Of a stretch of DNA of 32,058 nucleotides, positions 1 through 32,058 are shown piece after piece. The number at the start of each line of letters is the position of its first letter. Position 1 is the first letter of the stretch. The notes beneath the pieces were generated by a model. That model was not told the origin of the DNA, did no database searches, and was given only the letters and a program-made list of their open reading frames with translations. The stretch is taken from positions 1 through 32,058 of the forward strand of contig CAYJDH010000001.1 in the NCBI GenBank assembly GCA_964368915.1. Direction: 5' to 3'. Both the position numbers and the translations under genes were made by a program. This stretch comes from an uncultured Candidatus Saccharibacteria bacterium. Its GTDB lineage: Bacteria > Patescibacteriota > Minisyncoccia > Phycocordibacterales > UBA5272.

Positions 1-105
1 CAGGCACAAGCTGATAAAATGCTAACCAACATGGCAGATCACAAACAAGGTGAACGTAAAGGTAAAAACATGAAGATTGGTCACTTCAAAAAACATAATC
101 AATAA
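1..105 (+). CDS. 3' end of an unidentified CDS entering from the left edge (ends ...KIGHFKKHNQ*)
   Basis: Frame 1 is open from base 1 to TAA at 103-105 (35 codons, too short for the ORF track). A hairpin terminator follows at 155-171. No motif recognised. Confidence 0.3.
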   Translation, partial: QAQADKMLTNMADHKQGERKGKNMKIGHFKKHNQ

Positions 106-154
106 AAATCACAACAACAAATACAATACAATAAAAAAGGCAGAAATAAAAAAA

Positions 155-171
155 GGCCCGCTTCGCGGGCC
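155..171. terminator. Rho-independent terminator hairpin, GGCCCGC-TTC-GCGGGCC
   Basis: Perfect 7-bp GC stem. On the minus strand it is followed by a T7 run (A-run 148-154 on plus), 38 nt downstream of the stop of CDS 209-1423. A second small hairpin, CTGGTC-ATG-GACCAG, lies at 181-195. Confidence 0.7.
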
Positions 172-208
172 TTTGCTGTACTGGTCATGGACCAGACATA
201 TAGGGTTG

Positions 209-1423
209 TTACTTTTTCAGCACCTTGCCGGTTTTGGGATCCCGGCAGACAGTGGTCTTTGTTGTCACCGTTTCGCAATGCGGCTTCTTCGCTTCTTTCC
301 CTGCAATATAGGACAGGGACTTGCCGCGATACTTTCGCTGCATAGCCGGAGTAATGATGAGACGTTGCTCCACTACTGCTGGCTGTGCCACAACTGGTGA
401 TGGCACTGGCGACGAGACGACGACAGCTGGGGCCGGTGGTGTTGGTGGGGTTGGCTTCTCAACGAAAAGAGGACAGTCTTCGGTGTCGTAGTGAGTAATC
501 ACATATTGTGATGCTCCACTACTACCGAATGATGCTCCGGCTGATGAGCCTGCCACACTGTTGCCGCCAGCACCGAGCTGATTACTCGACCCGAAGGTCA
601 CAGTGACCTTTGTCGTTGTAACAGCGTGACCCCAGTAGCTTTCTTTGCCACCAGGACCCTTAATTGTGCGATATTCTTTCGGATCTTCTTTCTTGATCTG
701 CGTGTACGTATAGTCACGCTTCCAAGGGATTAATCCGAACAGAATTGACACCTCTGCTGCCACCGGGCGGTCCTCTACCAGGACGCGAGGTCCGCATCCT
801 TTCGGGGAAATCACCGTCATCGTCGCGCCGACGATCGGAGCTGCGCCGTTTGGTACAGAGTAAGACGCAAATACATACGACTTACTGTTGTCAGTAACAT
901 TGCTCACTGACCGATCACTCGCATCAATGCTCGCGTTCACACCTGAAGTGCTTGGTCCGGAGGTTGCAGTGGATGGTCCCGTCGTAACGTTTCCAATCGC
1001 TGCTGCACCGCCTTGACCGACACCACCCTGTCCACCGCCGCCACCAGTTGCCGTTGATGTTGAGGCACCAGTGGTTGCTGTGTTGGGCCCAACATTAACT
1101 CCCACATTCGCTGCAGCGGCTGCATTGGCTGCTGCTTGCGCTGCGGCCTGAGCGGCTGCCGACGAGTTACTCGTACTACTTGAGCTACTCGACGGAGGAG
1201 CCGGAGGTGTTGGAGGAGGAGGAGGCGGGGGTGGAGGCGGCGGAGGATTGACACAATATCGCGTCACGGGGTCGTAAACCTTCCCCGCAGGACACACGTT
1301 ACAGGCCGGATAGCTTGAGTTGAGTGCCCCGTTATTGCAGTAAGTAGCAAACGCCGGTCGTGCGAAAATCAAAAAGAATAACGCAACAATCGGAATCAGT
1401 AACCTGAGAATCTTTCGATTCAT
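209..1423 (-). CDS. GC-rich cassette 1: secreted low-complexity protein (Pro12 run, Ala/Gln, Gly and Ser/Thr tracts) with an N-terminal Cys motif and a globular central part
   Basis: 404-aa ORF with ATG at 1423 and GGGAGA 7 nt upstream. Signal peptide MNRKILRLLIPIVALFFLIFARPAFA. G/C-ending codons, 63% GC at 1021-1080. Family not recognised. Confidence 0.75.
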   Translation of the reverse strand: MNRKILRLLIPIVALFFLIFARPAFATYCNNGALNSSYPACNVCPAGKVYDPVTRYCVNPPPPPPPPPPPPTPPAPPSSSSSSTSNSSAAAQAAAQAAANAAAAANVGVNVGPNTATTGASTSTATGGGGGQGGVGQGGAAAIGNVTTGPSTATSGPSTSGVNASIDASDRSVSNVTDNSKSYVFASYSVPNGAAPIVGATMTVISPKGCGPRVLVEDRPVAAEVSILFGLIPWKRDYTYTQIKKEDPKEYRTIKGPGGKESYWGHAVTTTKVTVTFGSSNQLGAGGNSVAGSSAGASFGSSGASQYVITHYDTEDCPLFVEKPTPPTPPAPAVVVSSPVPSPVVAQPAVVEQRLIITPAMQRKYRGKSLSYIAGKEAKKPHCETVTTKTTVCRDPKTGKVLKK

Positions 1424-1511
1424 AAATGTTTCTCCCGAAAAAAGTTAATATCAATGATCAATGACATCGGAACAAAGGGTCTTTTCAAACTCTTTGCACC
1501 AATAGGAACAA

Positions 1512-1540
1512 ACACTACTTTAATAGTGCTTGTTTGTCAA
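1512..1540 (-). promoter_or_regulatory. Putative sigma70-type promoter of cassette 1
   Basis: Minus strand reads TTGACA (1540-1535), 17 bp, TAGTGT (1517-1512). It has the same TTGACAA start as the other cassette promoters, but the -10 is weaker. Confidence 0.45.
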
Positions 1541-1550
1541 TGTTTTGATT

Positions 1551-2057
1551 CTATAACCTCCTGCTGTCATATGCCCAGTGAAGTAACGCCTGTCTCTGTC
1601 TCGGGCGGCAGAACACATCCCCTATTCTGCATGCCCCCTGGAGCCAGATTATGTGTCTCCTCATCGCTATCCATCTCTTGATCTGTCTCTCATCATCTGT
1701 GTGTCTGCGACCCATATAATAACGACAATACCATTGGAACCAGCCGCGCGGGTCATCCTCATGTATCCACCCCTTTTCTCTCCAAATTTGCAAACTTTGA
1801 CTAGCTTTGATTTTAAAATAATTTAAATTCTTGTCATACTTTTCACTATTTAGCTTTGCATTTGTATACCAGTCTGATGGGAACTCATCTCTGCAGTCTG
1901 TCATGTATTTACCACCAAACACACCCAGCTCGAGCATCTCTTTTGGTGTTAGATCTGGACGAAAATTGCTATCAAAATTTTCTCCCATTTTTTCTGAGAG
2001 GATATATTCGTAACCCTTTTGCATCTTATCGTTTACTACTACTTTTTTGATAGCCAT
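1551..2057 (-). CDS. Conserved-looking hypothetical cytoplasmic protein (168 aa) with a Trp/Arg-rich C-terminal motif
   Basis: ATG-initiated ORF with no signal peptide. Motif GWFQWYCRYYMGRRHTDDERQIKRW. Family not recognised with certainty. GC rises toward the 3' end. Confidence 0.6.
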   Translation of the reverse strand: MAIKKVVVNDKMQKGYEYILSEKMGENFDSNFRPDLTPKEMLELGVFGGKYMTDCRDEFPSDWYTNAKLNSEKYDKNLNYFKIKASQSLQIWREKGWIHEDDPRGWFQWYCRYYMGRRHTDDERQIKRWIAMRRHIIWLQGACRIGDVFCRPRQRQALLHWAYDSRRL

Positions 2058-2088
2058 ACAGACACAGGATACAACTTAAAACAATTTA

Positions 2089-2107
2089 GCGGAAGTGGTG
2101 AGATTCG
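2089..2107 (-). repeat. 19-bp direct copy of the 3' end of tRNA-Ser (att-like remnant)
   Basis: GCGGAAGTGGTGAGATTCG at 2089-2107 is identical to 2242-2260, which covers the acceptor 3' strand and half of the T arm of the tRNA at 2243-2327. Confidence 0.8.
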
Positions 2108-2204
2108 GTCACCTCGCATATGTTTTTCTTTTCGTTCTACTAACTCAATAAAAACATTGCTCCTCGACCCCTATTCTCATCTCAACAGACACCCACAATA
2201 TTCC

Positions 2205-2235
2205 AAAACAAATCTGCATTTAGCAGATTTGTTTT
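2205..2235. terminator. Bidirectional terminator hairpin downstream of tRNA-Ser
   Basis: Perfect 13-bp stem AAAACAAATCTGC / GCAGATTTGTTTT with loop ATTTA. The stem ends in a T-run on either strand. Confidence 0.7.
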
Positions 2236-2242
2236 GTGATTG

Positions 2243-2327
2243 CGGAAGTGGTGAGATTCGAACTCACGGACCTTTGACAGTCGTCTGTTTTCAAGACAGG
2301 TGCCTTAAACCACTCGGCCACACTTCC
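2243..2327 (-). tRNA. tRNA-Ser (anticodon UGA), long variable arm, no encoded CCA
   Basis: The reverse complement folds as a cloverleaf. Acceptor GGAAGTG/CACTTCC, anticodon loop CTTGAAA, 16-nt variable arm, T arm GTGAG-TTCGAAT-CTCAC, discriminator G. Length 85 nt. Confidence 0.9.
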
Positions 2328-2376
2328 TTATAGCTTAGTATTCTAACACGCTATTGTGTATTTTTCCAGTCTTGAT

Positions 2377-2727
2377 TTACGGTAAAGAAAACTCCTTTTT
2401 AATGGCATCTCCAACCAAAGAATACATAACATCTATACCGTTCTCATTAAACCTTGGGAATATCTCTCTCAGTAACGGCGATGGTATAGCTATGATATCT
2501 TGAGGTAATTTCAAAGTAAAAACTCTCACGTTGCCATCTTTTCTTTCTACCTCGAGAACAATTTTGTCAGGTTTAGATGTTTTATAATACTTACCAATAA
2601 TTGATTTTATTTCTGGTGACGCATGGAAACTTTCTGGCATCCCCTTCACGGCAACGAGTTTGCTTTCTTCTTTTCCACCAGCCTCTATTTTAGAGTTTAA
2701 TCTTGGACTCTGTTCCATATACCTCAT
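2377..2727 (-). CDS. Hypothetical protein (116 aa; true start may be the ATG at 2718)
   Basis: Backbone-like AT-rich ORF with no recognisable motifs. A -10 hexamer abuts the first ATG, so the fourth codon (MEQSPR...) is a plausible leaderless start. Confidence 0.5.
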   Translation of the reverse strand: MRYMEQSPRLNSKIEAGGKEESKLVAVKGMPESFHASPEIKSIIGKYYKTSKPDKIVLEVERKDGNVRVFTLKLPQDIIAIPSPLLREIFPRFNENGIDVMYSLVGDAIKKEFSLP

Positions 2728-2735
2728 AGTATACT
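2728..2735. promoter_or_regulatory. Palindromic AGTATACT giving overlapping TATACT -10 boxes for two divergent genes
   Basis: Plus-strand TATACT (2730-2735) lies 6 nt before ATG 2742. Minus-strand TATACT (2733-2728) lies directly before ATG 2727 and 9 nt before ATG 2718. The whole intergenic gap is 14 bp. Confidence 0.4.
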
Positions 2736-2741
2736 ATATTC

Positions 2742-3506
2742 ATGTTTTCATTTGTACTAGTATTTTTAGTGGCTATTGTTGTTTTCATTTTCGCCATATT
2801 TAAAAAGGATAATTCTATTGCTGACATATGTTATTCATATGGATTTATGGCGGCGGCGATCTCATCTCTATTTTTAAATGAGAACGTTTCAACACAAAAA
2901 GTAATAGTGACATACCTAGTTCTCATTTGGGGCATCAGATTGTCATACAGAATATATATGAAAAATGCTGGCAAACCAGAGGACTTTAGATATGCTGCTT
3001 GGCGGGCGTTATGGATGAAAAATGGTAAGACATATTTTTATACACGCAGCCTGCTCCAGGTATTCATCTTGCAGGCCGTCATCGCAGCTGTCATCGTCTC
3101 CCCCGTTGTGCTGTTTGCTGGTGAGACAAAGTACTTTTATATCGGTGTGGCCGTTTGGGTGTTTGGATTCCTATTTGAGGCGATCGGTGACTATCAATTA
3201 GACACATTTATCAAAAGTAACATAGAAACTGGAAAGCGAGGCATCATGACGAGCGGTCTATGGCGACACACCAGACATCCAAACTATTTTGGTGAGGCAA
3301 CAATGTGGTGGGGTATATTCATAGCAACATTCACGCCTGAGCGATGGTGGCTAATCGTATCACCTCTACTTATTACTTACTTACTCCGATTTGTCTCTGG
3401 TGTTCCTATGTTAGAAAAAAGATGGGATGAAAGTCCTGACGAAAACATCCGCAAATCCTGGCAGGAATACAAATCAAAAACTAACGCAATGGTACCGTGG
3501 TTCTAA
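2742..3506 (+). CDS. DUF1295 / steroid 5-alpha-reductase-like polytopic membrane protein
   Basis: 254 aa with multiple TM segments. C-terminal LWRHTRHPNYFGEATMWWG motif is characteristic of the DUF1295/ICMT-like fold family. Confidence 0.75.
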   Translation: MFSFVLVFLVAIVVFIFAIFKKDNSIADICYSYGFMAAAISSLFLNENVSTQKVIVTYLVLIWGIRLSYRIYMKNAGKPEDFRYAAWRALWMKNGKTYFYTRSLLQVFILQAVIAAVIVSPVVLFAGETKYFYIGVAVWVFGFLFEAIGDYQLDTFIKSNIETGKRGIMTSGLWRHTRHPNYFGEATMWWGIFIATFTPERWWLIVSPLLITYLLRFVSGVPMLEKRWDESPDENIRKSWQEYKSKTNAMVPWF

Positions 3507-3513
3507 AAAGTTT

Positions 3514-3954
3514 TTAAATTAAACAGCTTTGCACGTAATCAAGCGCCTTCTCTTTCGTTGCAATAGAAATAATTTCTGATTTATATCCAAAATATTTTAA
3601 TATTAAATCTTTTTCTTGCGCTTCGATTTCCGTGAAATTTTCTATACCGACAGAATTATCGACAACAATTACTTTATGATCCCCATCTTTTCTTTTGAGC
3701 ATCCCTATCACACTAACCTCGACGACATCCCCTGTATTGTAAATCTCTGACGATAAGATTATCGCATCCACATTATCCTTCTCCTCGCTATTGATTGTAT
3801 CGTTTATATATCCGTAACAAACAGGCATTACCCCTCCGTTCACAGGGATCTGGTCTTTAATTGGACCTAGATCTACAAAACCGGAGTTATCATAAGACAT
3901 GTGGATACGTCTATCTGACCCTTTTGGTATTTCAACTGTTACGCAATATTTCAA
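3514..3954 (-). CDS. ppa: Inorganic pyrophosphatase-like protein (family I fold, divergent and short)
   Basis: VTVEIPKGS...MPVCYGYINDT...EKDNVDAIIL...KDGDHKVIVV aligns by eye with E. coli Ppa (IEIPAN..YPCNYGYINHT..DGDPVDVLV..EDAKLVAV). The track start at 4002 lies inside the tRNA, so I place the start at TTG 3954, 1 nt after the tRNA 3' end. An ATG at 3900 would remove the EIPKGS motif. Confidence 0.55.
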   Translation of the reverse strand: MKYCVTVEIPKGSDRRIHMSYDNSGFVDLGPIKDQIPVNGGVMPVCYGYINDTINSEEKDNVDAIILSSEIYNTGDVVEVSVIGMLKRKDGDHKVIVVDNSVGIENFTEIEAQEKDLILKYFGYKSEIISIATKEKALDYVQSCLI

Positions 3955-3955
3955 G

Positions 3956-4027
3956 TGCTCTCGGTAGGAATCGAACCTACATCGTGGGTACCGCAAACCC
4001 ATATTCTATCCATTGAACTACGAGAGC
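3956..4027 (-). tRNA. tRNA-Arg (anticodon GCG), no encoded CCA
   Basis: Reverse-complement cloverleaf. Acceptor GCTCTCG/CGAGAGC, anticodon stem TGGGT/ACCCA, loop TTGCGGT, T arm GTAGG-TTCGATT-CCTAC. Length 72 nt. Confidence 0.8.
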
Positions 4028-4033
4028 TAATCC

Positions 4034-4058
4034 AGAGCCGCGCCGTAGGCGCGGCTCT
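4034..4058. other. GC-rich hairpin between rpsT and tRNA-Arg (processing site or weak terminator)
   Basis: AGAGCCGCGCC-GTA-GGCGCGGCTCT is an 11-bp stem. There is no T-run on the minus strand, so read-through into the tRNA is plausible. Confidence 0.45.
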
Positions 4059-4074
4059 TTGGTGTTACTTACTT

Positions 4075-4338
4075 TTACTTTGAAACCTTTGCGATTGCTT
4101 TTGCTAGACGAGACTTTTTACGGTCTGCAGTCCCCTTTTTGATTGTTCCTCTCTTTGCTGCTTTGTCTAACGCTTTAAAAGCTGCAGAAAGGTTGTCTTT
4201 CGCACTCGAGTCGCTCTTTGCAACCTTTGCACGCACTGTTTTAACAGCCTCCTTCATAGTTTTCGACAAACGGTCATTGATAACCTTTTTGCGATCGCTA
4301 ACGCGGAGAGCCTTTTTTGCTGATTTGGTAATTGCCAT
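4075..4338 (-). CDS. rpsT: 30S ribosomal protein S20
   Basis: MAITKSAKKALRVSDRKKVINDR...KGTADRKKSRLAKAI matches the S20 pattern. The start was moved from the track's 4359 to the ATG at 4338. Confidence 0.9.
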   Translation of the reverse strand: MAITKSAKKALRVSDRKKVINDRLSKTMKEAVKTVRAKVAKSDSSAKDNLSAAFKALDKAAKRGTIKKGTADRKKSRLAKAIAKVSK

Positions 4339-4364
4339 ATGAGAGGCATAATACCACACTTTTA

Positions 4365-4373
4365 TGTTATAAT
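4365..4373 (+). promoter_or_regulatory. Extended -10 promoter (TGTTATAAT) of leaderless ruvA
   Basis: TG at 4365-4366 and TATAAT at 4368-4373. The ATG at 4380 lies 6 nt downstream and there is no Shine-Dalgarno. Confidence 0.6.
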
Positions 4374-4379
4374 CAAAGG

Positions 4380-4949
4380 ATGATAGGATATCTCGCGGGA
4401 CAAATCAAACTCATAGAAAGCGACAAGATAATCTTGGAAAATCAAAACGTTGGGTACGAGATACTGCTCCCCCTCTCTAGCCTGATAACACTCAAAACGT
4501 CTCAAAGTCTGGAGCTATACATACATACACATGTTCGCGAGGATCAGTTCACTCTGTTTGGATTTTTCGAAGAAAAAGAGAGGCAGCTTTTTAGAAAGTT
4601 AATCAGTGTGTCTGGTGTTGGCCCAAAGTCAGCTCTTAATATATTGTCTGTTGCTACGCCCAGCACCATAGTGCGCGCAGTTGGCTCTGGCAATGCTGAC
4701 ATGTTTCCAAAAGTTCCTGGCGTTGGTAGAAAAACTATTGAGAAGATAATAATAGAACTAAAGAACTCATTCTCAGTTGATGAGATGGCAAGTGATGAGA
4801 GTGAGAATTCGCATGATGCACGCCTAGCCCTCGAGACACTCGGATACTCTTCGAAAGACATAGCAACTGTGATAGGAAAAATAGACAAGACATTGTCTAT
4901 GAATGACATCATACGCCAAGCTCTTCAAATTTTATCAAAGACAAAGTAA
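4380..4949 (+). CDS. ruvA: Holliday junction branch migration complex subunit RuvA
   Basis: Canonical MIGYLAGQI N-terminus. HhH motifs LISVSGVGPKSALNIL and VPGVGRKTIEKII. Small C-terminal domain III. Confidence 0.9.
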   Translation: MIGYLAGQIKLIESDKIILENQNVGYEILLPLSSLITLKTSQSLELYIHTHVREDQFTLFGFFEEKERQLFRKLISVSGVGPKSALNILSVATPSTIVRAVGSGNADMFPKVPGVGRKTIEKIIIELKNSFSVDEMASDESENSHDARLALETLGYSSKDIATVIGKIDKTLSMNDIIRQALQILSKTK

Positions 4950-4958
4950 AATAGAATC

Positions 4959-6191
4959 ATGAACTCACACATTGAAAAAGCTTTACGCAAAATAGAAAAA
5001 CTCGTCCCTAGAAAAGTCTATAAGTTTTTCCAACCGGCATATCACTTTGTCCTAGCTTTGGTCGGAGCAATCATATACAGATACCCAGCAAGAGATATAC
5101 ATGTAATAGCGGTGACAGGAACAAAAGGTAAATCAACCACGACAGAGTTTGTGAATGCGATATTAGAAGAAGCTGGGTACAAGACCGCAATACTGTCTAC
5201 TATTCGTTTTAAAATAGCTGACCACAACAAGCCAAATATGTACAAGATGACAATGCCTGGGAGATTTTTCGTGCAAAAGTTCCTCCGTGAATCTGTAGAT
5301 GCTGGTTGCCAATATGCAATAGTTGAGATGACTAGTGAGGGAGCTAAAATGTGGCGTCACGCATTCACATCACTCAACACTCTGATATTTACAAATCTAA
5401 CACCAGAACATATCGAGTCTCATGGGTCATTTGAAAAGTATCGTGATGCGAAGCTAGGTCTGGCTCGTGCTGTAGCTCGCAGCTGGAAACAAAATACAAA
5501 AGTCATAGCCAACGCCGACGACAAACATGGACCACACTTTTTAATATATAACGTAGACCAAAATATACCCTATTTTGAAAAAGACGCCAAGAAAATTAAA
5601 ATCAATATACCTGGAGAATTCAACAAAGTTAACGCTTTGGCTGCGGCAACTTTTGCGCGCAGTATAGGTGTATCAGAAGACAACATAACAAATGCCTTGG
5701 CACATCTGACACATATACCAGGACGCGTAGAGGAGATAAATGCTGGTCAGGATTTTAAAGTCGTTGTTGACTATGCACACACCGCAGACAGCCTAGAAAA
5801 ATTATACAAGACATACAAAGGCAGCAAAATAGCCGTTATCGGGTCATGTGGTGGTGGTAGAGACAAGGCCAAGCGCCCGATACTAGGCGCATTGGCTGAC
5901 AAATATTGCGACACGGTGATAGTTACCGACGAGGACCCTTATGATGATGATGTTGATGAGATAATTAACGACGTGGCGAGCGGGGTCACAACTCAAGATC
6001 CAATAATAGAAGCAGATCGCAGATCAGCAATCAGGCTCGCAATATCAAAAGCAAAAACTGGTGACACTGTACTGATAACAGGCAAAGGTACTGATCCATA
6101 TATCATGCGTGCCAATGGTGAGAGAGAAATTTGGAGTGACTCGAGGGTGGCGAGAGAGGAAATAGAAAAGTTTTTAGCAACAACGGTATAA
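4959..6191 (+). CDS. murE: Mur ligase family protein, MurE-like (UDP-MurNAc-tripeptide synthetase) with a short N-terminus
   Basis: VTGTKGKSTT P-loop, FTNLTPEHIESHG, VDYAHTADSLEKL, GGGRDKAKRP, TDEDPYDDD and GKGTDPY follow MurE motif order. TAAAAT (4947-4952) lies 6 nt before the ATG. Confidence 0.65.
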   Translation: MNSHIEKALRKIEKLVPRKVYKFFQPAYHFVLALVGAIIYRYPARDIHVIAVTGTKGKSTTTEFVNAILEEAGYKTAILSTIRFKIADHNKPNMYKMTMPGRFFVQKFLRESVDAGCQYAIVEMTSEGAKMWRHAFTSLNTLIFTNLTPEHIESHGSFEKYRDAKLGLARAVARSWKQNTKVIANADDKHGPHFLIYNVDQNIPYFEKDAKKIKINIPGEFNKVNALAAATFARSIGVSEDNITNALAHLTHIPGRVEEINAGQDFKVVVDYAHTADSLEKLYKTYKGSKIAVIGSCGGGRDKAKRPILGALADKYCDTVIVTDEDPYDDDVDEIINDVASGVTTQDPIIEADRRSAIRLAISKAKTGDTVLITGKGTDPYIMRANGEREIWSDSRVAREEIEKFLATTV

Positions 6192-6201
6192 TCTTTTTAA
6201 T

Positions 6202-7134
6202 ATGCCTGAGTTACCAGAGGTAGAGTCGTTGCGTACCGGATTAGAAAAAGTTTTAAAGTCTAGAACGATAAAAAACATAGAGATAAGAAATGGAAAACTA
6301 GTGAGTGGGTCAGGCACAAAGAGGTCTATAAATAAAAAGAAAAATATTGAGTTTGTGGACAATTTAAAAGACAAGAAAATATTGTCAGTGAAAAGACGTG
6401 CTAAAAATATTTTTATTGAGCTCGACACAAAAGAAATAATATTGGTACATCTAAAAATGACAGGGCAATTGGTGTACGAGCCTCCTACGCTAAAGCTTCG
6501 AAGCCCAGAAAATACAGTAAGAAATAATATAGTGACGGGTGGACACCCAATAGAGGAGTCGTATAGGCAGACCCTCCCCCACAAACATACACATATAATA
6601 TTCACACTCGACAGTGGGACTCTTTATTATAATGACGTGCGCAAATTTGGCTATGTTTTGTATTATAAAAGTATAGACGCAGCAGTAGATGCAAAACATT
6701 TTTCAAAAATAGGACTAGAGCCTTTTGATCCAGCTTTTACATTTACATATTTTAGAGATGAAATAAAAAAGAAAAATAAAGCATTAAAAACAGTGCTCCT
6801 TGAGCAATCGGTAGTTGTAGGTTGCGGCAACATATATGCAGATGAGGTGTGCTTTGCCTCAAAAGTTTTGCCTGGCAGGAATTGTAAGACACTCACCGAT
6901 GCAGAAGCAAAACTAATACACAAAAATATTATCAAAATCTTGCAGCGCGCTATAGATCTTGGTGGCTCATCTATATCTGACTATCTGCTCGCCGATGGCA
7001 GCCGTGGCAACTTTGCTCGCGAGCACAAGGTATATGGCAGAGCTGGAGAAAAATGTGTAGTCTGTAAAAACATCTTAGAAAAGTCCACCATCGCCGGCCG
7101 CACCACAGTCTTCTGCCCTATTTGCCAGAAATAA
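6202..7134 (+). CDS. mutM: Formamidopyrimidine-DNA glycosylase (Fpg/MutM), with insertions relative to typical ~270-aa enzymes
   Basis: MPELPEVE N-terminus, H2TH region, C-terminal zinc finger CVVC...CPICQ. Confidence 0.9.
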   Translation: MPELPEVESLRTGLEKVLKSRTIKNIEIRNGKLVSGSGTKRSINKKKNIEFVDNLKDKKILSVKRRAKNIFIELDTKEIILVHLKMTGQLVYEPPTLKLRSPENTVRNNIVTGGHPIEESYRQTLPHKHTHIIFTLDSGTLYYNDVRKFGYVLYYKSIDAAVDAKHFSKIGLEPFDPAFTFTYFRDEIKKKNKALKTVLLEQSVVVGCGNIYADEVCFASKVLPGRNCKTLTDAEAKLIHKNIIKILQRAIDLGGSSISDYLLADGSRGNFAREHKVYGRAGEKCVVCKNILEKSTIAGRTTVFCPICQK

Positions 7135-7139
7135 AAAAC

Positions 7140-7158
7140 GCCCCGAACAAGTCGGGGC
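7140..7158. terminator. Bidirectional terminator shared by mutM (+) and cassette 2 (-)
   Basis: GCCCCGA-ACAAG-TCGGGGC, with an A-run (7133-7138) upstream and T5 (7159-7163) downstream. Confidence 0.75.
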
Positions 7159-7179
7159 TTTTTCGCCGACTGCCCTGGT

Positions 7180-7698
7180 TTAGGTCAGTCGGATGATAGG
7201 TCGCTCATGATGAGCGAGCATGCGGGTTGCTTGTGTCGCCTTGTTTTGCGCCATTTCGATCAGCTCGACGTATCCTTCACGGATACGATCGAGTTTCGTC
7301 ATGGGCACAGCCGCAGTGACCAAGGTCTCGGCATTGCTGCAATCAGGATCGGATGTCACCAGGGCGACTGCGGGCATCACTGTGTAGTCGGTGCCGACAG
7401 TCTCTGGCTCAACGTTGACGACAGCAGCGGTCCACACGTCTTTCGGCGAGAGGAACAAGTTGAAGTCGGGCACCTCTTGCGAGTTCTTGCCTTCAATCTT
7501 CACAGCCTTCGGATTGTCGGTCGTGTTAACGACTGACAGAAGGGTATTGGTACCGGCGCGAACCGTGTAGTACGGATAGACCAGCGCTTGACCAAGGCCA
7601 TCACCGTTGATGTAAACGGCGTTGGCGGCACCTGCCATAGCGAGGGCGCCAGCACCCGCCAGAGCGGATAACAGGGCCTTTTGCTTGAACGTATTCAT
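7180..7698 (-). CDS. GC-rich cassette 2: secreted protein of unknown function (172 aa precursor)
   Basis: Start placed at ATG 7698 (MNTFKQKALLSALAGAGALAMAGAANA signal peptide), with GAGGAG 12 nt upstream. The track's TTG at 7752 adds a non-signal extension. 60% GC at 7321-7380. Confidence 0.7.
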   Translation of the reverse strand: MNTFKQKALLSALAGAGALAMAGAANAVYINGDGLGQALVYPYYTVRAGTNTLLSVVNTTDNPKAVKIEGKNSQEVPDFNLFLSPKDVWTAAVVNVEPETVGTDYTVMPAVALVTSDPDCSNAETLVTAAVPMTKLDRIREGYVELIEMAQNKATQATRMLAHHERPIIRLT

Positions 7699-7818
7699 AG
7701 TTAGATTTGACTCCTCTGCATTGAGTTTTTGAGTGAACACTTGTAGAATCAACGGCTCTTTGAGGCCGGGGAACGGAATGTTTCTGACGGGGTCTCCTCC
7801 AGAACATTTCTAATTAAA

Positions 7819-7846
7819 ATTCTACTCTTTATATAGCATTTGTCAA
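7819..7846 (-). promoter_or_regulatory. Sigma70-type promoter of cassette 2
   Basis: TTGACA (7846-7841), 16 bp, TAGAAT (7824-7819). The first 12 nt, TTGACAAATGCT, are identical to the cassette 3 promoter. Predicted leader is about 110 nt. Confidence 0.6.
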
Positions 7847-7893
7847 ACTGGTAAATGACAATAATAAAGAAATATGTTAATATTCTGTTCAAC

Positions 7894-7966
7894 GTCCCTA
7901 TAGCTCAGTCGGTAGAGCAACTGCCTTTTAAGCAGATGGTCGCTGGTTCGAATCCAGCTGGGGACA
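7894..7966 (+). tRNA. tRNA-Lys (anticodon UUU), no encoded CCA
   Basis: Acceptor GTCCCTA/TGGGGAC, D arm GCTC..GAGC, anticodon loop CTTTTAA, T arm GCTGG-TTCGAAT-CCAGC. Length 73 nt. Confidence 0.9.
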
Positions 7967-7982
7967 CACAAACGTAAAGAAA

Positions 7983-8010
7983 ATCAAAAGCCCCGCGAGG
8001 GGCTTTTGAT
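7983..8010. terminator. Bidirectional terminator between tRNA-Lys (+) and CDS 8048-9235 (-)
   Basis: ATCAAAAGCCCC-GCGA-GGGGCTTTTGAT, a 12-bp stem with A/T-rich shoulders. Confidence 0.75.
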
Positions 8011-8047
8011 TTGTACTCTGAACTATTTAGTTTTTAGAAACTTATAC

Positions 8048-9235
8048 TTAGTCTTGCTCTATTTCGCAGGCAGTGATTGATCCATCAGCGTTTTTTACGC
8101 CTTCGTATTCAACCTTCATACCAACTTTTAAAGCTGTAACATTTTTCTTTAGATCTATTTCTGTCTCATCTGTTACTCTGATGAGAATATTTTTAACAGT
8201 TATGGCTGTTGACGTGACGGCTGTTATTTTGCCCTCACCCTCAACATTCTGTGTTTGTGTTTGATTCCCACCTTGACCTCTGTGACGTCCATTGTGATTT
8301 TGGTCATTGTCTCTATGACCATACCCGTTCCACCAACCATAATGGTTTCCATTGTTACCATGACCTTGATGATAGTCATCATCGTCATCATTACCACACA
8401 CAGATGGAGGTGTTACAACATCGGCTGGATCAATTGTGATTGATATCGTACCAGTTCCGAGAGTGCCAGCAGAATCCCTAGCTGACAAAGCTATATTGTA
8501 CGTTCCTGTGGCTGTCGGTGTACCAGACAGGATACCTGTAGAAGATATCACCATGCCAGCCGGTACCCCTGTCGCAGTGACAGAATGTGGAGCTATACCT
8601 GTAGCCATAAGGCTAATAGATGTATAAGCAACACCAACTTTTCCGTTTAACAAAGAGGCTATGAATGTCACAGCAGGAGGAGCAACATCAACAACAATGT
8701 TAGTAGCGTGAACAACACCTAGAGCATCAACTGTTCCGGTGTATGTTATAAATTTTCCCGCAAGAGTAAAATATGTTGTTCCATTCAGAAAATCAATAAC
8801 CGTATCGTCTGAGATAGAAATATTAACATTTGTAGGGACTAGACCACCGTTAACGACAATAGAGTTGAACCCTGTACCCGTAACGATACCAGCACCAGAT
8901 ACCACAGGCTCCGGGTCTACTGTTATAGAGATATCTCCAGACACAGAAGCATTAGTAGAGTCTGTAGCAGACACGTTTAATGTATATGTGCCAACAGTTG
9001 TAGGTGTGCCAGATATGAATCCATCAGCTGACACAGTCATACCAGCTGGGACGCCAGCAACTGTAACAACATATGGAGAGACACCCGAGGTGACTAGATT
9101 GGTTATTGGATAGGCTCTGTTAACCATAGCATTTGCTAATGTAGGAGTGATAGACACCGCCATTGCAAATTGTGAAAACAGTGCGAGAGAAAGGCCAGCA
9201 AAAATACTGGTTCTCTTCAAAGATTTTAAAGACAT
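8048..9235 (-). CDS. Secreted surface protein with two putative Ig-like (He_PIG/cadherin-like) repeats, a His/Asn/Gly/Asp-rich linker and a small C-terminal beta domain
   Basis: Signal peptide MSLKSLKRTSIFAGLSLALFSQFAMA. Two copies of the motif G(V)PAGM.(V/I)S..G.(I/L)SGTPT..GTY.(L/I)..SA.DS. Linker DDDDDYHQGHGNNGNHYGWWNGYGHRDNDQNHNGRHRGQGGNQ. Confidence 0.7.
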   Translation of the reverse strand: MSLKSLKRTSIFAGLSLALFSQFAMAVSITPTLANAMVNRAYPITNLVTSGVSPYVVTVAGVPAGMTVSADGFISGTPTTVGTYTLNVSATDSTNASVSGDISITVDPEPVVSGAGIVTGTGFNSIVVNGGLVPTNVNISISDDTVIDFLNGTTYFTLAGKFITYTGTVDALGVVHATNIVVDVAPPAVTFIASLLNGKVGVAYTSISLMATGIAPHSVTATGVPAGMVISSTGILSGTPTATGTYNIALSARDSAGTLGTGTISITIDPADVVTPPSVCGNDDDDDYHQGHGNNGNHYGWWNGYGHRDNDQNHNGRHRGQGGNQTQTQNVEGEGKITAVTSTAITVKNILIRVTDETEIDLKKNVTALKVGMKVEYEGVKNADGSITACEIEQD

Positions 9236-9432
9236 TAATTTTGGATTAGATTTTGCTTTGATAAGAAAATACGGAATTCAAAGCACCTTTACAAAAAGTG
9301 TAGCACCTATGTTTAAAATATACTAGAGGCTAATACTGGGGATAGTCGTAGCGTACTCGAACCCGGACTCACTTGGGGTTATAAAAGCCTTTGATTTATC
9401 ATCTCTTAATGGCCCACCACCTAAATACCAGA

Positions 9433-9441
9433 TTATCCACA
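9433..9441 (+). promoter_or_regulatory. Perfect DnaA-box 9-mer TTATCCACA (orphan, intergenic)
   Basis: Exact match to the E. coli-type consensus, read directly in the 242-bp spacer downstream of the holA-like gene. Confidence 0.3.
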
Positions 9442-9477
9442 GCACCCAAAATCCTACAAAAAAATAAAAGAGATATC

Positions 9478-10044
9478 TCATATTTTTAGTATAAGCTTCT
9501 CTAGGTCATCATACAAATCACCTTTCCCCTCATGTGCCTCGTGGCGCATATTAATAAGTTCAAACATCCCCTGTTTGTTTCTCATTGTTTTCATTTTCCA
9601 ATACAACACCCCTTGCAACTCTTCCGCCGGCATCAGACCTTTTATTCTTTGTAGCTCTATCCAGGCTCCACGTTTGTCTTTGTTTTGTATTAACGTAGCC
9701 AACACAAACGGATCCACTTTTTCCTTTTCTTCCTGACAATCAAAGACTTTTTCAGCAAAAGTTGAAAGCTTTTTCAATGTTGCCGGCAATATCTGTGTCT
9801 CGTCTATCAAAAACATATTTTCTGACTTTTGCATTTCTTTCAAATATCCGTACAGAGTCTCTCTTTCTTTTTCACCTTGCCACTCTTCGATGCGTATCAC
9901 CTCTCTATTCCCAAACATATCTACTTGTAAATATTGTTTTAGGCTTTCTATTTCACCAGCCCTCAGGACACGAGTTGTACCCGAGAATATTTTATCCCCC
10001 TTGATTCTCTCTTTTAAATTTGTCCCAACTCTTATATATATCAT
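9478..10044 (-). CDS. holA: Short DNA polymerase III delta subunit-like protein (HolA-like)
   Basis: 188 aa. The start ATG overlaps the polA stop (ATGA), implying translational coupling. The helical C-terminal part loosely resembles delta domain III. Weak assignment. Confidence 0.35.
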   Translation of the reverse strand: MIYIRVGTNLKERIKGDKIFSGTTRVLRAGEIESLKQYLQVDMFGNREVIRIEEWQGEKERETLYGYLKEMQKSENMFLIDETQILPATLKKLSTFAEKVFDCQEEKEKVDPFVLATLIQNKDKRGAWIELQRIKGLMPAEELQGVLYWKMKTMRNKQGMFELINMRHEAHEGKGDLYDDLEKLILKI

Positions 10045-12398
10045 AGTTTCCCCAGCTTATCCCCGATATCACAACTAACCTGTAACGGTATAATATTTAT
10101 CCCTCTTTTTTCTAAAACATTTTGCATTATTGTCTTTATTTTCTCTGACAACTCTGCGGCGACAGCCTCTTTTGCTTCAAATACCAACTCATCATGTATT
10201 TGCAATTGCATTTTGAGGTCTCCGTTTTTAAAGTACTTTTCCAAGTCTCTATAAACATCTATCATTCCGAGCTTGATAATATCAGCACTAGTCCCTTGTA
10301 TCGGTGCATTTATAGCTATACGTTCACCTTGGGATCTCATGAATGGGATCTTTGATCGGAGCAATGGTATGTGACGCGGACGACCGAAAAGTGTGACTGT
10401 GTGCCCCGTTTTTGTGGCGTCAGCCTTAACCCTTTCTAAATAGCTCATCAATGTTATGAATGTAGACTTGTAAGTATCATAGAACTCCTGCGCCTCAGCC
10501 CTATCCACCCCCATGGACTCTTTTAAAGCATTCACACCCATGCCATAAAGTATCCCGAAATTTATTGCTTTTGCTTTTCTTCTCTCCTCTTTTGTTACCT
10601 CTTCTTCTTTTTTGTGAAGAGTTCTCGCAGCCACACCAAGATGTACGTCCTGATTTCTTTTAAATATATCTATTAAGTTCTCATCATGGGAAAGTATGGC
10701 CGCAGCGCGCAGATCTATCTGTGAATAGTCGAGAGATATCAATTTACAACCCTTGTCTGCTACAAATATATTTCTAATGGCCTCAGAATACTCGCTCTTT
10801 ACTGGCAAGTTCTGCATGTTTGGATTCTCACAACTAAATCTGCCCGTGGATGCACCTGTCTGCAAAAAATGTGGGTGTATACGTCCATCATCCCCCACAA
10901 ATCCAGCGAGAGGATGTAAATATGTGCTGTATAGCTTGGTCACTTCACGCCAACTGAGTATCAGATCTATTATCTCATGTTCCTCGCGCATACTGTTTAG
11001 CATTTCTACATTTGTGCTGCGTTTACCTGTGGCTGTCTTTTTAATTTTTTGTCCGAGACCCATCTCATCGTAAAGGACTTCACCAAGTTGTTTTGGGCTC
11101 GAGATCAAAAACTCTCTGCCTGCTAATGTATATATCTTTTGTTCAAAATCTTTTATTCTTTTTTCAAAATTTTTGAGCTGCTCATCCAACGCCTTCATGT
11201 CTACACACATGCCAGATTGTCCCATGTGTCTGATTATCTCTAGTATTGGCAACTCTGTGTTGTTGTAATAGTCGGTCAGTCCAGCCTCGTCTATTTTTTC
11301 TAACAAGGTTTTTTTGGTTTCATCATAACCGCCAACTATTTGATGTGTGGTTTGTATCTCTTCGAATGTTGGTTTGATTTGTTCTGAGTTGAGCAGTATG
11401 GCCATACTTTGCAACTCCTCCAGCTCCTCATCTGATATGACAACTTTATTATCTTCTTTTTCTTGCTCTATATCATCCAGACTTTTACCTTCTTTTTCCA
11501 TTTCAAAATAGTCAAAATAATTGCGAAGACTTCGGAGTTCATACTCATCACATAGCGATTGATACTTTTTTATATCTACACATTCTGGCCAATGATGATT
11601 TAGATCTGGTTTTACCTCTGCGTCTAGCCTGATAGTAGCGAGGGTTTTTGAGAACTCCGCCTCCTCGGCATTAGTTTTTAACTTCTCAAGTATTCGAGGA
11701 GATATATATTCCAAGACTTTGCTCTCGTCTTTTTTAATTTGTTTATATAAGTTTTCAATACTATCAAAAGCATTCACAAGCTTGATGGCTGTCTTTTCCC
11801 CTATTCCGTCCACTCCCATTATATTGTCCCCCGCATCTCCCGCCAGACCCTTATAGTCTGGTATCTGTGTTGGCTTTATGCCGTATCTGGCTATTACTGC
11901 AGCCTCATCGAAAAATGCTGTCTCTATACCTTTTTTCATAGTGTATACAAAGACGTTTTTATTCACGAGCTGCATCACATCCATATCACCACTAACTATC
12001 ACCACATCATATTCCTTTGGATCAAATTGTCTCGAGAGGGTGCCCAATAAATCATCAGCTTCGAACCCCTCCAATTCTATTATCGGTATACCTAGAGCCT
12101 CACAAAATCTTTTGCTTTCAATTATCTGACTTTTCAAATCGTCATCTGTGCTTTTGCGTGTGCCCTTATAATTCTCGTATGCAATGTGTCTGAATGTGGG
12201 TTTTGGTAAATCATAACAAGCCACCACATATTGTGGATCGACGTCTTTTACACCGTTGAATATCATTCGCACAAATCCAAACAAGGCCCCAGTTGGCCTG
12301 CCATCACGAGTTGAGAATCCGCTCATAGCATGATATGCCCGATGCAACAGTGCATGACTATCAATCAATATTATTCTCTTTTTATTTTTGTTTAACAT
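10041..12398 (-). CDS. polA: DNA polymerase I (5'-3' exonuclease plus polymerase domains; reduced or vestigial 3'-5' exonuclease region)
   Basis: N-terminal FEN-like domain (LIDSHALLHRAYHA, GIGEKTA). Pol motifs A DYSQIDLR, B RRKAKAINFGILYG, C QIHDELVFE. 785 aa. Confidence 0.95.
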   Translation of the reverse strand: MLNKNKKRIILIDSHALLHRAYHAMSGFSTRDGRPTGALFGFVRMIFNGVKDVDPQYVVACYDLPKPTFRHIAYENYKGTRKSTDDDLKSQIIESKRFCEALGIPIIELEGFEADDLLGTLSRQFDPKEYDVVIVSGDMDVMQLVNKNVFVYTMKKGIETAFFDEAAVIARYGIKPTQIPDYKGLAGDAGDNIMGVDGIGEKTAIKLVNAFDSIENLYKQIKKDESKVLEYISPRILEKLKTNAEEAEFSKTLATIRLDAEVKPDLNHHWPECVDIKKYQSLCDEYELRSLRNYFDYFEMEKEGKSLDDIEQEKEDNKVVISDEELEELQSMAILLNSEQIKPTFEEIQTTHQIVGGYDETKKTLLEKIDEAGLTDYYNNTELPILEIIRHMGQSGMCVDMKALDEQLKNFEKRIKDFEQKIYTLAGREFLISSPKQLGEVLYDEMGLGQKIKKTATGKRSTNVEMLNSMREEHEIIDLILSWREVTKLYSTYLHPLAGFVGDDGRIHPHFLQTGASTGRFSCENPNMQNLPVKSEYSEAIRNIFVADKGCKLISLDYSQIDLRAAAILSHDENLIDIFKRNQDVHLGVAARTLHKKEEEVTKEERRKAKAINFGILYGMGVNALKESMGVDRAEAQEFYDTYKSTFITLMSYLERVKADATKTGHTVTLFGRPRHIPLLRSKIPFMRSQGERIAINAPIQGTSADIIKLGMIDVYRDLEKYFKNGDLKMQLQIHDELVFEAKEAVAAELSEKIKTIMQNVLEKRGINIIPLQVSCDIGDKLGKL

Positions 12399-12837
12399 TT
12401 GATTTCTTTGCTATGTGTTTTACATCTATATCTCTCTCGTTTTCATTTTTATGTTTCAATGTGAGGACAATGTCAGGATCTCCTGCGTGCATTTTTTCTG
12501 GCCACTCGATTATTGTGAGGGTGTTTTTATTTTGTATTTTGTCCAACTCGAGAACTCTGCCTTCGTCTTTGTTTTCAAATCTATAAGCGTCTATATGATA
12601 AAGTTTTTTTATTGATTTGTGTTTGGCTTCGTACTCACGCATAAAAACAAAAGTTGGGCTCTGGACAGACGCTGTGATGCCGAGTGCCTTTGCTATGCTT
12701 TTGACCAAGGTTGTCTTGCCGGCGCCGAGGTCACCAACTAAATGTATTATTTTTGAGGTCTTTGTTTCATTCAGACTGTCCACTATCGCCGTTGCGACTT
12801 GGTCTAAATGTTCCAACTTTACACCTTTTAATTTCAT
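12382..12837 (-). CDS. tsaE: tRNA t6A37 biosynthesis ATPase TsaE
   Basis: GDLGAGKTTLVKSIAKALGI P-loop, SPTFVFMREYE, LYHIDAYR. Overlaps the polA start by 17 nt. Confidence 0.85.
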   Translation of the reverse strand: MKLKGVKLEHLDQVATAIVDSLNETKTSKIIHLVGDLGAGKTTLVKSIAKALGITASVQSPTFVFMREYEAKHKSIKKLYHIDAYRFENKDEGRVLELDKIQNKNTLTIIEWPEKMHAGDPDIVLTLKHKNENERDIDVKHIAKKSNVKQK

Positions 12838-12859
12838 CTATACATTTTAACACAAAACA

Positions 12860-12879
12860 GCCGCCCCTTTCGGGGCGGC
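12860..12879. terminator. Terminator hairpin after the 822-aa surface protein gene
   Basis: GCCGCCCC-TTTC-GGGGCGGC, with a T-rich tract on both strands. Confidence 0.75.
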
Positions 12880-12928
12880 CGTTTTTATTACTCTTTAAGG
12901 CTTTTTGTTGTTGGAGTTTTGGATTATC

Positions 12929-15397
12929 TTAGTGATGACCCTTGTGCGCCTCGCCTTTTATCCCAGTATATATAGATCTACCGAGAACAATGAGAACCAG
13001 TATCAGAGCTATTATCGCTAACCACTCTAATACAGTATTAGGTAGGAAAGATCTTTCGTTATCAGTCTTTACGTCTGTCTTTGTTACCTCTGTATTATTT
13101 TTAGCCTCATCTTGAGCTGCTGCTATAGTGCTAACTATATATGCAGTGTTCTCGTCTCTAATAGGTGAACCCTTGCTATCTAATGCGTCATAAGATATGT
13201 ATGTACTGATAACAGCAGACTTGTTTACAGATGCGCTGTCTTTTACTTTTACCTTTACAATCAGATCGTCTGACATACCAGCCCCTACAGTATCTAGATT
13301 TGCAACCACTGTGTTGTTGCTCTCATCGTATATACCTCTGTTGCTGCTAACATATGTCATCTCGCTAGGCAGCACCATCTTGATAGTTGCATTTGTAAGT
13401 TTGATCTTGCTTGTATTTAGATAGTGAGCACGATACTCTACCACCTCTCCTAACGCTACCAGACCTGACTTTTTCTCCAGGGTGATAGACATTAATTTCT
13501 CTCCCTCAGATAGAGACTCTTTTGCACCTGTATCATCTGTACAGATAATAGGCTTTGTTGGAGTCTTTGGATTGCTCGGTGTTACTGGTATATAGGTTAT
13601 AGTGTCACCAGTAGTACGGAATGATATTATCTCACCCCTGTATGTTCCGTTGGCATTGCTCATCACAGCTCTACAATAATATGTAGTATTAGCCTTGAGT
13701 CCTGTTATCTGGTTACCAAATGGTGAAGATGGCAAGTTACCAATAGACGCACTGTTTGTTACGCGTCCCAGGTCGCGAGTCTCACCGTATTCGAACCATC
13801 CATTTGAATATACTCCATTTGATATGATACCTACACCGTTACATCTAGCGCTTGTCTTTGTTATCTGTGTCACCGCTGTTGTTACAACTCTGTGACTAGA
13901 TGGCAAGTTCTGACGCACTGTTACTGTTGTGCTGTCTGTTGCTGATTGGCCTTGGGCGTTATAACAAGTAATAGTATATGTTGTTGTGTCGAGTAGATTT
14001 GATCTATTCATTGACCCCTGTAAATTCACATTGCCGCTCCATCCATTTGAGGCTGTACAATATGTTGCGTTTTGGCTTGTCCATGTCAGTACAGCACTCT
14101 CTCCACGATTTACTATGCTCGGGTTGATGTTGATGTCAACTGTTGGATAGTTGTTATATGTTGGACAGATTTGTGTATCTGGGATAGTTGTCCCATTTGG
14201 ACAAACTCTATAACAAGCCTGTGTGTCCAGTACTGTTGTACCGTTTGGACAAGTCTTGTAACACTGTTGTGATATCAATACTGTTGTACCGTTTGGACAG
14301 ATTTTGTATTGACTTGGACAAACTGACGTTACTGGTATAACTGTACCGTTCCAACATGTTTGTGTTTGATTTGGACATACATCCCAAATGCTAACAGTCT
14401 GACCGTTTGGACAAGTTTTTGTCTGAGGCACACAGCTTGTACCATTCCAATAATAGTTTGTAGGACAATTGTTTGTTACTACATTTGTAACACAATGACC
14501 ATTTGTATACACGAGGCCAGTTGGACAGATATTACATCCAGGATAATTTGTTGCTCCGTTTGTACACACTGGTGTTGGTTGTGTGTATGTTGGTTGTGTA
14601 TATGTATTGTAACTACCTGTAGTGGTGTTATTGTTTACAGTTGTAAATGTCGTGTTTGTGTTTGTATTACAATTGTTTTGCCCTGCACAAGTATTGTTAA
14701 TATTTGTGTTCGTATTTGTATTAGTGTTGTAATTCCAAACAGGAGCATATGTGCTGTTGGTGTTAGTATTTGTACTGGTGTTCCAATTATAACTCGGTGT
14801 CGTGTATGTCGGCGCTGGTCTTATTGTTAGATCTGGATAGCCTGGGTTTATCCATGTAGGGTATGTCGTTGGAGCTATATAGTATGTATTCGGTGTTGTG
14901 TATCCAGTGTATCCGGTATATGTATTTGCTGGTATATACGTGTTAGGTATAGTCTGTGTGTTCCAAGTGTTTGGAGTCACAGTAAGTGTCGGCTCTGGAT
15001 TGCTCCAATAGTTATTGGTTTGTGGTGGAACCCATATTGAATTGGAACAATTACCAATAGAAACACAGTCATTCCATGCGTAGTCTATATTTGGATCTGT
15101 ATAAGTGTTTGTTGGAACAGTTGTTCCGTTTGTATATGAAAAACCTGTATTGTCATAATAAGACCCGTAACTTGAGTTATTCGAGTTGCCACAAAAGCCG
15201 TAACTAATACAGTCATTCCATGCGTAGTCTATATTTGGATCTGTGTAAGTATTTGTTGGAACAGTGGTAGCGTCGTCCCAACAGAACCCCATCTCGTCAC
15301 ACTCAGCTAGAGATATGTTTGTTACAGAAAAGAAAAAGGCCAAGACGAACAAAACTGTTGAGATATTTTTAATTGTTTTAATAAGGTTGTTTTTCAT
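12929..15397 (-). CDS. Large modular cell-surface protein (822 aa): signal peptide, Asn/Thr/Tyr-rich region, Cys-repeat modules, Ig/FN3-like and DUF11-like domains, C-terminal membrane anchor
   Basis: Signal/TM ISTVLFVLAFFFSVTNISLA. Duplicated TTVPTNTYTDPNIDYAWNDC module. At least five CPNG(T/Q)TV Cys repeats. C-terminal FLPNT plus hydrophobic helix plus basic tail. Confidence 0.8.
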   Translation of the reverse strand: MKNNLIKTIKNISTVLFVLAFFFSVTNISLAECDEMGFCWDDATTVPTNTYTDPNIDYAWNDCISYGFCGNSNNSSYGSYYDNTGFSYTNGTTVPTNTYTDPNIDYAWNDCVSIGNCSNSIWVPPQTNNYWSNPEPTLTVTPNTWNTQTIPNTYIPANTYTGYTGYTTPNTYYIAPTTYPTWINPGYPDLTIRPAPTYTTPSYNWNTSTNTNTNSTYAPVWNYNTNTNTNTNINNTCAGQNNCNTNTNTTFTTVNNNTTTGSYNTYTQPTYTQPTPVCTNGATNYPGCNICPTGLVYTNGHCVTNVVTNNCPTNYYWNGTSCVPQTKTCPNGQTVSIWDVCPNQTQTCWNGTVIPVTSVCPSQYKICPNGTTVLISQQCYKTCPNGTTVLDTQACYRVCPNGTTIPDTQICPTYNNYPTVDININPSIVNRGESAVLTWTSQNATYCTASNGWSGNVNLQGSMNRSNLLDTTTYTITCYNAQGQSATDSTTVTVRQNLPSSHRVVTTAVTQITKTSARCNGVGIISNGVYSNGWFEYGETRDLGRVTNSASIGNLPSSPFGNQITGLKANTTYYCRAVMSNANGTYRGEIISFRTTGDTITYIPVTPSNPKTPTKPIICTDDTGAKESLSEGEKLMSITLEKKSGLVALGEVVEYRAHYLNTSKIKLTNATIKMVLPSEMTYVSSNRGIYDESNNTVVANLDTVGAGMSDDLIVKVKVKDSASVNKSAVISTYISYDALDSKGSPIRDENTAYIVSTIAAAQDEAKNNTEVTKTDVKTDNERSFLPNTVLEWLAIIALILVLIVLGRSIYTGIKGEAHKGHH
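15065..15267 (-). repeat. Intragenic duplication, about 59 bp near-identical copies with a 144-bp period
   Basis: ACAGTCATTCCATGCGTAGTCTATATTTGGATCTGT(A/G)TAAGT(G/A)TTTGTTGGAACAGT at about 15065-15123 and 15209-15267. It encodes the repeated TTVPTNTYTDPNIDYAWNDC module. Confidence 0.8.
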
Positions 15398-15429
15398 ATT
15401 GTTTACTTATACTTTTTTAAGTTAAATAC

Positions 15430-15459
15430 ATACTATCACATAAATACCCACTTTGTCAA
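15430..15459 (-). promoter_or_regulatory. Promoter of the 822-aa surface protein gene (extended -10)
   Basis: TTGACA (15459-15454), 18 bp, TGA-TAGTAT (15435-15430). Confidence 0.55.
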
Positions 15460-15460
15460 G

Positions 15461-15469
15461 TTATCCACA
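15461..15469 (+). promoter_or_regulatory. Perfect DnaA-box 9-mer TTATCCACA abutting the -35 of the surface-protein promoter
   Basis: Exact consensus, separated by 1 nt from the -35 hexamer at 15454-15459. Confidence 0.3.
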
Positions 15470-15498
15470 GTTTTGTCTATAATTTTTAGCATAAAAAA

Positions 15499-15526
15499 AC
15501 CCGGAAAGCATGTAGCTACTCCGGGT
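15499..15526 (-). terminator. Terminator of cassette 3
   Basis: ACCCGGA...TCCGGGT stem, followed on the minus strand by T7 (A-run 15492-15498). Confidence 0.7.
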
Positions 15527-15547
15527 TGTGGGCTTTGTACGCTTGCC

Positions 15548-16546
15548 CTATTTGCGCGGACCTTGTGTGCGTCCGGCGATGATGCAAGCGTTCGGGAAAT
15601 TGAAGTATTTCACCACATGGTGCCAAACTTGTTTTTCCACGAACTCCTGATCTGTATCGCAGCTCGCCGACACCTTGCGGTTGGTCAGCATTGATTTAAC
15701 GGTTTTGTTGGCCAACTTTGTGCCGAGGGTTGTCTTGTTGACCGTTCCGTCAGCGTTCATGTCTTCGTCAAGCAGCTCTGTGATTTGCAGGTTGCCAGAC
15801 TTTTCGTCAGTAGCCAACCAGAGAAGGCGATCTTTTGGACCGACATTCCCCACGACGATGCCGCAAATCTTGGCCTTTACCTCGCTACGAAATGTGGCCT
15901 GTTGTTTCCAGGCACATCCCTGTGTGTAGCACATCTCTTTCGAAATGTTTACTTCGGTTTTGCCGATGGCGACGTCGAGCTTTGGTCCTGGGACTGTATG
16001 CTTTTCGCCTGTCCAACCCTTGTCTGTCCACGTTACTTTACCGGAGGTCTCCACCTCCTGTTCAAATGTCATGGTGAGCTTTGGCAACTTGCAGACCAGG
16101 CCGACTTCGGTGGCAACCAATGTCCCGTTGTCAGTGGCGCAAACTTTTTCAAGTTGGCACTTTCCGTCGCAAACAGGACGTTGAATGTCGAGATTGGTCG
16201 CCGGTTCTTCTTTACGAACGACGCCAGCTTTTTCAACCTTGCGGACAACATTACCGCAACCGATGTCGTAAACCTCTCCACCTTTGACAGTGGCATGTTT
16301 ACGAACCTTTGTGGTCCGGCAAGTTACCCAACCTATCATGTCGTCACCGACACGATAGGACATGGTAACGGTAGAGCCGACAGGAATCACTTCCTCCGAC
16401 ACTACTACGTTGTTCTTTTGATCGGCTGCGTAGCGGCCGATTTCCACCGGCGCCACATCGTGACGGCAGTCTTGAACTGCGGCTGCGTGTGCAGCTACAG
16501 AGAACAGTGTGATTACGCTTGCGATCGTGGCGATGAATTTCTTCAT
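15548..16546 (-). CDS. GC-rich cassette 3: secreted Cys-rich protein of unknown function (332 aa precursor)
   Basis: Start placed at ATG 16546 (MKKFIATIASVITLFSVAAHA signal peptide), with GGAG 6 nt upstream. The track's GTG at 16624 lies inside the -10 region. 60% GC at 16081-16140. At least 14 Cys. Confidence 0.75.
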   Translation of the reverse strand: MKKFIATIASVITLFSVAAHAAAVQDCRHDVAPVEIGRYAADQKNNVVVSEEVIPVGSTVTMSYRVGDDMIGWVTCRTTKVRKHATVKGGEVYDIGCGNVVRKVEKAGVVRKEEPATNLDIQRPVCDGKCQLEKVCATDNGTLVATEVGLVCKLPKLTMTFEQEVETSGKVTWTDKGWTGEKHTVPGPKLDVAIGKTEVNISKEMCYTQGCAWKQQATFRSEVKAKICGIVVGNVGPKDRLLWLATDEKSGNLQITELLDEDMNADGTVNKTTLGTKLANKTVKSMLTNRKVSASCDTDQEFVEKQVWHHVVKYFNFPNACIIAGRTQGPRK

Positions 16547-16615
16547 GTGAACTCCAATGTGATTGTACTGTGAACTGATTTTGTTCAGGTTTTTAACTCC
16601 TGAACGCCTGTAAAC

Positions 16616-16643
16616 AGTATACACTATTTACAGCATTTGTCAA
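16616..16643 (-). promoter_or_regulatory. Sigma70-type promoter of cassette 3
   Basis: TTGACA (16643-16638), 16 bp, TATACT (16621-16616). Leader about 65 nt. Confidence 0.65.
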
Positions 16644-16672
16644 GGTGTTTAACCCTTATTTTATATAGAAAA

Positions 16673-16702
16673 ATAGGGTATGCGATCGCTCGCACACCCT
16701 AT
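16673..16702. terminator. Terminator of cassette 4 (compound hairpin containing GCGATCGC)
   Basis: ATAGGGT-A-TGCGA-TCGC-TCGCA-C-ACCCTAT, flanked by an A-run and a T-run. Confidence 0.7.
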
Positions 16703-16718
16703 ATTTTGGCAGTCTGCG

Positions 16719-16901
16719 CTAAGTGGCGCACTGTCCAAGGTTTTTGAAACTTCCCTGCTGAAAACCACTCGGCACCTTGTGGCAGTCAGCTTTTTTAGCG
16801 ATTTCTGCTGTTGGTTGCGTCGGAGTTTTCGTAGATGCCTTTACGTCCCCCTTCGGCGATGCGCCTGAGTCTTTTGGTGGTGGAAATTTTTTCTCCGCCA
16901 C
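16719..16901 (-). CDS. Possible small Lys/Pro-rich protein (60 aa) with a C-terminal Cys...Cys loop, second gene of cassette 4
   Basis: GTG start 14 nt after the stop of the upstream gene, with GAGGA 4 nt upstream. C-terminus CHKVPSGFQQGSFKNLGQC. No signal peptide. Coding status uncertain. Confidence 0.3.
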   Translation of the reverse strand: MAEKKFPPPKDSGASPKGDVKASTKTPTQPTAEIAKKADCHKVPSGFQQGSFKNLGQCAT

Positions 16902-16915
16902 CTCATCCTCAGGCG

Positions 16916-17299
16916 CTACAGCTTTTTTGCAGTCACCTCGACATCCTTGAGAACAGACTGGCGCCCACCTCCGGCAGCACTAAGTCGCTTAAGAGCCTCG
17001 TGCAGCTCATCCTGCATAGCCTTGCGCTGCGCGTTGGCGGCCTTTACTTCCTCAATTTTTTCCTGTTTTTCGACGCCAGCTTGGACGCCGGACTTATGGG
17101 CGGAAGTAATTGCTTCCTCTGTTGACCATTTCCAGACATTTCCAGCAATGATCAGGATCAATACGGCTCCGAGAGCCACAAGTGGCCAAAAATGCTTTGG
17201 CATGTAGTAGGAGAATGTGAGATCCTCCACCGCTTTGGTTGCCGTTGCTACCGTCTTTGCAGACAGAGCTTTTGCTACAGGGTCTACTTCCGTAACCAT
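16916..17299 (-). CDS. GC-rich cassette 4: single-pass membrane protein with a coiled-coil-like C-terminal domain (127 aa)
   Basis: ATG 17299 with GGAGA 6 nt upstream. TM segment FWPLVALGAVLILIIAGNVW. Ala/Lys/Glu-rich heptad-like tail. Confidence 0.65.
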   Translation of the reverse strand: MVTEVDPVAKALSAKTVATATKAVEDLTFSYYMPKHFWPLVALGAVLILIIAGNVWKWSTEEAITSAHKSGVQAGVEKQEKIEEVKAANAQRKAMQDELHEALKRLSAAGGGRQSVLKDVEVTAKKL

Positions 17300-17409
17300 G
17301 TTTTCTCCGTGCGGATTTTTGATATTATCTCACCGCAAAATTTTAAAAAAAGAAAGTTTTGTAAATTACCCTTATGAATAAAGATTATTTCTCAAAACCT
17401 CTGTATTCA

Positions 17410-17437
17410 AGTATACACCTTTTTATCAACTTGTCAA
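17410..17437 (-). promoter_or_regulatory. Sigma70-type promoter of cassette 4
   Basis: TTGACA (17437-17432), 16 bp, TATACT (17415-17410). AT-rich leader of about 100 nt. Confidence 0.65.
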
Positions 17438-17492
17438 GACTAGACCAAGGGGTGTAAATGTTACTTTTTAATATGAAAATAGAATAAAAAAA

Positions 17493-17521
17493 GCCAGGGT
17501 CCTGTGAGGGATTGTCCTGGC
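17493..17521 (-). terminator. Terminator of cassette 5
   Basis: GCCAGG...CCTGGC stem, followed on the minus strand by T7 (A-run 17486-17492). Confidence 0.7.
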
Positions 17522-17597
17522 GTGAAGTATCGAGGCCTGCGGAGTCGCGTGAGGGGGCACGTCCGAATCCGGTTGGTTCAAAGCCTCGAATTCTGCG

Positions 17598-17939
17598 CTA
17601 TGTCTCGATTATCATCGGGACATCAGTGTCATTTTCGCCGCCGTCTGTCGACATGCGTGGCATGCGTGGTGGGATCGCCGGCGACTGATAGCGATAGTTA
17701 GGCCCGCCACAATGCGAACCGTAAACAGTCTGAACGCAACCATTGTTATTTTGCAACTGGCAGACAAAGCTGCCGTTCGGGTTCCGACCAACAGCAACTG
17801 ACCCTGGGGCGCAGGGTACTACCACTCCTGCGGTTGGAGCGTAAACGACTGGCTGTTGCCGAACATAGTGACGGTTGTCACAGCCCATCAGAGCCAGTGT
17901 CGCGATCGCGGCGATCGCGACGAGGATTTTAGTGTACAT
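17598..17939 (-). CDS. GC-rich cassette 5: probable lipoprotein or secreted Cys-containing protein (113 aa)
   Basis: ATG 17939 with AGGAGA 8 nt upstream. MYTKILVAIAAIATLALMGC is lipobox-like. Six further Cys in the mature part. Confidence 0.7.
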   Translation of the reverse strand: MYTKILVAIAAIATLALMGCDNRHYVRQQPVVYAPTAGVVVPCAPGSVAVGRNPNGSFVCQLQNNNGCVQTVYGSHCGGPNYRYQSPAIPPRMPRMSTDGGENDTDVPMIIET

Positions 17940-17983
17940 TGCTCTTTCTCCTATAGAATTGAGCGAGTTTCGAGACTAGACAC

Positions 17984-18011
17984 AGTATACACTATTCGCT
18001 GTGTTTGTCAA
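17984..18011 (-). promoter_or_regulatory. Sigma70-type promoter of cassette 5
   Basis: TTGACA (18011-18006), 16 bp, TATACT (17989-17984). AATAGTGTATACTGT is shared with the cassette 3 promoter. Confidence 0.65.
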
Positions 18012-18040
18012 GTACAGCAAATTAACCGTCAATAAGAAAA

Positions 18041-18060
18041 AGGCCTGCTGCTACAGGCCT
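18041..18060. terminator. Terminator of cassette 6
   Basis: AGGCCTG-CTGCTA-CAGGCCT with an A-run upstream and a T-run downstream. Confidence 0.75.
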
Positions 18061-18081
18061 TTTTTCCGGACAACCCTGTTT

Positions 18082-18399
18082 CTATTTGGGTTCCGGAAGG
18101 AGTTTTTTCAAACCGAGCACGAGGATGTTGCCTTGGCTACAGCTAAGCCGGCGGCCTGGGGCAATCATCAGTTGTCCCTTCTCACACTCAGGCCCATTGG
18201 GGCCGTTGATGATCCGGACCGGCTCATCGCCGTAGGGAAACTGGATATCCGCCACAAGTAAACCAAAAAACAGGGCGTCTTTGTGTTCGAACGGCACCGC
18301 GAGCCCGATTGGTGCGGACATTTTTTTGTCCTGCACAAAGTCGGCCGAGGCCGTACAAGAAACAGCCACCAAAACGGCAGCAAGAAGGAGCTTTTTCAT
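18082..18399 (-). CDS. GC-rich cassette 6: small secreted protein (105 aa precursor)
   Basis: Start placed at ATG 18399 (MKKLLLAAVLVAVSCTASA signal peptide), with GAGG 6 nt upstream. The track's TTG at 18477 is itself the -35 hexamer. Confidence 0.7.
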   Translation of the reverse strand: MKKLLLAAVLVAVSCTASADFVQDKKMSAPIGLAVPFEHKDALFFGLLVADIQFPYGDEPVRIINGPNGPECEKGQLMIAPGRRLSCSQGNILVLGLKKLLPEPK

Positions 18400-18449
18400 G
18401 GAAACCTCACGATAGTTATGCGGCGGGATGCCGCGATATTCCCAAACGC

Positions 18450-18477
18450 ATTCTAAATGAAAACAAAATATTGTCAA
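18450..18477 (-). promoter_or_regulatory. Sigma70-type promoter of cassette 6
   Basis: TTGACA (18477-18472), 16 bp, TAGAAT (18455-18450). Confidence 0.6.
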
Positions 18478-18516
18478 GGGTGTAGAGAGCTGACGCCTCT
18501 AGAGTTTTAAATAGTA

Positions 18517-18522
18517 TATAAT
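18517..18522 (+). promoter_or_regulatory. -10 box (TATAAT) of the leaderless pilB-like gene
   Basis: TATAAT lies 6 nt upstream of ATG 18529. No Shine-Dalgarno and no clear -35. Confidence 0.45.
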
Positions 18523-18528
18523 TTGATT

Positions 18529-20223
18529 ATGTTAAACGATGTCGCGGAATTAAAAATCAAAACCAGCCTAGACAAACTGGCTAGTGATGACGAGGAGCGC
18601 GAGGCTGAGTACCTAGCTCAACAATCTGGACTCCCCTATGTGGACCTGCGTATCAAAAGCCCTGAGCTGGATGCCTTAGCAAAAGTCCCGGTGGCTGAAT
18701 CTGAAAAATATGACCTGGTACCGTTCCGCCTGGTTGGCAGACAAATGCATGTGGCGATAAAGGACCCCACTCGTGATGATGTGGTGCAATACTTGGCGAG
18801 TGTGTCGACGAGAGATGAGAAACCAATAATATATGTCGCCTCAAAAACATCAATCAAAAGAGTGCAACAGAGATACAAAGACTTGGACTCGGAGACAACA
18901 GTAGAACGTGGACTGGTCGACCTCAACGAGTCACATTTAAAGGAGTTACTCCAGGACATCACCACCCTGCCGGAATTTAGAACTAGACTGGAAAAGGTTG
19001 TGATGAATGAAAATAGAGAAAGGGTCTCAAAAATAATCGAGATGACCCTGGTTGGAGCTATACATTTTGGGGTGAGTGATATACATATAGAGCCAGAGGA
19101 TGACGCTGTAAAAGTCAGATATCGTATAGACGGTATGTTGCAAGACATTTTCTTTACAGATATAAAAACTTTTAATCTGGTTAATAGTCGCCTCAAGCTG
19201 CTCTCTGGTTTAAAACTATCAACTCAAAAAGTAGCACAAGATGGAAGATTTGAAATAGAGTTTGAAGGCGCAAAAATAGAAGTGCGTGTATCGCTGGTAC
19301 CTGGAAACTATGGCGAGAACTATGTGATGAGAATATTGGATCCAAAAGCGGCGAACGTTAGCTTTGATTCTCTTGGTATGAATGCAAAAGTTTTCTCGTT
19401 GCTCGAGAGGTCTCTAAAGAAACCATATGGGATGATACTAAACACTGGACCAACAGGGTCAGGTAAATCAACAACCTTGTATGCGTGTCTAAAGAAAACC
19501 TATACACCTGAGAAAAAAATTATCACTATCGAGGACCCGATAGAGTATCACATGGACGGCATCACACAGACACAAGTGGACACAAAAAAAGACTATACAT
19601 TTCTCCTCGGTTTGCGTGCGGCTTTGCGTCAGGACCCAGATATTATAATGGTGGGAGAGATACGCGACGAAGACACAGCAAAAGTCGCAGCGAGTGCGGC
19701 GTTGACTGGTCACATTGTCCTCTCTACCCTACACACCAACTCGGCCGCAGGAGCTATACCCCGCATGATAGACCTCGGAGTTGATGCGAAAACATTGGGA
19801 TCATCAATAGGCCTGGTGATGGCTCAGCGCCTGTGTCGTAAACTTTGTACACATTGTAAGGAGGAGAGAGAAACAACAACAGAGGAATCAAAACTCATAA
19901 CGGACATATTGGGTAATATGGTGGCCGATGGTAAGGAGGTGTCTATACAGCCACAAAAAATATATAAAATAGGAACAGCAAACCCTAATGGGTGTGAAGC
20001 ATGTCACAATGGCTACAAAGGTCGTATAGGAATATTTGAAGCTATACAAATGACAAGAGAAATAGAAGAGGCGGCAGTAGCCGGAAAAGGTGAGCGCGAA
20101 CTGCGCGAGGTGGCAATATCTCAGCTCATACCCACCATGCGCGAAGATGGTATAATAAAGATGCTAGAGGGGGTCACCTCACTAGAAGAGCTGGAAACAG
20201 TTGTGGATATATACGAAAAATAA
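18529..20223 (+). CDS. pilB: Type II/IV secretion-system ATPase, GspE/PilB family (type IV pilus assembly ATPase-like)
   Basis: N-terminal GSPII_E_N-like domain. Walker A GPTGSGKSTT, Asp box, Walker B DPDIIMVGEIRD, His box TGHIVLSTLHTN, tetracysteine CRKLCTHC...CEAC. ATG 18529 preferred over the track's TTG 18523. Confidence 0.9.
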   Translation: MLNDVAELKIKTSLDKLASDDEEREAEYLAQQSGLPYVDLRIKSPELDALAKVPVAESEKYDLVPFRLVGRQMHVAIKDPTRDDVVQYLASVSTRDEKPIIYVASKTSIKRVQQRYKDLDSETTVERGLVDLNESHLKELLQDITTLPEFRTRLEKVVMNENRERVSKIIEMTLVGAIHFGVSDIHIEPEDDAVKVRYRIDGMLQDIFFTDIKTFNLVNSRLKLLSGLKLSTQKVAQDGRFEIEFEGAKIEVRVSLVPGNYGENYVMRILDPKAANVSFDSLGMNAKVFSLLERSLKKPYGMILNTGPTGSGKSTTLYACLKKTYTPEKKIITIEDPIEYHMDGITQTQVDTKKDYTFLLGLRAALRQDPDIIMVGEIRDEDTAKVAASAALTGHIVLSTLHTNSAAGAIPRMIDLGVDAKTLGSSIGLVMAQRLCRKLCTHCKEERETTTEESKLITDILGNMVADGKEVSIQPQKIYKIGTANPNGCEACHNGYKGRIGIFEAIQMTREIEEAAVAGKGERELREVAISQLIPTMREDGIIKMLEGVTSLEELETVVDIYEK

Positions 20224-20375
20224 AAAGCTCATTAATCTTTAAACAACCCCTTGGTGAAGAATATTTCCTACATGAGGATAGCCGCAGTAGGATAACAAAT
20301 GCTATCCGAACCAAAACGTCCTCCGTATTAGAATTATGGGTAAACCCGATTGCTTAAAGATTAGTGAGCTATTTA
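20221..20375 (+). repeat. 22-bp inverted repeats enclosing 111 nt: candidate structured small RNA or MITE-like element
   Basis: 20221-20242 pairs with 20375-20354 (20 Watson-Crick pairs, 1 G.U that forms only in a plus-strand transcript, 1 mismatch). Internal 7-bp hairpin GGATAGC (20276-82) / GCTATCC (20301-07). Confidence 0.55.
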
Positions 20376-20414
20376 GAAACTTAACTGCCAGCCATTATAA
20401 CACATTTAAACTTC

Positions 20415-21422
20415 ATGTCAAGTACCCAAAAAGAAGACGAAAATATAGACGATGTGTCTGCTTCTCCTGATGCAAAACATCTGGATGCAACGTTACGCCC
20501 CACTTCATTTGAATATTATATTGGGCAAGAGGTTATAAAGAAAAATGTTGGGGTGTTGCTCGAGGCAGCTCTAGCTCGTGGGTCACCGCCAGAGCATATA
20601 TTGTTATACGGCCCACCAGGACTTGGCAAAACAACACTCGCACACATCATAGCGAGAACACTGAACACAAATATTAAAATCACATCTGGTCCAACTCTCA
20701 CAAAGGTGGGCGACCTCGCTGCGATACTAACCAATTTACAACCGCATGATGTGTTGTTCATAGACGAGATACACAGACTGAACAAATTAATAGAGGAGGT
20801 GTTATACCCTGCCATGGAGTCTGGTGTGCTCGACATCATAATAGGCAAAGGTCCTGCGGCACGCAGTATACAGTTAGACATTCCCCCATTCACTCTGGTC
20901 GGGGCAACTACTCGTGTGTCACTGTTATCGTCACCGCTCCGCTCTAGATTTTCAGGTGGTACATACAGATTGCAATTTTACACATTGGAGGAGCTCGCAA
21001 AAATAGTCGTGCGTAGCAGTGAGACATTGGGTGCAAATATAAATATGGAGGCAGCATTAGAAATAGCAAAACGTAGTAGATACACACCACGCATCGCGAA
21101 CTTTTATCTCAAGCGTGCTCGCGACTATGCAGAGGTCAGCGGTGTGCCACTAAACCTAGACACCGTGCGAACCGCACTCGAGATGTTGGAAATAGACGAA
21201 CACGGGCTGGGACACAGTGAGCGCGAATACTTGTCAGCGCTGATGGATAAGTTTGACGGTGGTCCAGTTGGACTATCAACATTAGCCGCAACATTGTCAG
21301 AAGAAGACAACACATTGGAAGATGTTATCGAGCCATACCTGTTGCAAATGGGACTGATTGAAAAAACCACGAGAGGTAGGATGTTAACCGAGCAAGGCAA
21401 AAAACATGTTGCCGGAAAATAG
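20415..21422 (+). CDS. ruvB: Holliday junction branch migration DNA helicase RuvB
   Basis: LRP..F.EYIGQ, GPPGLGKTTLA, LFIDEIHRL, sensor and winged-helix regions. Confidence 0.95.
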   Translation: MSSTQKEDENIDDVSASPDAKHLDATLRPTSFEYYIGQEVIKKNVGVLLEAALARGSPPEHILLYGPPGLGKTTLAHIIARTLNTNIKITSGPTLTKVGDLAAILTNLQPHDVLFIDEIHRLNKLIEEVLYPAMESGVLDIIIGKGPAARSIQLDIPPFTLVGATTRVSLLSSPLRSRFSGGTYRLQFYTLEELAKIVVRSSETLGANINMEAALEIAKRSRYTPRIANFYLKRARDYAEVSGVPLNLDTVRTALEMLEIDEHGLGHSEREYLSALMDKFDGGPVGLSTLAATLSEEDNTLEDVIEPYLLQMGLIEKTTRGRMLTEQGKKHVAGK

Positions 21423-21897
21423 TATAGTCATTGCTGTTGATCCTGGTTTTGATAGATTTGGTGTGTCTGTTGTTAGGAAAAACAAAGGTAAAGAGGAGGT
21501 GTTGTATTCTGACTGTATTTGTAGTGATAAAAAAATGACATTTGAAGGGCGATTGATGTATGTCATCGGTGAGTTTGAAAAAGTTGTAGCGGAGTACAAA
21601 CCCACACTACTCTGTATGGAGGCTGTTTTCATGCACAAAAATGCAAAGAGTGTTATAAATGTGGCCGAGATAAAAGGGGCAGTGAAGTTGATAGCTGTTA
21701 GGAAAAATATAAAAATAGTAGAGATGACTCCACAAAAAATAAAGCTCGCCGTAGCCGGATCTGGCGCGGCCAAAAAAGATGAGGTTATAAAGATGGTAAA
21801 GATGCTAACCAAACACAAAACCAAAACTGGACTAGATGATGAGTATGATGCTATCGCTTGCGGCATCGCGGCACTTGCATATTTGAAGACAATTTGA
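21406..21897 (+). CDS. ruvC: Crossover junction endodeoxyribonuclease RuvC
   Basis: IAVDPGFDRFG catalytic N-terminus and DEYDAIACG near the C-terminus. Overlaps the ruvB end by 17 nt. Confidence 0.85.
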   Translation: MLPENSIVIAVDPGFDRFGVSVVRKNKGKEEVLYSDCICSDKKMTFEGRLMYVIGEFEKVVAEYKPTLLCMEAVFMHKNAKSVINVAEIKGAVKLIAVRKNIKIVEMTPQKIKLAVAGSGAAKKDEVIKMVKMLTKHKTKTGLDDEYDAIACGIAALAYLKTI

Positions 21898-21922
21898 TAT
21901 CTTATCAAGAATCAAAAGCAAT

Positions 21923-22093
21923 ATGGAGGAAGAAAAAGAACCAAATGAAGAATCAATGAACCCAGACGCCTTAGAAGCGGCTCTCGGGGATGAGTTTGTA
22001 GAGGTGGAAGAAGTTGAAATATTGGTGGTTAGCGATGATGATGACGACCTAGATATCGCCTTTCCTCATGACGATCCGAGAGACTGGTACTAG
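21923..22093 (+). CDS. Possible small, highly acidic protein (56 aa)
   Basis: ATG 21923 to TAG 22093 (below the track threshold): MEEEKEPNEESMNPDALEAALGDEFVEVEEVEILVVSDDDDDLDIAFPHDDPRDWY. It fills the ruvC-tyrS gap and its stop overlaps the tyrS stop. No clear RBS. Confidence 0.35.
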   Translation: MEEEKEPNEESMNPDALEAALGDEFVEVEEVEILVVSDDDDDLDIAFPHDDPRDWY

Positions 22094-23283
22094 ATTTTAA
22101 TTTTTAGGAATCTTTTCTTGCCAATTTTTATAACACTAGATTTTGCCAACTCCTTATAGTTGGTTATTTTTGTTTCGTCTTCAAAAGACACAGCCCCATC
22201 TTCAACCAATCTCTTCCACTCCGCCTTGCTTTCAATCTGTTTTGCCTTCATGGCCAGATCCGCAAAAGTATCACCCTCCACCCCCTCTATCTCTGGTATG
22301 TTGTCGGGTATTCCTTTGTTTTGGAAGACTTCGATAAAATTCTGTCTGGCTTGAGATGCTAACTTTTCATTATGATACATTTTTACTATCTCTTCGGCCA
22401 AGATGAACTTGATGTCTCTCGGATTGTTGTCGCCATCTTTTAACTCATCCTCGTATTTAGAAACAGTCTCGTCGTCTATGTCAGTACAAAGTCTAAAGTA
22501 TTTGATAATCAACTCATCACGAAGAGACATGATTTTCCCAAACATGTCGTTCGGCTCATCCACAACGGTTATGATATTGCCCCAACTAGTAGACATCTTT
22601 CGCCCGTCTATACCCTCGAGCATTTGTAGGTTCATTATATTTTGCTTTGGCATTCCAAAAAAATCTTGTATTACCCTGCCGGCCTTTAGATTAAAAAGCT
22701 GATCAAAACCACCAATCTCCACATCAGCCCTAACGGCATAGCTGTCGTAACCCTGCATGAGTGGGTATAGAAATTCACGAAGAGATATCTCAACGTTTGC
22801 GTCATATCTGTCTTTAAAGTTGCGTCTTGCTAGCATCTGTTGGACAGTGAAACACTCTGCCAACTGTGTAACATCTTGGAATGTTAATTTTGATAGCCAG
22901 TCATTGTTATAAACAAACTCCACCTTGTCTAGATCCAATATTTTTCCTATTTGACTCTTATAGTCCTTGAGGTTTTCGTCTATCGCGGCACGGGTTAGCA
23001 TTGGGCGTTTTTCTGTTTTGTCGCTAGCATCACCTATTTGCGCTGTAAAATCCCCGATAATTAAAACTATTTTGTGTCCCAATTTTTGAAACTCACGAAG
23101 TTTTCGTATTGGTATCGCGCGACCCAAATGTATCTTTGGTCCTGTTGGGTCTATCCCAAATTTTATACGCAACTCACGACCGCTTTGTAAATCTTTTTCA
23201 AAATCTTCTTTTACAAATATTTCCTCCACACCTCTTGACAAGAGCTGTTTAATCTTGGCTTCATCTGTGATAGTATTAGGCAT
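22090..23283 (-). CDS. tyrS: Tyrosine--tRNA ligase
   Basis: Class I motifs (P.G.IHLGRAI HIGH-like, KMSTS). C-terminal S4-like RNA-binding domain. TATAGT (23295-23290) lies 6 nt before the ATG. Confidence 0.85.
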   Translation of the reverse strand: MPNTITDEAKIKQLLSRGVEEIFVKEDFEKDLQSGRELRIKFGIDPTGPKIHLGRAIPIRKLREFQKLGHKIVLIIGDFTAQIGDASDKTEKRPMLTRAAIDENLKDYKSQIGKILDLDKVEFVYNNDWLSKLTFQDVTQLAECFTVQQMLARRNFKDRYDANVEISLREFLYPLMQGYDSYAVRADVEIGGFDQLFNLKAGRVIQDFFGMPKQNIMNLQMLEGIDGRKMSTSWGNIITVVDEPNDMFGKIMSLRDELIIKYFRLCTDIDDETVSKYEDELKDGDNNPRDIKFILAEEIVKMYHNEKLASQARQNFIEVFQNKGIPDNIPEIEGVEGDTFADLAMKAKQIESKAEWKRLVEDGAVSFEDETKITNYKELAKSSVIKIGKKRFLKIKI

Positions 23284-23303
23284 AACAACACTATATCATA
23301 TCT

Positions 23304-25469
23304 ATGAACACCCATAAACACCACACAAAGAGAAACAGATTTGTCTCGCACCTAGTAAAAGAGTCTGTATATGCACTTTTTGGTTTGGCTCTTATCGCTT
23401 CGGCATTTTTTGTGGTCTGGATTGCCACCATCAAGTTGCCTGATTTTAGTGATTTTGAGAATAGAAAAATAGCAAACAGTACAAAAATATATGACCGCAC
23501 AGGAAAAGTGGTCTTGTACAACATACACGAAAATATAAAACGTAGTGTTGTGTCTTCTGACCAAATCAGCAACAATATAAAAGAGGCGGCTGTGGCAATA
23601 GAGGATTCACATTTTTATGAACATTATGGTATCAGACTCCAATCCATAATACGCGCGGTGTTAGCAAATATAGCCAGTGGTGAAAAGTCTCAAGGTGGGT
23701 CAACAATAACACAACAGGTTGTAAAAAACGCCTTATTAACAAGAGAAAAAAGCATACCTAGAAAAATAAAAGAGTGGGTATTGGCAATAAAGCTGGATGC
23801 TCAGCTGGACAAAGACACAATATTAACAATGTATCTGAATGAGTCACCGTATGGTGGGTCTATATATGGGGTTGAGGAGGCTTCTCAGTCGTATTTTGGT
23901 AAGCCAGCAAAAGATGTGACCTTGGTAGAGGCGGCATATCTCGCTGCCATGCCTCAGGCACCGTCATACTATTCGCCTTATGGAAAACATCTAGATGAGC
24001 TGGAGAAAAGAAAAAACTTAGTGCTTTCTCGTATGTTTGAACTAAACATGATAGACGACACCGAGTACGCCGAGGCAAAAAACACAAGAATAACATTCCA
24101 ACCACAAGAAAATAGTAATGGTAAAGCTTTTCATTTTGTATTTATGGTGCGTGAGTATTTGGAAAACAAATATGGCGAGGATGTTGTTGAGAATGGTGGT
24201 TTAAAAATAATTAGCACTCTCGACTGGAATTTACAAAAAAATGCAGAGGAGATAGTAAAACAGGGGGCGTTAGATAATGAGAAAAAATACAAAGCCGAGA
24301 ACGCAGCATTGGTTGCCATAGACACGAAAACAGGGCAAATACTCAGCCTCGTCGGATCTCGTGACTATTTCGACAAAGACATAGACGGACAATACAATAT
24401 TGCGACAGCTCTCCGCCAACCAGGATCATCATTTAAACCCATAGTCTATCTCTTGGCTTTTATGAAGGGGCTAACACCCGACACTGTTTTGTTCGACCTG
24501 CCAACACAGTTCAGCACCTATTGTGATGCATATGGTAATCCTCTGTCTGGAGGGGACAAAAAGAAATGTTATATGCCGGTCAATTATGACGGAGAATATC
24601 GTGGGCCAATATCTCTACGTTCAGCCCTGCAGCAGTCTCTCAATATTCCTGCGGTTAAAACTTTATATTTAGTCGGAGTACAGAATGCTATTAACTTTGC
24701 AAAGAGTCTGGGAATAACAACCTTGGGTGACAGTTCTCGTTTTGGTTTATCTTTGGTTCTTGGTGGTGGTGAGGTAACACTGCTCGAGCTAACAAATACA
24801 TACGCAGTCTTTGCAAACAATGGTGTTTATAATCCGCCAGCTATGATATTAGAAGTTAAGGATTTGGGTGGTAATGTTTTAGAAAAATACACACCTCAAG
24901 AAAAAGATGTGGTGCCAAAAGAATACACAGATATTTTGAGTGATGTCTTGACCGACAACAACGCTCGTATCCCTTCTTTTGGAGCGAACAGCGCGCTCTA
25001 CTTCTCGGACAGGCCTGTGGCGGCTAAAACAGGTACTACAAACGACTACAAGGACGTTTGGGTTGTTGGATACACTCCTGACCTAGCTGTGGGCATGTGG
25101 GCTGGTAATAACGATAATACGCCTATAGACAAAAAGGTTGCAGGTATGGTTGTTGCTCCTATTTGGAAAAAGTTTATGAGCGTCGCCCTTAATGAGACAC
25201 CTATATCGTATTTTGACAAACCTACACCAACACCTTCTGACGCCCTGCCTATCATTAGGGGTATGTGGTGTGGTACTGGACAACCAGTACATACAATACT
25301 TGGGGATATAGGATCAAATGGTTCTGTGCAGAGTTACAACGACTCACAGTATAATCTTTGGAATACCCCTATACAGACATGGGCACAGGGTAAGTCTTGT
25401 CCTTTTGGAGGAGACCTCGTTCCTGTTGTTGATACACCCACAACGACTGAGAATATTATAGGTTTTTAG
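23304..25469 (+). CDS. Class A penicillin-binding protein (PBP1A-type glycosyltransferase/transpeptidase)
   Basis: N-terminal TM. GT51 motifs EDSHFYEHYGI and GGSTITQQVVKN. Transpeptidase motifs SSFKP and KTGTT. Confidence 0.9.
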   Translation: MNTHKHHTKRNRFVSHLVKESVYALFGLALIASAFFVVWIATIKLPDFSDFENRKIANSTKIYDRTGKVVLYNIHENIKRSVVSSDQISNNIKEAAVAIEDSHFYEHYGIRLQSIIRAVLANIASGEKSQGGSTITQQVVKNALLTREKSIPRKIKEWVLAIKLDAQLDKDTILTMYLNESPYGGSIYGVEEASQSYFGKPAKDVTLVEAAYLAAMPQAPSYYSPYGKHLDELEKRKNLVLSRMFELNMIDDTEYAEAKNTRITFQPQENSNGKAFHFVFMVREYLENKYGEDVVENGGLKIISTLDWNLQKNAEEIVKQGALDNEKKYKAENAALVAIDTKTGQILSLVGSRDYFDKDIDGQYNIATALRQPGSSFKPIVYLLAFMKGLTPDTVLFDLPTQFSTYCDAYGNPLSGGDKKKCYMPVNYDGEYRGPISLRSALQQSLNIPAVKTLYLVGVQNAINFAKSLGITTLGDSSRFGLSLVLGGGEVTLLELTNTYAVFANNGVYNPPAMILEVKDLGGNVLEKYTPQEKDVVPKEYTDILSDVLTDNNARIPSFGANSALYFSDRPVAAKTGTTNDYKDVWVVGYTPDLAVGMWAGNNDNTPIDKKVAGMVVAPIWKKFMSVALNETPISYFDKPTPTPSDALPIIRGMWCGTGQPVHTILGDIGSNGSVQSYNDSQYNLWNTPIQTWAQGKSCPFGGDLVPVVDTPTTTENIIGF

Positions 25470-25677
25470 ATTTCAGGTTTTTTAATTTCAGAAAGTCTAA
25501 AATTTCTTGCTTTTTGCTTTGTATTTTTAATTTAAAAGATGAAGGGAAAACAAAATCAACAACATCTCCGTTTATATTAAACCCAACAACACCCAAACCT
25601 AACCCGTCTAAAAAATCTTTTATTTCTTTTTTATTGTCTTTGTGAGTCTTTATTAGATTAAAATACTTTTCAAACAT
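25456..25677 (-). CDS. Small protein downstream of dnaN, possibly DUF721/DciA-like
   Basis: 73 aa. The ATG overlaps the dnaN stop (TAATG). The pattern G.VV.F.INGDVV.FVF.SSF..K....KQEILDFL resembles the DUF721 core. Weak assignment. Confidence 0.35.
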   Translation of the reverse strand: MFEKYFNLIKTHKDNKKEIKDFLDGLGLGVVGFNINGDVVDFVFPSSFKLKIQSKKQEILDFLKLKNLKSKNL

Positions 25678-26780
25678 TATCTATTTATAGGCATTAAAAG
25701 ATATATAAAGGTGTTGTCTTCTTCGTTTTGAATAAATAAAGGTCTGTTTGTTGTTGTATATTTTAAGAGTATGTTTTCTGAATTTATTTTTGAAAGACCT
25801 TCTAGGAAATAATTACTGTTGTAGAAAACCTTTAAACTTTCGTTGTGTTCAGATTTTATAGGTATTTCTTTTGTCATTTGACCAACACCTTTTTCTTCTG
25901 AAGATATTAGTATTGTTTGGTTTTCTGGATTATATTCCATAGAACATATTGGTGTTTGGTTGTTAATAATAGAAGACAACTCTAAAGCGTTTTGTAAAAC
26001 CTCTTTTCTAACAGAAAAAGAAAACATAAACTCTTTTGGAAATAGTTGTTTATAGTCTGGGAATGATCCGTCTGTTAACCTTGTGGATATAAAGCTGTTT
26101 TTGGTTTCAAATATTATCTGGTCTCCGTTTTTAATTATATCTAGATTATTTTCTTTTTCTTGCTCTAGAATAGAAAGTATTTGTCCTATGTTTTTCTGAG
26201 GTATTAATATATTTAATTGATTATCTGTTTCAAAAAATACATGTTTTTCTGCCAGTCTGTACGAGTCTGTTGCAGCGCTGTATAGTTGTCCATCTTTTGT
26301 ATACAAATAAACACTGGCTATTTCTGGTTTTATCTCTGTTGTGGCTGCACAGAATGCTACATTTTTAACAACATCAACAAATACATCTTTTTGTATTGTT
26401 AATATTTTACTGCCACCATTTTGTATCTTGGGAAACATTGACTCGTTATAAAGATCCACATCAGTGTGGTTTTTGTTACTTTGTATACGTAAAACGTTGT
26501 CTATTTTTTCAAAAGTTATAACGTCAGAGCTTTTAGCTATATTTGAAAGTATTTTTGATAACAATGAGGCATTAACTAAACATGATCCGTTTATCTCACC
26601 TTTTATTGGTATATTTTGTTCTGCTATTATCTCTGTGTTTGCTGAGCGTAGTGTGAGATTATGGTTTTCATTTTCTATATACACACATTCAAATATAGGG
26701 TCTAGTCCTGTTTTTTGTGAGACTCTGGCGAGAGTTTGTATTTTTTCTTTTATTTCTGATGCCTGGCAGGTGAATTTCAT
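25677..26780 (-). CDS. dnaN: DNA polymerase III beta sliding clamp
   Basis: 367 aa with three-domain length, positioned directly downstream of dnaA. N-terminus MKF.C....L........V. Confidence 0.85.
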   Translation of the reverse strand: MKFTCQASEIKEKIQTLARVSQKTGLDPIFECVYIENENHNLTLRSANTEIIAEQNIPIKGEINGSCLVNASLLSKILSNIAKSSDVITFEKIDNVLRIQSNKNHTDVDLYNESMFPKIQNGGSKILTIQKDVFVDVVKNVAFCAATTEIKPEIASVYLYTKDGQLYSAATDSYRLAEKHVFFETDNQLNILIPQKNIGQILSILEQEKENNLDIIKNGDQIIFETKNSFISTRLTDGSFPDYKQLFPKEFMFSFSVRKEVLQNALELSSIINNQTPICSMEYNPENQTILISSEEKGVGQMTKEIPIKSEHNESLKVFYNSNYFLEGLSKINSENILLKYTTTNRPLFIQNEEDNTFIYLLMPINR

Positions 26781-26999
26781 ATCTCTATTATAGATGTTAA
26801 TTATTAAAAAAGAAAACTGTATTTAAATATATATCTGTGTTTTAGGTGTATAACTAAAAAACCTAACAATAAAAACGTTTTTTATATAGTTATTAAAAAT
26901 AAAACACTAAAAACCAAACCAAACAAAAGCTATACAAAAACACAAAATAGCAACTTGTAAAGTTCTTACTTTTTATGAACAGTTTATACACAGATTTTA
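26781..26999. other. Candidate replication origin (oriC) in the dnaA-dnaN spacer
   Basis: The 219-bp spacer is extremely AT-rich (11/60 GC at 26881-26940). It holds an inverted pair of near-consensus DnaA boxes, GGTGTATAA (26845-26853) and TTATACACA (26984-26992). Confidence 0.4.
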
Positions 27000-28337
27000 T
27001 TAAACAATAATAGAGCGTATATCGTCAATCTCTTTTACTAAATGAGGGTCTTTTGCAAGCTCTTTTTTTATTTTCTCATAAGAGTGGATCACTGTTGTGT
27101 GGTCTCTGCCCCCAAGCTTATCCCCAATCACAGGATAAGAGATATCATACTCCTCACGAAGTATATACATTATTATTTGTCTCGGTTTGATAATGTCCTT
27201 TCTTCTGGTTTTGTTGTAGATCAAAGCGTCATTAACATGATAATAATCAGCCACAGTTTTTACTATTTCAGGTATAGATACAGATTTTTTAGCTTTTATG
27301 TTGTTTTTAAGATAACTTTTAACATCAGAGAGAGATAATACTATTTTTTTGATCTCAGATTGTGTTATTAGGTTTGTTAAAATACCCTCAAGCTCTCTTA
27401 TGTTGCCGTGCACAGTCTCTGCTATATACTCCAAAACCTCATCAGACAACTTGTCGCCATGGTCTTTTGTTTTCTTACGAAGTATTGCAAGACGAGACTC
27501 AAAAGTGGGAGATTCAACATCAACCACCATACCCTGATTAAATCTAGACTGGAGCCTCTCTTCTAATCCAATTATAAAATTAGGATGAACATCAGAAGAA
27601 AAGATGATTTGTCTATTTGTCTCATACATTATATTAAAAAGGTGGAATAATTCATCCTGGGTCTTGTCTTTACCGGTTATAAACTGTATGTCGTCCATTA
27701 TAAAAACATCAAATTTCCTATATTTTTCTTTGAAATGTGGCACTCGGCTCTGTTGTATAGCGTTTACCATCTCCATATAAAATCTCTCAAGAGAGATATA
27801 AAAAACCTTTTTCTCAGGATATTTCTTTTTTATAGCATTTCCGACAGCTTGCAATAGATGGGTTTTCCCAAGGCCTGTATTACCATAAACAAAGAAAGGG
27901 TTATAAGAAAGTCCTGGGTTTTGTATTATTGCCTGAGCAGAAACATGAGCAACCTCATTAAAGGGTCCGACGATATAGCTATCAAAGGTGTATTTAGGGT
28001 TGAGACCGTCCTCTCTGTTGATGTATAGGTTGTCTAGGGGTAGGGCTCCGTTGTTGGTCTGTATTAGTTGGGTTTTCTTTGGTGGGGTATCAAAACGAAC
28101 CACAGAAAAAGACAGAGATCTCACACCCTCATGTACAGAGCGAAGTATGCGCAGCAGGTCTTTTTGATATTTCTGCTCCAACCAGTCTTTTATAAACTGA
28201 TTTGGAACCCCAACAGTCACATCCCCATCTTTATAATCCACCATTCTAGAGTTTTTAAACCAAGTATTAAAATTAACCCTAGAGACTTCTAACCCTATTT
28301 GAGACAAAACGGTATTCCAAAGCTGTTCGTAGTCCAT
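27000..28337 (-). CDS. dnaA: Chromosomal replication initiator protein DnaA
   Basis: Walker A GNTGLGKTHLL, DDIQF, sensor motifs, and C-terminal DNA-binding HTH (GGRDHTTVIHSYEKI). Confidence 0.95.
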   Translation of the reverse strand: MDYEQLWNTVLSQIGLEVSRVNFNTWFKNSRMVDYKDGDVTVGVPNQFIKDWLEQKYQKDLLRILRSVHEGVRSLSFSVVRFDTPPKKTQLIQTNNGALPLDNLYINREDGLNPKYTFDSYIVGPFNEVAHVSAQAIIQNPGLSYNPFFVYGNTGLGKTHLLQAVGNAIKKKYPEKKVFYISLERFYMEMVNAIQQSRVPHFKEKYRKFDVFIMDDIQFITGKDKTQDELFHLFNIMYETNRQIIFSSDVHPNFIIGLEERLQSRFNQGMVVDVESPTFESRLAILRKKTKDHGDKLSDEVLEYIAETVHGNIRELEGILTNLITQSEIKKIVLSLSDVKSYLKNNIKAKKSVSIPEIVKTVADYYHVNDALIYNKTRRKDIIKPRQIIMYILREEYDISYPVIGDKLGGRDHTTVIHSYEKIKKELAKDPHLVKEIDDIRSIIV

Positions 28338-28380
28338 ATGTTGGAATAGAGTATACGCTTTATTTAGAAATATGTGTACC

Positions 28381-28409
28381 TTGTCAAAGGGTTAAAATTA
28401 TTATAGAAT
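28381..28409 (+). promoter_or_regulatory. Promoter of leaderless rpmH-rnpA-yidC
   Basis: TTGTCA (28381-28386), 17 bp, TAGAAT (28404-28409). ATG 28416 is 6 nt downstream. Confidence 0.55.
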
Positions 28410-28415
28410 AGCCTC

Positions 28416-28553
28416 ATGTCAGTTACATATCAACCAAAAAACAAAAAGAGATACACAACCCACGGATTCCTAGTTAGAATGGCCTCAGCAACAGGTAAAA
28501 AGATAATTGCAGGCAGAAGACAAAAAGGACGCAAGAAACTGTCAGCAGACTAA
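28416..28553 (+). CDS. rpmH: 50S ribosomal protein L34
   Basis: Not in the ORF track (45 aa): [45 protein letters not shown] matches the L34 pattern. Confidence 0.9.
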
Positions 28554-28555
28554 AC

Positions 28556-28807
28556 ATGTCTGAGATTTTTAATATAAAAAACACAAAAGAGGCAAAAAAG
28601 CCTTTAACTGTAGTGATTTCAAAGAAATATATTAAAAACTCAACAAAACGCAACCTTTTAAAACGTAGAGCGTGTTATGCTTATTCAGAGTTAATAAAGG
28701 AAAACAAAGACATAGGAAGTAAAAAGTCTACATTGTATGTAAAAAAGCTTGTAGACAAAGTCCCAACCTATAAAACAATCAAAGAAAATATATGTGGAAT
28801 ACTATAA
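28556..28807 (+). CDS. rnpA: Ribonuclease P protein component (unusually short, 83 aa)
   Basis: Position between rpmH and yidC. RNR-like basic motif KNSTKRNLLKRRACYAY. Confidence 0.7.
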   Translation: MSEIFNIKNTKEAKKPLTVVISKKYIKNSTKRNLLKRRACYAYSELIKENKDIGSKKSTLYVKKLVDKVPTYKTIKENICGIL

Positions 28808-29463
28808 TCATCACCCCCCTCTCGTCCCTGCTACATGTATTTTTGGTTTCTACCGGGGACATAGGGCTGGCGATCATAGGGTTTACTGTTTTTGTTAAGG
28901 TTTTACTTTTCCCATTAAACATCTCAGCGGCAAAGACATCAAGAGGAATGAAGCTGGTACAAGGAGAGGTTGATAAATTAAGAGAGAAACACAAAGGGGC
29001 CCCACAAATTCTCGGCGCCGAGCTGTCAAAGTTATACAAAGAGAACAACATCAAACCCTTTGCTGGCGTTCTCGGGCTTTTCATACAACTACCTATTTTT
29101 ATCGGTTTGTATCAGATTTTGGTAAAAGAGTTAAAGATAATCACAGATACAGTTACTCTTTTTAATATTGAAATAGCAAAGCCTAGCATATTGTTAGCGG
29201 TACTCGCTTTTGCGAGCATGTATGTTCTGATGCATTTCAGCACAAAAGATATGGCCCCTGCCCCAGACGCAAAAGAGGGATTCCAAAAAGACTTTGCAAA
29301 AATGATGGCAATACAAATGAAGTATTTTATGCCGGTTCTGATACTTGTGACATCTATTTTCCTACCCGCTGGACTCGTCCTCTATATTATAACTTCAAAT
29401 GTTTTTGGTATATTCCAAACCCTGGCTATAAAAAAGATAACAGACAAACATTTTGCAAAGTAG
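28792..29463 (+). CDS. yidC: Membrane protein insertase YidC (short Oxa1-like form)
   Basis: 223 aa with about five TM segments. Amphipathic KLVQGEVDKLREKHKG helix followed by GLFIQLPIFIGLYQ. Overlaps the rnpA end. Confidence 0.8.
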   Translation: MWNTIIITPLSSLLHVFLVSTGDIGLAIIGFTVFVKVLLFPLNISAAKTSRGMKLVQGEVDKLREKHKGAPQILGAELSKLYKENNIKPFAGVLGLFIQLPIFIGLYQILVKELKIITDTVTLFNIEIAKPSILLAVLAFASMYVLMHFSTKDMAPAPDAKEGFQKDFAKMMAIQMKYFMPVLILVTSIFLPAGLVLYIITSNVFGIFQTLAIKKITDKHFAK

Positions 29464-29466
29464 TTC

Positions 29467-30549
29467 CTAGTGATCGTGGTCCCCTGTTGCCTCAACAAAC
29501 TGAGCCATGTTTACAACAAACAAATCAGAAGTATTTTTGTCTATCAAGTATGCGTCGCCACTGGTTGCATTGTAACCAGTCTTTAATGTGTCTATGTTTT
29601 GCGACAACAGGCCCACACCAACATACTCTGCATCTGTGAACGAGTAAGCAAAAGCTTGGTCAACAGAAGAGATCAACCCCTTTCTCCAGTTTGTAAAATT
29701 AAAATTTTCTAAACCAACCCCAAAACAAAAATTAAAATCTATATCATAAGTGAAACACTTTTCCTTTGAATAGCTTTGTTGAAATGGGAATATATTCTGT
29801 GTCGCCAAGTCCCCAACATAATAAAAATCCTTGTTTTTAAAAGAATAAACAAATAATTTCTCAGACATACCATTTGGTTTTTCTGTTATATAAATATAGT
29901 TCTCGTCTGATTTTAATATCACAACGTCGCGCAATGACAAACCTCCTAAAGATAAGGCCTTGCCAGCCTTGTTTTGTATCAAGGTAAACCCGTTAGCCGT
30001 AGCAGAAAGGTAAACATAGTCATTGCTGCTGCCAATAAAATCAAAATCAAAAGCGCTTTGGTCTATAAAGGTAAATCTAGAGTCACCCCACACATACAAA
30101 CCATCTTGGCATGATATCAAAGCTTTTTTACCGGTATGTGATATCTTTGCATCAAAACAACCACCAGAAACAGTGTCCACCACAGACGAAGACGTGTATG
30201 GATAGGCCGAAAGTCTGATCTCTCCAGTTTTCTTGTCTATAAACATAACACTGGCGTCGTCCAGTGTTGCTGCGCCAATAGTTTCACCATCCCAGACCTT
30301 GAAAACATTGCTGGCGGTAAGGTTAGCAGTGTTTGTTTCTGTGTCACTAGGTATCTCTTCGTCCGCCCCGCCGAAAATATTTGCAAAGCTAAAATCTGGG
30401 AAAATCGGATTGTTTTGTGTTGCGTTGTTTGTGTTATTTGCTACCGGAGCAGGACCTCTTGAAAGCAATACATAAACAAAAATAGACAACAAAACCACAG
30501 CCACTACACTTATTATAATTATTTTCTTTGTATTATTATTTTCTTGCAT
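29467..30549 (-). CDS. Membrane-anchored hypothetical protein with a large extracytoplasmic domain
   Basis: Start placed at ATG 30549 (MQENNNTKKIIIISVVAVVLLSIFVYVLL TM anchor) to avoid a 65-nt overlap with the upstream gene. The track gives 30618. Confidence 0.55.
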   Translation of the reverse strand: MQENNNTKKIIIISVVAVVLLSIFVYVLLSRGPAPVANNTNNATQNNPIFPDFSFANIFGGADEEIPSDTETNTANLTASNVFKVWDGETIGAATLDDASVMFIDKKTGEIRLSAYPYTSSSVVDTVSGGCFDAKISHTGKKALISCQDGLYVWGDSRFTFIDQSAFDFDFIGSSNDYVYLSATANGFTLIQNKAGKALSLGGLSLRDVVILKSDENYIYITEKPNGMSEKLFVYSFKNKDFYYVGDLATQNIFPFQQSYSKEKCFTYDIDFNFCFGVGLENFNFTNWRKGLISSVDQAFAYSFTDAEYVGVGLLSQNIDTLKTGYNATSGDAYLIDKNTSDLFVVNMAQFVEATGDHDH

Positions 30550-30553
30550 ATAT

Positions 30554-31378
30554 TTATCTTCCACTCGGCGACCAGTGCCAATATTCTTTTGTTGAGGCAT
30601 AGTCGTTTTTAAATCCATATGTTATGGCGTTTGCTTGTAACCACTTACATGTAGCCCCAGAACAGTCGTGTTGGGGTATGCCTCTAAAATCTACAGCCAG
30701 ACCTTTTTCATGATTAGAAGTTCCTGGTATGGCTGTTGGTGGTGTGCACTGCCCAGACGGTTTTTGATATATATCGTAATATGTGGTGCCGCAGTTTTGT
30801 TTGCGTAGAGAAACCTGCTCGTCAATGGATCTGGCTCCAGCACGAGGCCCTGTTCCTGCCAGAGTTATACCATCTTTTGCAGCGGCTGCTATCATGTTTG
30901 TCAGGTTGGTTTGTATGCTTTTGCAGACAGTGATGCCGGACACATTTACCAACCCCTCAGAACAAGTTACTATTGTTGGCGGAGTTCCTGTCGGGGGTGT
31001 CGTGGTTGATGTTCCTGTTGGTGTACCAGAAACAGTGTTTATGATGCCGAGTGTTAAATTGTTTTTTAATATATTTGGATTGATTGAGTTTAGTATTACC
31101 CACACACTAAAAACAAACACTAACCCAGTGATCACACGGACAATTATTTCTTTACCCTGTTTTTGTTTGTTGGCTATATCTGTAGTCAGATACACCATAC
31201 CGCCGTATATGAGGTAAAACACGGCTGTGATGGCTATTAGAATCAAAACAAAGCTGTATGTGCTATTTAGATAGTTAGATAGTCCGTCTGGCGATATTGT
31301 GACCTTGCTGTCACCAGCTTTACCAGTTATCGGCTCTAAAAGTATATAGTCTACGTATTTCTTTGCAGGCTCTTGCAT
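30554..31378 (-). CDS. Fusion of a two-TM pilin-like (TrbC/VirB2-like) N-terminal module with a C-terminal LAS/M15 (VanY-like) peptidoglycan peptidase
   Basis: Two hydrophobic helices (FVLILIAITAVFYLIYGGMVYL, ITGLVFVFSVWVILNSI), a Thr/Pro linker, and the M15 motifs SNHEKGLAVDF and EYWHW. Confidence 0.65.
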   Translation of the reverse strand: MQEPAKKYVDYILLEPITGKAGDSKVTISPDGLSNYLNSTYSFVLILIAITAVFYLIYGGMVYLTTDIANKQKQGKEIIVRVITGLVFVFSVWVILNSINPNILKNNLTLGIINTVSGTPTGTSTTTPPTGTPPTIVTCSEGLVNVSGITVCKSIQTNLTNMIAAAAKDGITLAGTGPRAGARSIDEQVSLRKQNCGTTYYDIYQKPSGQCTPPTAIPGTSNHEKGLAVDFRGIPQHDCSGATCKWLQANAITYGFKNDYASTKEYWHWSPSGR

Positions 31379-31402
31379 AGAAACAGTGTATCATGAAAAT
31401 TT

Positions 31403-32058
31403 TTAGAAACTGAGACGTATTCTACTGCTGGCTGTTTGGAATATTCTACTCATATGCTCTATTTTTGACGTTATCGTAACGTTGCCAGAGGTGCCCTCGG
31501 GTAATTTGAAAAATCTAACACTATTTGAGTTGTCTGTTTGGGAAACATCATTTATCTCCCATATATATTCTAAGTTTTTGTTTTTGGTATAGTCTGTAGA
31601 AAAGAAAAATGGTTCAGATATTATAGAAAAAGCTTTTGATGATATGTTTTTTTGTCCTACAATTGCTGTTCTCGAGACCGTGTCACCAAATTCGTCACCC
31701 AGAAACATAATTATCTCCGGGTCAAAAGTTCTTATTGTTGTATTTTCTGTTATCTCTTCACTGTTTTCAATGGGAGAAACAGATACAGACACCGGCACGC
31801 TGTCTCCGTACTCATCCAGCATGCGATATGTTAACGTGTCCCTACCAACACCAGATTGTTCCAGTATCGGCTCATCACGCACAGACCAGTTGTATACGAG
31901 CTCTGAAGGTTTTAGTCTTTTGCTACCAGAATATATCTCTGTGTATGCGTATATCTTGGCATAACCACCTTTTGCTACTTCTGCCTTGCCGCCATACCAG
32001 TAGGGCACATAGCTGTCAGCCGCCTCGGTTATCAAAATCAACCTTTTAGGGCTAATTG
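31403..32058 (-). CDS. Hypothetical protein, 5'-truncated by the window edge
   Basis: The frame stays open upstream of the track's TTG (32041) to the window end. No recognisable motifs. Confidence 0.5.
   Translation of the reverse strand, partial: ISPKRLILITEAADSYVPYWYGGKAEVAKGGYAKIYAYTEIYSGSKRLKPSELVYNWSVRDEPILEQSGVGRDTLTYRMLDEYGDSVPVSVSVSPIENSEEITENTTIRTFDPEIIMFLGDEFGDTVSRTAIVGQKNISSKAFSIISEPFFFSTDYTKNKNLEYIWEINDVSQTDNSNSVRFFKLPEGTSGNVTITSKIEHMSRIFQTASSRIRLSF

Follow-up and report, generated by a model that had tools for sequence, protein, structure and literature searches.

The window, a 32,058-nt stretch of contig CAYJDH010000001.1 from an uncultured Candidatus Saccharibacteria bacterium, contains a backbone of housekeeping genes, two large adhesin genes and six GC-rich genes whose products are secreted or membrane proteins, numbered here as cassettes 1 to 6. 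Its gene content is CPR-like, chiefly through a T4SS_pilin (PF18895)–VanY fusion and CLIPPER adhesins, and the genome is small, with roughly 40% GC. A preliminary description had proposed that backbone genes and GC-rich cassettes in this region differ in their expression signals. Our analysis bore this out: the two sets of signals follow the GC content of the genes and also their codon usage. All seven -10 strings and ATGs quoted there are present where they had been placed.

Start regions of the backbone genes

Many backbone genes have a -10 hexamer directly before the start codon. The gene for a DUF1295 membrane protein (2730..2744, + strand) has TATACT 6 nt upstream of its ATG at 2742, and the divergent gene p116 (2725..2738, - strand) has TATAGT 5 nt upstream of its ATG at 2727; the two -10 elements overlap on opposite strands, and the starts are 14 bp apart. 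The ribosomal-protein gene rpsT (4075–4338, start region 4336..4356, - strand) has an extended -10, TGGTATTAT, 9 nt before its ATG, which is identical in contig L095 and makes the gene near-leaderless, with a predicted leader of ~2–3 nt. In ruvA (4365..4382, + strand), the extended -10 TGTTATAAT lies 6 nt before the ATG at 4380, and the RuvA_N Pfam match starts at residue 1 from this ATG. The murE-like gene (4947..4961, + strand; ATG 4959) has TAAAAT at 6 nt, which overlaps the ruvA stop codon and could be either an internal promoter or fortuitous. The tsaE gene (12835..12852, - strand; ATG 12837) directly follows the CLIPPER terminator and carries the extended -10 TGTTAAAAT at 6 nt; element and spacing are kept in four relatives, with a variable spacer sequence. 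For pilB (18517..18531, + strand; ATG 18529), TATAAT at 6 nt corresponds to TATAAT-GTAATT-ATG in L086 and to TATAAT plus 7 nt in L089. The tyrS gene (23281..23298, - strand; ATG 23283) has the extended -10 TGATATAGT at 6 nt, a spacing conserved in L083, L086 and L089, and lies divergent from PBP1A (23292..23306, + strand; TATATC, 6 nt, ATG 23304), with 20 bp between the ATGs. TATAAT also precedes dnaN at 6 nt (26778..26792, - strand; ATG 26780), again with conserved spacing in L086 and L089. In rpmH (28381..28418, + strand), TTGTCA, 17 nt and TAGAAT are followed after 6 nt by the ATG at 28416, and the T4SS-pilin/VanY gene (31376..31393, - strand; ATG 31378) has the extended -10 TGATACACT at 6 nt. 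Of these, tsaE, dnaN, pilin-VanY, p116, PBP1A and rpsT extend the earlier list. One case on that list, mutM (6187..6204, + strand), is a weak example: TATAAT is present 9 nt before the ATG at 6202, but the arrangement is not conserved, as mutM in relatives abuts the murE stop and lacks the hexamer.

Within a sample of the 29–31 genes of the window and orthologous loci, rather than a whole genome, a TANNNT hexamer is found exactly 6 nt upstream of nine of 29 annotated starts (DUF1295, ruvA, murE, tsaE, pilB, tyrS, dnaN, rpmH and pilin-VanY; binomial p=3e-8), compared with 26 of 1004 other ATGs (2.6%). The proposed placement of a -10 element 6 nt upstream of SD-less backbone genes is thus real and far beyond chance. 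The hexamer and its spacing are kept in relatives with ~80–99% backbone identity, while the spacer letters vary. The -35 element is mostly absent or poor, leaving most of these genes with a -10 alone. From their sequence, the housekeeping genes appear to be transcribed as leaderless mRNAs that start exactly at the start codon.

Alternatively, the TA-rich hexamers could be part of an AT-rich non-SD translation signal, as in Bacteroidetes (GeneMarkS-2 'group B'), or result indirectly from selection against structure around the starts, on mRNAs that are ordinarily leadered. An A/T-rich stretch immediately upstream of the ATG in most backbone genes would suit this account, and the internal backbone genes are also SD-less, which requires some way of initiating without an SD on leadered or polycistronic RNA. 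Moreover, near-start -10 boxes precede nine of 16 first-in-operon genes and two of nine internal genes, a difference that is not significant (p=0.21). We nevertheless consider the account very unlikely. The hexamers match TATAAT at its invariant positions T1, A2 and T6 and form one sharp spacing peak (nine genes at 6 nt, one to four at each neighbouring spacing), the TGn extension is enriched (4 of 11 near-start hexamers, p=0.003), and a matching -35 element with 17-nt spacing is present in rpmH and rpsT. Furthermore, the motif is missing from seven of nine internal genes, it occurs at only 2.6% of intergenic control ATGs (3/114), and divergent ATG pairs, 14, 20 and 41 bp apart, include two (14–20 bp) with no space for separate promoters and leaders.

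The two backbone adhesin genes differ from this pattern. The CLIPPER/DUF11 adhesin gene (12929..15459, - strand) has a TTGACA-18-TAGTAT promoter (15459–15430) and an AT-rich leader of ~30 nt but no SD, a third class of leadered, SD-less genes. The He_PIG/DUF5666 adhesin gene (8048..9330, - strand) likewise has a conserved AT-rich leader of ~75 nt and no SD.

Signals and composition of the GC-rich cassettes

All six cassettes have an SD core (GGAG, GAGG or AGGA) 5–12 nt upstream of the start, as had been proposed, compared with none of 23 backbone genes (Fisher p=2e-6). Assuming a canonical anti-SD, the mean SD duplex energy is -7.0 kcal/mol for the cassettes and -0.2 kcal/mol for the backbone. 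SD-like motifs inside backbone genes show weak and inconsistent depletion (GGAG z=-2.1, GAGG z=+1.2). The SD is retained in diverged cassette orthologues and in distant family members. Most cassette products have a signal peptide, as judged by eye.

Cassette 1 (209..1540, - strand; CDS 209–1423) encodes a signal-peptide protein with Pro/Ala/Gly low-complexity sequence, which accounts for its high GC, as third-position GC is only 0.49. Its promoter-like TTGACA (1540–1535), 17 nt, TAGTGT (1517–1512) is weaker than the 11/12 promoters of the other five; the SD is GGGAGA (1436–1431) and a terminator lies at 174–152. Cassette 2 (7180..7846, - strand; CDS 7180–7698), which adjoins a tRNA-Lys gene (7894–7967), encodes a truncated surface-protein homologue. 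It has a TTGACA-16-TAGAAT promoter (7846–7819), a leader of ~114 nt, the SD GAGGAG (7716–7711) and a bidirectional terminator (7140–7158). Cassette 3 (15548..16643, - strand; CDS 15548–16546) encodes a Cys-rich secreted protein and combines a TTGACA-16-TATACT promoter (16643–16616) with a 63-nt leader and the SD GGAG (16555–16552). Cassette 4 (16916..17437, - strand; CDS 16916–17299) encodes a small membrane protein; its promoter (17437–17410) and SD GGAGA (17308–17304) flank an AT-rich leader of 104 nt, in which a 5' hairpin followed by a U-tract is conserved. Cassette 5 (17598..18011, - strand; CDS 17598–17939) encodes a secreted, lipoprotein-like product, hypervariable among relatives, and has a promoter at 18011–17984, a 38-nt leader and the SD AGGAGA (17952–17947). 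Cassette 6 (18082..18477, - strand; CDS 18082–18399) is an orphan that L086 and L089 lack; it has a TTGACA-16-TAGAAT promoter (18477–18450), a GC-rich leader of 44 nt and the SD GAGG (18408–18405). Counted between the end of the -10 and the ATG, the leaders span 44 nt (cassette 5), 50 nt (6), 69 nt (3), ~90 nt (1), 110 nt (4) and 120 nt (2). Terminator-like hairpins lie 3' of cassettes 1, 2, 4 and 6. Codon usage also separates cassettes 2–6 from the backbone, with Ile ATA at 5% versus 63% and Arg AGA at 0% versus 45%.

Six promoters in the window match at least 11 of 12 consensus positions, against ~0.9 expected; five precede cassettes and one precedes an unannotated ncRNA. We also recovered the reported shared strings, TTGACAAATGCT in cassettes 2 and 3 and AATAGTGTATACTGT in cassettes 3 and 5. 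The further proposal of a promoter type common to cassettes and backbone failed, since these five cassettes reach 11/12, the CLIPPER/DUF11 adhesin reaches 10/12 and most leaderless-type genes have a -10 only. The supposed common type is simply the general sigma-70 consensus, a pattern also present in more than 120 metagenome contigs with GC contents of 28–67%.

Origin of the cassettes

The preliminary description had seen foreign coding and translation signals placed on a common promoter. For cassette 2, this part stands. It has more than 269 homologues, of which the named ones are betaproteobacterial; the closest outside CPR are also betaproteobacterial and lie on 64% GC contigs (L096). The start-proximal ~65 nt of its 5'UTR, including the SD, align with the betaproteobacterial-type homologues L096 and L221, and its promoter, next to tRNA-Lys, is found in CPR copies only. 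On cursory inspection, its surroundings showed neither an integrase nor an insertion sequence or att-like repeat. As a general rule for the cassettes, the proposal is not supported: the high GC of cassette 1 is compositional, cassettes 3–5 are residents and cassette 6 is an orphan. By these comparisons, cassette 2 is the only demonstrably foreign one among the six, and promoter capture, in which an acquired gene comes under a recipient promoter, fits this one of six cassettes only.

That all six were acquired horizontally, keeping foreign codon usage and SD under native promoters, is accordingly an improbable reading. Beyond cassette 2 and its adjoining tRNA gene, it can draw on the patchy occurrence of cassette 6 in relatives and its GC-rich leader, and on the avoidance of ATA, AGA, CTA and TTA by all cassettes, as in GC-rich proteobacteria. 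However, synteny of cassettes 3, 4 and 5 holds in all relatives found, and their GC excess persists there; these cassettes have AT-rich leaders on GC-rich coding sequences, and cassettes 3 and 4 recur on more distant contigs. The cassette-3 family is small (7 word-index matches and 37 representatives among billions of proteins); no member was found in this search outside AT-rich CPR-like contexts, and all contexts examined were AT-rich CPR-like contigs, often beside the same CLIPPER gene. Its GC excess follows the local background (46% among neighbouring genes of 30–34%, 52–56% in a 40% genome), which is unexpected for unameliorated foreign DNA. Cassette 1 shares a short Cys motif (14/22 residues) with the backbone CLIPPER adhesin, and our searches found no plasmid or phage homologues of the cassettes.

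A local origin of the GC excess deserves somewhat more weight, though we still regard it as unlikely. Fast-evolving, recombining loci would gain GC3 through GC-biased gene conversion or codon/mRNA selection, and the SD would be needed on structured GC-rich mRNA. Cassette proteins do diverge much faster than the backbone (75/62/38% identity for cassette 3 where the backbone shows 97/80/92%), the cassette-3 family has a chimeric member (P0005), and relatives differ in cassette presence, with promoters and leaders conserved where coding sequences are replaced. The GC3 excess recurs in every cassette-3 family relative, and codon usage shifts most strongly to codons ending in C. Against this, the foreign cassette 2 is left unexplained, and GC-biased gene conversion is a contested idea for bacteria.

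A probable functional split in expression signals

The reading that we prefer, with a probability of roughly 0.7, is a stable functional split between leaderless housekeeping genes and an SD-led class of secreted and membrane proteins. The first genes of housekeeping operons carry a -10 box, in many cases TGn-extended and mostly lacking a good -35, from which RNA polymerase would initiate on the A of the ATG, 7 nt past the hexamer; the resulting leaderless mRNAs would be translated without an SD. Downstream operon genes overlap or abut the preceding stop without an SD, which points to coupled re-initiation. The two large adhesin genes instead have consensus-like promoters and AT-rich, SD-less leaders, and the six cassettes are canonical units of sigma-70 promoter (only a weaker promoter-like site in cassette 1), 40–115-nt leader and SD. 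Cassette 2 was acquired from a betaproteobacterium with its own 5'UTR and SD and is now under a CPR-only promoter, while cassettes 3–5 are long-standing residents of the lineage. Distant cassette-3 homologues and the cassette-4-like gene of L217 keep the promoter, a 60–115-nt leader and the SD; leaders of distant cassette-3/4 homologues are AT-rich (0.28–0.43), with GC-richness confined to the coding sequence, whose GC exceeds that of its neighbours in L217, L218 and L220. Elevated C-ending codon usage, absence of AGA and near-absence of ATA in cassettes 3 and 4 likewise persist in distant relatives. The six cassettes are of mixed origin, and the partition is therefore best read as a stable functional split and not simply as a footprint of recent transfer. 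The split would separate modest constitutive housekeeping expression from surface and secreted proteins whose expression is strong or regulated, and foreign genes already bearing an SD can slot into the latter class. The ribosomal-protein genes rpsT and rpmH lack cassette codon usage, which weakens a simple high-expression account of the GC excess.

Mixed genomes with leaderless and SD-led genes are already known. In the GeneMarkS-2 'group C' (Actinobacteria, Deinococcus-Thermus), a Pribnow box lies 6–8 nt before leaderless, SD-less first-gene starts (PMC6028130). The window shares this near-start Pribnow box, the SD-less first genes and a second gene set with ribosome-binding sites. However, the remaining genes of group C, including internal operon genes, use SDs, whereas backbone genes in the window do not (0/23), and SDs in the window are confined to the small GC-rich secreted-protein class; the lineage is also CPR-like and AT-rich, while the group C example is actinobacterial. 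In SD-poor genomes of the Bacteroidetes type, a few special genes keep an SD, and the mRNAs are leadered with A-rich upstream regions. The window likewise reserves SDs for a small set of genes and is otherwise SD-independent, but its first genes look leaderless and its SD class consists of secreted proteins. Our literature search found no report linking leaderless genes to CPR. About half of Parcubacteria were reported to lack the 16S anti-SD (Tsurumaki et al, 2022; PMC9297842), and these resemble the window in being a CPR lineage whose native genes lack SD-led initiation; that study treats rRNA rather than mRNA signals and describes no leaderless promoters. If the 16S rRNA of this host lacked an anti-SD, the cassette SDs would be inert; the conserved SDs before cassettes 3–5 argue, from the mRNA side, that it is still present. 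The window thus adds a new member to the mixed genomes, with an unusual partition in which SD use is restricted to GC-rich secreted-protein genes in a CPR-like genome with a leaderless-type backbone.

Start signals of the backbone genes

At about 40% GC, the backbone of the window comprises dnaA, dnaN, rpmH, rnpA, yidC, a class-A PBP gene, tyrS, ruvC, ruvB, pilB, polA, tsaE, mutM, a Mur ligase gene, ruvA, rpsT, an inorganic pyrophosphatase gene and a T4SS_pilin (PF18895)–VanY fusion, together with two large adhesin genes (He_PIG/DUF5666 and CLIPPER/DUF11). This gene content suggests a CPR/Patescibacteria genome. An Rfam scan of the whole window returned three tRNAs and nothing else. Relatives were retrieved through the proteins of the GC-rich cassettes and represent orthologous loci, not independent samples. 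Their backbone proteins are 96–99% identical to those of the window in L083, L084 and L085 (JGI contigs), 85–95% (mostly about 90%) in L089 and L090, and about 60–87% in L086–L088; L095 belongs to the NCBI MAG GCA_964420875.1.

The preliminary description had proposed leaderless backbone genes, and every −10 hexamer and ATG that it quoted was found in its place. When TANNNT hexamers are placed relative to the 29 annotated start codons, their distances form one sharp peak, with nine genes at exactly 6 nt and one to four at neighboring distances, compared with 2.6% of 1004 other ATGs in the window and 3/114 intergenic ATGs (p = 3e-8); these start-signal statistics describe a sample of only about 30 genes from one window. 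The nine are the DUF1295 gene, ruvA, murE, tsaE, pilB, tyrS, dnaN, rpmH, and the pilin–VanY gene. Close variants precede p116 (spacer of 5 nt), PBP1A (6 nt, TATATC), rpsT (9 nt, TGGTATTAT), p168 (8 nt), and dnaA (12 nt), where p116 and p168 are window proteins known by number only. A TGn extension is present on 4 of 11 near-start hexamers (p = 0.003), and a promoter scan identified TTGTCA-17-TAGAAT for rpmH and TTGATT-17-TATTAT with TG for rpsT. In relatives, tsaE, pilB, tyrS, dnaN, and PBP1A keep the hexamer and the 6-nt spacing (occasionally 7), while the spacer letters vary, a pattern that would be expected of a promoter whose start point matters. Moreover, the divergent ATG pairs p116/DUF1295, tyrS/PBP1A, and rpsT/ruvA lie 14, 20, and 41 bp apart, respectively, and therefore leave no space for ordinary promoters and leaders. 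Transcription from sigma-70 promoters usually starts at the seventh base after the −10 element, and with a 6-nt gap this base is the A of the ATG, from which we strongly infer that the first genes of backbone operons are transcribed without leaders.

The example of mutM fits less well: Its TATAAT is present, but the spacer is 9 nt, and relatives, in which mutM directly adjoins murE, lack the box. For ruvB, a candidate −10 element (TATAAC) was rejected, as it complements the −10 of a promoter on the minus strand. A −10 near the start was found in 9/16 first-in-operon genes versus 2/9 internal genes (Fisher p = 0.21 in this small sample). None of the nine internal operon genes of the backbone is preceded by a Shine–Dalgarno (SD) core. 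Several genes overlap the preceding one (tsaE/polA by 17 nt, polA/p188 by 4, ruvB/ruvC by 17, rnpA/yidC by 16), and rpmH and rnpA are separated by 2 nt. Such overlap or abutment without an SD suggests coupled re-initiation at the internal genes.

Two further arrangements were noted among the backbone genes. The pyrophosphatase gene can start only at a TTG (3954–3952; window 3952–4027, minus strand), which comes 1 nt after base 3956, the discriminator of tRNA-Arg(GCG). If the tRNA is processed at its 3′ end, a nearly leaderless pyrophosphatase mRNA would be freed, an arrangement that recalls mitochondrial tRNA punctuation. In addition, an open reading frame for a 52-aa membrane peptide (MRYLFYFFVGFWVLWIIWYLGG...; window 9323–9481, minus strand) starts in an ATGA overlap with the stop codon of p188, another window protein known by number only. 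It is conserved in L095 and L089, and its stop codon falls within TAGTAT, the putative −10 element of the gene for the He_PIG adhesin.

Translation signals, promoters, and codon usage of the GC-rich cassettes

The six cassettes are GC-rich genes for secreted or membrane proteins, all on the minus strand (cassettes 1–6: CDS 209–1423, 7180–7698, 15548–16546, 16916–17299, 17598–17939, and 18082–18399); their signal peptides were assessed by visual inspection of the sequence. The preliminary description had assigned SD sites to all six cassettes, and in the window such sites are confined to this class. An SD core 5–12 nt before the start is found in 6/6 cassettes and 0/23 backbone genes (Fisher p = 2e-6), and the mean duplex energy is −7.0 kcal/mol for cassettes versus −0.2 kcal/mol for the backbone, calculated with an assumed canonical anti-SD that may not be the organism's own. 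The cassette SDs are conserved in orthologues. A working anti-SD might leave SD-like motifs depleted inside genes; by this proxy, the depletion was weak and inconsistent. A third class consists of the two adhesin genes, which combine a consensus-like promoter and an AT-rich leader with the lack of an SD.

Matches of at least 11/12 to TTGACA-16-TATAAT occur at six sites in the window, compared with 0.93 ± 0.93 in simulated sequence. Five of these, each 11/12, lie upstream of cassettes 2–6, and the sixth is a perfect 12/12 site with TG before an unannotated RNA; cassette 1 has only a promoter-like TTGACA-17-TAGTGT. The promoters of the cassettes thus belong to a different class from those of the leaderless genes; it is with the adhesin promoter (10/12) that they have the full consensus in common. 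A pattern built from the cassette promoters (CTTGACAA-N12-RTGTATACT-N5-6-YAG) matched more than 120 metagenome contigs of 28–67% GC, with none from this genus among the matches listed. This wide spread marks it as a generic sigma-70 consensus rather than a lineage mark. Cassettes 3 and 5 have promoters that are near-identical beyond the consensus (CTTGACAAA-N7-AATAGTGTATACTGT) and conserved in all relatives.

Additional RNA-related features were observed near these promoters and in other contigs. The window's only perfect 12/12 sigma-70 promoter lies in the pilB–ruvB intergenic region (window 20218–20421, minus strand), with TTGACA at 20421–20416 and TG-n-TATAAT ending at 20394. The roughly 165 nt that follow it hardly vary among relatives whose backbone proteins are only ~80% identical. 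This stretch is predicted to form a long rod (consensus −45 kcal/mol), and its terminal T-run overlaps the pilB stop. Rfam returned nothing for this stretch at thresholds up to E ≤ 1, and it probably encodes a structured ncRNA missing from the annotation, perhaps one resembling 6S or SRP RNA. The cassette-4 leader (window 17355–17420, minus strand) contains a conserved AT-rich hairpin, AGAGGUUUUGAGAAAUAAUCUUUAUUCAUAAGGGUAAUUUACAAAACUUUCU, which begins at the predicted +1 and is followed by U6. The hairpin is kept in L086 despite an unrelated downstream coding sequence, with one compensatory pair, and may act in the leader as an attenuator or terminator or else represent a small RNA of its own. 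Finally, a near-identical promoter, CTTGACAAAATAATTCACTTGTGTATACT...GGCAGAT, is common to unrelated contigs of ~40% GC (L098, at 6682 and 7977; L118, L114, L131, L165, L175, and L188). Two copies lie 1295 bp apart in two contigs, often a convincing downstream ORF is missing, and the sequence may be a conserved RNA-gene promoter of another CPR-like lineage.

Cassettes 2–6 also differ from the backbone in codon usage. The Ile codon ATA accounts for 63% in the backbone and 5% in these cassettes, and the Arg codon AGA for 45% and 0%. C-ending codons are strongly preferred in the cassettes (ATC 71%, TAC 75%, TGC 71%), and third-position GC is 0.52–0.65 versus 0.23–0.45 in the backbone. In cassette 1, GC at codon positions 1, 2, and 3 is 0.56, 0.59, and 0.49, with the excess at positions 1 and 2 due to Pro/Ala/Gly runs.

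Origins of the cassettes

The six cassettes have mixed origins, and the earlier model of foreign coding and translation signals could be demonstrated for cassette 2 only. This cassette has more than 269 homologues at 45–59% identity, with full-length copies of about 280 aa. Those that are named come from Betaproteobacteria (Casimicrobiaceae, Usitatibacter), and a copy on a Comamonas plasmid is annotated "cell surface protein". The CPR copies, present also in L084, L089, and L095, align with donor residues 1–162 only. Over about 65 nt, the 5′UTR including the SD can be aligned between four CPR copies and two homologues on large contigs (one of them, L096, with 64% GC), in the block GTTGRTTCTAAAGTGATCACT ... 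CAGAGGAGT ... ATGAATAC. Upstream of this block the similarity ends, and the CPR copies have their own promoter adjoining tRNA-Lys. These alignments demonstrate a horizontally transferred gene with foreign signals under a local promoter. The AlphaFold model of the protein has a pLDDT of 53. The 5′UTR of the family further contains a 10-bp palindrome, AGTGATCACT (window 7732–7741, minus strand), which is perfect in the betaproteobacterial homologues (L096, L221) and in L095 and L084 and carries a single mismatch in the window copy; the transfer may have brought it along as an operator.

Of cassettes 3–6, separate searches covered cassettes 3 and 6 and yielded no donor-phylum homologues. The cassette-3 family, with only seven word-index matches and 37 representatives among 1.84 billion proteins, was seen only in CPR-like, AT-rich contexts, and cassette 6, an orphan, is represented by a total of two proteins. 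The distant cassette-3 members examined (L217, L218, and L220) lie in such contexts, one of them again adjoining a CLIPPER-like gene, and each has TTGACA-N16-18-TATAAT/TATACT, a 59–74-nt leader, and an SD. Their GC contents are 46% versus 30–34%, 56% versus 43%, and 48% versus 37% in their neighbors. A cassette-4-like gene in L217 likewise has this promoter, leader, and SD. Within the window, AT-rich leaders (0.28–0.43) precede cassettes 3–5, and only the coding sequences are GC-rich. Every relative has cassettes 3, 4, and 5 at the same site between pilB and the CLIPPER gene, and their proteins have diverged far faster than the backbone; cassette 6 is missing in L086 and L089. Searches of plasmids and phages with cassettes 3 and 6 (tblastn) gave no match, and the only result of Pfam and NCBIfam for the cassette proteins was a weak match of cassette 4 to DUF4381. 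The AlphaFold model of cassette 3 (pLDDT 48) is confident only in the C-terminal 110 residues, and Foldseek found no PDB match for it at E ≤ 0.001. Cassette 1 shares a short Cys motif (14/22 residues) with the CLIPPER adhesin.

Because of this long residence and saturated divergence, the codon usage of cassettes 3–5 cannot be a recent foreign imprint. Simple high-expression codon bias is argued against by rpsT and rpmH, which lack the cassette pattern. The bias could instead be kept up by selection, by repeated replacement, or, if the locus recombines, by biased gene conversion. Between pilB and the CLIPPER gene, gene content differs among close relatives (window 18012–18477; L086 11084–11767): L086 has an extra 227-aa gene, and P0005, a protein of the cassette-3 family, is a chimera of an unrelated N-terminal half and a window-like C-terminal half. 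Judging from these comparisons, the locus is a hotspot of recombination or replacement. The units differ from the gene cassettes of integrons, which are promoterless ORFs with attC, an integrase, and a common Pc, in that each has its own promoter; several carry a terminator-like hairpin, and no integrase domain was found among the window ORFs scanned.

Comparison with known start-signal classes and implications

Genomes that mix leaderless and RBS-led genes are already known. In "group C" of GeneMarkS-2, common in Actinobacteria and Deinococcus-Thermus, leaderless first genes have a Pribnow box 6–8 nt from their starts, and the rest of the genes are RBS-led (PMC6028130). The −10 peak of the window at 6 nt agrees with this spacing, whereas the remaining genes of group C use SD-type sites, compared with 0/23 backbone genes here, nine internal genes included. 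What is unusual in the window is that SDs are absent from all native core genes and confined to a GC-rich class of secreted-protein genes. An anti-SD motif was reported in only 48% of Parcubacteria (Tsurumaki et al; PMC9297842), and our literature search found no paper connecting leaderless genes with CPR. Overall, the observation of two expression grammars is confirmed, and its interpretation is supported in part only.

One reading of these results is a CPR lineage whose core genes are translated with neither leader nor SD, and in which anti-SD and SD are kept solely for a separately tuned regime of host-interaction proteins, long maintained by selection. We consider this reading tentative, with a probability of roughly one in five. 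If it is true, the proteins of the regime would be secreted and fast-evolving, with C-ending codons and no ATA or AGA, and the whole secretome could be switched together by a single lever, for instance the availability of the anti-SD or a subset of tRNAs. Cassette 2 and any other genes taken up from a betaproteobacterial host or neighbor would fit straight into the SD regime, which would also suggest a Casimicrobiaceae/Usitatibacter-like member of the Burkholderiales as the host. The betaproteobacterial origin of cassette 2, 5′UTR included, is a usable clue to the host or neighbors of the organism.

When gene starts are predicted or expression is designed for CPR/Patescibacteria, SD-led genes are usually taken for granted. 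If the core genes are leaderless, the −10 box can anchor start calls, and genetic tools would need leaderless or SD-less designs. It is now directly testable whether the anti-SD is still in use on an SD-poor CPR ribosome, and candidate host-interaction genes may be recognizable by an SD, a consensus promoter, and C-ending codons, a combination confined to genes for secreted proteins.

What the first reader, a model, noticed from the sequence alone, without database searches (positions are those of the whole stretch)
15499..18477. Four tandem GC-rich secreted-protein cassettes, each with its own promoter and terminator, between the adhesin gene and pilB
Composition jumps from about 25-40% GC in the backbone to about 60% here (hand counts: 23% at 26101-26160, 38% at 10261-10320, 60% at 16081-16140). 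The ~3 kb block holds four consecutive minus-strand transcription units: 15548-16546, 16719/16916-17299, 17598-17939 and 18082-18399. Each sits behind a short AT-rich spacer carrying TTGACA-16 bp-TA(T/G)A(C/A)T, followed by a 40-100 nt leader and a GGAG-type RBS 6-8 nt before the ATG. Each ORF uses G/C-ending codons, starts with a signal peptide, lipobox or TM anchor, and ends at a private hairpin plus T-run terminator. I recognise none of the products, and several are Cys-rich. I see no integrase, transposase, phage genes or attC-like sites, so prophage, IS and integron models do not fit. Two more units with the same anatomy lie at 209-1540 and 7140-7846. All six are on the minus strand, which is co-directional with a fork leaving the putative oriC near 26.9 kb. 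My working idea is a horizontally acquired secretome, perhaps from a higher-GC host or partner, placed behind native-type strong promoters. A cassette-capture mechanism is possible, but I cannot name one.
Basis: partly seen in the sequence, partly recalled or inferred. Interest (0 to 1): 0.85.

Follow-up and report, generated by a model that had tools for sequence, protein, structure and literature searches.

The report
Conserved hypervariable GC-rich surface-protein island
Between a pilus motor gene and a giant adhesin gene, this ultra-small (Saccharibacteria-type) bacterium keeps a fast-changing set of strongly promoted secreted-protein genes written in a GC-rich codon 'dialect'; the set is inherited and reshuffled among relatives rather than recently imported, and probably mediates contact with its host cell.

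Summary
Window 15499-18477 carries four minus-strand transcription units, each with a TTGACA-16 nt-TATACT/TAGAAT promoter, a GGAG/GAGG ribosome-binding site, an export or membrane signal and a hairpin+U terminator. Coding GC is 0.52-0.56 against a 0.395 backbone. These genes almost never use ATA, AGA/AGG or CTA/TTA, which the backbone prefers.

Five independent assemblies span the junctions, so the block is not chimeric. All ten related loci examined that keep the adhesin neighbourhood carry a GC-rich block at this position, out to PolA about 53% identity. Where backbone genes were available, its GC sits about 12 points above them.

The content is hypervariable: dN/dS is 0.23-0.44 against 0.00-0.07, genes come and go, and the c1 protein is a mosaic of swapped domains. 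The proteins match no known family or PDB fold.

True foreign origin is shown for only one extra unit, 7180-7698, a truncated copy of a family whose named members are mostly Betaproteobacteria.

Best reading: an ancestral, replacement-type flexible island of surface and secreted host-interaction proteins. Why its composition persists is unexplained.

The parts
18450..18477 (-). c4 promoter: TTGACA, 16-nt spacer, TAGAAT
   Evidence: Nearly identical in L006, differing at one base of the shown stretch.
18082..18399 (-). c4 CDS, 105 aa. Sec signal MKKLLLAAVLVAVSCTASA|DF, 3 Cys. GC 0.54, GC3 0.62.
   Evidence: Found only in the window lineage and L006 (86% aa, dN/dS 0.23).
18035..18067 (-). c4 intrinsic terminator: GGCCUG...CAGGCC hairpin plus U-run
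   Evidence: z -2.9.
17984..18011 (-). c3 promoter: TTGACA, 16-nt spacer, TATACT. It is a copy of a 31-nt promoter module.
   Evidence: (family D1).
17598..17939 (-). c3 CDS, 113 aa lipoprotein with lipobox LMGC. Cys- and Pro-rich. GC 0.56.
   Evidence: The family is present in 8 of 9 syntenic loci. 57% aa identity to L006, and the 3' part has been replaced.
17486..17521 (-). c3 terminator, after a ~75-nt GC-rich 3' UTR
   Evidence: z -3.0.
17410..17437 (-). c2 promoter: TTGACA, 16-nt spacer, TATACT. The leader motif 'acagagg' is conserved in 7 relatives.
16916..17299 (-). c2 CDS, 127 aa. TM anchor (residues ~38-58) followed by a coiled coil. GC 0.52.
   Evidence: Weak hits only: DUF4381 at E 0.001, below the curated cut-off, and Rz-like spanin at E 0.0044. 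dN/dS 0.29.
16719..16901 (-). c2b, a 60-aa ORF in another frame of the same transcription unit. It ends in the motif C-H-K-V-P-S-G-F...C.
   Evidence: 71% aa in L006. The same motif forms the C-terminus of the fused c2-like proteins of L099 (287 aa) and L098 (313 aa).
16673..16702 (-). c2/c2b terminator: 13-bp hairpin plus U-run
   Evidence: z -5.3.
16616..16643 (-). c1 promoter: TTGACA, 16-nt spacer, TATACT. The palindrome CTGTAAA...TTTACAG brackets the -10 element.
15548..16546 (-). c1 CDS, 332 aa secreted protein with 12 Cys. Mosaic of N-terminal, middle and C-terminal modules. GC 0.52, GC3 0.58.
   Evidence: AF2 pLDDT 70.9 and no PDB fold match.
15493..15527 (-). c1 terminator
   Evidence: z -3.5.
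12929..15397 (-). Flanking giant adhesin, 822 aa, with a DUF11/CLIPPER domain. It has the same promoter type (15430-15459) but native codon usage.
   Evidence: Its N-terminal ~120 aa are replaced together with the c1 C-terminus relative to L006.
18523..20223 (+). Flanking pilB (T2SSE/MshEN type IV pilus ATPase), transcribed divergently
7134..7846 (-). u190 unit: promoter 7819-7846, CDS 7180-7698 (172 aa from the ATG), terminator ~7134-7164. It is a truncated, horizontally acquired gene of a family whose named members are mostly Betaproteobacteria. It lies beside tRNA-Lys (7894-7967, + strand).
146..1540 (-). u404 unit: promoter 1512-1540, CDS 209-1423 (404 aa; signal peptide, poly-Pro and Ala/Gly/Ser-rich tracts), terminator ~146-174
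   Evidence: It shares a 22-aa Cys motif with the native adhesin.

Best explanation
The block is an ancestral, position-fixed but content-variable locus of a Saccharimonadia (Patescibacteria) clade. It behaves as a replacement-type flexible genomic island and lies between pilB and the adhesin-tsaE-polA-h188 gene string.

It encodes lineage-specific exported proteins: the secreted 12-Cys protein c1, the membrane-anchored coiled-coil protein c2 with its Cys-loop tail c2b, the lipoprotein c3, and the lineage-restricted secreted protein c4. Each is transcribed alone from a near-consensus sigma-70 promoter and closed by its own terminator (shown).

Diversity arises by relaxed or diversifying protein evolution, gene gain and loss, and homologous replacement of whole domains and alleles between related strains, with conserved promoters and flanks as likely crossover anchors. 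The mosaics are shown; the recombination mechanism is inferred.

The products most likely sit on or leave the epibiont surface and act in recognition of, or attack on, the host cell, evolving in an arms race. This is inferred from the export signals, the pilus and adhesin neighbourhood and the evolutionary pattern.

The GC-rich codon dialect, which avoids ATA, AGR, CTA and TTA, is largely confined to the coding sequences (spacers 0.34-0.42 GC against 0.52-0.56 for the CDSs, although c3's 3' UTR is GC-rich). It tracks each genome's own GC with a constant offset. It is therefore maintained within the lineage, most probably by selection on the coding sequence through codon choice and an Ala/Pro/Val/Gly-rich composition. 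It is not a leftover of recent import. This step is inferred and its cause is unresolved.

Genuine import does occur in the same format: the u190 unit was acquired from a GC-rich donor lineage, most likely Betaproteobacteria.
For: Not chimeric. Five Logan assemblies from five runs carry pilB-c4-c3-c2-c1 contiguously.

Conserved position. A GC-rich block sits between the adhesin and pilB in L006, L091, L086/87, L089, L099, L033, L007 and L010, whose PilB identity ranges from 98% to 50%. It sits next to adhesins-TsaE-PolA in L095, whose PolA is 53% identical. Promoters are conserved position by position even where the downstream CDS differs.

Real genes, inherited vertically in the short term. 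dN/dS is 0.23-0.44 for the island genes against 0.00-0.07 for the backbone. dS is 0.33-0.52 for c1, c2 and c4, comparable to the backbone range of 0.38-0.82.

Hypervariability.
- c1 identity between the window and L006 is 95%, 88% and 39% for the three modules.
- Against L099 it is 27%, 33% and 85%, although the L099 backbone is 80-94% identical.
- L089 has a backbone 88-93% identical but a c1 only 37% identical.
- Nucleotide homology to L006 breaks exactly at 15043-15831 and 17495-17740.
- c4 is found only in the window and L006; other genes occupy the locus in L033, L007 and L010.

Dialect. ATA makes up 2 of 55 Ile codons and AGR 1 of 44 Arg codons in the seven GC-rich ORFs, against about 63% and 51% in the backbone. 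The same holds in the eight genomes tabulated, and also in L099, L095 and L098. In the low-GC genomes the island genes are at 0.44-0.46 against a backbone of about 0.32-0.35.

GC enrichment is largely confined to CDSs. Spacers and the c2 leader are AT-rich.

Orphan status. c1 has 7 hits among 5.8e9 proteins and 37 representatives among 1.84e9. There is no match in NCBIfam or PADLOC; Pfam gives only a sub-threshold DUF4381 hit and PHROGs a weak Rz-like spanin hit, both for c2; c1 has no PDB fold match.

u404 shares a Cys motif with the native adhesin.

u190 has foreign homologues.
Against: - No expression, localisation or host-binding data exist, so function is inferred from context only.
- The cause of the GC and codon offset is not established. 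The adhesin has the same promoter type but native codon usage. Ribosomal protein L34 uses AGA for 4 of 5 Arg codons, so simple high-expression codon selection is not supported. S20 does avoid ATA (0 of 4) and AGR (1 of 7).
- Polarised substitutions on the terminal branches show a mild GC-to-AT excess in the island (68 against 47 overall; 10 against 1 at fourfold sites). This could mean slow decay rather than equilibrium, although parsimony bias affects these counts.
- An ancient foreign origin of c1-c4 cannot be excluded, because fast evolution would erase detectable homology.
- u190 shows that the import-behind-a-native-promoter route exists.
- The context of most distant c1-family hits could not be inspected.
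Confidence: 0.6

Rival explanations
1. One reading: the four cassettes are a horizontally acquired secretome from a higher-GC host or partner. Each foreign CDS was captured behind a native strong promoter, and the GC excess is foreign composition that has not yet ameliorated.
For: - Unit u190 has exactly this anatomy and has 269 homologues at 45-55% identity. Those that carry a name are mostly Betaproteobacteria, and one homologue-bearing contig has 0.69 GC. Its GC3 of 0.65 fits partial amelioration.
- The island dialect (rare ATA, AGR and CTA; frequent CCG, ACG, TCG and CGG) resembles usage in moderately GC-rich Proteobacteria.
- The island's CpG ratio is 1.06 against 0.77 in the backbone.
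- The signal peptides and lipobox are generic Sec and Lol types.
- There is a mild GC-to-AT excess on recent branches.
Against: - The block is present at the same site in every syntenic relative, out to PolA and PilB identities of about 50-53%. The families c1, c2/c2b and c3 are shared, and dS is backbone-like.
- At that depth synonymous sites are saturated, so an unselected foreign signal should have disappeared. Yet the offset persists and scales with each genome's GC: 0.52-0.56 against 0.40 here, and 0.44-0.46 against 0.32-0.35 in L095 and L098.
- No c1 homologue was seen outside Patescibacteria-type contexts.
- u404 shares a motif with the native adhesin.
- No integrase, attC-like site or flanking repeat is present.
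- The dinucleotide signature distance of 104 lies within the backbone range (mean 69, max 112).
Confidence: 0.2
2. GC-biased gene conversion: the locus is a recombination hot spot, and repeated allelic exchange with a GC-favouring repair bias raises its GC above the genome mean in every lineage.
For: - Recombination at the locus is evident from domain mosaics and allele replacement between close relatives.
- The offset is relative to each genome's GC rather than an absolute value.
Against: - GC enrichment largely stops at CDS boundaries. The intergenic spacers (0.34-0.42) and the c2 leader are AT-rich although they lie inside any plausible conversion tract.
- Recent polarised changes do not show an AT-to-GC excess: 47 against 68.
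- The adjacent adhesin N-terminus is also recombinationally replaced but has native composition.
Confidence: 0.08
3. Translational selection alone: these are simply the most highly expressed genes of the cell, and their codon usage is the optimal-codon set of this organism.
For: - The promoters are near-consensus with 16-nt spacers, the RBSs are strong, the terminators are private and the genes are co-oriented with the neighbouring polA, tsaE and adhesin genes.
- Ribosomal protein S20 also avoids ATA (0 of 4) and AGR (1 of 7).
- Avoidance of ATA, AGR and CTA is a classic optimal-codon pattern (general knowledge).
Against: - S20 has backbone-like GC3 (0.40), and L34 uses AGA for 4 of 5 Arg codons.
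- The adhesin has the same promoter class but native usage: ATA 28 of 53, AGR 11 of 17.
- G-ending CpG codons (CCG, ACG, TCG, CGG) and GC1 and GC2 also rise, which optimal-codon selection does not predict.
Confidence: 0.1
4. Assembly artefact: GC-rich pieces from another organism were mis-joined into a low-GC contig.
For: Sharp compositional steps in a metagenome-derived sequence.
Against: - The same pilB-c4-c3-c2-c1 arrangement, with identical c3, c4, c2 and c1 proteins, occurs in five independent run assemblies.
- Homologous arrangements occur in more than 10 MAGs or contigs from other studies.
- Island dS is consistent with backbone dS.
Confidence: 0.01

Closest known systems
Replacement-type flexible genomic islands (the 'metagenomic islands' of Prochlorococcus, SAR11, Alteromonas and Haloquadratum, as framed by Rodriguez-Valera and colleagues; cited from my own knowledge)
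   Same: - Fixed chromosomal position between conserved core genes.
- Present in every strain but with divergent or non-homologous content.
- Encodes exposed cell-surface components.
- Alleles are exchanged by recombination in the conserved flanks.
- Atypical composition.
- Interpreted as the result of arms races with parasites or partners.
   Different: - Here the cargo is a handful of small orphan exported proteins rather than glycosylation clusters.
- Every gene is its own strongly promoted and terminated unit.
- The compositional deviation is upward in GC, and it persists with a constant offset across genomes of 32-41% GC.
- The organism is itself an epibiont or parasite.
Hypervariable gene module of Thermococcales centred on an Ig-domain protein (PMC8416519; title and abstract seen)
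   Same: A large surface protein gene sits next to unique combinations of small downstream genes that vary between close relatives. That module is interpreted as a conflict or self-nonself recognition system.
   Different: - Different domain of life and no sequence relationship.
- I did not read beyond the abstract, so no compositional dialect or single-gene promoter/terminator architecture is known to me for that system.
Polymorphic toxin / contact-dependent inhibition loci (CdiA-CT, Rhs, MafB; cited from my own knowledge)
   Same: c1 has a conserved N-terminal part and a C-terminal ~110-aa domain that is swapped between otherwise near-identical strains: 39% against 95% identity.
   Different: - No recognisable toxin domain and no PDB fold match.
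- No downstream immunity gene; the next feature is the adhesin promoter.
- The N-terminal and middle modules are also swapped (L099, L089).
- No orphan CT/immunity arrays.
Integron gene-cassette arrays
   Same: A tandem series of small, co-oriented, unrelated ORFs of unknown function.
   Different: - No IntI, attI or attC.
- The cassettes carry their own promoters and terminators, whereas integron cassettes are typically promoterless.
- The order and families are conserved among relatives.
Horizontal gene transfer into Patescibacteria (survey in PMC12455944)
   Same: The u190 unit fits the pattern of individually transferred genes from phylogenetically distant bacteria, including Pseudomonadota donors.
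   Different: That survey reports most transfers as being between Patescibacteria, and notes that ancient transfers become invisible through amelioration. The four-cassette block shows the opposite: a compositional anomaly that does not ameliorate.

Membership tests
Integron cassette array | Tyrosine-recombinase integrase (IntI) with an adjacent attI site | tested here: not met
   Pfam scans of all 32 window ORFs found no integrase or recombinase other than RuvC.
Integron cassette array | attC imperfect inverted repeats at each cassette's 3' end, and promoterless cassettes | tested here: not met
   The only repeated element is the 31-nt promoter module. The 3' ends are ordinary hairpin+U terminators. 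Each unit has its own TTGACA/TATACT promoter.
Classical horizontally acquired genomic island | Atypical base composition and codon usage | tested here: met
   GC 0.52-0.56 against 0.395. ATA 2 of 55 and AGR 1 of 44, against about 63% and 51% in the backbone.
Classical horizontally acquired genomic island | Sporadic distribution, with empty sites in close relatives | tested here: not met
   All ten related loci examined that keep the adhesin neighbourhood carry a GC-rich block there. No empty site was found.
Classical horizontally acquired genomic island | Mobility signatures: integrase, flanking direct repeats, tRNA target | tested here: not met
   None are present for the block. Only u190 lies beside a tRNA gene (tRNA-Lys 7894-7967), and it has no integrase or repeats.
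Classical horizontally acquired genomic island | Closest homologues in a different, donor-like taxon | tested here: not met
   - c1: 7 close hits and 37 representatives. All contexts inspected are Patescibacteria-type.
- This feature is met only for the separate unit u190.
Replacement-type flexible genomic island | Same locus between conserved core genes in all strains, with divergent or non-homologous content | tested here: met
   Flanks are 95-99% identical in L006, while the island proteins are 57-86% identical. L033, L007 and L010 carry other gene families at the site.
Replacement-type flexible genomic island | Exchange by homologous recombination, seen as mosaic boundaries and allele trees that disagree with the genome tree | tested here: met
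   Module identities of 95/88/39% and 27/33/85%. L089 has c1 at 37% identity with a backbone at 88-93%. blastn homology breaks at defined points.
Replacement-type flexible genomic island | Cargo is exposed on the cell surface or secreted | tested here: inconclusive
   Signal peptides, a lipobox and a TM anchor were read from the sequences. No dedicated predictor was run and no experiment is available.
Polymorphic toxin system | Variable C-terminal toxin domain of a recognisable family, plus a cognate immunity gene immediately downstream | tested here: not met
   The C-terminus is variable. No toxin family was found in Pfam, NCBIfam or PADLOC, and there is no fold match. No ORF lies between c1 and the adhesin promoter.
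Phage Rz/Rz1 spanin pair | Significant similarity to i-spanin and o-spanin families within a lysis cassette | tested here: not met
   Only c2 gave a weak hit, to phrog_4297 at E 0.0044. There is no holin, endolysin or any other phage gene.
Diversity-generating retroelement target | Reverse transcriptase and a template/variable repeat pair | tested here: not met
   No reverse transcriptase domain in the window. No TR/VR-like direct repeat in or near the block.
Optimal-codon (highly expressed) gene class | The same codon preferences as ribosomal-protein genes of the same genome | tested here: inconclusive
   Only two ribosomal-protein genes are in reach. S20 has ATA 0 of 4 and AGR 1 of 7 but GC3 of 0.40. 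L34 has AGA 4 of 5. The full ribosomal-protein set could not be fetched.

The most novel reading that the evidence does not exclude
The persistent GC-rich dialect that avoids ATA and AGR may mark a class of Patescibacteria genes whose sequence is tuned to something outside the epibiont's normal translation regime. One possibility is adaptation to the host's decoding system or nucleic-acid environment. That would make these units analogous to Agrobacterium T-DNA genes: carried by the parasite but built for the host, perhaps delivered through the conjugation-type T4SS or the type IV pilus machinery encoded nearby. A more modest version is a dedicated, selection-maintained 'effector codon dialect' that separates host-interaction genes from housekeeping genes across a whole clade. 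The named relatives of u190 would then point to a Gram-negative host for a Saccharimonadia lineage, whereas the cultivated members of the group grow on Actinobacteria.
Probability: 0.06. Interest if true: 0.9.

Novelty: new variant of a known kind. Interest (0 to 1): 0.55.

Why it matters
Host recognition and exploitation by Patescibacteria is largely unexplained, and most candidate factors are unannotated orphans.

This locus offers a concrete, comparably positioned set of candidates: the c1, c2/c2b, c3 and c4 families. They lie next to the pilus ATPase and a giant adhesin, show the evolutionary hallmarks of an arms race, and can be found in other genomes by synteny plus a simple signature (a TTGACA/TATACT promoter combined with avoidance of ATA and AGR).

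The compositional result also cautions against a common shortcut. A GC or codon anomaly here does not mean recent transfer, and would mislead island-prediction and bin-decontamination tools.

Finally, the one proven transfer (u190, from a family whose named members are mostly Betaproteobacteria) gives a testable clue to the partner organisms of this uncultured lineage.

Tried and rejected
- Chimeric assembly: rejected. Five independent assemblies and many MAGs carry the arrangement.
- Integron, IS, prophage and DGR models: rejected. No integrase, transposase, reverse transcriptase or phage genes, and no attC or TR/VR repeats.
- Known RNA elements in the long leaders or 3' UTRs: none at Rfam gathering scores, and none credible at E<=1.
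- Function by homology for c1-c4, u404 and u190. NCBIfam and PADLOC gave nothing. Pfam gave only a sub-threshold DUF4381 hit for c2, and PHROGs gave only a weak spanin hit for c2, which I do not credit.
- Structure route. The first AF2 model of c1 was poor (pLDDT 48). A 27-sequence alignment raised it to 70.9, with confident N- and C-terminal domains. Foldseek against the PDB found nothing (best E 0.42).
- Dinucleotide signature as a test of foreignness: not discriminating. Delta* was 104 against a backbone range up to 112.
- Polarised substitution counts, meant to decide between equilibrium and amelioration: the numbers are too small and are affected by parsimony bias.
- Attempts to obtain more highly expressed genes of this genome. 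Look-ups with window proteins near the ends failed or gave short contigs.
- Metagenome scans. The c1 alignments A3 and A1 had no conserved stretch. A4 found no relative. Fpg found only relatives at 39% identity.
- Literature searches for a prior description of GC-rich secreted-protein islands in Saccharibacteria, or for the sample accessions: nothing relevant.
- oriC near 26.9 kb: DnaA-box count is not above chance, so I did not rely on replication-direction arguments.

Full report
**1. What the window is.** Pfam scans show an ordinary small bacterial chromosome segment. It carries dnaA, dnaN, rnpA, yidC, a class A PBP, tyrS, ruvABC, pilB, polA, tsaE, fpg, a Mur ligase, S20, three tRNAs, an Ig/He_PIG protein and an 822-aa DUF11/CLIPPER adhesin. 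The closest public genomes are MAGs labelled Candidatus Saccharibacteria. Backbone GC is 0.395.

**2.
- Composition. The block as a whole is 0.497, its CDSs are 0.516-0.556 and its spacers 0.34-0.42. Windows of 300 bp inside the GC-rich units average 0.509, against 0.394 +/- 0.047 for the backbone (p = 7e-9).
- ORFs. The four units are c1 (15548-16546), c2 (16916-17299) with the extra 60-aa ORF c2b (16719-16901), c3 (17598-17939) and c4 (18082-18399).
- Promoters. Each unit is preceded by TTGACA, a 16-nt spacer and TATACT or TAGAAT. The window has 10 matches to the pattern against 2.9 expected, and none of 100 shuffles reaches 10. Seven distinct minus-strand sites precede a gene: these four units, the adhesin, and the two further GC-rich units u190 and u404.
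- Terminators. All six GC-rich units end in a GC hairpin plus U-run.
- Export signals. Read directly from the translations: Sec signals in c1, c4, u190 and u404, a lipobox (LMGC) in c3 and a TM anchor in c2.

**3. It is not an assembly artefact.** The exact c3 protein is found on five Logan contigs from five sequencing runs. Each runs from pilB through c4, c3 and c2 into c1.

**4. The codon 'dialect'.** The difference is more than a GC shift.
- In the seven GC-rich ORFs, ATA is 2 of 55 Ile codons and AGA/AGG 1 of 44 Arg codons. CTA and TTA are almost absent. Backbone genes use ATA for about 63% of Ile and AGR for about 51% of Arg.
- GC1 and GC2 are also higher. Ala, Pro, Val and Gly are enriched, and Ile, Leu, Phe and Tyr are depleted.
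- CpG is not depleted in the units (ratio 1.06 against 0.77), but the overall dinucleotide distance is within backbone variation.
- The adhesin and the Ig protein are also exported, and the adhesin has the same promoter type. Both use the native dialect.

**5. Relatives: position conserved, content not.** I used PilB to fetch genome loci and c1 homologues to fetch contigs. I examined ten related loci that keep the adhesin neighbourhood.
- Eight loci keep adhesin...pilB: L006, L091, L086/87, L089, L099, L033, L007 and L010, with PilB identity from 98% to 50%. Each has a minus-strand GC-rich block (0.50-0.60) at that exact place. No empty site was found.
- A more distant genome, L095, has backbone GC of 0.26-0.34 and PolA 53% identical. 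It has c1-like and two other genes at GC 0.44 next to adhesins-TsaE-PolA-h188.
- L098, with neighbouring genes at GC 0.33-0.35, has c1-like and c2-like genes at 0.45-0.46, each behind a TTGACA promoter.
- In all of these the island genes avoid ATA and AGR. The anomaly is therefore ancestral and scales with each genome's own GC, at roughly +12 points.
- Promoters are conserved position by position. An example is the c2-position promoter 'agtcTTGACAa...gtatact...acagagg'. This holds even where the downstream CDS is 127, 134, 245, 287 or 318 aa.
- Three promoters inside the window are copies of one 31-nt module. That module is the only repeat in the block.

**6. Fast evolution and mosaicism.**
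- Rates against the nearest relative, L006. Backbone proteins are 92-99.8% identical with dN/dS of 0.00-0.07. The island genes give 0.44 (c1), 0.29 (c2), 0.31 (c3) and 0.23 (c4). Their dS values are 0.47, 0.52 and 0.33 for c1, c2 and c4, within or near the backbone range. They are therefore real coding genes that co-diverged with the genome but are weakly constrained or diversifying.
- Domain replacement in c1. Much of the c1 divergence is wholesale domain replacement. The window and L006 are 95%, 88% and 39% identical over residues 1-110, 111-222 and 223-332. The window and the L099 protein are 27%, 33% and 85% identical, although the L099 backbone is 80-94% identical.
- Allele replacement. 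L089 has a backbone 88-93% identical and a c1 only 37% identical.
- Breakpoints. Nucleotide homology to L006 is lost at 15043-15831 (the c1 C-terminal module, the spacer and the adhesin N-terminus) and at 17495-17740 (the c3 3' part).
- Family distribution. c3 is in 8 of 9 loci, c1 in 6, c2 in 3 and c4 in 2. Other families fill the site in L033, L007 and L010.
- c2 and c2b. c2b carries a C-H-x-V-P-x-G-F...C motif. That motif is the C-terminus of single fused c2-like proteins in L099 and L098, so c2 and c2b are a split version of one ancestral gene.

**7. What the proteins are.**
- NCBIfam and PADLOC give no match for any of them. Pfam gives only a sub-threshold DUF4381 hit for c2 (E 0.001). 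PHROGs gives only a weak Rz-like spanin hit for c2 (E 0.0044), typical of TM plus coiled-coil proteins.
- c1 has 7 relatives among 5.8e9 proteins and 37 representatives among 1.84e9. Every context I could inspect is Patescibacteria-like.
- A 27-sequence AF2 model has pLDDT of 70.9, with confident beta-rich N-terminal and alpha/beta C-terminal domains. It matches no PDB fold.
- u404 has only two weak database hits. It shares a 22-aa Cys motif, CxNGAxN..YPxCNxCPxGxVY, with the native adhesin, which argues for a native origin.

**8. One unit is truly foreign.** u190 (7180-7698) aligns to the N-terminal ~170 residues of a ~280-aa secreted family. The family has 269 hits at 45-55% identity. The hits that carry a name are mostly Betaproteobacteria (Casimicrobiaceae, Usitatibacter). 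One homologue-bearing contig has GC of 0.69 and encodes secretin-type genes. The window copy is truncated and lacks three conserved residues, and L089 has a further truncated copy at the same site. Its GC3 of 0.65, against 0.79 in that homologue and 0.38 in the backbone, fits partial amelioration since an acquisition that predates the window/L006/L089 split. This amelioration estimate is my inference. u190 lies beside tRNA-Lys, with no integrase.

**9. Explaining the composition.**
- A recent foreign origin of c1-c4 is contradicted by sections 5 and 6.
- An ancient foreign origin cannot be excluded, but it does not explain why the offset survives saturation of synonymous sites and tracks each genome's GC.
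- Regional GC-biased gene conversion is disfavoured. GC enrichment largely stops at CDS ends, and recent polarised changes show 47 AT-to-GC against 68 GC-to-AT.
- Simple optimal-codon selection is not supported by the little ribosomal-protein evidence in reach. S20 avoids ATA and AGR but has normal GC3. L34 uses AGA for 4 of 5 Arg codons. The strongly promoted adhesin uses native codons.
- I therefore conclude that the dialect is maintained by selection acting on these coding sequences, through amino-acid composition plus codon choice. Its cause remains open.

**10. Verdict.** The finding is a genuine and well-described feature. Its 'acquired secretome / cassette capture' reading is right for one peripheral unit and wrong in timing and mechanism for the four-cassette block. 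That block is an ancestral, replacement-type hypervariable island of exported orphan proteins next to the pilus and adhesin genes, most plausibly host-interaction factors. It is a new variant of a known kind of locus, with an unexplained and potentially informative compositional signature.

Noticed in passing
window 20394-20421 (- strand) and downstream to ~20222: An eighth consensus promoter, TTGACA-16 nt-TATAAT, lies in the pilB-ruvB spacer and points back toward the 3' end of pilB. It would give a ~170-nt transcript ending at a T-run that overlaps the pilB stop codon. No ORF and no Rfam match are present. It may be a small RNA or an antisense RNA.
   Followed up: partly
window 16719-17299; L099 8601-9464; L098 2794-3735: c2 (127 aa) and c2b (60 aa, +2 frame) together correspond to single fused proteins of 287-313 aa in relatives. 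Those proteins end in the same C-H-x-V-P-x-G-F...C motif. The split is shared by the window and L006, and c2 is truncated at the same point in L089. It could be a conserved gene fission or a programmed frameshift.
   Followed up: partly
window 16616-16643 and the equivalent c1 promoters in L006, L091, L086 and L089: A 7-bp inverted repeat, CTGTAAA...TTTACAG, brackets the -10 element, which itself sits in the palindrome GTATAC. L086 carries a two-sided change, CTGCAAA...TTTGCAG, that keeps the symmetry. This may be an operator for a dimeric regulator shared by the island promoters.
   Followed up: no
window backbone genes generally (for example polA 10041-12398): Backbone codon usage is itself unusual. 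ATA accounts for about 63% of Ile codons, far above ATT and ATC, and AGA for about 41% of Arg codons.
   Followed up: no
window 25500-27000 (dnaN 25677-26780): dnaN and its surroundings are markedly AT-rich (GC 0.27-0.31; dnaN GC3 0.23). dnaN is also less conserved than its neighbours: 92.6% aa identity to L006 against 97-99.8%. DnaA boxes are not enriched anywhere in the window (11 hits against 10.4 expected).
   Followed up: partly
L103 10553-11861 (the L006 genome) compared with window 6202-7180: In the nearest relative, a ~300-bp insertion carrying an 83-aa ORF (GC 0.48) follows the u190 orthologue. fpg is called as only 204 aa, so it is truncated or frameshifted. The pyrophosphatase gene between S20 and DUF1295 is absent.
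   Followed up: no
L086 6678-7361, L033 6513-7205, L007 6513-7190: Three relatives carry an extra 225-230-aa gene between the adhesin and the GC-rich genes. It has native low-GC composition (0.36-0.39) and ends in CPPCPxGQxCN. That motif resembles the N-termini of the GC-rich 139-160-aa paralogue pair found in L033 and L007.
   Followed up: no
window 30554-31378 (- strand): This ORF combines a T4SS-pilin domain (PF18895) with a VanY D-Ala-D-Ala carboxypeptidase domain. It hints at a conjugation-type type IV secretion locus just beyond the window end.
   Followed up: no
window 3514-4027: tRNA-Arg(GCG), at 3955-4027 on the minus strand, overlaps the first ~16 codons of the longest pyrophosphatase ORF (3514-4002). 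The true start of that gene must therefore lie further downstream.
   Followed up: no
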